Part shown: positions 1-64,000 of the stretch, piece by piece | How the letters are laid out: each line of letters opens with the position of its first letter | Position numbering within the stretch: the first letter of the stretch is position 1 | Source of the DNA: Haliotis rubra | Taxonomy: Eukaryota | NCBI RefSeq assembly: GCF_003918875.1 | Contig: NW_025767231.1 | Coordinates: 62,001-126,000, forward strand | Length of the DNA stretch: 64,000 bases | Direction: 5' to 3' | The notes under the pieces: generated by a model | The model's input: the letters and a program-made list of their open reading frames with translations, nothing else | Told to the model about the DNA's origin: nothing | The model's database searches: none | Position numbers and translations under genes: made by a program

Positions 1-2165
1 TACCCTGGGTGTATTGCTTGTAACTCATCTCCCATTATCACATACCGTGGGTGTATTGCTTGTATCTCATCTCATATTATCACATACTCTGAGTGTATTG
101 TTTATATCTCATATCTCCCATTATCACATACCCTGGGTGTATTGCTTGTATCTCATCTCATATTATCACATACCCTGAGTGTATTGTTTATATCTCATAT
201 CTCCCATTATCACATACCCTGAGTGTATTGCTTGTATCATATCTCCCATTATCACATACGCTGAGTGTATTGCTTATACCTCATCCCTCATTATCACATA
301 CCCTGGGTGTATTGCTTGTATCTCATCTCCCATTATCACATACCGTGGGTGTATTGCTTGTATCTCATAACTCATTATCACATACCCTGGGTGTATTGCT
401 TGTATCTCATCTCCCATTATCACATACCCTGGGTGTATTGCTTGTATCTCATCCTCATTATCACATACCCTGGGTGTATTGCTTGTATCTCATCTCCAAT
501 TATCACATACACTGAGTGTATTGCTTGTATCTCATCCCTCATTAATATACCCTGAGTGTATTGCTTGTATCTCATTTCCCATTATCATATACCCTGGGTG
601 TATTGCTTGTATCTCATCCCTCATTATTACATACCCTGGGTGTATAGCTTGTATCTCATCTCCAATTATCACATACACTGAGTGTATTGCTTGTATCTCA
701 TCCCTCATTATCACATACCCTGGGTGTATTGCTTGTATCTAACCTCCCATTATCACATACACTGAGTGTATTGCTTATATCTCATCCCTCATTATCACAT
801 ACCCTGGGTGTATTGCTTGTATCTCATCTCCAATTATCACATACACTGAGTGTATTGCTTGTATCTCATCCCTCATTAATATACCCTGAGTGTATTGCTT
901 GTATCTCATTTCCCATTATCATATACCCTGGGTGTATTGCTTGTATCTCATCCCTCATTATCACATACCCTGGGTGTATAGTTTGTATCTCATCTCCAAT
1001 TATCACATACACTGAGTGTATTGCTTGCATCTCATCCCTCATTAATATACCCTGAGTGTATTGCTTATATCTCATCCCTCATTATCACATACCCTGAGTG
1101 TATTGCTTGTATCTCATTTCCCATTATCATATATATACCCTAGCCTTGTATTCATCTTGTATCTCATCCCTCATTATCACATACCCTGGGTGTATAGCTT
1201 GTATCTCATCTCCAATTATCACATACACTGAGTGTATTGCTTATATCTCATCCCTCATTATCACATACCCTGGGTGTATTGCTTGTATCTCATCTCCCAT
1301 TATCACATACACTGAGTGTATTGTATATCTCATCCCTCATTATCACATACCCTGGGTGATTATTGCTTGTATCTCATCTCCCATTATCACATACCCTGGG
1401 TGTATTCCTTGTATCTCATCCCTCGTTATCACATACCCTGGGTGTATGGCTTATATCTCATCTCCCATTATCACATACCCTGGGTGTAGTCCTTGTATCT
1501 CATCCCTCATTCTCACAAACCCTGGGTGTATTACTTGTATCTCATCCCTCATTATCACTTACACTGAGTGTATTGCTTGTATCTCATCCCTCATTATCAC
1601 ATACCCTGGGTGTACTGCTCTTATCTCATCCCTCATTATCACATATCCTGGGTGTATTGCTTATATCTCATCTCCCATTATCACATACCGTGGGTGTATT
1701 GCTTATATCTCATCCCTCATTATCACATACCCTGAGTGTATTGCTTGTATCTCATCTCCCATTATCACATACCGTGGGTGTATTGCTTATATCTCATCCC
1801 TCATTATCACATATCCTGGGTGTATTGCTTGTATCTCATCTCCCATTATCACATACCCTGGATGTATTGCTTGTATCTCACCTCCCATTATCACATACCC
1901 TGAGTGTATTGTTTATATCTCATATCTCCCATTATCACATATCCTGGGTGTATTGCTTGTATCTCATCTCCCATTATCACATACCCTGAGGTGTATTGCT
2001 TATATCTCATCTCCCATTATCACATATCCTGGGTGTATTGCTTGTATCTCATCTCCCATTATCACATACCCTGGATTGTATTGCTTGTATCTCATCCCTC
2101 ATTCTCACTTACACTGGGTGTATTGCTAGGACCTCATGTCCCATTCTCTCATACAGGGTGTATTG
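1..2165. repeat. Intronic minisatellite, about 42-bp unit, roughly 50 copies, truncated by the window edge
   Basis: Unit TACCCTGGGTGTATTGCTTGTATCTCATCTCCCATTATCACA; starts about 100 bp into the intron after exon 2258-2356. Confidence 0.95.
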
Positions 2166-2257
2166 CTACAATCGTATCAACATACAATATTTCTACTCAT
2201 GTCAACGTTACATTCAAATGCCTATTCACCTGTCATTTATATTTTTCACATAAATAC

Positions 2258-5200
2258 CATTCTGTTTGGCCACTTCTATCTTCTTGATGTTGGCAAGTCT
2301 GGAGAGACTGTCATGCAGCATGTACAGCAGCGTGTCAGAATGGCTCCCAGGAAATTCTGGGAACAGCAGGCAGCAGATCATGGAACATGTGAGACTTATC
2401 CACTACATACATCTTAGCTCTCAAAGATCTAATCAAAGGATATCCCATTACTGGTCATATTAAAATGACCTTTAGCAAAATTTGACAGACCAAAGGGATG
2501 GCAAACATAAGTTTCCACATTAGCAAATCATCTTCCTTAAGCAATACAACACTAGTTTCAAACTGGTGATTTCCGTTTCAGACTAAACTCTGGACAAAAA
2601 TTTTGTAAAACTCTCAACTCAATATCTGAAAAACTGAACACGAAAAAATTCTGGAATGTGTAAAACTTCCCACTGGCTATGAAAAATCTCCTCCATTTTA
2701 AAGCTGGAGATGATGATGATGATGATTTTGCCTGTAACTGACATTCCGCATACCCAGTGTTAAGCCTGATAAGAGAAAACAGATCTCACTTTCCGGGCCT
2801 GGTAAGTGATGCTCTTTTCAGTCCAATGAAAGATCTGATTTTACTGAGCATATGAGCAAAGACTCTTACCTGAAATATCTCCTTCTCACACTGCTGAACA
2901 ATAGATGTCCGACAGTCAGCCCTCCTCCACAGGTGTTCAATCAGTTTGCCAATCTCAGATCTGATATCAGAAAAACACACATCAGACTTTTGAAAGACAT
3001 GCTGTCTATGGTTAAGATTAAGACACAGAAAATGTTACTTGTATAGCAACATTCTAGAGTCAATATTATCCATTAGCTTCTTACCTGACGTGAATCCTGG
3101 TTCAGATCACCTCAACAAGCTTCATCTGAACACCTCTCCTCTACATCAGTAATGGACTAGTGCTGAATTATGTAATCCACATTTATTACAAAGTTGTTGA
3201 AATTCTTACCTTGCAGAGTATTTGTCAAACTCATCTTTGTCTACATCCAGGCCCTCAACAACATCGGCGGCTGGCGTGGAGTGCGGAGGAGGGCGAGCCT
3301 AGCTGGTTCTGTACTGATGGGCATGTCTCCACCATCGCAGCAAGATCAGACATGAGACCGCTGCCCCATCCTCTAGGTACACAACACATTATTACACAGA
3401 CATAAGACCGCTGCCCCATCCTCTAGGTACACAACACATTATTACACAGACATAAGACCGCTGCCCCATCCTCTAGGTACTGGGTACACATGAGACCACT
3501 GCCCAAACCTCAGGTACACAACACATCATTACACAGACATGAGACTGCTGCCCCATCCTCTTTGTACACAACACATCATTACACAGACATGAGACTGCTG
3601 CCCCATCCTCTAGGTACACAACACATCATTACACAGACATGAGACTGCTGCCCTGTCCTCTAGGTACACAACACATTATCACACAGACATGAGACCGTTA
3701 CCCAATCCTCTAGGTACACAACACATTATTACACAGACATGAGACCCGCTGCCCCATCCTCTAGGTATACAACACATTATCACACAGACATGAGACCACT
3801 GCCCCATCCTCTAGGTACACAACACATTATCCACACAGACATGAGACCATTACCCAATCCTCTAGGTACACAACACATTATCACACAGACATGAGACCGC
3901 TGCCCCATCCTCTAGGTACACAACACATTATGACACAGACATGAGACTGCTGCCCAAACCTCTAGGTACACAACACATCATTACACAGACATGAGACCAC
4001 TGCCCCATCCTCTAGGTACACAACACATTATCACACAGACATGAGACCGCTGCCCCATCCTCTAGGTACACAACACATCATTACACAGACATGAGACCGC
4101 TGCCCCATCCTCTAGGTACACAACACATCATTACACAGACATGAGACGCTGCCCCATCCTCTAGGTACACAACACATCATTACACAGACATGAGACCACT
4201 GCCCCATCCTCTAGGTACACAACACATTATTACACAGACATGAGACTGCTGCCCCATCCTCTAGGTACACCACACATTATCACACAGACATGAGACCACT
4301 GCCCCATCCTCTAGGTACACAACACATCATTACACAGACATGAGACCGCTGCCCCATCCTCTAGGTACACAACACATTATCACACAGACATGAGACTGTT
4401 ACCCCATCCTCTAGGTACACAACACATTATTACACAGACATGAGACCGCTGCCCCATCATCTAGGTACACAACACATTATCACACAGACATGAGACTGCT
4501 GCCCCATCCTCTAGGTACACAACACATTATCACACAGACATGAGACCGCTGCCCCATCCTCTAGGTACACAACACATTATCACACAGACAAAAGACCACT
4601 GCCCCATCCTCTAGGTACACAACACATTATTACACAGACATAAGACCGCTGCCCCATCCTCTAGGTACACAACACATTATCACACAGACAAAGACCACTG
4701 CCCCATCCTCTTGGTACACAACACATTATCACACAGACAAGAGACCGCTGCCCCATCTTCTAGGTACACAACACATCATTACACAGACATGAGACTGCTG
4801 CCCCGTCCTCTAGGTACACAACACATCATTACACAGACATGAGACTGCTGCCCCATCCTCTAGGTACACAACACATCATTACACAGACATGAGACTGCTG
4901 CCCCATCCTCTAGGTACACAACACATTATCACACAGACATTAGACCGTTACCCAATCCTCTAGGTACACAACTGACTGACTGACTGACTGAGTTTAGTTT
5001 TACGCCGCTTTTAGCAATATTCCAGCAATATCACGGCGGGGGACACCAGAAATGGGCTTAACACATTGTGCCCATGTGGGGAATCGAACCCGGGTCTTCG
5101 GCGTGACGAGCCAACGCTTTAACCACTAGGCTACCCCACCGCCCCCCTAGGTACACAACACATCATTACACAGACATGAGACCGCTACCCCATCCTCTTG

Positions 5201-8200
5201 GTACACAACACATCATTACACAGACATGAGACTGCTGCCCCATCCTCTAGGTACACAACACATCATTACACAGACATGAGACCGCTGCCCAATCCTCTAG
5301 GTACACAACACATTATCACACAGACATGACTGACTGACTGAGTTTAGTTTTACGCCGCTTTTAGCAATATTCCAGCAATATCACGGCGGGGGACACCAGA
5401 AATGGGCTTAACACATTGTGCCCATGTGGGGAATCGAACCCGGGTCTTCGGCGTGACGAGCCAACGCTTTAACCACTAGGCTACCCCACCGCCCCCACAG
5501 ACATGAGACCGCTGCCCCATCCTCTAGGTACACAACACATTATCACACAGACATGAGACCGTTACCCAATCCTCTAGGTACACAACACATTATCACACAG
5601 ACATGAGACTGTTACCCAATCCTCTAGGTACACAACACATTATCACACAGACATGAGACCTCACCCCATCCTCTAGGTACACAACACATCATAACACAGA
5701 CATGAGACCGCTGCCCCATCCTCTAGGTACACAACACATCATTACACAGACATGAGACCACTGCCCCATCCTCTAGGTACACAACACATTATCACACAGA
5801 CATGAGACCGCTGCCCCATCCTCTAGGTACACAACACATTATCACACAGACATGAGACCGTTACCCAATCCTCTAGGTACACAACACATTATCACACAGA
5901 CATGAGACTGTTACCCAATCCTCTAGGTACACAACACATTATCACACAGACATGAGACCTCACCCCATCCTCTAGGTACACAACACATCATAACACAGAC
6001 ATGAGACCGCTGCCCCATCCTCTAGGTACACAACACATCATTACACAGACATGAGACCACTGCCCCATCCTCTAGGTACACAACACATTATTACACAAAC
6101 ATGAGACCGTTACCCAATCCTCTAGGTATTGTTCATTGCTTTATTAACATTGACATGCTGATATTAATGTGTCACTGACCAAGAAGTTACATGCACTATT
6201 GTCATTCCAGAAATTTTGGGTACATACCTTGAGCTTTGCCTTTTTGATGAGTTGACAAACTGGAGCAAACAAGAGACCATCTTACTGGCAGGAATAGGAC
6301 CAGGCATGAGGTCAGGCCTCTCCAGGAGACTTACACAGCAGTCAACAAAGAAGGAGATCTGTGGACAGAGATAGCACCAGGCATGTCAGGCCTTTCTAGA
6401 AGACACACAACAAAGGAGGAGATCTGTGGACAGAGATAGGACCAGGCATGACGTCAGGTCTTTCTAGAAGACACACAACAAAGGAGGAGATCTGTGGACA
6501 GAGATAGGACCTGGCATGACGTCAGGTCTTTCTAGAAGACACACAACAAAGGAGGAGATCTGTGGACAGAGATAGGACCAGGCATGACATCAGGTCTTTC
6601 TAGAAGACACACAACAAAGGAGGAGATCTGTGGACAGAGATAGCACCAGGCATGTCAGGCCTTTCTAGAAGACACACAACAAAGGAGGAGATCTGTGGAC
6701 AGAGATAGGACCAGGCATGTCAGGCCTTTCTAGAAGAAAACACAACAAAGAAGGAGATCTGTGGACAGAGATAGCACCAGGCATGACGTCAGGTGTTTCT
6801 AGAAGACACACAACAAACGAGGAGATCTGTGGACAGAGATAGCACCAGGCATGTCAGGCCTTTCTAGAAGAAACACAACAAAGGAGGAGATCTGTGGACA
6901 CAGATAGGACCAGGCATGTCAGGCCTTTCTAGAAGAAACACAACAAAGGAGGAGATCTGTGGACAGAGATAGCACCAGGCATGGCGTCAGGTCTTTCTAG
7001 AAGACACACAACAAACAAGGAGAGGAGGAGATCTGTGGACAGAGATAGCACCAGGCATGTCAGGCCTTTCTAGAAGAAACACAACAAAGGAGGAGATCTG
7101 TGGACAGAGATAGGACCAGGCATGTCAGGCCTTTCTAGAAGAAACACAACAAAGGAGGAGATCTGTGGACAGAGATAGCACCAGGCATGTCAGGCCTTTC
7201 TAGAAGAAACACAACAAAGAAGGAGATCTGTGGACAGAGATAGGACCAGGCATGACGTCAGGTCTTTCTAGAAGACACACAACAAAGGAGGAGATCTGTG
7301 GACAGAGATAGGACCAGGCATGAGGTCAGGTCTTTCTAGAAGACACACAACAAAGGAGGAGATCTGTGGACAGAGATAGCACCAGGCATGACGTCAGGTG
7401 TTTCTAGAAGACACACAACAAACGAGGAGATCTGTGGACAGAGATAGCACCAGGCATGTCAGGCCTTTCTAGAAGAAACACAACAAAGGAGGAGATCTGT
7501 GGACAGAGATAGGACCAGGCATGTCAGGCCTTTCTACAAGAAACACAACAAAGGAGGAGATCTGTGGACAGAGATAGGACCAGGCATGTCAGGCCTTTCT
7601 AGAAGAAACACAACAAAGAAGGAGATCTGTGGACAGAGATAGGACCAGGCATGACGTCAGGTCTTTCTAGAAGACACACAACAAAGGAGGAGATCTGTGG
7701 ACAGAGATAGCACCAGGCATGTCAGGCCTTTCTAGAAGAAACACAACAAAGGAGGAGATCTGTGGACAGAGATAGCACCAGGCATGACGTCAGGTCTTTC
7801 TAGAAGACACACAACAAAGGAGGAGATCTGTGGACAGAGATAGGACCAGGCATGACGTCAGGTCTTTCTAGAAGACACACAACAAAGGAGGAGATCTGTG
7901 GACAGAGATAGCACCAGGCATGACGTCAGGTCTTTCTAGAAGAAACACAACAAACAAAGGAGATCTGTGGACAGAGATAGCACCAGGCATGTCAGGCCTT
8001 TCTAGAAGAAACACAACAAAGGAGGAGATCTGTGGACAGAGATAGGACCAGGCATGTCAGGCCTTTCTAGAAGAAACACAACAAAGGAGGAGATCTGTGG
8101 ACAGAGATAGGACCAGGCATGTCAGGCCTTTCTAGAAGAAACACAACAAAGAAGGAGATCTGTGGACAGAGATAGGACCAGGCATGACGTCAGGTCTTTC

Positions 8201-11200
8201 TAGAAGACACACAACAAAGGAGGAGATCTGTGGACAGAGATAGGACCAGGCATGACATCAGGTCTTTCTAGAAGAAACACACAACAAAGGAGGAGATCTG
8301 TGGACAGAGATAGCACCAGGCATGTCAGGCCTTTCTAGAAGAAACACAACAAAGGAGGAGATCTGTGGACAGAGATAGGACCAGGCATGTCAGGCCTTTC
8401 TAGAAGAAACACAACAAAGGAGGAGATCTGTGGACAGAGATAGCACCAGGCATGTCAGGCCTTCCTAGAAGAAACACAACAAAAGAGGAGATCTGTGGAC
8501 AGAGATAGCACCAGGCATGACGTCAGGTCTTTCTAGAAGAAACACAACAAAGGAGGAGATCTGTGGACAGAGATAGGACCAGGCATGACGTCAGGTCTTT
8601 CTAGAAGACACACAACAAAGGAGGAGATCTGTGGACAGAGATAGCACCAGGCATGACGTCAGGTCTTTCTAGAAGAAACACAACAAAGGAGGAGATCTGT
8701 GGACAGAGATAGCACCAGGCATGTCAGGCCTTTCTAAAAGACACACAACAAAGGAGGAGATCTGTGGACAGAGATAGGACCAGGCATGACGTCAGGTCTT
8801 TCTAGAAGAAACACAACAAAGAAGGAGATCTGTGGACAGAGATAGCACCAGGCATGTCAGGCCTTTCTAGAAGAAACACAACAAAGGAGGAGATCTGTGG
8901 ACAGAGATAGCACCAGGCATGACGTCAGGTCTTTCTAGAAGAAACACAACAAAGGAGGAGATCTGTGGACAGAGATAGCACCAGGCATGTCAGGCCTTTC
9001 TAGAAGAAACACAACAAAGGAGGAGATCTGTGGACAGAGATAGCACCAGGCATGTCAGGCCTTTCTAGAAGACACACAACAAAGGAGGAGATCTGTGGAC
9101 AGAGATAGCACCAGGCATGTCAGGTCTTTCTAGAAGAAACACAACAAAGGAGGAGATCTGTGGACAGAGATAGGACCAGGCATGTCAGGCCTTTCTAGAA
9201 GAAACACAACAAAGAAGGAGATCTGTGGACAGAGATAGGACCAGGCATGACGTCAGGTCTTTCTAGAAGAAACACAACAAAGGAGGAGATCTGTGGACAG
9301 AGATAGCACCAGGCATGTCAGGCCTTTCTAGAAGAAACACAACAAAGGAGGAGATCTGTGGACAGAGATAGCACCAGGCATGACGTCAGGTCTTTCTTGA
9401 AGAAACACAACAAAGGAGGAGATCTGTGGACAGAGATAGCACCAGGCATGTCAGGCCTTTCTAGAAGAAACACAACAAAGGAGGAGATCTGTGGACAGAG
9501 ATAGCACCAGGCATGTCAGGCCTTTCTAGAAGACACACAACAAAGGAGGAGATCTGTGGACAGAGATAGCACCAGGCATGTCAGGTCTTTCTAGAAGACA
9601 CACAACAAAGGAGGAGATCTGTGGACAGAGATAGGACCAGGCATGTCAGGCCTTTCTAGAAGAAACACAACAAAGAAGGAGATCTGTGGACAGAGATAGG
9701 ACCAGGCATGACGTCAGGTCTTTCTAGAAGAAACACAACAAAGGAGGAGATCTGTGGACAGAGATAGCACCAGGCATGTCAGGCCTTTCTAGAAGACACA
9801 CAACAAAGGAGGAGATCTGTGGACAGAGATAGCAGCAGGCATGTCAGGCCTTTCTAGAAGACACACAACAAAGGAGGAGATCTGTGGACAGAGATAGCAC
9901 CAGGCATGTCAGGCCTTTCTAGAAGAAACACAACAAAGAAGGAGATCTGTGGACAGAGATAGGACCAGGCATGACGTCAGGTGTTTCTAGAAGACACACA
10001 ACAAAGGAGGAGATCTGTGGACAGAGATAGCACCAGGCATGACGTCAGGTCTTTCTAGAAGAAACACAACAAAGAAGGAGATCTGTGGACAGAGAGAGGA
10101 CCAGGCATGTCAGGCCTTTCTACAAGACACATAACAAAGGAGGAGATATGTGGACAGAGATAGGACCAGGCATGTCAGGCCTTTCTAGAAGAAACACAAC
10201 AAAGGAGGAGATCTGTGGACAGAGAGAGGACCAGGCATGAGGACAGGCCTTTCTAGAAGACACACAACAAAGGAGGAGATCTGTGGACAGAGATAGCACC
10301 AGGCATGACGTCAGGTCTTTCTAGAAGACACACAACAAAGGAGGAGATCTGTGGACAGAGATAGCACCAGGCATGTCAGGCCTTTCTAGAAGAAACACAA
10401 CAAAGGAGGAGATCTGTGGACAGAGAGAGGACCAGGCATGTCAGGCCTTTCTACAAGACACATAACAAAGGAGGAGATATGTGAACCGAGATAGCACCAG
10501 GCATGAGGACAGGCCTTTCTAGAAGACACACAACAAAGGAGGAGATATGTGGACCGAGATAGGACCAGGCATGTCAGGCCTTTCTAGAAGAAACACAACA
10601 AAGGAAGAGATCTGTGGACAGAGAGAGGACCAGGCATGTCAGGCCTTTCTACAAGACACATAACAAAGGAGGAGATATGTGAACCGAGATAGCACCAGGC
10701 ATGAGGACAGGCCTTTCTAGAAGACACACAACAAAGGAGGAGATATGTGGACCGAGATAGGACCAGGCATGTCAGGCCTTTCTAGAAGAAACACAACAAA
10801 GGAAGAGATCTGTGGACACAGGATTGAGGGAGTTGAAAAACATGCTCAACAACATACAAATTCATGCATTTACAAGTCCATATGTAACCATGGAAACTCA
10901 CTGAAAGACCCTGGAGAACTCCCTTGTGGACGTAGACTGCATGGGTGGCCACAAACCGGAACCAGATGGCCATATCCTTCACACAGAACTCTGGTATCAT
11001 GGAAAAAGCCTTCTTCTCTGCCTTCACTTTCTCCTCATCACTTACTGATCCCTGTGAAAGAACAAGAACTAGATTAGAACAGAATTTACGTGTCTTATCA
11101 TGGACAATTTTGGTAATCTATTTGGAAGTGAAAGACAACTAGAAAGGTGTTGGCAGTTCATGCAGCAAACAGAAGCTACCCCAAACACACAATTTCCTGA

Positions 11201-14200
11201 AGGCTCTAAAACTGTTCCATCAGAAACAGGAATCATGAACCGTTTTGACTTAACCACAGCATGTCAAATGCAGTACAACTTTGGGACTTTTTTGAGTAAT
11301 TCCAGGTTCAAATAACATAACTTCTCTTTTGGCAATGCAGAAGTAGAACAGTAAAAGAGTAATGACTCCACAATAAAATAGTTATAGCCACTTCCAGTTT
11401 AAAAAAACACTTTCAGTTTTGGAAACCATCTGACCAGTGCGGTACATCTTTGATGTATAATCAAACCATGCCAGCAGCTAATATAATATCCAAGTTATGA
11501 GCACACCCAGCATATATAACACCACGAATTACACCACAGACATCACGGACATACAGTTTTGTCAGATTTCAATCATAAATGCTCAAGTATAGAAGTTATG
11601 TAGGCATATACTTTCACATATTGACCTCTGGCACCCTTAACCTCATATGGAGGTCACCCAAAACTTGATAGGATTGGGACCCCGCCTTTGAGTTCATGTA
11701 GACTGACAAAATTCCATTCATAAATGTTCAAGTTATAACATAGACAAGCTTCATTTATTCCTAGTTCATAATGACTGACCTTCACCTACCAGTCAATCAT
11801 ATGTCAGATGTACACAGGAAGTATATCAGGTGTGAAGAGTCTAACACCTCTCACAAGTATGTGGTTTACAAATCTAACTGTTTACAATGCTAATGGATGG
11901 GACTGACCTCCCCAGCTTCCTTCAGCAGCTTCTGCAGCAACTCAGCCTGACTGAGATAGAACATTGTGACACTCCGGACAAGCTCCTGGTCACACAGACA
12001 GGTATCCCACATCAGAGTCAGCAGCTGGAACGAAAGCATGGAATGGATCCATTATAGATAAATATACTGACATCATAACTGCAATAGAGGGATAGATACT
12101 TAATAATAAATAATAATAATAATGGCTATTCATAAAGCTCCTGTTTCTATGCACTGGTGCATGCTCAAAGGGCTAACATGTTATTACCCTGCCTGTGAGG
12201 TGTAAGATGGTTAAGAGTCACATGACTTATCCCACTGGGTACCCATTCACTGCTGGGTGAACAGAGGCTATCCATGAACAAACTCACTTGCCTAAGGTGA
12301 CACCAGATGTGTCACCTGTACTTAGTATTTCTAAATACTTACCACGTGCTGGTTGCGAATCTGCTCTTCAAGGCTGCTTCCCTTTACAGACTCTATTTTC
12401 AGTTGCAGGTCTCTGAAAGGAAACATCACCAGTAAACACTTATGTTTGTAGTGTGTGAATGTATGTGGGACATGTACAGCAATGTTTTAATTATTCAGGC
12501 CATCAACTAAAAACTGCAGCTTATTGTGACATCAATTGACCTTTAAATTTACTGCAGGTCATAAGGAACCACACAAGTTTGGAAGGTCAGGCCTTACTAG
12601 AGACCTACATGCCACAGGCCTTATTGGCACCTTAGGGAAAGGAACTTATTTCAAACACTGACCTGATAATTACACACCTCTGCACCTTGTTGTAGTGCAT
12701 GATGGTAGATGGGGACACCACACTGAGGGCTACTCACCTCTGCATCCTGTTGTAGTGAGTGAGTGAGTGAGTGAGTGAGTAAGTTTAGTTTTACGCCGCA
12801 CTCAGCAATATCCCAGCTATATGGCGGCGGTCTGTAAATAATCTAGTCTGGACCAGACAATCCAGTGATCAACAGCATGAGCATCGATCTGCGCAATTGG
12901 GAACCGATGACATGAGGGCTATTCACCTCTGCATCCTGTTGTAGTGCATGATGGTAGATGGGGACACCACACTTAGGGCTACTCACCTCTGCATCCTGTT
13001 GTAGTGCATGATGGTAGATGGGGACACCACACTAAGGGCTACTCACCTCTGCATCCTGTTGTAGTGCATGATGGTAGATGGGGACACCACACTTAGGGCT
13101 ACTCACCTCTGCATCCTGTTGTAGTGCATGATGGTAGATGGGGACACCACACTAAGGGCTACTTACCTCTGCATCCTGTTGTAGTGCATGATGGTAGATG
13201 GGGACACCACACTGATGGCTACTTATCTCTGCATCCTGTTGCAGTGCATGATGGTAGATGGGGACACCACACTGAGGGCTACTTACCTCTACATCCTGTT
13301 GCAGTGCATGATGGTAGATGGGGACACCACACTTAGGGCTACTTACCTCTGCATCCTGTTGTAGTGCATGATGGTAGATGGGGACACCACACGGAGGGCT
13401 ACTTACCTCTGCATCCTGTTGTAGTGCATGATGGTATATGGGGACACCACACTAAGGGCTACTTACCTCTGCATCCTGTTGCAGTGCATGATGGTAGATG
13501 GGGACACCACACGGAGGGCTACTTACCTCTGCATCCTGTTGTAGTGCATGATGGTAGATGGGGACACCACACTTAGGGCTACTTACCTCTGCATCCTGTT
13601 GCAGTGCATGATGGTAGATGGGGACACCACACTAAGGGCTACTTACCTCTGCATCCTGTTGTAGTGCATGATGGTAGATGGGGACACCACACTTAGGGCT
13701 ACTTACCTCTGCATCCTGTTGCAGTGCATGATGGTAGATGGGGACACCACACGGAGGGCTACTTACCTCTGCATCCTGTTGTAGTGCATGATGGTAGATG
13801 GGGACACCACACTAAGGGCTACTTACCTCTGCATCCTGTTGTAGTGCATGATGGTAGATGGGGACACCACACTTAGGGCTACTTACCTCTGCATCCTGTT
13901 GTAGTGCATGATGGTAGATGGGGACACCACACTAAGGGCTACTTACCTCTGCATCCTGTTGTAGTGCATGATGGTAGATGGGGACACCACACTGATGGCT
14001 ACTTATCTCTGCATCCTGTTGCAGTGCATGATGGTAGATGGGGACACCACACTGAGGGCTACTTACCTCTACATCCTGTTGCAGTGCATGATGGTAGATG
14101 GGGACACCACACTTAGGGCTACCTACCTCTGCATCCTGTTGTAGTGCATGATGGTAGATGGGGACACCACACTTAGGGCTACTTACCTCTGCATCCTGTT

Positions 14201-17200
14201 GTAGTGCACGATGGTAGATGGGGACACCACACTTAGGGCTACTTACCTCTGCATCCTGTTGCAGTGCATGATGGTAGATGGGGACACCACACTAAGGGCT
14301 ACTTACCTCTGCATCCTGTTGCAGTGCATGATGGTAGATGGGGACACCACACTGATGGCTACTTACCTCTACATCCTGTTGCAGTGCATGATGGTAGATG
14401 GGGACACCACACTTAGGGCTACTTACCTCTGCATCCTGTTGTAGTGCATGGTGGTAGATGGGGACACCACACTGAGGGCTACTTACCTCTGCATCCTGTT
14501 GTAGTGCATGATGGTAGATGGGGACACCACACGGAGGGCTACTTACCTCTGCATCCTGTTGTAGTGCATGATGGTATATGGGGACACCAAACTAAGGGCT
14601 ACTTACCTCTGCATCCTGTTGTAGTGCATGATGGTAGATGGGGACACCACACAGGAGGAGGGCTACTTACCTCTGCATCCTGTTGTAGTGCATGATGGTA
14701 GATGGGGACACCACACTTAGGGCTACCTACCTCTGCATCCTGTTGCAGTGCATGATGGTAGATGGGGACACCACACTGAGGGCTACTTACCTCTGCATCC
14801 TGTTGTAGTGCATGATGGTAGATGGGGACACCACACTGAGGGCTACTTACCTCTGCATCCTGTTGCAGTGCATGATGGTAGATGGGGACACCACACTAAG
14901 GGCTACTTACCTCTGCATCCTGTTGTAGTGCATGATGGTAGATGGGGACACCACACTTAGGGCTACTCACCTCTGCATCCTGTTGTAGTGCATGATGGTA
15001 GATGGGGACACCACACTGAGGGCTACTTACCTCTGCATCCTGTTGTAGTGCATGATGGTAGATGGGGACACCACACTTAGGGCTACTTACCTCTGCATCC
15101 TGTTGTAGTGTATGATGGTAGATGGGGACACCACACTAAGGGCTACTCACCTCTGCATCCTGTTGTAGTGCATGATGGTATATGGGGACACCACACTTAG
15201 GGCTACTCACCTCTGCATCCTGTTGTAGTGCATGATGGTAGGTAGAACACCCACATTAAGAGCCCGCTGGATTAAGTGGAAACACTCTGTGATAAAGTTG
15301 TGTTGTGACTGTAGATCTTTCGGAACAGAGCCCAATCCTCGCTCTTCTGATGTGTCACTCACTGAAACCATTTTGCTTGATTTAGTACATGAAAGATTGT
15401 AAAAGAAAATGATGAAAATATATTTTTCATCAATGTGTAATGTATCCAGAAGTTTTGATAAGTTGAACATGATAAATGACTATGAGGCTATGTTATGACA
15501 AATCATGATGAACACTGTTATATGACAGTGATGTTAATATGTGCATAAGCAGATAAGACATAGCTGTAACACACCTATCTGTCCCCCAGCTAGACATGTC
15601 TCAAAGTCGTAGTTGAGCCGACATGCCTCTGACGTCGAGTATCCGAGGTTGACCTTGTCCAGCTTGCCCTTGTTGCTGTAGATTGGCAGGAAGAACTCCA
15701 GCAGCATCCCGCAGAAGTTCACCATGTATGCTAACAAGGAACATGCAGTGTTCTTAGGCATTTGTCAGGCACTTTAGGCATGCATCATACATTTGTCAAC
15801 TTTACCATTTCTTTAAAAACTGTCAATACAGTTTACAGCGTCAGATTAGTTGTGTTCTTTGATATTGATACCTGTATCAATATTCAGATATTGGATAGCT
15901 GTGAAATAAAAATATCACAGCATACATCATGACTCAAGTGTACATCATCACCATTATGGGGCCAAACTACAACCTGGGTCACTGAACCCTGACAGGGCCT
16001 CACCATCACCATTATGGGGACAACTGCAACCTGGGTCACTGAACCCTGACAGGGCCTCACCATCACTGCAGCAGGCTTGAACCTGGGAATCATTCTGTAG
16101 CAGGGCTGATGTGCGCAACTCGTTCAGGTTGATGACACTGGCGATCCAGGACAGGCCCTGCTCCCTCGACGCCCTGGAGGTTACAACCTTCTTCAGGGCA
16201 TTGTACACCACATTCCAACAACGATGAAGTCCCTCCTGGATTGCTGACTAGAAGCAGGAGTCAAGAATCGACAACTACGTTACACATTACTCAGTAGTAA
16301 ATAGGGTAGCATGTTTCACAAAAGTAAGCATGAGGTACTTTGGAAAGATACATTAAAACTAAGAGGTATATGAAAAGAAAATACCACATTTGAACAATAT
16401 CCTTATATTAGAGGGTAGCTAACACTTGGGTTTTTCAGCAAAAGAATACCTGCAATTACAAGTGGCAAAATGCCCTCAGGGTATAAATGAGGATTTCTCT
16501 CATGTTACATTTCATGCAATGAAGCATCTGATTTGAAGATGCTTATATCTAAGGTATGACCCGAGCCTCCCCGGATCCCAGTAGTTGGGTGTCTCGGTGC
16601 CTACTGGACTACCTGTGGACCCTCAATGATTCATTTCATATCAACACAGGCACAGAGTGACATCGCTTGCTGTACAAGGCTACTACTTCTCCACAAAACA
16701 CAAATATAAGGCCGCATGAACATACCTCAACAAGGTGGAGGTCTGACTCAGTGACTCGAGGGAAGCCTCTCATAGATGTAAATGGCGACGCTGCATTCCC
16801 TGTCAGGGTGATCTGACGCTTCGCTGGAACTTGGTTGGCACTGTGGACACCGCCAGAAGAGGTCCAAACAGGGATGACTTCTCAAAATAATTGCCCTGAT
16901 AAAGCAGAAGAATTAAGTTCACTAAGTGACAGTTTACTTAGTGTTGCGAAGTGTTGTGCTTCAACTAGCATGTTCAGTTTTCATGAAGTAATTTGCCTGA
17001 GCAGAACTGAGTCAAGTCTGTATTGTTGGTCTTCAAGTATCCTGATCTCTTAACACTGAAAATAAATGTCAGCTGGAACTCACCAGTCCCTTGGCAGCCT
17101 CAGGCACTTCCTTCTCTAGAGCAATTGCTAACACAGCTCCTGCAGTCCCCTGGAAACAGACGTGAGAGTTACTCCCCAAGATAACATCAGTTGCCAGTTA

Positions 17201-17699
17201 TGAGGGAGTCACTCCTCATTGTGCACATGATCTTGTATTTATCTGTGAACCATCGAGGTTTCTATCTTGAACCTGATTCATACAGTTACTTGTACTAAAG
17301 TACTGTCGGAAATGCTGGGAAAATGCTTTTTGACTTTTATGTAAAAGTCAGAGGTATCACAGTAACTTAAATAACAAATATCCCTTTAAGAAACATCTAC
17401 CAAATGTAGACCGAGGGAATAAATTTTGAGACATGCCCTAAAATGTGTTTTTACATATGAAAATATAAAAAACTTAGAAAAATAAGGGGTAGTGGAACAT
17501 TATTTGATACAAACATTAACTGCTTGTGTTATGTCATCAGCATGCACGGTATTGACAGGTGAAATTGACACTTGTGCATGGGTGAGGGGTCATCTCAATA
17601 CATCTTTTTCTTCATAATGTTGAATATGTGTACGTATAGTATACGTATTGGTTATGTAAGGGATCATGTGATATCCACATGTCGCACACCAATAACACC

Positions 17700-17735
<36 letters not shown>

Positions 17736-20700
17736 GAAATAAACATACGAATTATTGTGCATGAGAAAGCATCCCATCACTTGTGTTATTTTATCGATTG
17801 ATTGTAGAAATGTACAACGTTTTAATAATTGTTTTGCATGTCATTAGTATGTTTCTTTGCAAAAATATGGATGTAATTCGGTCAATTTAATCAAGTTGTG
17901 AACATTGGCCAAAGATTTAACGAAGCCACTGGTATAGCTTCCCAGTTTTGCTTTTGAGACTGTCCCTGTCTTGTCTGATTTGTTTAAAATATTGTTAACT
18001 TATTGGTAAGACATACCAACAGCTCTACAAGTTCTGTAATAAACCCTTTCTAAACTAATGAAAGGTTTACCTCTGTCTTTCTCAAGCACAAAAAAACTTA
18101 TAAACCTTTGCAACAATCGACTGCAAATAGTTGGCCATAGTGAACGCTGTGATAAAGATGTGCATGCATGACGGGAAACTTATTTATTAAGACTTAACAT
18201 TTATATTAATATTTCTTCAATAAAAAAACATAATTAAGTCAAGTAACACAAACATTCAACATTTTATTTGTTTGAGAAAAACATTAATTAATATTTTTGC
18301 ACCACCTGTATTATTAGCATAAATTTAAAGACCATTTCAGATTTCTCATGTTAAACTCTGAAAAAATCTTGAGTTGTTGTTTTGGTACCAAATTCTCTCC
18401 TGTAAACTGCCCTTTAAATGCATGGAAATGTTAAATCGATTGAAATAAAAATTAGGTACACTATAGGCGAGTTAATATATTGACAACATAGTACATTTAT
18501 CACCTTTATCAAAGTATTAAGGTTAAAAAGCATTTTTCTAGTATTTCCGACAGTACTTTAATCAATCTGCTGCCTTCAAGTCCATCCATCAGGTTGGAAA
18601 ATGTAAAACAGGCAAGTCAACAAATTAATTTCATCCAGTCAAGCTAAACATTTCAAAGAGTGGTGTATACTTAAGATGCCATGGTAATATGAACCAGGGT
18701 GTTTGAGTGAATGGGTGGGTAATGTCCAAACATTATTCCAGTTGTATTACAAAAGACCAGCTTATGTGTCAGAAAAGCTCAAATTAAGAAGATTTTTTTT
18801 TTTTATCTGAACCCATCTTACATTATCAAGTAGTATTTCCAGAGCTCTGAGCGTCTTGCCCTCCCTGAGAATCACTTCATCCATCCTGCAAGTGGAGCAG
18901 TACAGGTAATCAGCTCTTGTGATGTTCACCTTACTTCACACATAACATCATTAAACACTCCTGAACCAGCTGCTGCACAACTGAAGCATCTAACAGCTGG
19001 GTTCTGTCCTCCAGATACTTTAACATAAATTCATAAACTAAAGTATACAAAACATTCAGTTTCATGAAATGTGCATTTTCATTTTGATAAGATGAAACTT
19101 AAAAACTGATATTCTGCAGTTCTACACATAAACTCCTTGACATTTAGTTTTAATGCAAAGACTGATCACACACTGATCACAATATTGATCACACACATAC
19201 CGGTACACACATACCTCTCAACACTGGCTACTTGTTGACCTGCAGCCTGAAGCAACACAGTCAGGAATAGGACAGAGTTATCTTCCTTGGCAGCACCTGC
19301 ACTGTCCTCACTTTGCTGCAGTAACCTTGACAACAGGCTGGCAGGCACCTGAACACAGTCCTTCGACCACCCAGTCACACACAACAGGAAGTTCACAGCC
19401 TCACTCTGAAAGCAAATGGGAGAAGAAAAATCACAAAATTGTTATTTGTCAAATTGCAAATATGATGCGTGAAATCATTTCCCCAAATTTGGCTGTTATT
19501 TTCCTCTCCTGTACAAAGACACATGTGTATTACAAAACTAAAATCCCAACATAAGAATTATATGTGACATACAGATTCGCTTAAATACATGGCAACCATA
19601 TCTGTCTCTAGCATTATCATCAACAATGTCTGACACAAAAACTACAAAAGGGCCCCATAGTAGCACATGTAATAATTGGGGGACAGAACATGTCTTTATC
19701 AAAACAGTTAAATCTATACATGTACTTGAAAACACACTGGTCCTACTTACTGCAACGTGTGTATTGTCATAGTCAGACCACAGATCGTCATCCTCGGCAT
19801 TAGCTGACTCTACAGAAATAAGTATAGAGGCTCTCACTCAAACCGTTTACACACAATATGGCAAGAAACACAGAACTTTTACAAAAGTCTTTGCAGATGA
19901 CCATAAATTGATTGTATAAATTAAATAGTTGAATATACTAGGGCAGTCAACATTTGCAGGCCATGATCATATCAAGGGAAAGAGTTTCTACAAAATCTAC
20001 CAAGTACTTCTCTACACAGGTATGAGAGCTTGTCTGGAACAGCCTTAGTTAACTGCTGACAATGATGTCTGCAACAACTTTATTTAACAGCTGACAGTGA
20101 TGTCTGCAACAGCTTTAGTTAACAGCTGACAATGATGTCTGGAACAACTTTAGTTAACAGCTGACAATGATGTCTGGAACAGCTTTAGTTAACCGCTGAC
20201 AATGATGTCTGCAACAGCTTTAGTTAACCGCTGACAATGATGTCTGCAACAGTTTTAGTTAACAGCTGACAATGATATCTGCAACAACTTTAGTTAACAG
20301 CTGACAATGATGTCTGGAACAGCTTTAGTTAACCGCTGACAATGATGTCTGTAACAGCTTTAGTTAACCGCTGAAAATGATGTCTGCAACAGCCTTAGTT
20401 AATAGCCGACAATGATGTCTGGAACAACTTTAGTTAACCGCTGACAATGATGTCTGCAACAACTTTAGTTAACTGCTGACAATGATGTCTGGAACAGCCT
20501 TAGTTAACAGCTGACAATGATGTCTGGAACAGCCTTAGTTAACAGCTGACAATGATGTCTGCAACAGCCTTAGTTAACAGCTGACAATGATGTCTGGAAC
20601 AGCTTTAGTTAACAGCTGACAATGATGTCTGCAACAGCCTTAGTTAACAGCTGACAATGATGTCTGGAACAGCTTTAGTTAACAGCTGACAATGATGTCT

Positions 20701-23700
20701 GCAACAGCCTTAGTTAACAGCTGACAATGATGTCTGCAACAGCCTTAGTTAACAGCTGACAATGATGTCTGCAACAGCTTTAGTTCACAGCTGACAATGA
20801 TGTCTGCAACAGCTTTAGTTAACCGCTGACAATGATGTCTGCAACAGCTTTAGTTAACAGCTGACAGTGATGTCTGCAACAGCTTTAGTTAACCGCTGAC
20901 AATGATGTCTGGAACAACTTTAGTTAACAGCTGACAATGATGTCTGGAACAGCTTTAGTTAACAGCTGACAATGATGTCTGCAACAGCCTTAGTTAACCG
21001 CTGACAATGATGTCTGCAACAGCTTTAGTTAACCGCTGACAATGATGTCTGGAACAACCTTAGTTAACAGCTGACAATGATGTCTGGAACAGCCTTAGTT
21101 AACAGCTGACAATGATGTCTGGAACAGCTTTAGTTAACAGCTGACAATGATGTCTGGAACAACTTTAGTTAACAGCTGACAATGATGTCTGCAACAGCTT
21201 TAGTTAACAGCTGACAATGATGTCTGGAACAGCCTTAGTTAACAGCCGACAATGATGTCTGGAACAGTTTTAGTTAACAGCTGACAATGATATCTGCAAC
21301 AACTTTAGTTAACCGCTGACAATGATGTCTGGAACAGCCTTAGTTAACAGCTGACAATGATGTCTGCAACAGCTTTAGTTAACAGCTGACAATGATATCT
21401 GCAACAACTTTAGTTAACAGCTGACAATGATGTCTGGAACAGCTTTAGTTAACAGCTGACAATGATGTCTGCAACAGCTTTAGTTAACAGCTGACAATGA
21501 TGTCTGGAACAGCCTTAGTTAACAGCCGACAATGATGTCTGGAACAGCCTTAGTTAACAGCTGACAATGATGTCTGGAACAGCCTTAGCCAACAGCTGAC
21601 AATGATGTCTGGAACAGCTTTAGTTAACAGCTGACAATGATGTCTGGAACAGTTTTAGTTAACAGCTGACAATGATGTCTGGAACAACTTTAGACAATAT
21701 TTTTGCATGGCCTCTAATATTCTAACAATGTTCCACTGTTTGATTGAAGATGTATAATTTTTCGTCAAATGAGTTGGGTTTTTCAATCCTTTAAAAATAT
21801 TCAAGTCTGATGTCTTGAAAAAACTTGAAACTTTGTTTTTTCAAACACTGATAAAAAGATGAATGTAACATATGACTTAAGACAACAACATCAACTTGCA
21901 GTTGATAACATTATTAGGATGGGTCATATACTGGAACGGAAATCAGCAAGTTTACTTATGCCGCCACCAGTTTGTGCCAGGCTACATTGTTAGCTGAAGT
22001 GTCGTGAAGAAGTGTGACAGCGTGTCTCACCTGTCTTGAGGCTGTCCATGATGACCCCAACACTGTACTGTTTCAGCCAGTCACCTGCAGCAGTCACCAG
22101 GTGGTCATTGTAGTGAGGCTGGAACTCCTCACAGATGCTGTAACACTTCATGATGTATTTGATGTGACTAATCTGACGTGGAACTATCTTCTTCATTACT
22201 TCAACCAGGAAGGCTGGGATACCAGCAGGCTGTTCGGGTACATCCTTAGCATTGATGGTGAGACTTCCTAGGCTGTACCTGATCTTCCCTGTGGTGGTGA
22301 TGTCCTAACAAGGAACATATGTTATGTAGGACTTCTAGGTTGTACATAGGCACAATGTGTGAAGCCCGTTTCTGGTGTCCCCCGCCGTGATATTGCTGGA
22401 ATATTGCTAAAACAGCATATAACCAAACTCACTCACTCTCTCTAGGTTGTAAAACCATTACTCATGATTCATGGCCATTTTAGTCAGAAGGGCCATGAGG
22501 TACCAAACACTTATGAGTGCAATCAGTTGAGATTCATATTGTCAGGTCTTTCTATGTAAGAGTCACCCCTCAGAGCTTCTGTTGTAGTAGCATGGATGCT
22601 GTCACAAGATGGCCGTATATATTTGCAAGATTAACCATTACATATAAAATAAACTGTCAGATTAAACAAACCATACACTTGAAACTTGGATTTGCCCACA
22701 AAATCACATATGTTACTGAAATATTACTAGACTGCAGTCCCTGAAACAAGTTGGTTAGAAACACACCAATGTCAAGTACATCACCATCAAATAACCATTT
22801 CTTGTTTGTTCCACTTTAAGCCACCATCAAACACAGGTGTAGGCTTTCTTTGGCCAAGCAGTTTATATTCAGTTTGTAATAAAATTATGTTCTGGAACAG
22901 AAGAAGGATCACTGATGCACTCTAATACAGGTTTCATGAATGATAGTCTGTTTTTTGTCATGCTATACAGTAAATGTTTTCATCAGAATCTCAATTATAA
23001 TGGAAATGATATACTCACTATGGTGGAGTCGAGAACACTGGACAGGAACTGTCGTAAATTATTCTTGTTTGATGTTGCTGGTGCTCTCTGTGCTTGTGCT
23101 GTTTGTCTGTGTGTACTTGATACTAAGTCCTCAGTGGAATCAGCAGATCCACCTTGTGATATATCTGGTTTCCCTCTTACAATCTGTTTCTGGTTATGTT
23201 GGGGCTGATCAGACATCTCTGCTGGGTCTGTACCAGTAAGACTGATGCCAACTTTCATCTGGGACTGGGTAGACATACTTTCACACTGGGTAAACATACT
23301 TTCACACTGGGTAGACATACTTTCACACTGGGTAGACATACTTTCACACTCGTCTGTTTGTTCAACTGGCTTCAGCTGATCAGATTTGTCTTCACTCTTC
23401 TCAGCTTGTTGGTCAGTTTTGAATTCTGGTTTGTCTGTAGTGTTTTGTAATGTTTGTGTGTCGTCTGTTGGAACTAGGTCAGGTCTTGATATTTGTGCTT
23501 TGCTCTTTGTATTATTTCTGGCAGTAGATAATGGTGTGGATTGTTTGGAATTGTTCAACCTTCTCTGTTGATTGTGAGCCACATTCTGACTGGACATCTT
23601 GTCTAGCCATTCCTCTCTTCTCTTCAACAATAATCCTGAGAAACAAGTAGCAACAAAATACCATCAGAAAGAGGTTCACAGGAGTTCCCAATATAATGAA

Positions 23701-25889
23701 ATTCTGTCTGGTTTATACAATGCTGTTTCACAGCTAGACTGACATTTAGTCCAAGAAACACTGTATCTTTTCTCAAACTATGTCATTACAAAACAATAAC
23801 ATCCAAACGGAGACCTGAACAATTCAAACTTCAGCTGAGCTTAGGCAACATAGACTTGCCCAATCATTGTACACTTGAGGTAGTCTCTGTTTTCAGTTTA
23901 TCCTCTAGGGTGTGGAACACTAACCAGATGGGTTGTTAACTCACAATAAGTTCAAGAAGAAACTATCCATTATCTAAAATATATATCTACAAAAACAATA
24001 AATACCATCCAAAAGGAGCCAGAACAATTCATCATGTCAGGTTAGCTGAGCATCTAATCTTGCCAAGTAATTCCACAGTTAGACTACAAGGATGTTGAGA
24101 AGAATATGTCTTTTCTGGTTCATTCTCGTATCAACAATGCAACTCACTCTCTGCGTCTGGAGACATTGGAGTAGGGGCAGGAGTCTGCTGCCTTTTCATC
24201 ACGCCAGCAGCAAGCACCAACACTACACCTCCACCAATCACAGACAACAATATATAGTTGGTGGTGTTCTTCTCCGTCTGTTCTGAAGCAGCTACATCAG
24301 GCTGAAAGTTGCACACATCAGGATATGAAAAGTACAGGTCACACTTTCTTATTGAAAGGTTGACAGATTTGCTAACTGATATGACTTGATTTGGGAGTTT
24401 ATTCAAGCAAAACCAAAATATTCAGGATGTTTACTAGTAATATCAGTGGCCCTTTTGTCCAAATATAATGTGGCACAAGATTGTATATAAATTATATAAA
24501 TTCACATTACTCAATATTATTCAGAAAGTTTCATTTTGCAATTGGATATTACATTTAAATAATCCATCAAAGCACTATAATATTATATTCTATGATTGTG
24601 ATCTTCTGCAACAATTGTTTGAATGCAAAAAAAACAACAAGTCCTTCTTTATAGTAGCATGGATAAAGTGGGCATTGGAACACTGATTGTTGACATGTAA
24701 AGTGTGTACATACATCAAAACATACTTGTCTTACCTTCTCCGTCTCGTCATCTGCTCTGTCAGGATCCTTCCTCAGTTCCTTCTGTTTCCGTCTCACTGC
24801 TGATGATATCTCCCCTCTTCCAAGCTCAAGTTCATCCTCGCTCAGCTCTCCATTATCATCTATGTCATACTTTTTCAGAATTGCCTGAATGTCCTCCTAC
24901 AAGGTACCAACCAGACGATACTGTCTCACTACATAGTTACTGACATCACAGAATGTACACGTAGAGTGGGAGGCAAGCCCAAACTGATGCAGGTGTTAGA
25001 CATGTATTACTATGATGAAAGATATTAAAGGACAAACCAAGAAACATGAAAAGGTGAATCAGGAATAACACCCACAGGATCCTCTCATGCCTAAGGGAGG
25101 TGAGTCTGTACAACAAATTGGGCAGACATAGATGACTTGGCCACCTATCCTTTAAGTTTCAATCAAGGATTCATGATTCAAATGAGCAAGTTGCCACTTT
25201 ACTGAGAAGTAAGGCTTTGCTCCTGTGTACAAGTTCCTACCTCCTCCAGCAAGTCTGCCAGGCCAATGTCATCTCCTTCTTCAGCATTGTACCAAGCTTC
25301 CTCATCAATGCACATGGTCACCACAGTGACCAAAGTTATTACCAATAAAAACCTGAAAATCAATAAAGAGCATATTTACTCAACATAGCTAGGCTTGGCA
25401 CTCATCAATCAACTAATAAATAGACACATTTTGAAGACTAATTATTAATCATTACAAAGTATGTTACAGACTAAACCAAACGCATTAAAATATACTGATT
25501 ACATAAATCACATTTGCTGTTAGTGAATGTTTGCCTAATAAATATCAGTTTGACTTGCCAGCCTGTACATAACGTACTAGCTACTAGTATAATATACATA
25601 ATATACAGTAGATGTTATTAAAGAAATTGTTGCAAGCCTTATTTAGGACTTAAAGGACTTAAACCTTTTAGTGACAATATCATCCCAGAGTTGATGTCCG
25701 ATAAATACATTGTCATAAGTGTTGATTTTTGAAAATGTTGGCTGTGCCTAATTTTCCACGTTGACTTTACAATTGTAAACAAACAATATTCTCGAGTTTT
25801 GCCAAAGAAAAGGACATTAAGGCTGTTGAGAACTTCGACTTTAAACGACACTATTTCTCAACACGTATTCGTAACACTCACCGAAACAT
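2258..25889 (-). CDS. Ubiquitin conjugation factor E4 (Ufd2/UBE4A/UBE4B family)-like protein with N-terminal signal peptide, EF-hand and single TM helix; 3' end, including the expected U-box, lies beyond the left edge
   Basis: Exons (GT-AG, phase-consistent): 25882-25889, 25241-25352, 24735-24896, 24148-24301, 23019-23635, 22031-22304, 19751-19809, 19215-19405, 18822-18885, 17084-17149, 16726-16895, 16061-16247, 15575-15730, 15211-15361, 12343-12412, 11908-12024, 10902-11051, 6228-6358, 3210-3372, 2870-2960, 2258-2356 (about 1064 codons). Ufd2-core-like motifs in the expected order: YIMKCYS, FEKSSLFGPLL, REQGLSWIASVINLNELR, SDAYMVNFCGMLLEFFLP, HNFITECFHLIQRAL, FSMIPEFCVKDMA, GPIPASKMVSCL, EFDKYSARSEIGKLIEHLW, LYMLHDSLSRLANIKKIE. 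Three exons need 1-nt indel corrections. Confidence 0.85.
4971..5146 (-). mobile_element. tRNA-derived SINE (family A), full length
   Basis: Minus strand: A box TAGCCTAGTGG, B box GGTTCGATTCC, tRNA-Asp-like head, (CAGT)n tail; TSD CTAGGTACACAAC. Confidence 0.9.
5328..5496 (-). mobile_element. tRNA-derived SINE (family A), full length
   Basis: Body identical to the copy at 4971-5146; different TSD (ACAGACATGA). Confidence 0.9.
6294..10820 (-). repeat. Splice-acceptor tandem array, 65/68-bp units, about 67 copies
   Basis: Minus-strand unit ctctgtccacag|ATCTCCTCCTTTGTTGTGTGTCTTCTAGAAAGGCCTGAC(GTC)ATGCCTGGT(G/C)CTAT, a diverged copy of the acceptor and first ~65 nt of exon 6228-6358. Confidence 0.95.
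12105..12300 (-). mobile_element. Probable degraded SINE/LINE 3' fragment with (TTA)n tail
   Basis: (AAT)n run next to the motif GGTACCCATTCACTGCTGGGTGAACAGAGG...TTGCCTAAGG, reminiscent of invertebrate SINE bodies; from recall only. Confidence 0.35.
12676..15240 (-). repeat. Splice-donor tandem array, 60-bp unit, about 40 copies
   Basis: Minus-strand unit TACCATCATGCACTACAACAGGATGCAGAG|gt(a/g)agtagccc...agtgtggtgtccccatc, which is the last 30 nt of exon 15211-15361 plus its donor. Confidence 0.95.
12754..12912 (-). mobile_element. SINE family B, 5'-truncated, inserted in the donor array
   Basis: (GAGT)n tail plus body shared with 26718-26927 and 41650-41835. Confidence 0.85.
15946..16066 (-). 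repeat. Two-copy 57-bp duplication at the donor of exon 16061-16247
   Basis: GTGATG|gtgaggccctgtcagggttcagtgacccagg occurs at the real donor (16061/16060) and again 57 bp downstream (16004/16003). Confidence 0.85.
17299..18557. mobile_element. Non-autonomous DNA transposon, Kolobok-like
   Basis: About 40-bp TIRs AGTACTGTCGGAAAT(G/A)CT..AAAATGCTTTTT; flanked by CTAA and TTAA (TTAA-type target, AG termini); no ORF. Confidence 0.7.
20030..21693. repeat. Intronic minisatellite, 35-bp unit, about 47 copies
   Basis: Unit AACAGCTTTAGTTAACAGCTGACAATGATGTCTGG; mid-intron, with no exon-derived sequence. Confidence 0.95.
22345..22440 (+). mobile_element. SINE family A, 5'-truncated
   Basis: Body and tail match 4971-5146 in the opposite orientation; TSD TCTAGGTTGTA. 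Confidence 0.85.
23019..23635 (-). CDS. E4-like gene exon 5: long low-complexity cytosolic linker
   Basis: tctcag|GATTATTG acceptor (phase 1) and ATA|gtgagt donor; matches ORF 22995-23630; ends in LRQFLSSVLDSTI. Confidence 0.8.
23266..23350 (-). repeat. Coding 21-bp tandem repeat x4 (ESMSTQC)
   Basis: (ACTGGGTAGACATACTTTCAC)n inside exon 23019-23635. Confidence 0.9.
24148..24301 (-). CDS. E4-like gene exon 4: sequon and transmembrane helix
   Basis: PDVAASEQTEK-NTT-N-YILLSVIGGGVVLVLAAGVM-KRQQ: NxT sequon, 20-residue hydrophobic stretch (24197-24256), basic KR on the C-terminal side. Confidence 0.8.
24735..24896 (-). CDS. E4-like gene exon 3: EF-hand
   Basis: EDIQAILKKY-DIDDNGELSEDE-LELGR; the loop (24831-24866) has D1, D3, N5, G6, L8, S9, E12, matching the canonical Ca2+-binding EF-hand consensus. 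Confidence 0.8.
25241..25889 (-). CDS. E4-like gene exons 1-2: signal peptide and acidic segment
   Basis: ATGTTTCG|gtgagt spliced to ttttcag|GTTTTTATTG gives MFRFLLVITLVTVVTMCIDEEAWYNAEEGDDIGLADLLEE: a basic residue followed by a hydrophobic core, as in a cleavable signal peptide. Confidence 0.7.
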
Positions 25890-26168
25890 TTTAAACGGCT
25901 TCAACGGGTGGATCTGTTTTTTAAGTTCCCAGTCCGCTGGCGTCAATTTACAGATACCTCCATTTCTGCAACAGTTGGTTGTGTGTAATGTCTCAACACC
26001 ACGTCAAGGTAACATGGGGTTTCCCCGTGCAAACTCCTTTCTCGCTATTAGGATTCGCTATCCTGAAAAACTAGAGATGGTGGCCTGTTAGGAGTACGGA
26101 ATAGAGGCACGTTTAGGGTTTCTTATTTAAAGCAATACACTAAGACACATGTTCTTTTTGTTAAACAG

Positions 26169-26208
26169 AAGATATGCCTATAAAAAAATTGCAAAGTAAC
26201 CAATTATG

Positions 26209-26278
<70 letters not shown>

Positions 26279-26349
26279 TTTAAAGATATATGTATTATAT
26301 TAAAAAAGATATGCCTATAAAAAAATTGCGAAGTAACCAATTATGCTCG

Positions 26350-26408
<59 letters not shown>
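26169..26408. repeat. Duplicated ~50-bp unit, each followed by (CA)n/(GA)n microsatellite
   Basis: AAGATATGCCTATAAAAAAATTGC.AAGTAACCAATTATGCTCGTACACA at about 26169 and 26306. Confidence 0.85.
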
Positions 26409-26409
<1 letters not shown>

Positions 26410-26717
26410 TTACTGGTTCAGTTTGGATGCAACCGTAATACTTCTGTTTTACTTCACTTAAAACCAGAGACCATATAATAGATTATATTATCTATTATAT
26501 GGTCTCTGATAAAACTAACGTAGTGCTTTCGCTTTTTGAAACTCATCGTCTGTGCGCCGTGGGTTTCATGTTCATAGAAGTGTCGCGGAACAGTTGCGAG
26601 ACATTTAATATTCATCAATGGACAGGATCATCTTCACCTACTTTTTAAAGCACCAGGCTTTAATAGTGAAAAATGACCACATTGGTAATCATAAAACCGC
26701 AATGTAAGCCCAGGGAT

Positions 26718-26927
26718 CCGTGAAGATCCGGGTTGGAATTGATCTTCAGTAACCCATGGTTGTCGTAAAAGGCGACTAACGGGATTGGGTGGTCAGGGTC
26801 GATGTCATCGTATCCCAATGCTGTTGATCACTGGATTGTCTGGTCCAGACTCGATTATTTACAGACCGCCGCCATATATAGCTGGAATATTGCTGAGTGT
26901 GGCGTAAAACTAAACTCACTCACTCAC
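26718..26927 (+). mobile_element. SINE family B, near full length
   Basis: CCGTGAAGATCCGGG...GGTCCAGACTCGATTATTTACAGACCGCCGCC...GGCGTAAAACTAAACTCACTCACTC. Confidence 0.85.
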
Positions 26928-26934
26928 TTTCCAG

Positions 26935-27155
26935 GTAAGCCTGGAAGGCACAGCTGTCCAAGGTCTACAGACAGGAGGCGGTAAAACCCTGGACCTACGT
27001 TTTCGAAGCCCTCCTAGTATTAAGATGGTCGTAAGTGCCATACATCAACATTAACTTACGACTGTCTTAGCTCTAAGAGCGCTTCGAAAATCTAGGCCCT
27101 GGCTGATATGGAGGGGCTTGAGGTGAGAAATGTCGGAGAAAATATGTCCCTGTGT
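26935..27155 (+). pseudogene. Partial copy of TSFM exon 4 (parent 48882-48992) with its acceptor, interrupted by a MITE
   Basis: After removing 26992-27101 it reads [37 protein letters not shown] versus parent [37 protein letters not shown]; 11 differences in 111 nt. Confidence 0.9.
26992..27098. mobile_element. Palindromic MITE, PIF/Harbinger-like
   Basis: About 45-bp imperfect TIRs G(A/G)CCTA..TTTTCGAAGC; 3-bp CTG TSD, confirmed against the uninterrupted TSFM exon. Confidence 0.8.
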
Positions 27156-27781
27156 CCCTACTCAATTAGGCCCGGGACTTAAATTCGGGAATTGCACATA
27201 CTGAATGAAAAGGAACAGGCACAGTTTGATATTAATGTTTCTCATGCACTAAAATGTTTTCTGCTATCTTTAAAGTCACATGGAACTTCTATACTATATT
27301 TTTACTGGAATAGTGTTAAACAAGTCAACTGCACTGGTTTGTTTCACTAAAAGTCCTAAGTCAGACCTTTATCACACTCAGAGAGTTGCGGAATATGTCT
27401 GATTAAAAAGAATTCCAAGTTGATAGAAGTGTTAGTCTGTGTGAAGTATCTTGCCTGTCTACTGAGTTCCGAACACATGGAAATCCCTGGTTGCACTATG
27501 GACGTAGTATATACCGACGTTCGCAATGTGCTTTTATCAAGGAGCATCACTCCAAACAATAACACTGAAAATCTTAATTTAGCCCCACGGGCATAGAACG
27601 GAGTGAAATCACGATTTTAGGCCTATGGGCTCAAATACAGGAAATCCATCACTGTGTGATGTGCCCTCATCAAGGCAACCATATTCGGTTAGAGCAACTC
27701 TTGAATCGACACACCGAAGTGCCACATGAACAACTTATACTATCTGGGCGGTGACCAACTACTGGCATGGCATGACCGTAG

Positions 27782-27942
27782 GACTGACTGACTGACTGAG
27801 TTCGGTTTTACGCAGCTTTTTAGCAATAGTCCAGCAACATCACGGCGGGGGACACCAGAAATGGGCTTCGTGCACATTGCCCATGTGGGGATTCGAACCC
27901 GTGACGAGCTAACGCTTTAACCACTAGGCTACCCCACCACCC
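27782..27942 (-). mobile_element. tRNA-derived SINE family A, with small internal deletions
   Basis: Same head and tail as 4971-5146; TSD CATGACCGTAGGA. Confidence 0.88.
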
Positions 27943-28119
27943 CCATGACCGTAGGAAACCGGCTGAGGAAGCACACCAATGGTCACACGCCTGGGAAACA
28001 ACACAGTTCATCTAATGGTAATTTGAATAATCTACAGTACCCGGATGACAACGTCCGGAATTCATGATGGTTCACCTTTTGTGTTGTGCAAATGACAGGA
28101 TTAGAAAAAATAAACTAAT

Positions 28120-29880
28120 GTTATTCATTTGTATAGCGCTGATTTCCAATGTAGCACTGCTCAAAGGCGCTGTTGTCCATGAGTCTACATTTATGTTTTG
28201 TTGTAGTGGGCACAAAACAAAGGAGTCTTTAGTTTTGATTTGAAGACATCCAGCATCGGACTTGTTCTGATCTCTTCTGGCAAATTGTTCCACAGCAATG
28301 GTCAAGCAATTGCGAAAGATCTGTCACCGTAACTCTTGGTTCTGGATTTGTGCACTTTAAGCAGATGTTGAGTGGTAGATCGCAGGGTGCGGGGAGGTTC
28401 GTATGGCTGAACAGATGTAAGCTGGAGCAAGATGAAACTGTTTTTGTATACAATTTTTTCATCTTGCTCTCATCGGTCAAGCAATGTAGGGACTATAAGA
28501 GCGGACGTGACATGTACGTATTTGCTAGCTCGATGAATAACCTTGGCTGCTGTGTCTTGTATCGGCTGAAGTCTCTCAAGTTGATGTTTTGGTAAGTCAT
28601 ATATAGGAGGGAATTACAGTAGTCAAGCTGTGAGATAACTAGGGCCTGCATAAGCGAAGCAGAAACATCCTTACTGATGTATTTTCTGACAAGCGAACTA
28701 TTCCTGATATTTGCATAGGCCCGTTTGCAGACCTGTTTGGTGTGCAATCGAGGCTGAGAGTCGAGTCAAAGTGCACAGCAAGATTTCTCGCATCTGAACT
28801 GGGAGTGATGATGCCAATCACCAATGGTGATGGTTGGGATCTTCAGTTTATATGCAGTTGACTTTGGCACAGAATCAAGAGTTCTGTTATCGTCATTTAA
28901 CTTTAAATAGTTTTCAGCCATCCATGTTCGTATGTCGCTGATGCAGCTGGACAACGTTTAGAATGCAGAGTTGAGTGAAGAATTTTGGAGAGGCTTGAAG
29001 GCGTGTCATCCGCATACAAATGAAAGGCCAGTCTATATTATCTGGCTATGTCACCCATGGGAGCAGTGTACGTGTATACCGCAAAGAGCAACGACCCTAA
29101 AACGGACCCCTGGGGTACACCGTATTTGAGCTTGACCTTCCTTGAGGTGTGACCATCGATAGAAACGTCTTGATATCTTTCTGATAAGTATGATGGCATC
29201 CACTTCAGAGCATTGTCATTGAGTCCACATCTGTGTCCAAGAGCTAAAAGAAGAGTGTCATGCTTCACCCGTGTTAATTGCTGCGGACAGGTCAGCCGGT
29301 CCATCCCGGTCCACAGCCTCAAGATCATTGTACACCTGCAGAAGCGCTGTTTCCGTGCTGTGACATTCTCTGTATGCCGACTGCATGGGCTCAAAAGATC
29401 CATTTAGCAGCACATGTTCTCTGAGTCTAGAGGCAACTACTCGTTCTGCGAGCTTTGAGATGTAGCTTAGATTTAACACCGGACGGTAGGTTTTGAGCAC
29501 TTCTGGGTCCAGATGAGGTTTTTTAAACAGTGGTGATAACAGCGCTGTTTTTGTCTTTGTTGGTGCGACACTTTCAGAGAGAGAGAGAGAGACAAGATAA
29601 CTATGTTTGTACAGCAGGTGTTGCAACTTCAACATTTTATTTTAGGATCCATGTTGGAATAGGGTCAAGCTGGCAGGATTTACAAGGGCTTTTTCTTATC
29701 AAATGCGGAGCCTCTGCTTCAGTAGCTGGTCTGTAGTTGTAGAGATAAGATTGTATACGTGATGCTTGTATTTCCAATGCTGATCTCTGACGAATACTTT
29801 CAATATCCCAATATATGGTATTGACCTTTTCAGAAAAGAAATCGCAAAGGATGTTACATCAGTTGAATCAGGGAGACTAT
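28120..29880 (-). mobile_element. Decayed L2/CR1-type LINE (reverse transcriptase region and 3' end)
   Basis: Frameshifted RT motifs: KTYRPVLNLSYISKLAER, QSAYRECHSTETAL, GVPQGSVLG, HLYADD (about 29005-29022), WMAENYLKLN, LDYCNSLL; 3' end GCGCTATACAAATGAATAA. Confidence 0.85.
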
Positions 29881-31417
29881 ATTGTAGAGTATGCCTGGTT
29901 GAATGTATATCTTGTACTTGGGCTCTAGGCCTTACTATCTGTACCTGGATAAACGTGGATCCCGTGGGGTTTTAGCCTTGAGGTTGTTGAGAACTTTTTG
30001 TAAAATTAGACTTCTAAAATATTTCATTTTTTTCACTTGAACAGAAATATTTATGCTTACTCCACACAAAACTCACAAGAGTAAAGGATGGCATGTGAAT
30101 GGGCATGTGCGCAATACTTGCTGAACATTGCTATAACATTGCATAATTTCAGGTCGTAGATGATTGGTGACTATCTTGAAAGTAAGGTGACCTGACGTTT
30201 CGTTGAACAGCTTCTTTGCGTCCCCATTTAAAATAAGCAGTGACAATGCACAACAGTATCTTGTGGACTGGACTGTGTCTTATGAGGAAATGACCTGCGT
30301 GGAACGTTAGAAAAAGCGCATCACATTGTTCTCATGTGGGAGTCAACCACATGCCCATAGAATACTCTCACCAGATGACTACCAGAATCTGTACCTCAGC
30401 CTTAGTCGTATGTAATGATAGGTAGGTGTATTTCAGTTAAAACATAACATTTTGGCTATTGAAATGGTGTAGTACAGTGCAAGTTCAGATAATTACTTCA
30501 GAGCCTGGAATGAATCAATGGTCATGTGGATACTGATCATGACTGATGGGTGAAATAACAGACAGATAACTAATTTTGTGTGTCTCTCCGGATGGTGAAT
30601 TTTGGGTTTTGTCCATTCTCTACATTTGTGCCTACTGGACCCACATTTGTGCCTGGCGTAAAAACCCTGATCCACTCTGCAAGGTCCACTGATAACATCA
30701 AAAAGCTACCATAAGCATACATGTTGGTGGTTTCAAAACTACATGTCAAACCAGGTCATGTCTGGAGCCTGGACTGATGCAAGTAGGGTACAATTTGGTG
30801 TTGCATGTAAACAGTCCTTTCTACTGAAACAGTCCTGTGCCTGAAATAGTTGGAGAATAATCGCATCTTCAGCAGGGGATGAGGAAAGTGCTCATAATTG
30901 GGATAAGCATAGCAATAACATTCAACAAAATTTGAAAACAAAATTTTGAAAAACTTTTTTATTTACAGCAACTTATTTGATGTATTTATTCAAACGCTAA
31001 ACAAGCATGCTTCGCACCTTGAAACATACATATTACACACCATGTACACAGTTATAGACAAATAACACTGCTCTGCTTATTAGTATACACATTATTAAGG
31101 TGCATCTAGATGCCAGTAGAACACTTGTCACTGACAGGGTAATATGGCATGTACACAAATACATAAGCCTCACGGACTCACAGTAGAAACATGTAGTAAT
31201 GTAATTAAATAATTGATCATAATGTACATACACCTTTAATGTCAAAGGTATTATAAAAAATAATACATTTTTCGAATTTCTACAAGTGCTTGTGAAAAGA
31301 GGTTTAACGTTTTAGATATGTTTTCACAACCTAATCAAGATTACTTACACAAATTATGAAAGGAGAAATGATTACCATTACAGTAAACACAATAAATCTC
31401 AGTTTATCCAGGAATAC

Positions 31418-31561
31418 ATAGGCGGATCCAGACGGGGGTGCACAGCCCCCCTTTTGTCCTGAAAGTTTATTAAATCAAAGGTGGATCCATTTGGTCTCAG
31501 GTGGAAATGAACTAGAGCACACACACACACCCCTTTTCTTAAAAAGCTGTATCCACCCTTG
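31418..31561. mobile_element. Possible degenerate hAT-like MITE in the putative CASC3 3' UTR
   Basis: Imperfect TIRs AGGCGGATCCAG / CTGTATCCACCCTTG; TSD not evident. Confidence 0.35.
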
Positions 31562-32690
31562 AAATAAAAATATTCTAAATATTTTCTCAAAACACACCAT
31601 ACACTTGTCATCTAGAAGATGGTATGATTGCTCGAAGAAAACCCTTTTCAAAGCAATGCTATTTCAATTACCAACATGATGTGGTAAAACTATCTTCTTA
31701 ACTCATGCCACAAATCATTGAGGGTAACTAAACAAAATGCATACAACAATGTAATACGTCATTGAAACCACAAAGTTGGGGAATCACTGTTCCAAGTGAT
31801 CAGTTCATCAGACCAAATCAGTATGAACACTTAACCCCATCAATGTCTTATGAAACCTGGACCAGAAGTACCCCTATATTTTATCTCAATACATGCATTG
31901 TTTAAGTTCTGTATACATACTTTCTATAAGAAAACTACAAAAATACATGGAAGACCTATGCTTGTAGTAAGTCTCGGGAACAAAAATGTTATTTTCCAAA
32001 AACAACATGCATATACTGCCATTATGCAAACTTTCTAACATAATATTCACTCATATTACTTCAGGATATGTATCCAAGTGTCACCATAGATGTGTCATAA
32101 GTGGCTTCACTAACAGGACAACAAAGGATAATTTTACACTTGAAAAAATAGTTTCTTCATAAAGTTTCACCAGATTGCTGTTTGTTAAATCTAGCTATTT
32201 AATCCTACTCAGATTAAATTCAGACTGAAAGATCAATTTCTAAGGTTAACATAATATATATAACAGATTTCTTTTGTTGTATTTTGTAATTTAATTGTAA
32301 TGCATGGCAAATGATATTCCATGTTATATTTATTCCTACCTAGTTTGTGACAGTAGAAGAAAACCTAACAATACACTCATACACATATGTGAATACAAGA
32401 CCATAAAATGATCATTTTAAAGGATATAGTTACATTAAGTCATTCACACAAGATAATTCTATTACAACTTAAATTGATATTTAACACATCAGCATGATTA
32501 TAAGGCAATTCATAAGACAAAATAAAACAAAGAAATGAATCATAACCTTACACATCAATTCTTATGACCAATTGTAGATGCATCCCAGTATTGTAGTAAG
32601 AAGTCATAACTTCATCAGAGTGAGTTGGAATCCTTAGTTATCGAGTGTATTGAAACCCCATTCTATCTTGATCAATACCCTATACATGTA

Positions 32691-33155
32691 CAGAGGTACA
32701 GATAAGCTGCGTATTTGCGTAAATTACGCAAATATTTATGTGAAATCTCAATTCCTTTCAAGTCTGTTGCGTACAAGTACGCTTCAATTTTTGTAAATAC
32801 TCAATAAATGCGTTCTTACATGCATACACACAAAAATGTCAAATCTTAGCTTGCGTACATGTGGATAGAGAAAATAATTGAGGTATATTTAGAGTTTCTA
32901 TTTCAGGACATGAACTTGACAGCTTGCAGCCTTTCTTAGCGTTTCTCATATTACAGATCAAATATAAACAACAACCACTAACATTTAAACTTGATTATAT
33001 TTTCAAATTTCATGGAAAATGTCAAAATACCCAATTGAGCCTGAGTGAGGTGAGTACAATTTATTTGGTTACTCAAAGGAAAATTAGGATACCCAATTGA
33101 GCTGAACAGAAGCGAGGACATGAGTCAATGACCCAAAAAGTTATCTGTAGCTCTG
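32691..33155. mobile_element. Non-autonomous DNA element with CAG termini
   Basis: TIR CAGAGGTACAGATAA / TTATCTGTAGCTCTG; ends related to 45142-45981. Confidence 0.6.
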
Positions 33156-34064
33156 ATATAGCTTCAATTTGACATCCTCAGCTCCACCACTAAACACGGA
33201 CATTCCCTCACACATGAACTTGAAATAATCAACCAATCCAATCACTACTCCTGTACACTGGTTCAGCATAGCTCTATATCCAACTTTCCTCATCCCAGTG
33301 ACCATGCAATATTTCTTTGTATATGATTGTTAAGCTGGAGATGGTGATTTCTTTCAATGGGTAGAGGGAAGACCCCTTACTTCAAGGTGTTCCAGGTTTA
33401 CAGCAGACAAGACTAGCACTGATGTTATCGCTGCTTGTTTAAATCACCCAAAAAATCCAGTGTAATCAGAATGGATGTCTTGATCTAGCATCCTGTCATT
33501 GAATCTAACCAAAAATAGATATGGTGGCTGACGGGTGCAAGGAATATATCACAATAAAATGGGTATACACTAATTTCACAAGGATACATGGTGTTGGCAA
33601 AATTCCATTTGGAAACTTTCCATGTTATCTCTTCCGAGTTAATTGTTGTAACAAAGTCGAAATATTTTCTGACAGAACCAAATATACTTGATAAAACTGC
33701 AATTTCTCTCAACACCATTGAGGCAAAAGCTAAACAAGGACATTAAGCACAGATTTATGATATGCCTCTCACACAACTAAACATACCTCAAATTCAAAAT
33801 TCTTGTCATGCTCTTAGACAATGAAAAATACTGAGCTGCATCATATTCATATTCAAAGTAAAAATAAAAGTCTGGGAACAAAATCAACTTATGTGTTAGA
33901 ATTCATAAAACCATCACAAAGAATGTTTAATAACACTTTAAAGTACACTTAAAATCCTTTCGATACAGACAAAACAACATCCAAAATGCTTCTCAGTAAA
34001 TGCAACATAAGCTTGAAAAATCATGTAGAACATTCAACTGTGGGACCCTAGATCACCGTTCACT

Positions 34065-37000
34065 TCAATTGCTGGCTTCAACAGCAGTGGCAGGAACTGA
34101 GACATCTGCTTCTGATGAACCTTCTTCCATCTCAATCTTCATCTGCATCTTTGAGCCTCCATACTGAGATGAGTCACCACCTGCATCCACCGCAGAATCA
34201 ATCTGAGAAACTGATGGCTTTATATCTGCAACCTCAAAATCTTTTCTCACACAAAATTCTTGCACTTGAGGTTTTCTCCTCTCATCATCTTTAACATCAG
34301 TGCTCTGTGCAGGGTTTGAAGTGTCAGTTTCATTCAATGACACATGTTCCAAGTCTCTTGTTATTTCTACTGCTACGTTTGGTACACTTTTTGAAACACT
34401 GGAACTACTTTCCAATATATGATCTTGAGAGTGAGCAATTGCTGTAAGTTTGTCCTCTGGTATTCTAGGTTCACTTTTAGTTTCTACCAAATGTTGACTA
34501 ACTTCACTGGCATCAGTGTCAGTAGGATGACTGAACATGATTCTAGGCGAGTCTTCAGTAGTTTTACTTAAGTGATCAGAAGAAATCATATTCTGATCTG
34601 GTTCAGAATTTGCATCACTGATGTTAATGTCAGTTGATTGCACAAATGAATCGCTCTGTTGGTTATTGCTAGCACTGTGTTCTTGTGAGGCTTTGTATGT
34701 AGCACTCTCATAGGGAGGTAACTCGGCCTGTTGAGAGTATGCTGTCAGGCCAGGATCTCCATCACCATCACTACTGTCAGGAACTGGAGATAAATTTGTC
34801 TCCCCTTCCCTGTCCATTTCAGCACCAACAACTGGATGACCAGCCCGTGATGACTCTTCCCTCTCATAAGCAGTCCTTCCATTCTTCTTGTGCTCCTGTG
34901 ATGTAAAATCATTTATCCATGTAAAATATCAGAATATCCTCTAAAAGCAGAAATACTTGGTTATGTGTTCTGTGCCATGGCATCAGAACTGGACCATGAA
35001 GACATTGAAAACATGTACCTACTACAACCATACACAAACTAGACTGAAACATGTTTGAAGATTTCAAGAACTGAAAAGGCTGAATACAAATTAGGGACAA
35101 ATACACGTTACTTACAATAGGGTTTACTATAGGTATGGCAGCCTTAGGTCTCTTCTGCGGTGATCTGTTAGGACTTGGCTGCTGCAACTCTGGGGCATAG
35201 TAAGTGGTGCCACCTCTGAACAATTCCTGCCCTGTGTTGCTTGGAGGAGCAGGAGCAGCTGCACCCTATACAAAGAAAGACAAATACTGATACAGTTTGG
35301 GTCTGACCATCACTATTTCACACAACTTGAAGCTTGAAGATAAGATTAAGTACATATTATTTATAGACATATGATTTGCTCTTTTATTTTGACATTCTAT
35401 TATCTGCACAAGATAATTATCACTGAAAATTAATTGACCGGTCAGCATTTCACAATTTTAGATGCAGAAGGGTACTGATGTTGTTATATCTGAAAAGACA
35501 ATCATATTTTTTAGATCAAATGAAGGCTGCAGCAGATCCTTTAAATGTTATACCTGCTGTGGAGGGGGAGGCGGAGGTGATGGGAATCCAACTGTCATTG
35601 GGTATGGTCCTGGGGGAGCCCCATACACAACCTGTGGCACTCCAGGAACACCTGTCCCCAGGAACTGTGGCTGTATGATGGCAGAGGGTGCAGTCATGGT
35701 GACGGCTGGGGCAGGGCCTGGGGCATACAACCGTGGGGGGACATTTGGCAGACCCGCTGTAGACACTGGAACATACCACAGATTGTTAAAGAATGTGATG
35801 TAACAAGCATTTCATTTTACACCTGAAATGGTATGATTAGGTCAAAGGTCACAACAAAGGTATTTTAAATGAAACACAATATTTTACATGTCTGAAGATC
35901 TTATCTATGACGAGGATTGTCCATTTCCCATGGAACAAAGCACTGAAAACCAATTGCCTGGCTAGAATGGCCTACCTGGTAGTGGAAAGCCCATGGGAGG
36001 CTGTAGTATTGTTGTCTGGAAGCCAGCTGTGTCTTGGGGCTGAGGCTGAGGGAGACGTGGAGGTGATGGCTGTGGTGGTTGTGCAACAGACTGCTCAGGG
36101 CGGTACATAGGTGGAGTGTAGGCTGGGGCAGCTGCAGGGAGAGAGGACAGGGAGGGTGAGCGTGCAAGGCATCAACACTAATGTGTCTGCTTACTCAACA
36201 TATCTTACTCATCAAACATACCTCATCAGGACTACCATGCTCATAGAACAACACCTTTACACTATAATAATTAGAGAGCAATAAACTTTTGAGTCCTTAC
36301 CAGGATTGTAATATGTTCCACTGTCTACAGACACCTGATCTGAGTAGTTGACATCAGGGATGTTCCTCTGCCGCTGAGAGGAGTAACGTTTAGGTCGACT
36401 CTGCTGCGCCATGTCTGGTTTAGCAGCTGTGTTCTGAAGGCGTGGGGGGAACTGCTGTTTGTCAGCTATTTTACTGGAACCACTTTGCTGGGCTGCTGCT
36501 GTAAGGGTCAATTACAATAAGGATTAGATATGACCATGTTCTGCTAGTCCTCGACTATAGATTATCTAGAGGGGAAAGACAAATCAATTATGTATGAATT
36601 TCTCTCCATTAACCTCACATTAAGTAACTGTATCATGCTATACACAAAACTTCCACATTTACCACTTAAGTGTAACGTTTAACTTACTTTATGTTCAGAT
36701 ACACATACCTCGACCATTGTTTTCCTCTGGTGGGGCCTTTGCAGGACTTTCGATGGCCATAGATCCAACATTGGGGTCAATAGCATTAACCACTGTGTCC
36801 TGCACCCTCGTTCGACCTACAACTTTACTGCGGCGATCCTTAGAATAGGATTTCTTCTCCGTGGTAGTGTTTGTAATCGTCACACTTATAGTTTGAACAT
36901 TTTCTTTGTTGGAGATGATAACATCCTGACTCTGAGACTTCTCCTTAATTTCAGAAGAGTCTGATTCACGTTCTACTTGAGGGTCTTGATCTGCATCCTG

Positions 37001-40000
37001 TCCAGGGTTTTTCAACGTAGTGTTTGTAAACTCTCTAGGTGATGTGGACTGGCGGGGCCGACTTGGAGCAAATGATGTTTCTGGGGAGTCAGAATATCTG
37101 CCTCTATTGCCCCTGCCTCTTCCTCCACGACCACGCCCTCTTCCCCGAGAATTATCCATATTATTCCTCTGTACGTAATCTGATTGGTATTGATTGTTGT
37201 AATCAGAATGTCCCCTGTAGCCAGATCGTGAGTCCGCTTGGTTTCTGTAATCCTGTGATTTTTCAGGAGACACTCTATAATCTTGACTAGACCTACTCCC
37301 ATAGTCCTGATTTCTGTAATCCTGGGATCGATGTTCCAGGCGATAATCCTGGGATCTGCCATCTGGGGCTTGATTACGATAATCTTGTGACTGGTTGTGG
37401 TAATTTTTGGCTCTTGTTTCATACTGAGAGCGATTATCTTGATTCCTGTAGTCAGGGCCTGTTCGGATTTCAGTCCTGTATTCTCGCGGTGACCGCATAT
37501 CATTCTCATTGGCAAGATCACTGTATGAGGTCCTGTTATCTAGCTCTGTTTTCATTCGTTGACTTGGGACAAAGTCCCCAAGTCTCCTTTGTCCTCGTCG
37601 GCCTCTAATCAAAATAGAATAAATACACTCATTGTCTGTTAATTGTTCTATTTTCTACATAACATACAGAATGAAGACAACCTATGCTAGCGTAAAGTAG
37701 GGTTTATCCCATCTTTGAAAAATATCTTTGGTTTATCAGGGCATGTCAGCTTGGTATGGGAAGAAGCGAGAAGTAATGCAGGATCTGGCCATTTCTTACT
37801 GTTGTTAAACCCATGCTTATAGGTAGTGTCAAGCCAAGGATCATAATCCAAGGTAATATGTGATCCTTATCTGCACCAGTGAGTCCTGACAAAACCAAAG
37901 CATGCAACTCATCCCCTTTCACCCATGCCTTTTGAAAACCTGTTTCAAGATGGTCCAACGAAATGTTTTGGTATGTGTGATGGTATGGTTGTAGTCAGTA
38001 TGAATAATGGAAACAAATTGTCAAACCAGCAGATTTGTCTTGTATAAAAGCTAGGAATTCATACCCTCTCTTTCCCATTCCTCGTTTAGGAGCACTGTCA
38101 GGTGGCTTATCATAGGCACGAATATCATAACCATAGATGGCTATCAGCTCTTCTCGAGACTTTGGTGCTTGCTGGTCATCCCGATAACGATCATGCAGCC
38201 ATTTTTCCTCATCCTTCCATAACTTCTTCTTTGGTCTGAAATAATTGCATACCAACAAATGAGATGGAAATCGTGAAATCTCAGCGATAAGGTGCTGGTT
38301 CCAGAAATATTTTGGGGAATTAAAGTGTAAGGGATCCTGCTTACCTTTGATCGTCTTCCTCTTCCTTCTGCTGGGTCTCCCCACCTCCATGCATGCGAGT
38401 ATCGTGCTCATAGAAGGCCCCTTTTCGAGGGATGTAAGCAGGATTCTTCCGGTCTTCATCATCATCAAGATTCTTACCATCCTCTTGCTGTTCCTGCAAA
38501 CAAGATAAAGTTGGAGGATTCAGCAGGAGCACTGATTGAGGAAATCTATAATACTATGAATTTCACAATCCAATAACTTTCTTACATATCTCTAATGATT
38601 AAAGTGATTGTTATGAACAAGAATGATGACAACCATTTCCACACATCTGTCCACAGTTAGTAATACATGTATTTGACTACTCTGTCAATGTATTCATGAG
38701 GTTGTCTGTCATATACACATTCTTCACATTAAATTCCTCCATGTTACACATAAACCATGGTTCACCGAGACCTTCATAGATTGCTGCTGGTTTAAAAGCC
38801 ATAATGTTTAGAGACCCTGATCTGATATATTAAATGATAGATGCATTACTTGATAACTAGCTTTCAACATACCTCTCCATCACCACTTTGCCTCTCTTCT
38901 TCTACCCAGCTGCCATCATCCTCTATGATGACATCATCGTCATATGCTTCTTCATCATCATCTTCCTCTTCATCATCATCGTCATCATCTGAATCTGAAT
39001 CTGTCTCTTCTGATGAGTCCGATTCTTCTTCACTATCCTCTTCATCCTTCAGTAAAGTTGTTACCAATATAGATGACCAGATATTTTTTTTACAGAAAGA
39101 GAATACTACCTATCTATGGACTTTTAAAAGTGCAAATTGCACTGAATACTTGATACTATGGCAGAACATAACCATATTATTGGCTAATACAGAATCAGCA
39201 AATTCTCTGGAACACTAAAAAAACATATCGACAACCACTAAAATAACAAATATTGGACAGGTGTTAATGTAAAATAATTAAACAGAGGAGAAAGAATGTA
39301 TTGGTTTCAGATTTCCACTATTCTGGTGACACTTTTGAAAACACATGACCTACCTCTTTTACTTTCTTTTCTGATGCACTCCCATTCTCAGAAAGCACAT
39401 CTGCAATTGGTTAACATAAGGTCAATATAATCACAAGTTAAATCTTCAACAAATTTGAGACTAGAGGTTCATGTAACAATAGTATTAATACAAACCAGAA
39501 AACTACCATGAATAATTGCACAAAAGAAATCATTTGTCTTAGCCAAGCATAAGTGTGTTCATTTACAATAAAACCCATTTAATGTTACAAAAATGACAAG
39601 GTCATTGGGTTTTTCTTATCAGTATCGCTTTCAATGATCCACGGCTTGTAGCTATAGACAAGGTTTCACATACAATTTGGTTTGTTGGACAAAGTAACTA
39701 AGTGTAAACATGTAATTACCTCCTCCATTGCCTTCTCCTTCACTTTCCTGAAAAAAAATAGACAAAAGATTCTATTTCAGAAAATAATATAGTGTGTTAG
39801 AATTGGCTTACACTAAAGATTAGCAGATCATTTAAGACCCTTTTCAGTCTCCCTGCACACATATTTGATTAATTAAAGAATGAAGCTCAAATAAGGTCTT
39901 CACAACTTGACTTTAGTGCATTAGTCAACAGCTGACAAATAATGCAACAAACAATCTGAAGGAATTATACTAAACATTCCAAGAGACACCGGTAAACTTT

Positions 40001-41024
40001 TCATAGAACAATGACTATAGAAGCAATATAAGAACAAGAAACAATGATCAACTCTGCAGCAACACAGTAACCTGCCTTAATTAAAATAGCAGCAACACAC
40101 TAACCTGCCTTAATTAAAATGGAAAAACGTGCAACACACGTATATATATTTTAACTGCACAGACAAATGTAGATGAAATTTGAAATGCATGAATTTCCAA
40201 CGCAATCAGCCTTTTAAAAACATAAATAGTTTATTTATAACTAATATAAGTAGACCACAAAAGACACTGATAGAATAAAACGACACATAAAGATGATGTA
40301 TGAAAAAAGTTAATTTGACATGTTAAACATTTTTAAGTTGCCTGTGCTTGTAAAGACATTATGATAATAATCAAATCACTCATCAAAGAGACAAATACTA
40401 GTACCGACACAAGTTTGCAAGCACTGATCTATATGCCCATACTGGGATGTGATTATGATCGAATGGTTATAGGCCACCCAAGACTTGAGAAGCTTGCTTA
40501 TGTCCACTTTGATCCCATCGTGATAAAAAGAAGGGCAAGTAAAAACGGTTCATCATATGTATACAAAACATGCAACTTTCCATGATAACAAATCTACTTT
40601 TCTAACATTTTGTAGATGTCTCATCAAGAAACCAGTGCCCGTTATCTGACGGATGAGGCATACTTATCAAGGTAAGAACAGAGTTCACTCTACTGTGTCC
40701 TTAAATCTATACAGAACAGTTCATTACCTTTCGGCGCGTGAATACAACTGTCGGAATGAACAATATTAACTAGGATTACCAAGTTTTTGAATGAATGAAT
40801 TCTAAAAATGCGAAACATTCTGAACTTTCATTTGACGAGACTTGGCTTCTGCGAAACGATTTGACATATCTACATTATTTCCTCCGGTAGTAATTCGCGT
40901 GAAAAGAATAACTAACACATTCAGAAGCTCTAGTTTTGGTAGAACCCTCTTTCAGGGTATCGGCCGCCCCGCCTTCATCTTCTCCTCCATCTTCTCTTCG
41001 CCTTCTCCGACGTCTATCCGCCAT
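34065..41024 (-). CDS. CASC3: CASC3 / MLN51 / Barentsz, exon junction complex subunit (about 1039 aa)
   Basis: Exons 40917-41024, 39720-39747, 39354-39400, 38873-39046, 38345-38493, 38065-38235, 36709-37604, 36301-36498, 35976-36131, 35554-35765, 35116-35265, 34065-34895, all GT-AG and in phase. N-terminus MADRRRRRRR...SECESEG; SELOR/Btz domain DDDEDRKNPAYIPRKGAFYEHD...LWKDEEKWLHDRY...KSREELIAIYGYDIR; RPKRYSSQRQR and GGTTYY motifs. Confidence 0.93.
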
Positions 41025-41649
41025 TTTCTTAGCATGGCAAGTGTGATCTCGTCTGTAAACGGGATTTCGCTAACTACTCATACCCGAAACAGTTATCTCC
41101 CGTTATATATTGCGTTTGCACTTGCAGTGATACCTAAACAGTAGTTACCATGGTTTTACTGCTTGGCGTGGCGTAAAAACGTACGACAGGAATGGAATAC
41201 ACATTTTCATCTGTATATCAATGCAATCTTTGTAAACAATATCCTTTTAAAGAAAGATAGCGTTATTTACTATATAGAATGGTGTATTCAGTTCAACAGT
41301 AAATAGTTTATCTCATATATATAATTTGTTATTTATTTACAAAGATTATTTAATTATTACTTTGTAAACATAGCAGTTTAATTCTTGAAATAAACAAAAC
41401 AATACTACAATTTTGTTCAAGCCATTTTCCCCCCTCCTTGTGTTTTCTTAATCAGATTAAGGCATTCTTGCTCAGGCCGCAATGGAAATTGTTAAGGGCG
41501 TTGGCTTTGAAAAATATGAAGTCATAGCATAAACACATTCTACAATCGACAAGAGCTAGAGTAAAAGACGTAATTACTTCATGCACCAATCGCGGATATG
41601 CCACTTTATTGATTCAACTACCTCAATTAGGTATGTGTGGTAAGATTCA

Positions 41650-41835
41650 ACTAACGGGATGGGGTGGTCAGACTCGATGACTGGGTTGACGCATGTCATC
41701 GTATCCCAATTGCGTAGATCGATGCTCATGCTGTTGATCACTGGATTGTATGGTTCAGACTCGATTATTTACAGACCGCCGCAATATAGCTAAAATGTTG
41801 CTGAGTGCGGCGTATAAACTAAACTCTCTCACTCA
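41650..41835 (+). mobile_element. SINE family B, 5'-truncated
   Basis: Body matches 26718-26927. Confidence 0.85.
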
Positions 41836-43158
41836 TTTAGATATGTCTGCCATAAGCTGGAATATCGCTGTGTGCGGCGTAGAACTAAACTCACTCACTC
41901 ATTAAGATATGTCTGTCATATAGCTGGAATATCGCTGTGTGCGGCGTAGAACTAAACTCACTCACTCACTCATTTAGATATGTCTGCCATATAGCTGGAA
42001 TATTGCTGTGTGTGGCGTAGAACTAAACTCATTTAGATACTGCCACTGGCACTCATTTAGATATGTCTGCCATATGCGAGCTGGAATATTCATTTAGTGT
42101 GTGGCGTAGAACTAAACTCACTCAGCTCTGGAATATTGCTTTAGATATGAACTGCTCACTATTTAGATATGTCTGCCATATAGCTGGAATATTGCTGTGT
42201 GCGGCGTAGAACTAAACTCACTCACTCACTCACTCATTTAGATATGTTGGTCATATAGCTGGAATATTGCTGTGTGCGGCGTAGAACTAAACTCACTCAC
42301 TCACTCATTTAGATAAGTCTGCCATATAGCTGGAATATTGTGTGTGGCGTAGAACTAAACTCACTCACTCACTCATTTAGATATGTCTGCCATATAGCTG
42401 GAATATTGCTGTGTGTGGCGTAGAACTAAAACTCACTCACTCACTCCATTTAGATATGTCTGCCATATGGCTGGAATATCGCTGTGTGCGACGTAGAACT
42501 GGAAAACTCACTCACTCACTCATTTAGATATGTCTGCCATATAGCTGGAATATCGCTGTGCGCGGCGTAGAACTAAACTCACTCACCCACTCATTTAGAT
42601 ATGTCTGCCATATAGCTGGAATATCGCTGTGTGCGACGTAGAACTAAACTCACTCACTCACTCATTTAGATATGTCTGCCATATAGCTGGAATATCGCTG
42701 TGCGCGGCGTAGAACTAAACTCACTCACTCACTCATTTAGATATGTCTGCCATATAGCTGGAATATTGCTGTGTGCGGCGTAGAACTAAACTCACTCACT
42801 CAATCATTTAGATATGTTTGTCATATAACTGGAATATTGCTGTGTGCGGCGTAGAACTAAACTCACTCACTCACTCATTTAGATATGTCTGCCATATAGC
42901 TGGAATATCGCTGTGTGCGGCGTAGAACTAAACTCACTCACTCATTTAGATATGTGTGTCATATAACTGGAATATCGCTGTGTGCGGCGTAGAACTAAAC
43001 TCACTCACTCACTCATTTAGATATGTCTGCCATATAGCTGGAATATTGCTGAGTGCGGCGAAAAACCTAACACACTCACTCACTCATTTAGATATGTCTG
43101 CCATATAGCTGGAATATTGCCATGTGCGGCGTAAACACGTTACTCATTTAGATATGTA
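41780..43158 (+). repeat. Tandem array derived from a SINE 3' end plus flank, 62-70-bp unit, about 20 copies
   Basis: Unit GCCATATAGCTGGAATATTGCTGTGTGCGGCGTAGAACTAAACTC(ACTC)nATTTAGATATGTCT. Confidence 0.92.
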
Positions 43159-45141
43159 TTTAAGGAAAGATGTTATACTCGATCCCGACGTTACAGCACC
43201 AGCGTGTGTGTGATAAGATATGGACACACTCGCACTTTTGTGTGGACCTTTAGAATTGAATACTACTCAATTGTGACTGAACCATAAATGACTTTACAAC
43301 TATAGGACCTCCAGTATATCACATGAATCTCTTTGTAATATAGGCAGAAATAAATTGTGTCCAAATAATTTTCTGGTTTGTGGAATATCCGCCAGCATGC
43401 AGTTATACTTCCACTTTTATATGACTGTATTACTCCTTCCTCAAAATATTCAGGTTTGTAACGGTTTGAACAGTATTTCAGTTACATGTAACGCGTGAAC
43501 GCTTTGAAGGGCAATTCGAAATAAAGAAGGGTTTAAAAGTTCCCCTCTTTGGTAAAACTCACAAGCATGCTAGGATGTGGTGCCAAACTCCTGGTGAACT
43601 GGGATTTTAACTAAAATAAGAATTTGCATGAGCGGAATTAATTCTTCATACAAGATGCTTTTCTTAAACCGAAACTAGCCAATTAATTGCTTTATGTTTT
43701 GGGTTTTTTTTAGATGCGTGATGGGGTGCTCCAGGTTATGGACATATTGAGTGAGTAGTAGTGTTGAAATATCCGGCCTGAAGACTCACGTGAAAGTTGA
43801 ATGCACGATTTCCACGAACCCTAACAGGACCCCACAATAGGAATTGGCACAATGATTTCTCCCTTCGTGCAAGCCTACCTCTAATGATAGAAGATCCGTC
43901 TGCAAGTTTCACGTGTTTGCATGTACCGGGTGGGAAACACACTACTTGGCCAACATGCTACAAGGTGGGACATTGGTTGCGATCAGAATTTTGTTAATCT
44001 GCGAAACTACTCTAAAATCAATCGCAGAATTATGTAAATGTGCTGTCTTGGACATTGCATCATGTCCAGGCCATTTACACAAGAGGAAGGACATTGCCTG
44101 TCACTGGCAAAAACGTGATTCGGGTTTGCAGTAGACCAGAGGATTTTGGAGAGTTAAAAGCTTTTGATGGAGCATACATTACACACAGTTATGATTTCAG
44201 TTTGTAATGCAGTTGATAGTGTTACTTGTAAAACGACAGGGCTCATTGCTAACAGTATCGATCAATGATGCAGTTGGATCCCATTTCTGTTTTGTGTCTC
44301 AATATTTAATCATACCAAGTCAATTGACCTATGATATTGAAAACACACATTTGATCTATTTGAATCTGTAAACTAAATCAACTCAACTTTGCCATTGCTA
44401 GAAAATCTAAACAATCACGTAGATAAATATGTACATACAGTTTTTAACTTTAGGCCATAGTATTTCTTATGAAAGAATGAAGTTCTTTTTGTATCCTCAA
44501 AACAGTGTCACCCCGCAGTTTGTTTTGGCAACTTAATCACATACAATATAATGATCGCTACTCCCTTGCTGTAATCCATGTTTAGTGATGTAAACCAACA
44601 CCTACTTCTTTGTCATCATGTACTTCATGCTCAGTTAATTAATTTTTAACAGGAATAATTAGTGGTAACACCACTCAGATTACCTGACAAAGGATCCCCT
44701 TTAGCATTTTTCATGTCTGGGATAAATACTCAACTGTATAAATTCAGGTCTGATGTGGCAAATGTGGGTGTGCAGCATGAGGAATTTTTGGTTTAGTTTA
44801 AAACAGACATTGATCAAAGGATTAACTGATAACATGTTGACTGATTAATTACTCTTGCACAGCAGAGATCGCAAACCCAATCAAGAATTCTGGGATATCA
44901 TCCGAGTACTCGCGTGAAAAAACAATAGTAAAAACAACAACCAGTCCCAGGGAATTGCTCTAGATCAGTGTCCCTTTAAGAAGTCTTATATTACAATCAT
45001 AGGACACTAGTAACTTTACCTGTCTTCAAATCCCCACAGGGCTTATTATGAATGAATGTTTTATGCTGCAGTGAATAACTGAATCTGTGGCAGGCAGAGT
45101 AGCAATTGATAACAAGTCCTGAAAAAAACATATAAACTGGA

Positions 45142-45981
45142 CAGGGCTCCATATAATTATTTTGACTCAGGGGTATTTCACTCCTCAAAATTAAAAATGA
45201 GGAGTAAAATACCACATGGAAATAAAAGGAGGCGTATTTCACAGGTTGTATACTTTCACAGAGACATAACACTTAAGAGCATTTTTTTTAGCTTTTTTGG
45301 TCTGCACTGGCTTATAAGCATATGCAACCACAAGAAATTTGACTTCCAATCAGAAATCGTTTTGTCAGTGACACTATTCCAATCGTGTTTATTCTTAATA
45401 CAGACTTTAGCTACATTGTCAATTACATGTAAAAAGTTGATAATATCAGACACTAACTTTTCCTTGCTAACTGAAACAGTTTTCCTTTCCAAAACCCGAC
45501 ATTTCTTTTGGTAAGACATTCTTACTGGAGATGACAGGAAATAAATGACAGTGCGCGTTGAGCTATTGTCCATTAAATGTTTTCCTATGCTGGTTAAGGG
45601 CCATCACGTAATCTACAGTAGCCCCAATGCTGTATTATTACTAATACGGACCAGAAACATTGTGATAGTAACGCTGTTTAAGTGCTTGCTTGTAAACAAA
45701 TCGTGCCCCGAATGTAGATTAATTAGAAATATTTGCAGAGATCATTCGGACAATCTTCGCTTCAATACAGACAACCAACACTATTCGAGATCTTAATATC
45801 GGATGTGTAGGACTGAAACAATAGTTTGACAGGTTTGGTTCATGCATGCAAACAAAGTCTGACTCGTATTCTGAGAAAGTATATAAATGCATAATTTTCA
45901 CTCATTGATTGGACATTTTATTCATATATCTGAATTATGAATGCATATTTTATGCAGATACGCATCTTATCTGGAGCCCTG
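45142..45981. mobile_element. Non-autonomous DNA transposon just upstream of the first TSFM coding exon
   Basis: TIR CAGGGCTCCA(T/G)ATAA; ACTGGA direct repeat on both flanks. Confidence 0.7.
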
Positions 45982-46167
45982 ACTGGACCAACAAACCTGC
46001 ATGGCACAAGTAATTGTCAGAAGTTGTTTTTCAGCATCTGGTATCTTTTTCAGTTGTGGATTTTAATTATTGTAAACAATAAAAGAAGTCAATATTGATG
46101 TCCATCTTGAACACCACATGTACATTTATTTGATTATTTGATGATATTTTGTTACACATTTACAGGT

Positions 46168-49100
46168 ATGATGAAAATACACACCTGCATGGTGCGGGCA
46201 GTAGGTATCACATTGACCCGGGAACTGGCTACTGGTCAGACAGTTGACAAAGCTCTGCTTAGTAAGCTTAGGAAGAAGACAGGATTTCCACTCATCAACT
46301 GTAAGAAGGCCCTTGATCAGTTTGATAATGACTTACAACAGGTTTGTATCTGGCTTACAAGTGCAATTGAGTGTTTCAGATAATTCTCTGAATGTTCAGA
46401 ATGCATCAGAATTAGATTCTTGCTACTTGTTCTCTATGTCATTTTGTCTAAGTGTCCAAATACACAGTTGTCATAAATGGCCTTTCAGCTTTTGGACCTT
46501 CAGTATGTCTTTGTGAAGTACTGATTGCATCTGAATACACCTTACTGTCATACTGCAGATGTGATATGTTATAGAAGAGTGAAAGGCTATGAAAGTAAAA
46601 CTTGTAACAGATTAAAAGAAGAAGGAAAGAATGTTTTAAGCATTGTTTAGTCCTTGTTAATTAAGATTGAAAGTCTGATTAATGTCAAGCTGTGCGTAGT
46701 AAGACTAACATCAAATGTATACTTTGGCCATTCTAAAAACAGGCGGAAAAATGGCTGCTGGAACAAGCACAGAAGGAAGGATGGGCAAAAGCTACCAAGT
46801 TGCAGAATCGGCCAATGTCACAGGGACTTGTTGGTGTAGTAGGGGACCAGCGGACAGCCACGATGGTGGAGGTAGGTGACTGGTTGGTGTAGTAGGGGAC
46901 CAACAGACAGCCACGAAGGTGGAGGTAGGTGACTGGTTGGTGTAGTAGGGGGAAGGAGACAGCCAGGATGGTGGAGGTAGGTGACTGGTTGGTGTAGTAG
47001 GGGGAAGGAGACAGCCAGGATGGTGGAGGTAGGTGACTGGTTGTTGTAGTTGAGGGAAGGAGACAGCCAGGATGGTGGAGGTAGGTGACTGGTTGATGTA
47101 GTAGGGGGAAGGAGACAGCCAGGATGGTGGAGGTAGGTGACTGGTTGATGTAGTAGGGGGAAGGAGACAGCCAGGATGGTGGAGGTAGGTGACTGGTTGT
47201 TGTAGTAGGGGAAGGAGACAGCCAGGATGGTGGAGGTAGGTGACTGGTTGATGTAGTAGGGGAAGGAGACAGCCAGGATGGTGGAGGTAGGTGACTGGTT
47301 GATGTAGTAGGGGGAAGGAGACAGCCACGATGGTGGAGGTAGGTGACTGGTTGTTGTGGTTGAGGGAAGGAGACAGCCAGGATGGTGGAGGTAGGTGACT
47401 GGTTGATGTAGTAGGGGGAAGGAGACAGCCACGATGGTGGAGGTAGGTGACTGGTTGATGTAGTAGGGGAAGGAGACAGCCAGGATGGTGGAGGTAGGTG
47501 ACTGGTTGATGTAGTAGGGGGAAGGAGACAGCCAGGATGGTGGAGGTAGGTGACTGGTTGATGTAGTAGGGGAAGGAGACAGCCAGGATGGTGGAGGTAG
47601 GTGACTGGTTGATGTAGTAGGGGAAGGAGACAGCCACGATGGTGGAGGTAGGTGACTGGTTGGAGGTGTGGTTGATGTAGTAGGGGGAAGGAGACAGCCA
47701 GGATGGTGGAGGTAGGTGACTGGTTGATGTAGTAGGGGGAAGGAGACAGCCACGATGGTGGAGGTAGGTGACTGGTTGTTGTGGTTGAGGGAAGGAGACA
47801 GCCAGGATGGTGGAGGTAGGTGACTGGTTGATGTAGTAGGGGGAAGGAGACAGCCACGATGGTGGAGGTAGGTGACTGGTTGTTGTGGTTGAGGGAAGGA
47901 GACAGCCAGGATGGTGGAGGTAGGTGACTGGTTGATGTAGTAGGGGGAAGGAGACAGCCAGGATGGTGGAGGTAGGTGACTGGTTGTTGTAGTAGGGGGA
48001 AGGAGACAGCCAGGATGGTGGAGGTAGGTGACTGGTTGATGTAGTAGGGGGAAGGAGACAGCCAGGATGGTGGAGGTAGGTGACTGGTTGATGTGGTTGA
48101 GGGAAGCAGCAGACTGGTTGGTTGGGTGGTAGTGGGGCACCAGCAGACAGCCATGAAAACAATGTTAGAAAACCTATGTAGACTTTGTTTCGACCATCAT
48201 TACATAGCTAAGTGTTGATAGCAGTATTGTAAGCTTTGCTCATAACAATACTTACATGATGCATATGTAAAAGTTGGCATTACAGATGTGTGGAACTTGT
48301 AATATTGATAAGTGTTTGTAACATATGAAAGCTGTACTACCATTGTGTCTGGTGAAGAACTCTGCAGGGAGAGGGTATGCAATCTGACATTCTTAGAATA
48401 ATTATATGGCAAGAATACTTATTTCTATATTGTTCTAGGTGAATTGTGAGACTGACTTTGTGGCTCGGAATGAGAAGTTTGTGAAACTGGTCTCCAGCCT
48501 GACCATGGCCTGTCAGGACCACTTCCTCAGCCAGACAGACAGGAAGGTAGTGTAGTGCTGCATGCTCGTCATCTTGCTCATCTTACAAAATAATGTCTGA
48601 AGAACTACAACTAATATACTGAAATTTTCTTAAATGTAGTAAGGTGATGAAAGTGTTCACAGTAAGTGGGTGCCATGTGTTACTTTCCAGGTAAACCCAT
48701 GAAGATCTGGGTTAGAATTGATCCTCTCTAACCCTTGCTTGTCGTAAGAGGCGACTAACAGGATCAGGTGGTCAGGCTCACTGACTTGGTTGACACATGT
48801 CATCGGATCCCAGTTGGGTAGATTGTTGTTCATGGTATTGATCACTGGATTGACTCACTCACTCACTCACTCACTTTCCAGGTAAGCTTGGAAGGTGCAG
48901 CTGTCCAAGGTCTACAGGCAGGAGGTGGTAAAACCCTGGCTGATATGGTGGCGCTTGAGGTGGGAAGTGTCGGAGAAAACATGTCCCTGCGTAGAGCTGT
49001 TCACCTTCGGGCTGCAGAGAACAACTTCCTGTCATCCTACGTCCATGTGTCAGGTGGGTGTAGGGACTATGTTGACAATTTCGCCACATCAGATATTCTA

Positions 49101-52100
49101 TCCTGGTAGGAGACAAGATCTGTAAGAACCCATGCAGCAAAGAAGTTAGCTCAGCGGAACACAAGTCACTGTATCCAGGCAAAATGTGGTGGGCTTGTAA
49201 ACATGCCACTATTTCTGGAAGTCATATTAGCTGCCATTACAAGAATGTCAGTTGTGGGCAGAAATAACTTCTACGTTTGATGCACTTCACACAATGACAT
49301 GATGTATACGTTACCACTTACCGACCGATTATCTTAAATCTTTCACAGAGTGACCCAGATAGCATTCAGACGTTGGCCCAACGTTGACAATGGTTTTGCC
49401 AACATTGCCAACGTTGGGCCAATGTCTGAATGCTATCTGGGGAGGTATTCAGTATTATTTTTCCTTATCCTGACTCATGTTTATTTGCTTGTCTTCTTCT
49501 TCTGGCGAACCTAGTGGAACACTTGTATCTCCCAATTGAAGTTCCTTCAATAAAAATCACTCATTAGTACTGACCACGAGTTACCTCCCTTCCACAAGCG
49601 GGGAGCGAGAGCCACCTGAACCCATGTGCCTCACTCTCTCCTTCTTAGCCCAGTGAGCAAGGCGGTGAGAGCACCTGTGTCTCCCTGCACACTATATCCT
49701 TTATTTATATTTAGTTTGTTACCTCTTATATTCATCTATAGAGGTGTAACTAGTATCATTATTCAACATGCATTGATAATTATTAGTGTTTCTGCTGCTT
49801 GATTCACGGTTAGCCGTGTTGCTCAACAGTTTGCGTTAATAAAATCTGCACTGTTTGTAAATTACGTTACTCTGCTACCGATCCACATTTAAAATGCCCT
49901 AGTTGCATTACTCCATGTTCTATTGTTTCTCGTTGTAAATTATATATTAATTTACCAATTTCTGCCTTTGATAAATATTTATGTTCCGTTTTGAGGCGGA
50001 AGGCAGATAAATCTCGGAAACAATCTTCAGTCATGGCTAATAGATCGAGTCAGATATATCCTGAGTTACCTTCGGGGGATAAGCGTGGGGCCTTGATCCG
50101 CTATATCTAGAAGCGACCTGCTTCCCAGGGCGTTCCTTCATCACAGTATAAAACTAGAAGAACTTCCACGTCGTCTCAGCGTATGCTCCGAGCCCCAGGT
50201 CTACAGCCTCGTCAAAGGGAAATCCACGAAGACTAAAAAAAAACTTTGCTTCTGATATTCAGAATTATGTTTATATGATGATGACATTTTCGATTATCAT
50301 TCCAGATGTATGTCATAAGAAGTGACCAATGCGGCTACCGTCACTTCAGCGCAGATCAACATGCAATCAGAGATGCCCTACGCTGGGCCCGGAGATTATA
50401 ACTGAGGGTCCGTCACTATCACAGAGGACACCCTCAGCGCCAGCGCAGACCATCCCAGGCGACCTGGTCAACCAAATCATGAGGCTGATGGAAGACCGTT
50501 CACGGCTTACAGAGGCCTCAGAGCCACGAGGCCCCAGAGCCCACCCCATACTAAGTCATACAGGGCCCCAGAGCCGCCTTGACTTCAGCGTAGAGCCCCT
50601 GAGCCCATAGGCAGCCTCAGCGAAGAACAACCCTGCCGGGTGAGCTCTTTGCATAAGGTATCCCAGGCGCCTCGAGGAGGAGCTAGAGCCTGACCCTTTG
50701 CAAGAGGCCCGGAGAAGAGTGCTTAAGCCTATGCGCACCTTGTCGTATGCGAAGAGGCGTTAGCAAAGCAAGCACTCATATGTCGGATCGGACACTGACT
50801 CCAGACATTGGCGCCAAGGCAGCGAAGGCTAAGTGGTTCTAGCGCCTAGAAGGCGTTGGCGCAGCCCTCAGCGTTCGAGAAGCCCAGGCGTCTGCGAAGC
50901 CATCACCGTTCTCGAAGCCCACAGTTTCTTGAAGGATGTCTTCTCAAGGTCTACATACACTAGCCAATCGTCAGTCCGTTCTCCTCAGTCCTCACATAGA
51001 TCTTCTTACAGATCGAGGGTCTCCGACATCACGACCATCGTCAGAGGAAGGCGATGGTATCATTTAAGATCGGACTCTAGACGCCCGCTAAGGAAGTCCC
51101 AGGGCGCCTCAGCGAGAAGAGCTACAGCCTCACCAGTTGAGGGACATCGGCGGGAAGGGCTTAGCCGAGCCCACACCCTGTAGAACACAGAGGTGGATTA
51201 AGCGAAGCAAAGCTCATATATTGATCGGACTCTGACTCGATACTTTTCGCGAAGGTCGCGAAGGCGAAGGCTAAGTGGCTCAAGTCTACTTCACCCAGAA
51301 GATCTAGAAGCGTTGCCGAGATCTTAGCGAATCCAGTTAGCCGAGGAAGTCTCCTCAAAGGTCTCCATATACTAGCCACTTTCGTCATATATAGCCACTT
51401 TCGTCAGTCCGTTCAAGACATCACATGAGTTGTTTATCAACTGTAAGCCATATGCGTCTACAAGCCTCTGCGAAGACAATTGCACAGGCTATTTACAACA
51501 CACAGCGTCGCTGTATTAATTTATCAGCGGATGAAGAGCCTAATTAGGGATCTTCAAGCCGACTACCTACTACGATCACGATTATCTACATGCGTGACCA
51601 TTACGCAGATCTGCAGACAATTCAAAGCGAAATTGAACAGCAGTCTTGTTACAGCGAGTAAAACTCATAATCGTCAGCGATTTCCTCAGAAGTAATATGT
51701 ACAACAAGTTCAGCTTTAACAGTCTACAAGCTGACAACTTGCAAGGTTATTGAACCTTATATAAGGAAGTCGGAATTATCTTCAAGACTGAAGTTACTTT
51801 CCGCGACAGCCTGGAAAATAACTTACCCAGCATTAATATTACAGGCGAGGTATTTGGGCGGAGGTTTTTGGCGTTTACCATCAACCCTCGAAACGCGTGG
51901 TCACTTTCGGGTAACCGGGGAAGTTACGGTGAAGACCGGCGATTGTTCTAATATCAGCAGCGGCACTATATTATACAAGGTTCCTTTCCTGATACACGGT
52001 GGCGTCACAGCGGGTACTCTACAGAATCAAAATGCCTTGTTCTGATTGGACCGAGATGGACAGCGCCCTCGAGAAGTCGATCATAGTTCACAGTTCAACA

Positions 52101-55100
52101 CATAGGTTGCAAGTGACAACAATATATCAGTGAGCGAGCAAGCCTCCTTACAGTCCAGCTAATCTAAACCTTCATGATTGGGCTGCCTTCTTGAGGTTAG
52201 AGACCTCCCCTGTCAAGTAAGGGCGAGGACCACGGCAGTCAGGCGATTTTTTACATAAAGTTCAGCGATGGCAGTCACCCTGGTTATGCATCTACATCGT
52301 CAAACGCCATGGCGAATTTACCTCGGCGACCCGGGATACAAATGGATCCAAATCCATAGCGTCTCAGACTACAGTTGAATTCATCATCAAGCTACTAACA
52401 CAACTAGATGGTTAGTAAACCTACTTAAGTTGGACCTAGAACCTTCGCAAGATCTGCTATTTCTAGGTTTTGATTTTAGCAGTAGCAGAATCGTATAATT
52501 GTACGGAGGACCATGGATCAAGATCAACAGTCATTTCCACAAGCCTTACTATCTCCGCTACCACTCGACAGTGACAGAGTCTGTTGGGGTTCGCACTTCA
52601 GCTCAGCTCAAGACATGACAGACAGAGGCAGACTACAATTACATCCGTTACAAGTCATCAGCAATTAGCATCTAGGCGAATCTCTACCGTTCAATTCATC
52701 GGTTCAGGTCAAACCTCATCTACTATGATGCACCAAGAGATCGAATGTTTGAATAAGCGTCCGTTAATAGAGCTGGAATCGATAACACTTCTCTCGTAGA
52801 TGTGTCACTATAAGGTTAGGGAGCCCATCTTGCCAACAGGGCGGCATCAGGGCTATGAGCAATCAAGAGAGCAATTACACATAAATCTGCTAGAGATGCA
52901 AGCAGTAATAAGCGCCTTAATACACTGGAGCAACTTACTACAGTATACCCAGTGGATGATTCACACAGTCAATTCGACAGTGGCGTTTTATGTGAACAAA
53001 CTAAAGCTCAACCAGGTCCCGAACATATCGACTCTGTTTTCAATTGTTCGATTTAATCAACAATCTCAACATACATGTCAGAGCATATCACATTCCAGGA
53101 GCAAAGAATGTGATAGCAGGGCGCTCTCTCGACCACACATACCATCGCCGACAGAATGAATGCTCCATACAGAGATATTCACTCAAATTATCAAGGAAAT
53201 AGGAACTACACTAATAGACCTATTTACCATTCGATTCAACAAACAACTGACAACATTAAGTATCGCCAGTTCCAGACCCACTAGCATTGGCAACAGGCGC
53301 TAAGCATATGGTGGGAAGGTCTCAGCAGCGTGCGGCTTTTTCGCCACCAGCGTTAATCTCACAAGTTTACTCTAAATCAGTCTAAAGCAGAGCCTCCATC
53401 TGATTTTGGTCGCGACCTACTGACCAGCGAGGAAGTGGTTTCCAACTCTTATTCAAGAAATCGGACAACCAATACTACATCTTACAGAGTGCTTTCGAAT
53501 CTGTTAATACACCAAACAATGGAAAGCCAGATATATTCCAACTTCGCGTATGGATTGTATCAAGGCGTGTCTGAATAACAAGTTATTCAGCCAGGCGGAC
53601 AAAGCAGTCTAACTTGCCCTGCGTAACTCAACTGGCAACTTATCACGATGACAAATGGCACAGTTTTGTCAATTATGCTGCAAAGGAAGGATTTACAGCT
53701 AGATATGCTACTCATCCTCAAGTGGCGGACTACTTATGTTATCTACGTCAGACTAAGATTTTATAAGGCTCAGCTTGTCCACCTATCTTGCAGCAATAGC
53801 TCTATCATAACTGAGAAGGGCGTCAAGTTAACCTAACCCAGTTACTTTCGCCTGCTACGAGCTTTCGATTGGAGGATTAAAGCGGAAGTTCAGCTCCAAC
53901 TTGGGATCTGAATATAGTGCTCCAACACCTCACAAGTGAGGTTTATGAACACGCTTTGATGATATACTTGAACCCCATGATCGATGAATCTATCACGATG
54001 GCCAGTAACAGCACTGAAAATATATCTCCACCGAGCCAAACAGGAGGGAAAAATGCAAGAGATTTATTTCCTCTATCAAGCTACGCATGAGCGGAAGTCT
54101 CACGTACTACTATATCTCCTTTTGGATCAGAACTGTCATACTACGTGCCTACAAGACTGTAGGACTCTACCCTCCATGAGCTTCTAATCCTCATAATATT
54201 AGGCTAACATCTCCAATTGCTCTACACAAATGCTTTTGGAATAATGGAGGTTATTTCTGGAGATCGATATGGTGTTTGCCAACCACTATCTGAGAGATAT
54301 CACCACCGAGGGCGTCTCAGGTATCCACCTATTAGGTCCCATGGTCCTCGCACAACAGTTGACAGTTCCTCGGAGAAGATAAGTCCATCTTACAGAATTT
54401 TTACTTATCTTATAACAGTACTAAATAGCTACATGCTATATATATTTTGCTTAAGTTCAATTTATTATCTTAAGCTCAGTACTATGGTTATTATATCATA
54501 CAATATGTAAGCTAACAACTCTCACGGAGTTTGTTATTATATATTTAGCTTAAGTTAATCATATCTTAAGCTCAGTACTATGGTTACATTATAAATATAT
54601 TAGCTAACAAACTCTCACGGAGTTTTGCTATTATATATGTAGCTTAAGTTTATTCATATCTTAAGCTCATTACTATGTTTATATCATATAAGTATATTAG
54701 CTAACAAACTCTAAAGAGTTTTTGCTATCATATACTTAGCTTCAGTTTCATCATATCTTAAGCATTATGGTTACATTATAACATGTATTAGCTAACAACT
54801 CTCACGGAGTTTTGCTATTATATATGTAGCTTAAGTTTATTCATATCTTAAAGCTCAGTACTGTGTTTATATCATATAAGTATATTAGCTAACAAACTCT
54901 AAAGAGTTTTTTACTATCATATACTTAGCTTAAGTTTCATCATATTTTAAGCATTATGGTTACATTATAAAATGTAATAGCTAACAAACTCTACGGAGTT
55001 GTTTTGGCTATTTAGGTTGCTTAAGTTAATTATATCTTAAGCACAGTTCTATAATCATACTATATATATGCCTACAACTCTTAGGAGTTCTACTATTATA

Positions 55101-56547
55101 TATATGTTCAGCTTAAGTTTCAATCCTTAAGCTCAGTCATATGTTCATTTCATAACATGTATTAGTTAACAAACTCTCAGTAGTTGGTTACTATTATACA
55201 GCTTAAAGTATCATTATACCTTAAGCACAATTCTGTTATAACTTACATATATGCATATTGTAAGCTTACTACTTTGGTTCTTATAAAAGTATTCATTATA
55301 AACTATCAACAGTTTATACTATCACATTAATAGCTTTAGCTTAATTAATGTTCTATATACTTTATTATATTCAGTAAATTGTAATAACCCTTATATGGCA
55401 ACTGATAAGTTAACAGCAGGAATTCAGTTCAGTGCCTTCATGAAGTTCCCTTAGGGTTATTACAATTATCTCAGTTCAAATCACTAATTAGTAAAATCCA
55501 AAGTATATATAATCCCACCTCCTATTCCGTAGGATTCTACAAACAAATAAACATGAGTCAGGATAAGAAAAATATGAAATTTTTAGAGTAAAATTAATAT
55601 TTTTATACTTATCCTGACTCATGAATAAGCTCCCTCCGTCCTCCCACTTAACACTTTGGATTTCCCTGGAAATTCAGGTGTTGAGCTCAGTATATGAGGA
55701 GAGAGTGAGGCACATGGGTTCAGGTGAAGCCCTCGTTCAGCAGCTTGTGGAAGGGAGGTAACTTCGTGGTCAGTACTAATGAGTGATTTTTATTGAAGGG
55801 AACTTCAATTGGGAGATACAAGTGTTCCACTAGGTTAAGCCAGAAGAAGAAGACAAGCAAATAAACATGAGTCAGGATAAGTATAAAAATATTAATTTTA
55901 CTCTAAAAATTTCATTTTCTTGTGAAAATATGACTTAATTTATAACCCTGGTGTTACAGGAATGTCACTAGGGCTGGTTGGGGTTTAAGGTTCTTCTATT
56001 CCTTCAGAGAACATGTGACCGGTCAGTTTGGAATTGCCACTAGTTTACCATAGTACACATTGTTTCCTGAATTTAGCTGGAATATTGCTGACTGCCATTA
56101 AATATTACTCTCCCATTAATCTTACAAGTCCATCTTTCCTTTGCAGGTGCTGAAATCAACACGAACAGTGAATGTAGGCTGGGCAAGTTTGGAAGCTTGT
56201 TGGAGCTGCAAGCCCTGCCAGTGGTGTCGGAGGAATCCCCCGACTCTGCAAGTTCTTCTGACTCTGACTCTGATTCCTCTTCAAGTGATGAGGAAGAGGC
56301 TTCCCTGACCCGAGAGGAGGCATGTCGACAACTGGCCCTGCATGTGGTGGGCATGAATCCCAGACGCATCGGCAAGGAAGACGATGAGCCCAGCAAGAGC
56401 AAGGATGAGGAAGACAAATTGATTTTCCAGGAGTTCTTGATGGACCCGAGCTTGTCGGTGAAGGACATGTTGAAGAAGAATCATTTGGCTATAAAGGAGT
56501 TTGTGAGGTTTGAGTGTGGTGAGGACTTGGGAGAAGACGCCAGCTGA
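46168..56547 (+). CDS. TSFM: Elongation factor Ts, mitochondrial (327 aa)
   Basis: Coding exons 46168-46341, 46743-46871, 48439-48546, 48882-49053, 56147-56547, in phase. Motifs [23 protein letters not shown]|[42 protein letters not shown]. Confidence 0.95.
46831..48155 (+). repeat. Splice-donor tandem array, 51-53-bp unit, about 24 copies
   Basis: Unit TTGGTGTAGTAGGGG...GACAGCCA(C/G)GATGGTGGAG|gtaggtgactgg, which is the last ~41 nt of TSFM exon 46743-46871 plus its donor. Confidence 0.95.
48695..48872 (+). mobile_element. SINE family B, internally deleted, inserted at a TSFM splice acceptor
   Basis: Flanked by the 13-bp direct repeat ACTTTCCAGGTAA (48682-48694 and 48873-48885). Confidence 0.85.
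49354..49441. mobile_element. 88-bp hairpin MITE, CCCAG...CTGGG, 2-bp GA TSD (EnSpm/CMC-like)
   Basis: CCCAGATAGCATTCAGACGTTGGCCCAACGTTG ... CAACGTTGGGCCAATGTCTGAATGCTATCTGGG. Confidence 0.75.
49457..55918 (+). mobile_element. DIRS1-type tyrosine-recombinase retrotransposon, decayed, in TSFM intron 4
   Basis: Left ITR about 49463-49645 inverted to 55696-55881; right extension to about 55915; internal complementary region 55544-55623 joining both termini; RNase H remnant [15 protein letters not shown] (about 52875); MT-like and YR remnants at 53200-54330. Confidence 0.88.
54420..55260. repeat. AT-rich ~92/97-bp tandem repeat inside the DIRS element
   Basis: GCTAACAA(A)CTCT recurs at about 54511, 54603, 54700, 54791, 54888, 54980. 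Confidence 0.8.
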
Positions 56548-57121
56548 AGATAGGATTGTACAGTGTCATGTCATATTCAGTGTACAGGATGGCTGCACAG
56601 GAGCATTGTTGTATTGTGTGTGCCCTGAACCTGCTATCAGATTTTGTAGATTTTATTAGCCAAATATGTGCTTAACACGGTGTTGATAGTGATAAAAGTT
56701 TGGTTTTAGTTCAAAAGGTGTATGGGCACTTTTTGCCTTGCTTCTATCTGTTAAAATATCTCAAGAATCAGGAGTTTGGGCATTTTCTACACTTCCATGG
56801 AAAGCACATAGGTTATGAAGCTTTATATGCTTGAGGACTAAAGCTTCCTATGCACTATTAAAAGAATCCCATTTGTACAAAATCTCCATGAATTTTTCAG
56901 AATCGTGCATTATAATCACATGTACAAAAACTGTGTCATGGGTCAATTCATTTACAGAGTTTATTGTTGAAGTGTGGTAAATCAACATTATTGACGGCCA
57001 AACATGGTAAACCTTATGCCATGCCTATCTGAAACTGAGTGGTTTGTATGTAGTTGGAATGCTTGAAAATTGTTAGTGTAATACCACTGGTGACAACTTG
57101 CAACACTTGGCACCAGCCACA

Positions 57122-60100
57122 TTTTAAAACTTATCCTATCTCACGACTTGCACCTCTCTTCATTCGACCATGAGTGGAAACGAATTAGACTTTGCTCCGG
57201 CCTACCTTGTCCCCATCCCCGTGCTGTGCATGCCTTCATGCGCAGTCCTCACCCACGTGATCACCTTACATACTCTTTCTCTTTCTTGTCGCTCGACAGA
57301 GTGGATGTGAAATTTGTTTCGCCTGAGAATTGCTCAACATGGATAAGCCTGTTCAGGCCAGAAAACGAAAGTTTTGAGCTCAGTGTAATAAAGTCTTTTC
57401 AGCTTGGGACCCACACACATCGTGTGTTGATTTTGTGGGTTGTTGTGATTGGGACAAACGTTGTCCTAAGTGATACGACACTCGTGTAGTATGCACCTAC
57501 CCATACGTTGACCACGTGGGTAATTGTGATTGGGACAAACGTTGTCCTAAGTGTTCAGGACTGTCTAATGTGGATTTTAAAGCTTACAAACGTGCTTGTG
57601 CCAGACGTTTGGCAGATAGGGCCAGGAATGCTTCTGTGGGATCTGGTCCATCTCCCGCTAAAAAACAATGTTTAGATCGCCCCACCCTAACGTTCGCAAT
57701 GTTTACATTCCCACAATGCATTTAAGTTGTAGGATGAATGAATTCACGTGTTTGTTATGCATGAAAAATCAGTTTTGTCACAACGTGACCTAATTGAGAG
57801 GTCATCGGTTATCCAATCAAATCGTTAGAATCTCAGGTCAAGTCGTTACGACACAGGTCAATGCGATACGACACTCGTGTGACGTACGAGATTAGTATGC
57901 ACCTACCCATACGTTGACCACGTGGGTTGTTGTGATTGGGACAAACGTTGTCCTAAGTGTTCAGGACTGTCTAATGTGGATTTTAAAGCTTACAAACGTG
58001 CTTGTGCCAGACATTTGGCAGATAGGGCCAGGAATGCTTCTGTGGGATCTGGTCCATCTCCCGCTAAAAAACAATGTTTAGATCGCCCCACCCTAACTGC
58101 TTGCCGTTATAAATCTCCCATCTCTCCTGACAAAGATTTGATGGACGCTTCGTCTGAATCCTATTTGTCTGAGAATGTTAGAAGACTTTTTGGGACGCTT
58201 CCCTCACCTAGCTCAAGTTCTCATGGGCATGCAAGGGTGGTAAATAGAGAATATCACACTCGGTCTCATTACATACGAATTATACGAAACAAGTGTCCTT
58301 CCTATGGTATCTGACCGAGCGAAAGCGAGGTCAGAAACGATAGGAAGGTCACGAGTTTCATATAATTCATATGTTATGAGACCGAGTGTGGTATTTTAAT
58401 TATTACCCACATCTTACATGCTTTAAATTGACAAAATAGCGCATTTTTGTTATTTTTATGGTTTCAAACCGAAACCGGTTTCATAAAGAGGTTGCGGAAG
58501 AATGTTGTTCTGTAGTACACTTTTTGCATGACGTCACACTGTACAAAATGACGTCACTACGCCTTGCTCGTCTGTCCCCTTAGTAACCGACGTCACGATG
58601 CATGTCAGTTGTCATCGCCTCGTACAGCCTCCTATATTAAACTACTCCGTAGCACCCCGTCTCTTAGTTTGCAGTTGCTTCATTCGGCTAACATCCCTGG
58701 TGGAAACATTGTGTTTATGTTTTTCGACGCATATAATGCCTCAGTTCAACTCACAATTAAACAGCGACACGGCAACGTTCGCAATGTTTACATTCCCACA
58801 ATGCATTTAAGTTGTAGGATGAATGAATTCACGTGTTTGTTATGCATGAAAAATCAGTTTTGTCACAACGTGACCTAATTGAGAGGTCATCGGTTATCCA
58901 ATCAAATCGTTAGAATCTCAGGTCAAGTCGTTACAACACAGGTCAATGCGATACGACACTCGTGTGACGTACGAGATTAGTATGCACCTACCCATACGTT
59001 GACCACGTGGGTAATAATGACTGCTATTTCCTCTACACAAGACCTGCGATCTACTTTATCTCGTAGATCCGTTTCATCGGACTGTTCACAGTCCTCGAAA
59101 ACTTCTAAATTCCAAGCATTCATCATCGAAGCGTGGATCGGCACGGTTGGAACGCAACCGTTCTCCTATTCGTACGGTTTCATCCCACCGAAACAATTCA
59201 CCCACACAAGTTGAGTCACCATCTGGTTCGTAGGTTCGAATTCGTTCTTCTACTGCTGGAAAGTGTCGTTCTAGATCTCGTTCACGCTCAAGCTCTCGTC
59301 GTCCTTCCATTGTACCAGTCCGAACCGATTCACCACCTCGATTCATTTCACCATTCAGAATTGGGTCTAATGCCAGTGTTGGTTCACTAGAACGGAACCA
59401 TTCACCTAGCCGTGTCATTGCCAAGGGTCAAACAAGTTCACTCAGCCGTTCGGCTCACCAGACCGAATTGATTCACGTAATCGAATGGATTCACCAGGAC
59501 GAACCGGTTTACATTCCCGACTCAATTCACCTCACGATATGTTTTGGCTCGACTCCCCATCTCATAGTCGAATCAATTCACCACAGCGTTTTGATTCACA
59601 TAGTCAAAGTGGTTCGCCATTTCGATCCGGTTCACCTAGCCGTATGGTGTCTTTTCATCAGAGTGATTCTCGTAGTCGGTCTCATTCACCTCAGGTGAAT
59701 CAGGATATCCCGTTTAGTCAGTCTGGAGCTAGTGCGCACTTGCGGTCTGCGCCTTTACGTGATAGTTCCCCTCATCAACATCTTTCTGTGCGGGTGATTT
59801 CACCTGCTAGGCAGCTTTATGGTTCAGTGGTTTGTTCACCTTCACGCCATGCCACTTCTACTTTGCCTCGGTCACAGGTTATTGCTGAGTCTTGGAATCC
59901 TGCGCTTGATCCCTCTCCAGCGCCGGATTTAAACACCATACGTCGTGCTGTTACATCGGTTTGGAATCAGTGTCATTTGTCCTCTCAAGTTCAACAATCG
60001 TCTACCATACCTAGCAATAATCGTCCTGTGGATTCGAGGGATCTGACTCGGTCTCAGACTCCTTTACCTTCACCTGGGCAGTCAGACATCTCGACTCCAG

Positions 60101-63100
60101 ATGGCAGTTTTGATGTTGTTGAACCGGCTCACATGCTAGCTTGGATAGTTGAAACACTTCAGCTACCTCTTAGTAAATCTCCAGATGATTTGGCCAGGTC
60201 TTATGCCATGACAAATAGAGATATTTCCAGTATCACACTTCCTTTGCGTCCATGTATTCAACAATTACTTTCTTCTCTTGATGCGGCTTTCAAGAAGCTT
60301 AGGAGGACGAAGGATGGTTTGTCAGCTCCAAGGTTCCGACCATCGACGGCACATACTCATGGTGTTCATGGTGTTTTTTGTGGATGACAGGGAATTGGCT
60401 CATCTAGATGCTGCGATTTGGCATTCTATCCCTTCCATTAGTTGTATCATTTTGGCTGTTGACGCTGTGGACGGCGGCTGTCAATCATGGTGTTTTTTGT
60501 GGATGACAGGGAATTGGCTCATCTAGATGCTGCGATTTGGCATTCTATCCCTTCCATTAGTTGTATCATTTTGGCTGTTGACGCTGTGGCGGCGGCTGTC
60601 AATCATGCCTATACAGACCAGGATGCGTACTTTAGGGGAAGTATGGCTCTGATGTTAGATCAATTCCAGGTGGTCTTGGGGCAACTTTCTCATTTCTTTG
60701 GCTATCTACTTGCCATACGGTGTCGGGGCCCTTTGAATTTATCCTCATGGGAAGATAGATTCAAGGCTGAATGGTTTCGTCAACCGTGGTCGGGGGATAC
60801 GGTGTTCAGTGGGTCTATTGCAGAAGTCGCATCCAAAGTGGACCGTTTTAATCAGTTTCAAGTATCTGTAGATCTGTTGGAGTTGCAAAAAATTCAACTT
60901 CAACGCTCTATGCGGCACCGTCGAACCCCACATTTTACCCCTTCCAATCCAGACCTTCGTGACTGTTTGAAAGACAAGGCGTCTTCTCAACCACGTTGCC
61001 CCTTTAGACTCAACGCTGGAACCGGAAGTAAAAACTCCAAACAGTGACTCGCGGAAATCAGAGCTCGGATTGGTTCTGTAAGCGGGAGGTTAGGTCTGTT
61101 TGCTCCCAACTGGGAGTTTCTAGGGGATACATTTGTCACAATGACTCTCATTCACGGCTATCGAATGCCTGTTGTCGGGGAACCACCCCTCACCATTCAA
61201 CCTTTGCAGCGAACGTATCCTCAGGATCAGGCTACAGTCCTTCCGACCACAATCTCAACTCTACTGGAGAAACATGTGGTAGAACGCCTCGATCCGGTGT
61301 GCATAACTCGAGGGTTTTACTCCCCGATTTTTCTTGTGCCAAAGAAGAACTCAAGCAAGCTGCGTCTCATATTCAATATGAAGGCGTTCAACACTCGTTT
61401 CCTTCAACCGCCACCTCGTTTTTGAATGGTATCAGTCAGTCTTCTACGTTCAATTCTGAGGAAAGGGGATTTCATCATATCCCTCGATCTTCAAGACGCA
61501 TACCTTCACATTCCGATTCACCCAGATCATCGGAAGTAGCTGAGGTTCACCTTCGAGGGCCATCACTTCCAATGGAAAGTCCTTCCATTTGGAATCTCTA
61601 CGGCCCCGTGGCTTTTTACTGAGGTGACCAAACCCATCAGCAGTTTCCTTCACTCTCGGGGAGTGACTTTCGAAAGCTATATAGACGATTGTATTCAGGC
61701 ACAACAGGATCCAATCGTTCTTCAAATTCATCGAGAGATCACCATCAAGCTGCTCAAACAGTTAGGGTGGCTCCTCAATTAAGAGAAGTCGCAGTTAACA
61801 CCGACTCACAGACTTCAGTTCATAGGAGCAGTTTTCGACACAAAACAAGCCATGTTGTTTGTTCCCTAGGACAGGTGGACCAAAATTCAGCGTCTGGTTG
61901 CTCTAGCCTTGGATCAACCTAGAACTTTACGCCAGTGGCAAGAGTTGCTGGGCGTATTAACGTCAGCTCAGGCTCTGACTTACAGAGGTCAGCTGCAGCT
62001 TCGCCCGCTTCAGTTTTTTTCTGCGACCTCATCGTCAAGCCAACAACCCTCAGGAGTTGATTCGGTTATCCAGGGAACTGCGTCCAATTCTGCGTTGGTG
62101 GCTCAACGTACAGAATGTTTGCGCCGGCGTCTCTTTGGTGCCCATCAGTCCGACCCATTAGTTGTTTGTGGATGCTTCTCTCGAAGGTTGGGGCGCCCAC
62201 TTCCTTCAGCATCAAGTGGCAGGGCAGTGGTCGTCCGAAGAAAAGTCACTCCACATAAACATTCTGGAGTTCAAGGCAGTATTACTGGCAATTCAGCACT
62301 GGGCGGCTCTACTCAAGATGTCTCACATGCTGATACAGTCCGACAACTTGACAGTAGTGTGGTACATCAATCACCTAGGGTTGACAGGTTCAGCAGCACT
62401 TCTACAGTGGACGTTTCGATGTTATCTCCTGATAGATTCTCTCAACATCGTAACAAGAGCCAGGCACATCCCCGAACAAAGAACGCCCCAGTCACCCGCC
62501 GCCACAGAGTGGCAACTCCTGCTCAAGATTTTTGGACGATAATTTACCCGCACTCTCGACCAAATGTTGACCTGTTTGCCACTCGGTTCAACTCCCAACT
62601 GCCGAGATTCGTGTCTCCAATACAGGATCCACTAGCTTGGGATCACAACGCCTTAGCCATTCCCTGGGAAGGGTCTTAACGCGCATGCACTTCCGCCCCC
62701 GGCTCTGCTTCACAAGGTCATTCAGAAAATTCGGTTAACTAACAAAGTGCAACTGCTTTTGGTAGCGCCCTTCTGGCCGGAAAGAGCTTGGTTCGTCAGA
62801 CTTAAAGTCTAGTCAGTCGAAGCAGTATTCCTCTTCCCGTGCGGGACGATCTACTAGTTCATCCGCACTCGGGCATGTATCACGAGTCACCACAGACGTT
62901 CAATCTTCACGTATGGCACATTTGCAGAAATCACTAATGGCCAAAGGTTATTCTCACAGAGTGGCCTCAGCTATCACTGCAGCTCATCTCACGTCTACCG
63001 CGCTCTTTATATGACGATAAGTGGAAGAAATTTGAATGTTATTGTCGGGTCAGAGGGATCACTTCCCCTTCTACTGCTTGAACTAACCCTCGCACGTAGT

Positions 63101-63589
63101 AACCTTGTAGTTATTGGCCTACCTTGTAGTTGCTTCCTACGGCTGTTTGGGCATAACACTTAGCTGTTTATCGCTTGAACGGGTAATCTTTGACCCACAT
63201 TCCTACCGTGGGATAGTGCAAGTCGTGAGATAGGATAAGTTTAAAAATTTGGAAATTTTAACTATCAATTGTATATTTATATACTTATCCTATCTCACGC
63301 AATAAAGTCCCACCCTACCTCCCCACTACTTAGATTACCACCAGCTCCAAGATCGAGAATGAGTATGTAAGGTGATCACTTGGGTGAGGACTGCGCATGC
63401 CTCGTGCTGTCATGGACTAGTGAGCACGACTGAGACAGGAAGGCACACACAGCACGGGAGAGGGACAAGGTAGGCCTGGAGCAAAGTTTAATTTGTTTCC
63501 ACTCATGGTCGAAAGAAGAGAGAGAGGAGCAAGTCGTGAGATAGGATAAGCATATAAATATACAATTTATAGTTAAAATTTCCAAATTC
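57122..63589 (+). mobile_element. Second, distinct DIRS1-type retrotransposon, decayed, with most of the YR ORF deleted
   Basis: Left ITR 57129-57275 inverted to 63361-63550; ICR 63218-63299; gag with CDWDKRCPKC and SPxR-rich region; RT GFYSPIFLVPKK...LRLIFN, SLDLQDAYLHIPI, YIDD (with stops); RNase H FVDASLEGWGA/HINILEFKAV; MT-like DLFATRFN. Confidence 0.9.
58244..59017. mobile_element. Hairpin-bearing non-autonomous element (Crypton-like?) inserted in the DIRS gag
   Basis: About 145-bp palindrome 58250-58395 with GCGAAAGC loop; inverted repeat TTATTACCCAC (58400) / GTGGGTAATAA (59007); removing it rejoins gag as ...RVV-MTAISST... Confidence 0.65.
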
Positions 63590-63670
63590 TGGTTGCCCAC
63601 AAGTAACTTCACATTGGCAAGAAGACCATGTCTGTCGGGTTCACCTTTTGAAATCAGTACTAAACTACAT

Positions 63671-63822
63671 ATGGGGGTAGCCTAGTGGTGAAGAAGTTTG
63701 CTTGTCACACTGAAGACACAGGTTCGATTCTCCACATGGGCACAATGTGTGAAGCCCATTTCTGGTGTCCACCCACCATGATATTGCTGGGATATTGCTA
63801 AAAGTGGCGTAAAACGAAACTC
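63671..63822 (+). mobile_element. tRNA-derived SINE family A, diverged
   Basis: GGGGGTAGCCTAGTGG...GGTTCGATTC...GGCGTAAAACGAAACTC. Confidence 0.85.
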
Positions 63823-64000
63823 GGGATCAGGTTTGATCTTGCAAGCAGTGGTGGCCATATTTATTGATGTCAGGTGGTTACATCAACCATGGGTGTTACA
63901 TCACATTACAGCATGACAGTGCATGCCTTAACCTTGTAACCTTGTGAGTTGTAAAACAGAACATCTTTCCTAATGCACAGGAATGTTGTCAGTGTCTGTA

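What the first reader, a model, noticed from the sequence alone, without database searches (positions are those of the whole stretch)
2258..25889. Membrane-anchored Ufd2/UBE4-type E4 ligase with a luminal EF-hand: a candidate Ca2+-sensing ubiquitin ligase
Seen in the sequence: phase-consistent splicing of exons 1-5 gives a signal peptide (aa 1-~17), an acidic luminal domain with a canonical EF-hand loop DIDDNGELSEDE (aa 51-62), an NTT sequon (aa 106), a TM helix YILLSVIGGGVVLVLAAGVM (aa 110-129), then KR and a ~200-aa disordered linker. Sixteen further exons follow with Ufd2-core motifs in the expected order. Established: yeast Ufd2 and vertebrate UBE4A/UBE4B are soluble U-box E4 enzymes that work with Cdc48/p97, including in ERAD, and have no signal peptide, TM or EF-hand. 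Signal peptide plus luminal EF-hand plus one TM plus a cytosolic effector is the layout of STIM ER Ca2+ sensors. Inference: this divergent paralogue is an ER or plasma-membrane type I protein that could couple luminal or extracellular Ca2+ to cytosolic ubiquitin-chain elongation. I know of no characterised protein with this architecture, but cannot search.
Basis: partly seen in the sequence, partly recalled or inferred. Interest (0 to 1): 0.9.

Follow-up and report, generated by a model that had tools for sequence, protein, structure and literature searches.

The report
Membrane-anchored Ufd2-core/E2 hybrid ubiquitin enzyme
This abalone gene really does join a signal peptide, a calcium-binding EF-hand and a membrane helix to a Ufd2-type ubiquitin chain-extension core, but its catalytic end is a built-in BIRC6-like E2 domain rather than a U-box, and the design is conserved across animals yet appears unstudied.

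Summary
Observation confirmed. All 21 in-window exons have AG/GT borders. One correction: the exon 3 donor is at 24726, not 24735.

Interpretation partly supported. The window matches Haliotis rubra LOC124253228. Intact orthologues (1523-1532 aa in three other Haliotis species, plus chiton, amphioxus, annelid, brachiopod and cnidarians) share one layout:
- signal peptide, canonical EF-hand loop, TM helix;
- a short arginine-rich helix, then a disordered linker;
- a full Ufd2 N-region and core (Pfam E about 1e-100);
- a BIRC6-type UBC (E2) domain with its catalytic Cys.

No U-box is present. The sponge cDNA model shares the layout up to the core, with a Pfam-significant EF-hand pair, but stops before the C-terminus. 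A chytrid fungus has a TM anchor without an EF-hand. The post-TM helix fits the p97/VCP-binding motif in most phyla and is altered in molluscs.

My reading is a membrane-tethered, self-contained E2/E4 hybrid. Ca2+ sensing is untested. I found no paper on this architecture.

Caveat: the H. rubra assembly has three frame breaks inside the window and a fourth outside it. A relative-rate test shows no relaxed constraint, so assembly indels are more likely than pseudogenisation.

The scan's other note on this locus (s1-329701) concerns only the intron repeats.

The parts
25882..25986 (-). Exon 1: 5' UTR seen in RNA up to at least 25986, with a 6-codon uORF at 25963-25943. The main ATG is at 25889-25887; only 8 nt are coding.
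   Evidence: RNA contig X2 record 6 covers 25882-25986; sequence read; translation.
25241..25352 (-). Exon 2: rest of the signal peptide (aa 1-17 end at about 25310) and start of the acidic ectodomain.
   Evidence: Joints 25882/25352 and 25241/24896 in RNA; hydropathy peak at aa 1-5 windows.
24726..24896 (-). Exon 3: EF-hand helix-loop-helix. The expressed donor is at 24726; 24735 is used only in the annotated isoform X2.
   Evidence: RNA joint 24301/24726 in X1-X3; Pfam EF-hand_1 at 18.6 bits, below the 25.4 cut-off.
24831..24866 (-). Canonical 12-residue EF-hand loop DIDDNGELSEDE (aa 51-62).
   Evidence: D1, G6 and E12 are invariant and L8 nearly invariant across 18 mollusc and cnidarian orthologues. 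AF2 gives helix 41-50, loop, helix 60-83 at pLDDT about 81-84.
24148..24301 (-). Exon 4: NTT sequon, TM helix and a basic stop-transfer KR.
   Evidence: RNA joints on both sides; translation.
24197..24256 (-). Transmembrane helix YILLSVIGGGVVLVLAAGVM (aa 113-132 of the 602-aa form).
   Evidence: Kyte-Doolittle 19-residue mean up to 2.54; AF2 helix 107-132; a TM at the equivalent place in orthologues.
23019..23635 (-). Exon 5: juxtamembrane helix and about 200 aa of low-complexity linker.
   Evidence: RNA joints 24148/23635 and 23019/22304; only 52% identity to H. cracherodii here.
23595..23633 (-). Conserved post-TM motif LLLKRREEWLDKM, the mollusc form of a VBM-like (p97/VCP-binding-motif-like) helix.
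   Evidence: R and L are the conserved columns in the alignment. psi-RxxRxx[RK] is present 15-25 aa after the TM in amphioxus, Owenia, cnidaria, sponge and chytrid, and near the N-terminus of the TM-less Lingula model. Molluscs carry RExWLx[KR]. AF2 helix 142-173.
23264..23305 (-). 42-nt (14-aa) copy-number polymorphism in the CESMSTQ tandem repeat of the linker.
   Evidence: Skipped in RNA contigs X1-X3 and in DNA contig X5.
22031..22304 (-). Exon 6: first structured Ufd2 N-terminal region exon.
   Evidence: RNA joint; phmmer finds Gigantopelta P0004 aa 392-474 at 47% identity.
19751..19809 (-). Exon 7.
   Evidence: Junction-wise spliced alignment to H. cracherodii P0006; AG/GT.
19215..19405 (-). 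Exon 8.
18822..18885 (-). Exon 9.
17084..17149 (-). Exon 10.
16726..16895 (-). Exon 11, with a 1-nt loss at 16823/16822 relative to orthologues (TKFQ|KRQITL). The RefSeq 599/602-aa models end at the resulting stop.
   Evidence: Sequence; frames; orthologue peptides; P0001/P0129 ends.
16061..16247 (-). Exon 12: start of Ufd2P_core.
   Evidence: Pfam Ufd2P_core E 4.2e-05, profile 39-97; splice sites.
15575..15730 (-). Exon 13: Ufd2P_core.
   Evidence: Pfam E 2.5e-04, profile 90-145.
15211..15361 (-). Exon 14: Ufd2P_core.
   Evidence: Pfam E 3.8e-07, profile 104-189.
12343..12412 (-). Exon 15.
11908..12024 (-). Exon 16.
10902..11051 (-). Exon 17.
6228..6358 (-). Exon 18.
   Evidence: 97.7% identity to P0006 aa 893-936.
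3210..3372 (-). Exon 19, with a complex frame break at 3295-3262 inside the otherwise highly conserved LGPALLRTYVSVDVVEGLDVDK segment. The RefSeq 202-aa model ends here.
   Evidence: Sequence; orthologue peptides; P0134 end.
2870..2960 (-). Exon 20.
   Evidence: 100% identity to P0006 aa 990-1020; sequence.
2258..2356 (-). Exon 21, the last in the window, with a 1-nt loss at 2336/2335 (NFLGAIL|DTLLYML). The gene continues left of the window for about 470 more aa, including the UBC domain.
   Evidence: Sequence. P0006 aligns only to aa 1053 of 1523. H. rubra model P0133 starts in this exon and runs to the UBC start.

Best explanation
The locus is the Haliotis rubra member of an uncharacterised eukaryotic family in which a complete Ufd2 (E4) N-region and core is followed by a BIRC6-type UBC (E2) domain instead of a U-box. 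In animals this unit sits behind a signal peptide, a short acidic ectodomain with one canonical EF-hand (a pair in the sponge, none in amphioxus or Owenia) and one TM helix.

Shown here:
- The exon structure, and the splicing of the membrane module to the Ufd2 part.
- The domain identities.
- Conservation of the EF loop, the TM, the post-TM helix and the catalytic Cys.

Inferred:
- Topology is type I, with the EF-hand luminal or extracellular and the Ufd2 core plus UBC cytosolic.
- The enzyme is charged directly by an E1 on its own UBC cysteine. It uses the Ufd2 core to hold an already ubiquitinated client or acceptor ubiquitin, so it extends or branches chains at a membrane without a separate E2.
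- The arginine-rich helix 15-25 residues after the TM recruits p97/VCP, as the N-terminal VBM of UBE4B does. This would couple chain extension to extraction of membrane or ER clients.
- The EF-hand binds Ca2+. Whether that is structural or regulatory is open.

The four frame breaks in the H. rubra assembly are most likely assembly indels.
For: - Transcript continuity: RNA joints at all five N-terminal junctions, equal exon depth of about 3-6, zero intron depth, and one contig spanning exons 2-6.
- Domains: Ufd2P_core E 8e-100 and UQ_con E 2e-22 in H. cracherodii, with similar values in H. asinina, Gigantopelta, amphioxus, Nematostella and a chytrid. No U-box.
- H. rubra's own fragments carry Ufd2P_core positions 222-363 and 453-627.
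- Sequence matches in the PDB: BIRC6 UBC E 2.6e-73 over 240 residues, with GKVCLS and the 5-residue insertion loop aligned without gaps. Yeast Ufd2 E 3e-24.
- AF2 model of the cytosolic part: pLDDT 84, pTM 0.83. Foldseek finds yeast Ufd2 (E 1e-18, about 950 columns) and BIRC6 UBC (TM 0.85).
- The catalytic Cys and RFNPNLY..GKVCLSLLGTW are nearly invariant in 40 sequences.
- N-terminal module: found in gastropods, chiton, cnidarians and sponge. EF-loop positions D1, G6 and E12 are invariant. The sponge EF pair is above the Pfam cut-off.
- The VBM consensus psi-RxxRxxR and the N-terminal VBM of UBE4B are documented in PMC5559722 and PMC2654131. The motif is matched after the TM in five non-mollusc lineages and near the N-terminus of the TM-less Lingula model.
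- No relaxed constraint in H. rubra: 15 rubra-specific versus 48 asinina-specific residue changes, and 2 versus 9 downstream of the first break.
Against: - No biochemical or localisation data exist for any member.
- The UBC domain is outside the window. H. rubra's own model breaks at its start.
- The assembled gene has frame breaks that I could not check with reads. One search failed; no run held all sampled words.
- The EF-hand scores below Pfam gathering thresholds in Haliotis and is absent in amphioxus and Owenia.
- In molluscs the middle Arg of the VBM-like motif is Trp and the aliphatic position is basic, so p97 binding by the abalone protein is doubtful.
- Some database models (Littorina, Lingula) start after the TM. 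Soluble isoforms may therefore exist.
- The target membrane is unknown; no retention signal was seen.
Confidence: 0.72

Rival explanations
1. One reading: a type I membrane U-box E4 (UBE4A/B paralogue) whose luminal EF-hand senses Ca2+, STIM-like, and gates cytosolic chain elongation.
For: The membrane and EF-hand layout is real and conserved. The canonical loop residues are under purifying selection across phyla.
Against: There is no U-box in any orthologue; the catalytic domain is a UBC. There is no SAM or other domain to convert Ca2+ loss into oligomerisation, and the ectodomain is only about 90 aa. The EF-hand was lost in amphioxus and Owenia while the rest is kept. A canonical loop is expected to be saturated in ER or extracellular Ca2+ (established knowledge of EF-hand affinities, not tested).
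Confidence: 0.12
2. Exons 1-4 are a separate small EF-hand membrane-protein gene, and the joined RNA is read-through or an assembly chimera.
For: Without splicing, exon 4 would run into a stop 8 codons later. The Littorina and Lingula models lack the module.
Against: Spliced joints 24148/23635 and 23019/22304 occur in three independent RNA runs, with no coverage downstream of the exon 4 donor. The same fusion is seen in gene models or transcript-derived proteins of gastropods, chiton, cnidarians and sponge.
Confidence: 0.03
3. The H. rubra copy is a recently inactivated pseudogene or null allele. The frame breaks are real and only a 602-aa SP-EF-TM-linker stub could be made.
For: There are three breaks inside the window and one outside. 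RefSeq splits the locus into several models. No sequencing run held all sampled words over the exon 11 site.
Against: There are only 2 rubra-specific residue changes in 460 codons downstream of the first break, versus 9 in H. asinina, and no in-frame stops within the exon pieces. All 21 splice sites are intact. The gene is transcribed and spliced. Two breaks are single-base losses. From memory, unverified here, this assembly is Nanopore-based.
Confidence: 0.13

Closest known systems
Ufd2 / UBE4B (E4 ubiquitin chain-elongation factors)
   Same: Full N-terminal region plus Ufd2P_core. Pfam E about 1e-100 in orthologues, Foldseek E 1e-18 to yeast Ufd2 over about 950 columns. In most phyla the cytosolic part begins with a psi-RxxRxx[RK] helix, like the N-terminal VCP-binding motif of UBE4B.
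   Different: No U-box, so it cannot recruit a separate E2 in the Ufd2 manner; it carries its own UBC domain instead. It has a signal peptide, EF-hand and TM. Only 16-19% identity to yeast Ufd2 in the structural alignment.
BIRC6 (BRUCE/Apollon), giant E2/E3 chimera
   Same: The UBC domain is very similar: phmmer E 2.6e-73, about 40% identity in the structural alignment, TM 0.85. This includes the N- and C-terminal helical extensions, the catalytic Cys context GKVCLS and the 5-residue insertion loop (GGHSV in BIRC6, GGGSV here) that gates E1 choice in human BIRC6.
   Different: No BIR domain, no giant armadillo/WD40 scaffold and no IAP function. The substrate-holding part is a Ufd2 core. It is membrane anchored.
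UBE2O (E3-independent E2)
   Same: A large E2 hybrid with a related UBC domain (E about 1e-38). PMC12818219 calls BIRC6 and UBE2O the only two E3-independent E2s.
   Different: Different substrate-binding regions. UBE2O is soluble.
STIM1/2 ER Ca2+ sensors
   Same: The order signal peptide, EF-hand, single TM, cytosolic effector.
   Different: No SAM domain and no detectable homology. A single EF-hand in molluscs and cnidarians. No evidence of low-affinity sensing.
ER-membrane ubiquitin enzymes that recruit p97 (HRD1 with a VBM, gp78 with a VIM) and the tail-anchored E2s UBE2J1/2 (Ubc6)
   Same: The concept of membrane-bound ubiquitination machinery with a short arginine-rich p97-binding helix, or a membrane-bound E2.
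   Different: Those are polytopic RING E3s or C-terminally tail-anchored small E2s. None has a Ufd2 core or a luminal EF-hand.

Membership tests
Ufd2/UBE4 E4 family | Ufd2P_core helical domain (PF10408) | tested here: met
   Window exon pieces hit PF10408 collinearly, best E 3.8e-07. H. rubra fragments score E 6e-12 and 3e-35. Orthologues score E about 1e-100 over profile 1-627. The fold matches yeast Ufd2.
Ufd2/UBE4 E4 family | C-terminal U-box directly after the core | tested here: not met
   No PF04564 hit at E<=1 in P0006, in its 1190-1300 linker, or in P0004, P0016, P0031, P0051. None in P0132 or H. rubra P0133 at E<=0.01. The AF2 linker is almost entirely helical, with one 4-residue strand. 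The region lies outside the window itself.
UBC (E2) superfamily, BIRC6/UBE2O/UBE2Z clade | UBC fold with catalytic Cys in the (H/F)PN...GxxCLxxL context | tested here: met
   Met in orthologues. UQ_con E about 2e-22. BIRC6 UBC E 2.6e-73 with the Cys aligned. The Cys is nearly invariant in 40 family members. TM 0.85 to 3CEG. For H. rubra the domain is outside the window, and the available model breaks at its start.
EF-hand Ca2+-binding motif | 12-residue loop with D/N/S ligands at positions 1, 3, 5, Gly at 6, hydrophobic at 8 and Glu at 12, flanked by helices | tested here: met
   DIDDNGELSEDE fits at every position. The same pattern holds in 18 orthologues. AF2 gives helix-loop-helix.
EF-hand Ca2+-binding motif | Pfam EF-hand model above its gathering score | tested here: not met
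   18.6 bits against a cut-off of 25.4 for the window exon. The sponge orthologue's pair passes, 34.3 against 30.
EF-hand Ca2+-binding motif | Actual Ca2+ binding | not testable with these tools
   Needs ITC or a 45Ca overlay on the ectodomain.
STIM-like Ca2+ sensors | EF-hand pair packed on a luminal SAM domain | tested here: not met
   No SAM hit in Pfam. The ectodomain is about 95 aa, with one EF-hand followed by a disordered acidic stretch.
VBM (VCP/p97-binding motif) cofactors | Helical psi-RxxRxxR motif (consensus from PMC5559722) | tested here: inconclusive
   psi-RxxRxx[RK] is matched in amphioxus, Owenia, Lingula, six cnidarians, sponge and chytrid. Haliotis has KRREEWLDK, with the middle R replaced by W and no aliphatic residue before the first R. 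The segment is predicted helical. Binding was not tested.

The most novel reading that the evidence does not exclude
This gene represents a third class of self-contained giant E2 hybrid, beside BIRC6 and UBE2O. It would be an ancestral animal 'E2-E4' enzyme, anchored in a membrane, that recruits p97 through a juxtamembrane VBM and extends or branches ubiquitin chains with its own UBC cysteine. A luminal or extracellular EF-hand would make its activity or assembly respond to Ca2+. No vertebrate or ecdysozoan member appeared among the named hits, which would explain why it has escaped study.
Probability: 0.2. Interest if true: 0.9.

Novelty: new variant of a known kind. Interest (0 to 1): 0.72.

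Why it matters
Ufd2-type E4s are understood as U-box adaptors that borrow a free E2. BIRC6 and UBE2O are described as the only E3-independent E2 hybrids (PMC12818219). Here the U-box-plus-E2 pair is replaced by a covalently attached BIRC6-type E2 on a Ufd2 scaffold, a natural experiment in how chain-extending enzymes can be built.

In animals the unit is tethered to a membrane, with a Ca2+-binding motif on the far side and, in most phyla, a p97-binding motif on the near side. That points to an unstudied route for membrane or ER protein extraction and degradation.

Members occur in tractable species (Nematostella, amphioxus). No vertebrate, arthropod or nematode member appeared among the named database hits. 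This offers a testable case of pathway loss and a new enzyme for ubiquitin-chain biochemistry.

A practical point: RefSeq splits the H. rubra gene into at least three models. All members seen are labelled 'uncharacterized' or 'UBE4B-like'.

Tried and rejected
- A greedy exon-extension script over-extended exons and stalled. I replaced it with junction-by-junction spliced alignment to the H. cracherodii protein.
- I tried to test the exon 11 frame break through the read index. A 62-nt query had too few sampled words. A 131-nt query found only DNA runs of other organism labels, holding at most 5 of 7 words.
- A core-only homologue search returned only 25 proteins and almost no canonical UBE4A/B. 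No phylogeny against UBE4A/B could be built, so the relation to UBE4B rests on domain content and the shared VBM-like start.
- Literature searches for a membrane, EF-hand or UBC-fused Ufd2 found nothing relevant. The Biomphalaria UPS survey mentions only a ufd-2 sequence with Ufd2P_core.
- A degenerate U-box in the 75-aa core-UBC linker was rejected: no Pfam hit at E<=1 and an almost entirely helical model.
- The NTT sequon as a conserved feature was rejected: it is absent in H. cracherodii and H. asinina.
- The scan's own notes held nothing on Ufd2 or UBC for this genome.
Full report
**What is in the window**

The gene lies on the minus strand.
- a hydrophobic signal peptide;
- an acidic segment with the loop DIDDNGELSEDE;
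- an NTT sequon;
- the helix YILLSVIGGGVVLVLAAGVM followed by KR;
- a long low-complexity linker.

Hydropathy shows only two strongly hydrophobic segments, at aa 1-20 and about 110-132. The segment between them carries 31 acidic and 13 basic residues.

**Transcript evidence**

Three RNA runs (X1-X3) have zero depth in the introns. One DNA run (X5) has even depth of about 14 throughout. All four were laid on 21500-26150.
- Exon 3 is spliced from 24726, not 24735. This adds Val-Arg-Gln in frame and corresponds to RefSeq isoform X1 of 602 aa.
- One contig (X3 record 8, 1287 nt) runs from exon 6 through exon 2.
- Another (X1 record 1, 1211 nt) runs from exon 5 through exon 6 and 354 nt further, off the laid stretch.
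- Depth is similar on the membrane-module exons and the following exons. Nothing is expressed in intron 4, so there is no sign of a separate promoter for the Ufd2 part in these samples.
- A 42-nt copy-number difference in the CESMSTQ repeat occurs in both RNA and DNA, so it is a polymorphism.

**The rest of the gene in the window**

Stop-free pieces hit Pfam Ufd2P_core in collinear order. Using the intact H. cracherodii protein as a guide, I placed 21 exons between 25889 and 2258, all with AG/GT borders. The guide protein aligns only up to residue 1053 of 1523. About 470 residues, including the catalytic domain, therefore lie left of the window.

**What the protein is**

A phmmer search with exon 6 found the window's own truncated model and a 1567-aa Gigantopelta protein. 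That protein has the same signal peptide, EF-hand, TM and linker start, and a C-terminus that reads as a UBC domain.
- Pfam on it gives Ufd2P_core over the whole profile (E 2e-96) and UQ_con (E 5e-22), with no U-box.
- The same holds for H. cracherodii, H. asinina, amphioxus, Nematostella and a chytrid.
- Against the PDB, the C-terminal 309 residues of the H. cracherodii protein match the BIRC6 UBC domain at E 2.6e-73 over 240 residues. The catalytic GKVCLS and the five-residue insertion loop are aligned without gaps. UBE2O and UBE2Z follow.
- The preceding 876 residues match yeast Ufd2 at E 3e-24.
- An AlphaFold model of the cytosolic 1184 residues is confident (pLDDT 84, pTM 0.83). It has almost only helices between the core and the UBC sheet.
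- Foldseek returns yeast Ufd2 over about 950 columns and the BIRC6 UBC domain at TM 0.85.
- The UBC signature and its cysteine are nearly invariant in a 40-sequence family alignment.

**Distribution**

Core-plus-UBC proteins, all labelled uncharacterised, occur in these groups:
- Animals: gastropods, a chiton, amphioxus, the annelid Owenia, the brachiopod Lingula and several cnidarians.
- Non-animals: a chytrid fungus and many protists.
- A Sycon sponge cDNA model has the same N-terminal layout and core but is truncated before the C-terminus, so its UBC domain is not seen.
- No vertebrate, arthropod or nematode protein appeared among the named hits.

The N-terminal module varies by group:
- A signal peptide, a canonical EF loop and a TM are present in all gastropod models but one, plus the chiton and the cnidarians. 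The exception is the Littorina model, which starts just after the TM position.
- In an 18-sequence alignment, loop positions 1, 6 and 12 are invariant and position 8 nearly so, while the rest of the ectodomain is free to vary.
- The sponge has two EF loops that pass Pfam's pair model.
- Amphioxus and Owenia keep the signal peptide and TM but have no EF-hand.
- The chytrid has an N-terminal TM anchor only.
- Protist members are soluble.

**A conserved cytosolic helix after the TM**

Fifteen to twenty-five residues after the TM, these lineages carry the following motifs:
- cnidarians: VRAARLRKL;
- amphioxus: LRAQRLAKL (twice);
- Owenia: VREARLARF;
- sponge: VRSTRLERLARL;
- chytrid: IRRLRVEKL.

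The TM-less Lingula model carries LRNARLSKL twice, the first copy near its N-terminus. All of these fit the published p97/VCP-binding motif psi-RxxRxxR (PMC5559722). UBE4B carries such a motif in its first 16 residues (PMC2654131).

Molluscs have a conserved but altered form, RE(E/A)WLx(K/R). In the window this is KRREEWLDK. The AlphaFold model of the first 175 residues makes this segment a helix. It also gives a helix-loop-helix around the EF loop and a TM helix, although the overall model is only moderately confident.

**How it most likely works**

Shown:
- One transcript encodes a membrane module joined to a Ufd2 scaffold.
- Intact orthologues end in a catalytically equipped BIRC6-type E2 domain.

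Inferred:
- The signal peptide, a single TM and a basic stop-transfer place the EF-hand on the luminal or extracellular side and the enzyme in the cytosol.
- The Ufd2 core holds ubiquitinated clients or acceptor ubiquitin. This is established for yeast Ufd2, which binds K29 chains and adds K48 branches, as summarised in PMC5559722.
- The attached UBC cysteine supplies ubiquitin directly, so no U-box or free E2 is needed.
- The VBM-like helix brings p97 to the membrane in most lineages.

The retained insertion loop determines UBA6 rather than UBA1 charging in human BIRC6 (PMC13623948). This hints at a particular E1 pairing but is only a lead, since a solved structure shows Drosophila BIRC6 in complex with UBA1 (PDB 9qgg title).

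Ca2+ binding by the loop is likely from its conservation. Ca2+ sensing is not supported by any further feature. The loss of the EF-hand in two lineages argues that it is an accessory.

**The frame breaks**

Compared with intact orthologues, the assembled H. rubra sequence differs at three in-window sites:
- it lacks one base in exon 11 (16823/16822);
- it has a cluster of indels and T-to-C differences in exon 19 (3295-3262), inside one of the most conserved peptides of the family;
- it lacks one base in exon 21 (2336/2335).

A fourth break lies outside the window at the start of the UBC domain. RefSeq accordingly splits the locus into models of 599/602, 202 and 285 aa.

I used the North Pacific species as outgroup for a relative-rate test. 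H. rubra has 15 lineage-specific residue changes against 48 in H. asinina, and only 2 against 9 downstream of the first break. All splice sites are intact and the gene is expressed. Four indels with so few substitutions fit assembly errors better than decay. I could not verify this with reads, so I keep a 0.13 probability for a real null allele.

**Comparison with what is known, and novelty**

- The protein works like a Ufd2-type E4 and contains its core, but it fails the U-box criterion.
- Its catalytic domain is a member of the BIRC6/UBE2O/UBE2Z branch of E2s, but it has none of the other BIRC6 domains.
- The STIM resemblance is one of layout only.
- I found no paper describing a Ufd2 core fused to a UBC domain, or a membrane-anchored or EF-hand-bearing Ufd2 relative.
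- A recent paper still counts BIRC6 and UBE2O as the only E3-independent E2s.

I therefore rate it a new variant of known kinds, not a categorically new system. Interest is fairly high because the architecture is old, conserved, experimentally approachable and unstudied.

Noticed in passing
window 6343-10818, 3347-6128, 12913-15241, 15946-16066, 20031-21693, 1-2167: Six introns of this one gene hold large tandem arrays, with these period x copy numbers: 65 nt x 67, 50 nt x about 55, 60 nt x 39, 57 nt x 2, 35 nt x 47 and 42 nt x 51. At least four arrays start at or overlap an exon border. Their units are copies of the adjacent exon edge plus its splice site: tblastn finds dozens of copies of aa 893-914, 763-780 and 936-944 of the orthologue.
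   Followed up: partly
window 22352-22412: A short element in intron 5 has an enormous summed contig depth in all runs (tens of thousands in RNA runs, millions in the DNA run) and many loose ends. It looks like a very high-copy SINE-like repeat that is also transcribed elsewhere.
   Followed up: no
window 23264-23305: A 42-nt (14-aa) copy-number polymorphism in the CESMSTQ coding repeat of the linker. The shorter allele is present in three RNA runs and one DNA run.
   Followed up: partly
window 25943-25963: A six-codon upstream ORF (ATGGAGGTATCTGTAAATTGA) lies in the transcribed 5' UTR, 54 nt before the main start codon.
   Followed up: no
window 26180-26420: Two near-identical copies of a roughly 120-nt unit lie just upstream of the transcribed exon 1. 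Each carries a long (CT)n microsatellite; the second also has (GT)n.
   Followed up: no
proteins P0068 and P0069 (protist transcripts): A different fusion exists in some protists: Ufd2P_core plus an intact U-box, followed by two ordinary UQ_con stretches. Ufd2 scaffolds have therefore been joined to E2 domains more than once.
   Followed up: partly
H. rubra RefSeq models XP_046542907-12: One gene is annotated as three loci (602/599 aa, 202 aa, 285 aa 'UBE4B-like') because of frame breaks in the assembly. The UBC exon region seems to have no model joined to them.
   Followed up: partly
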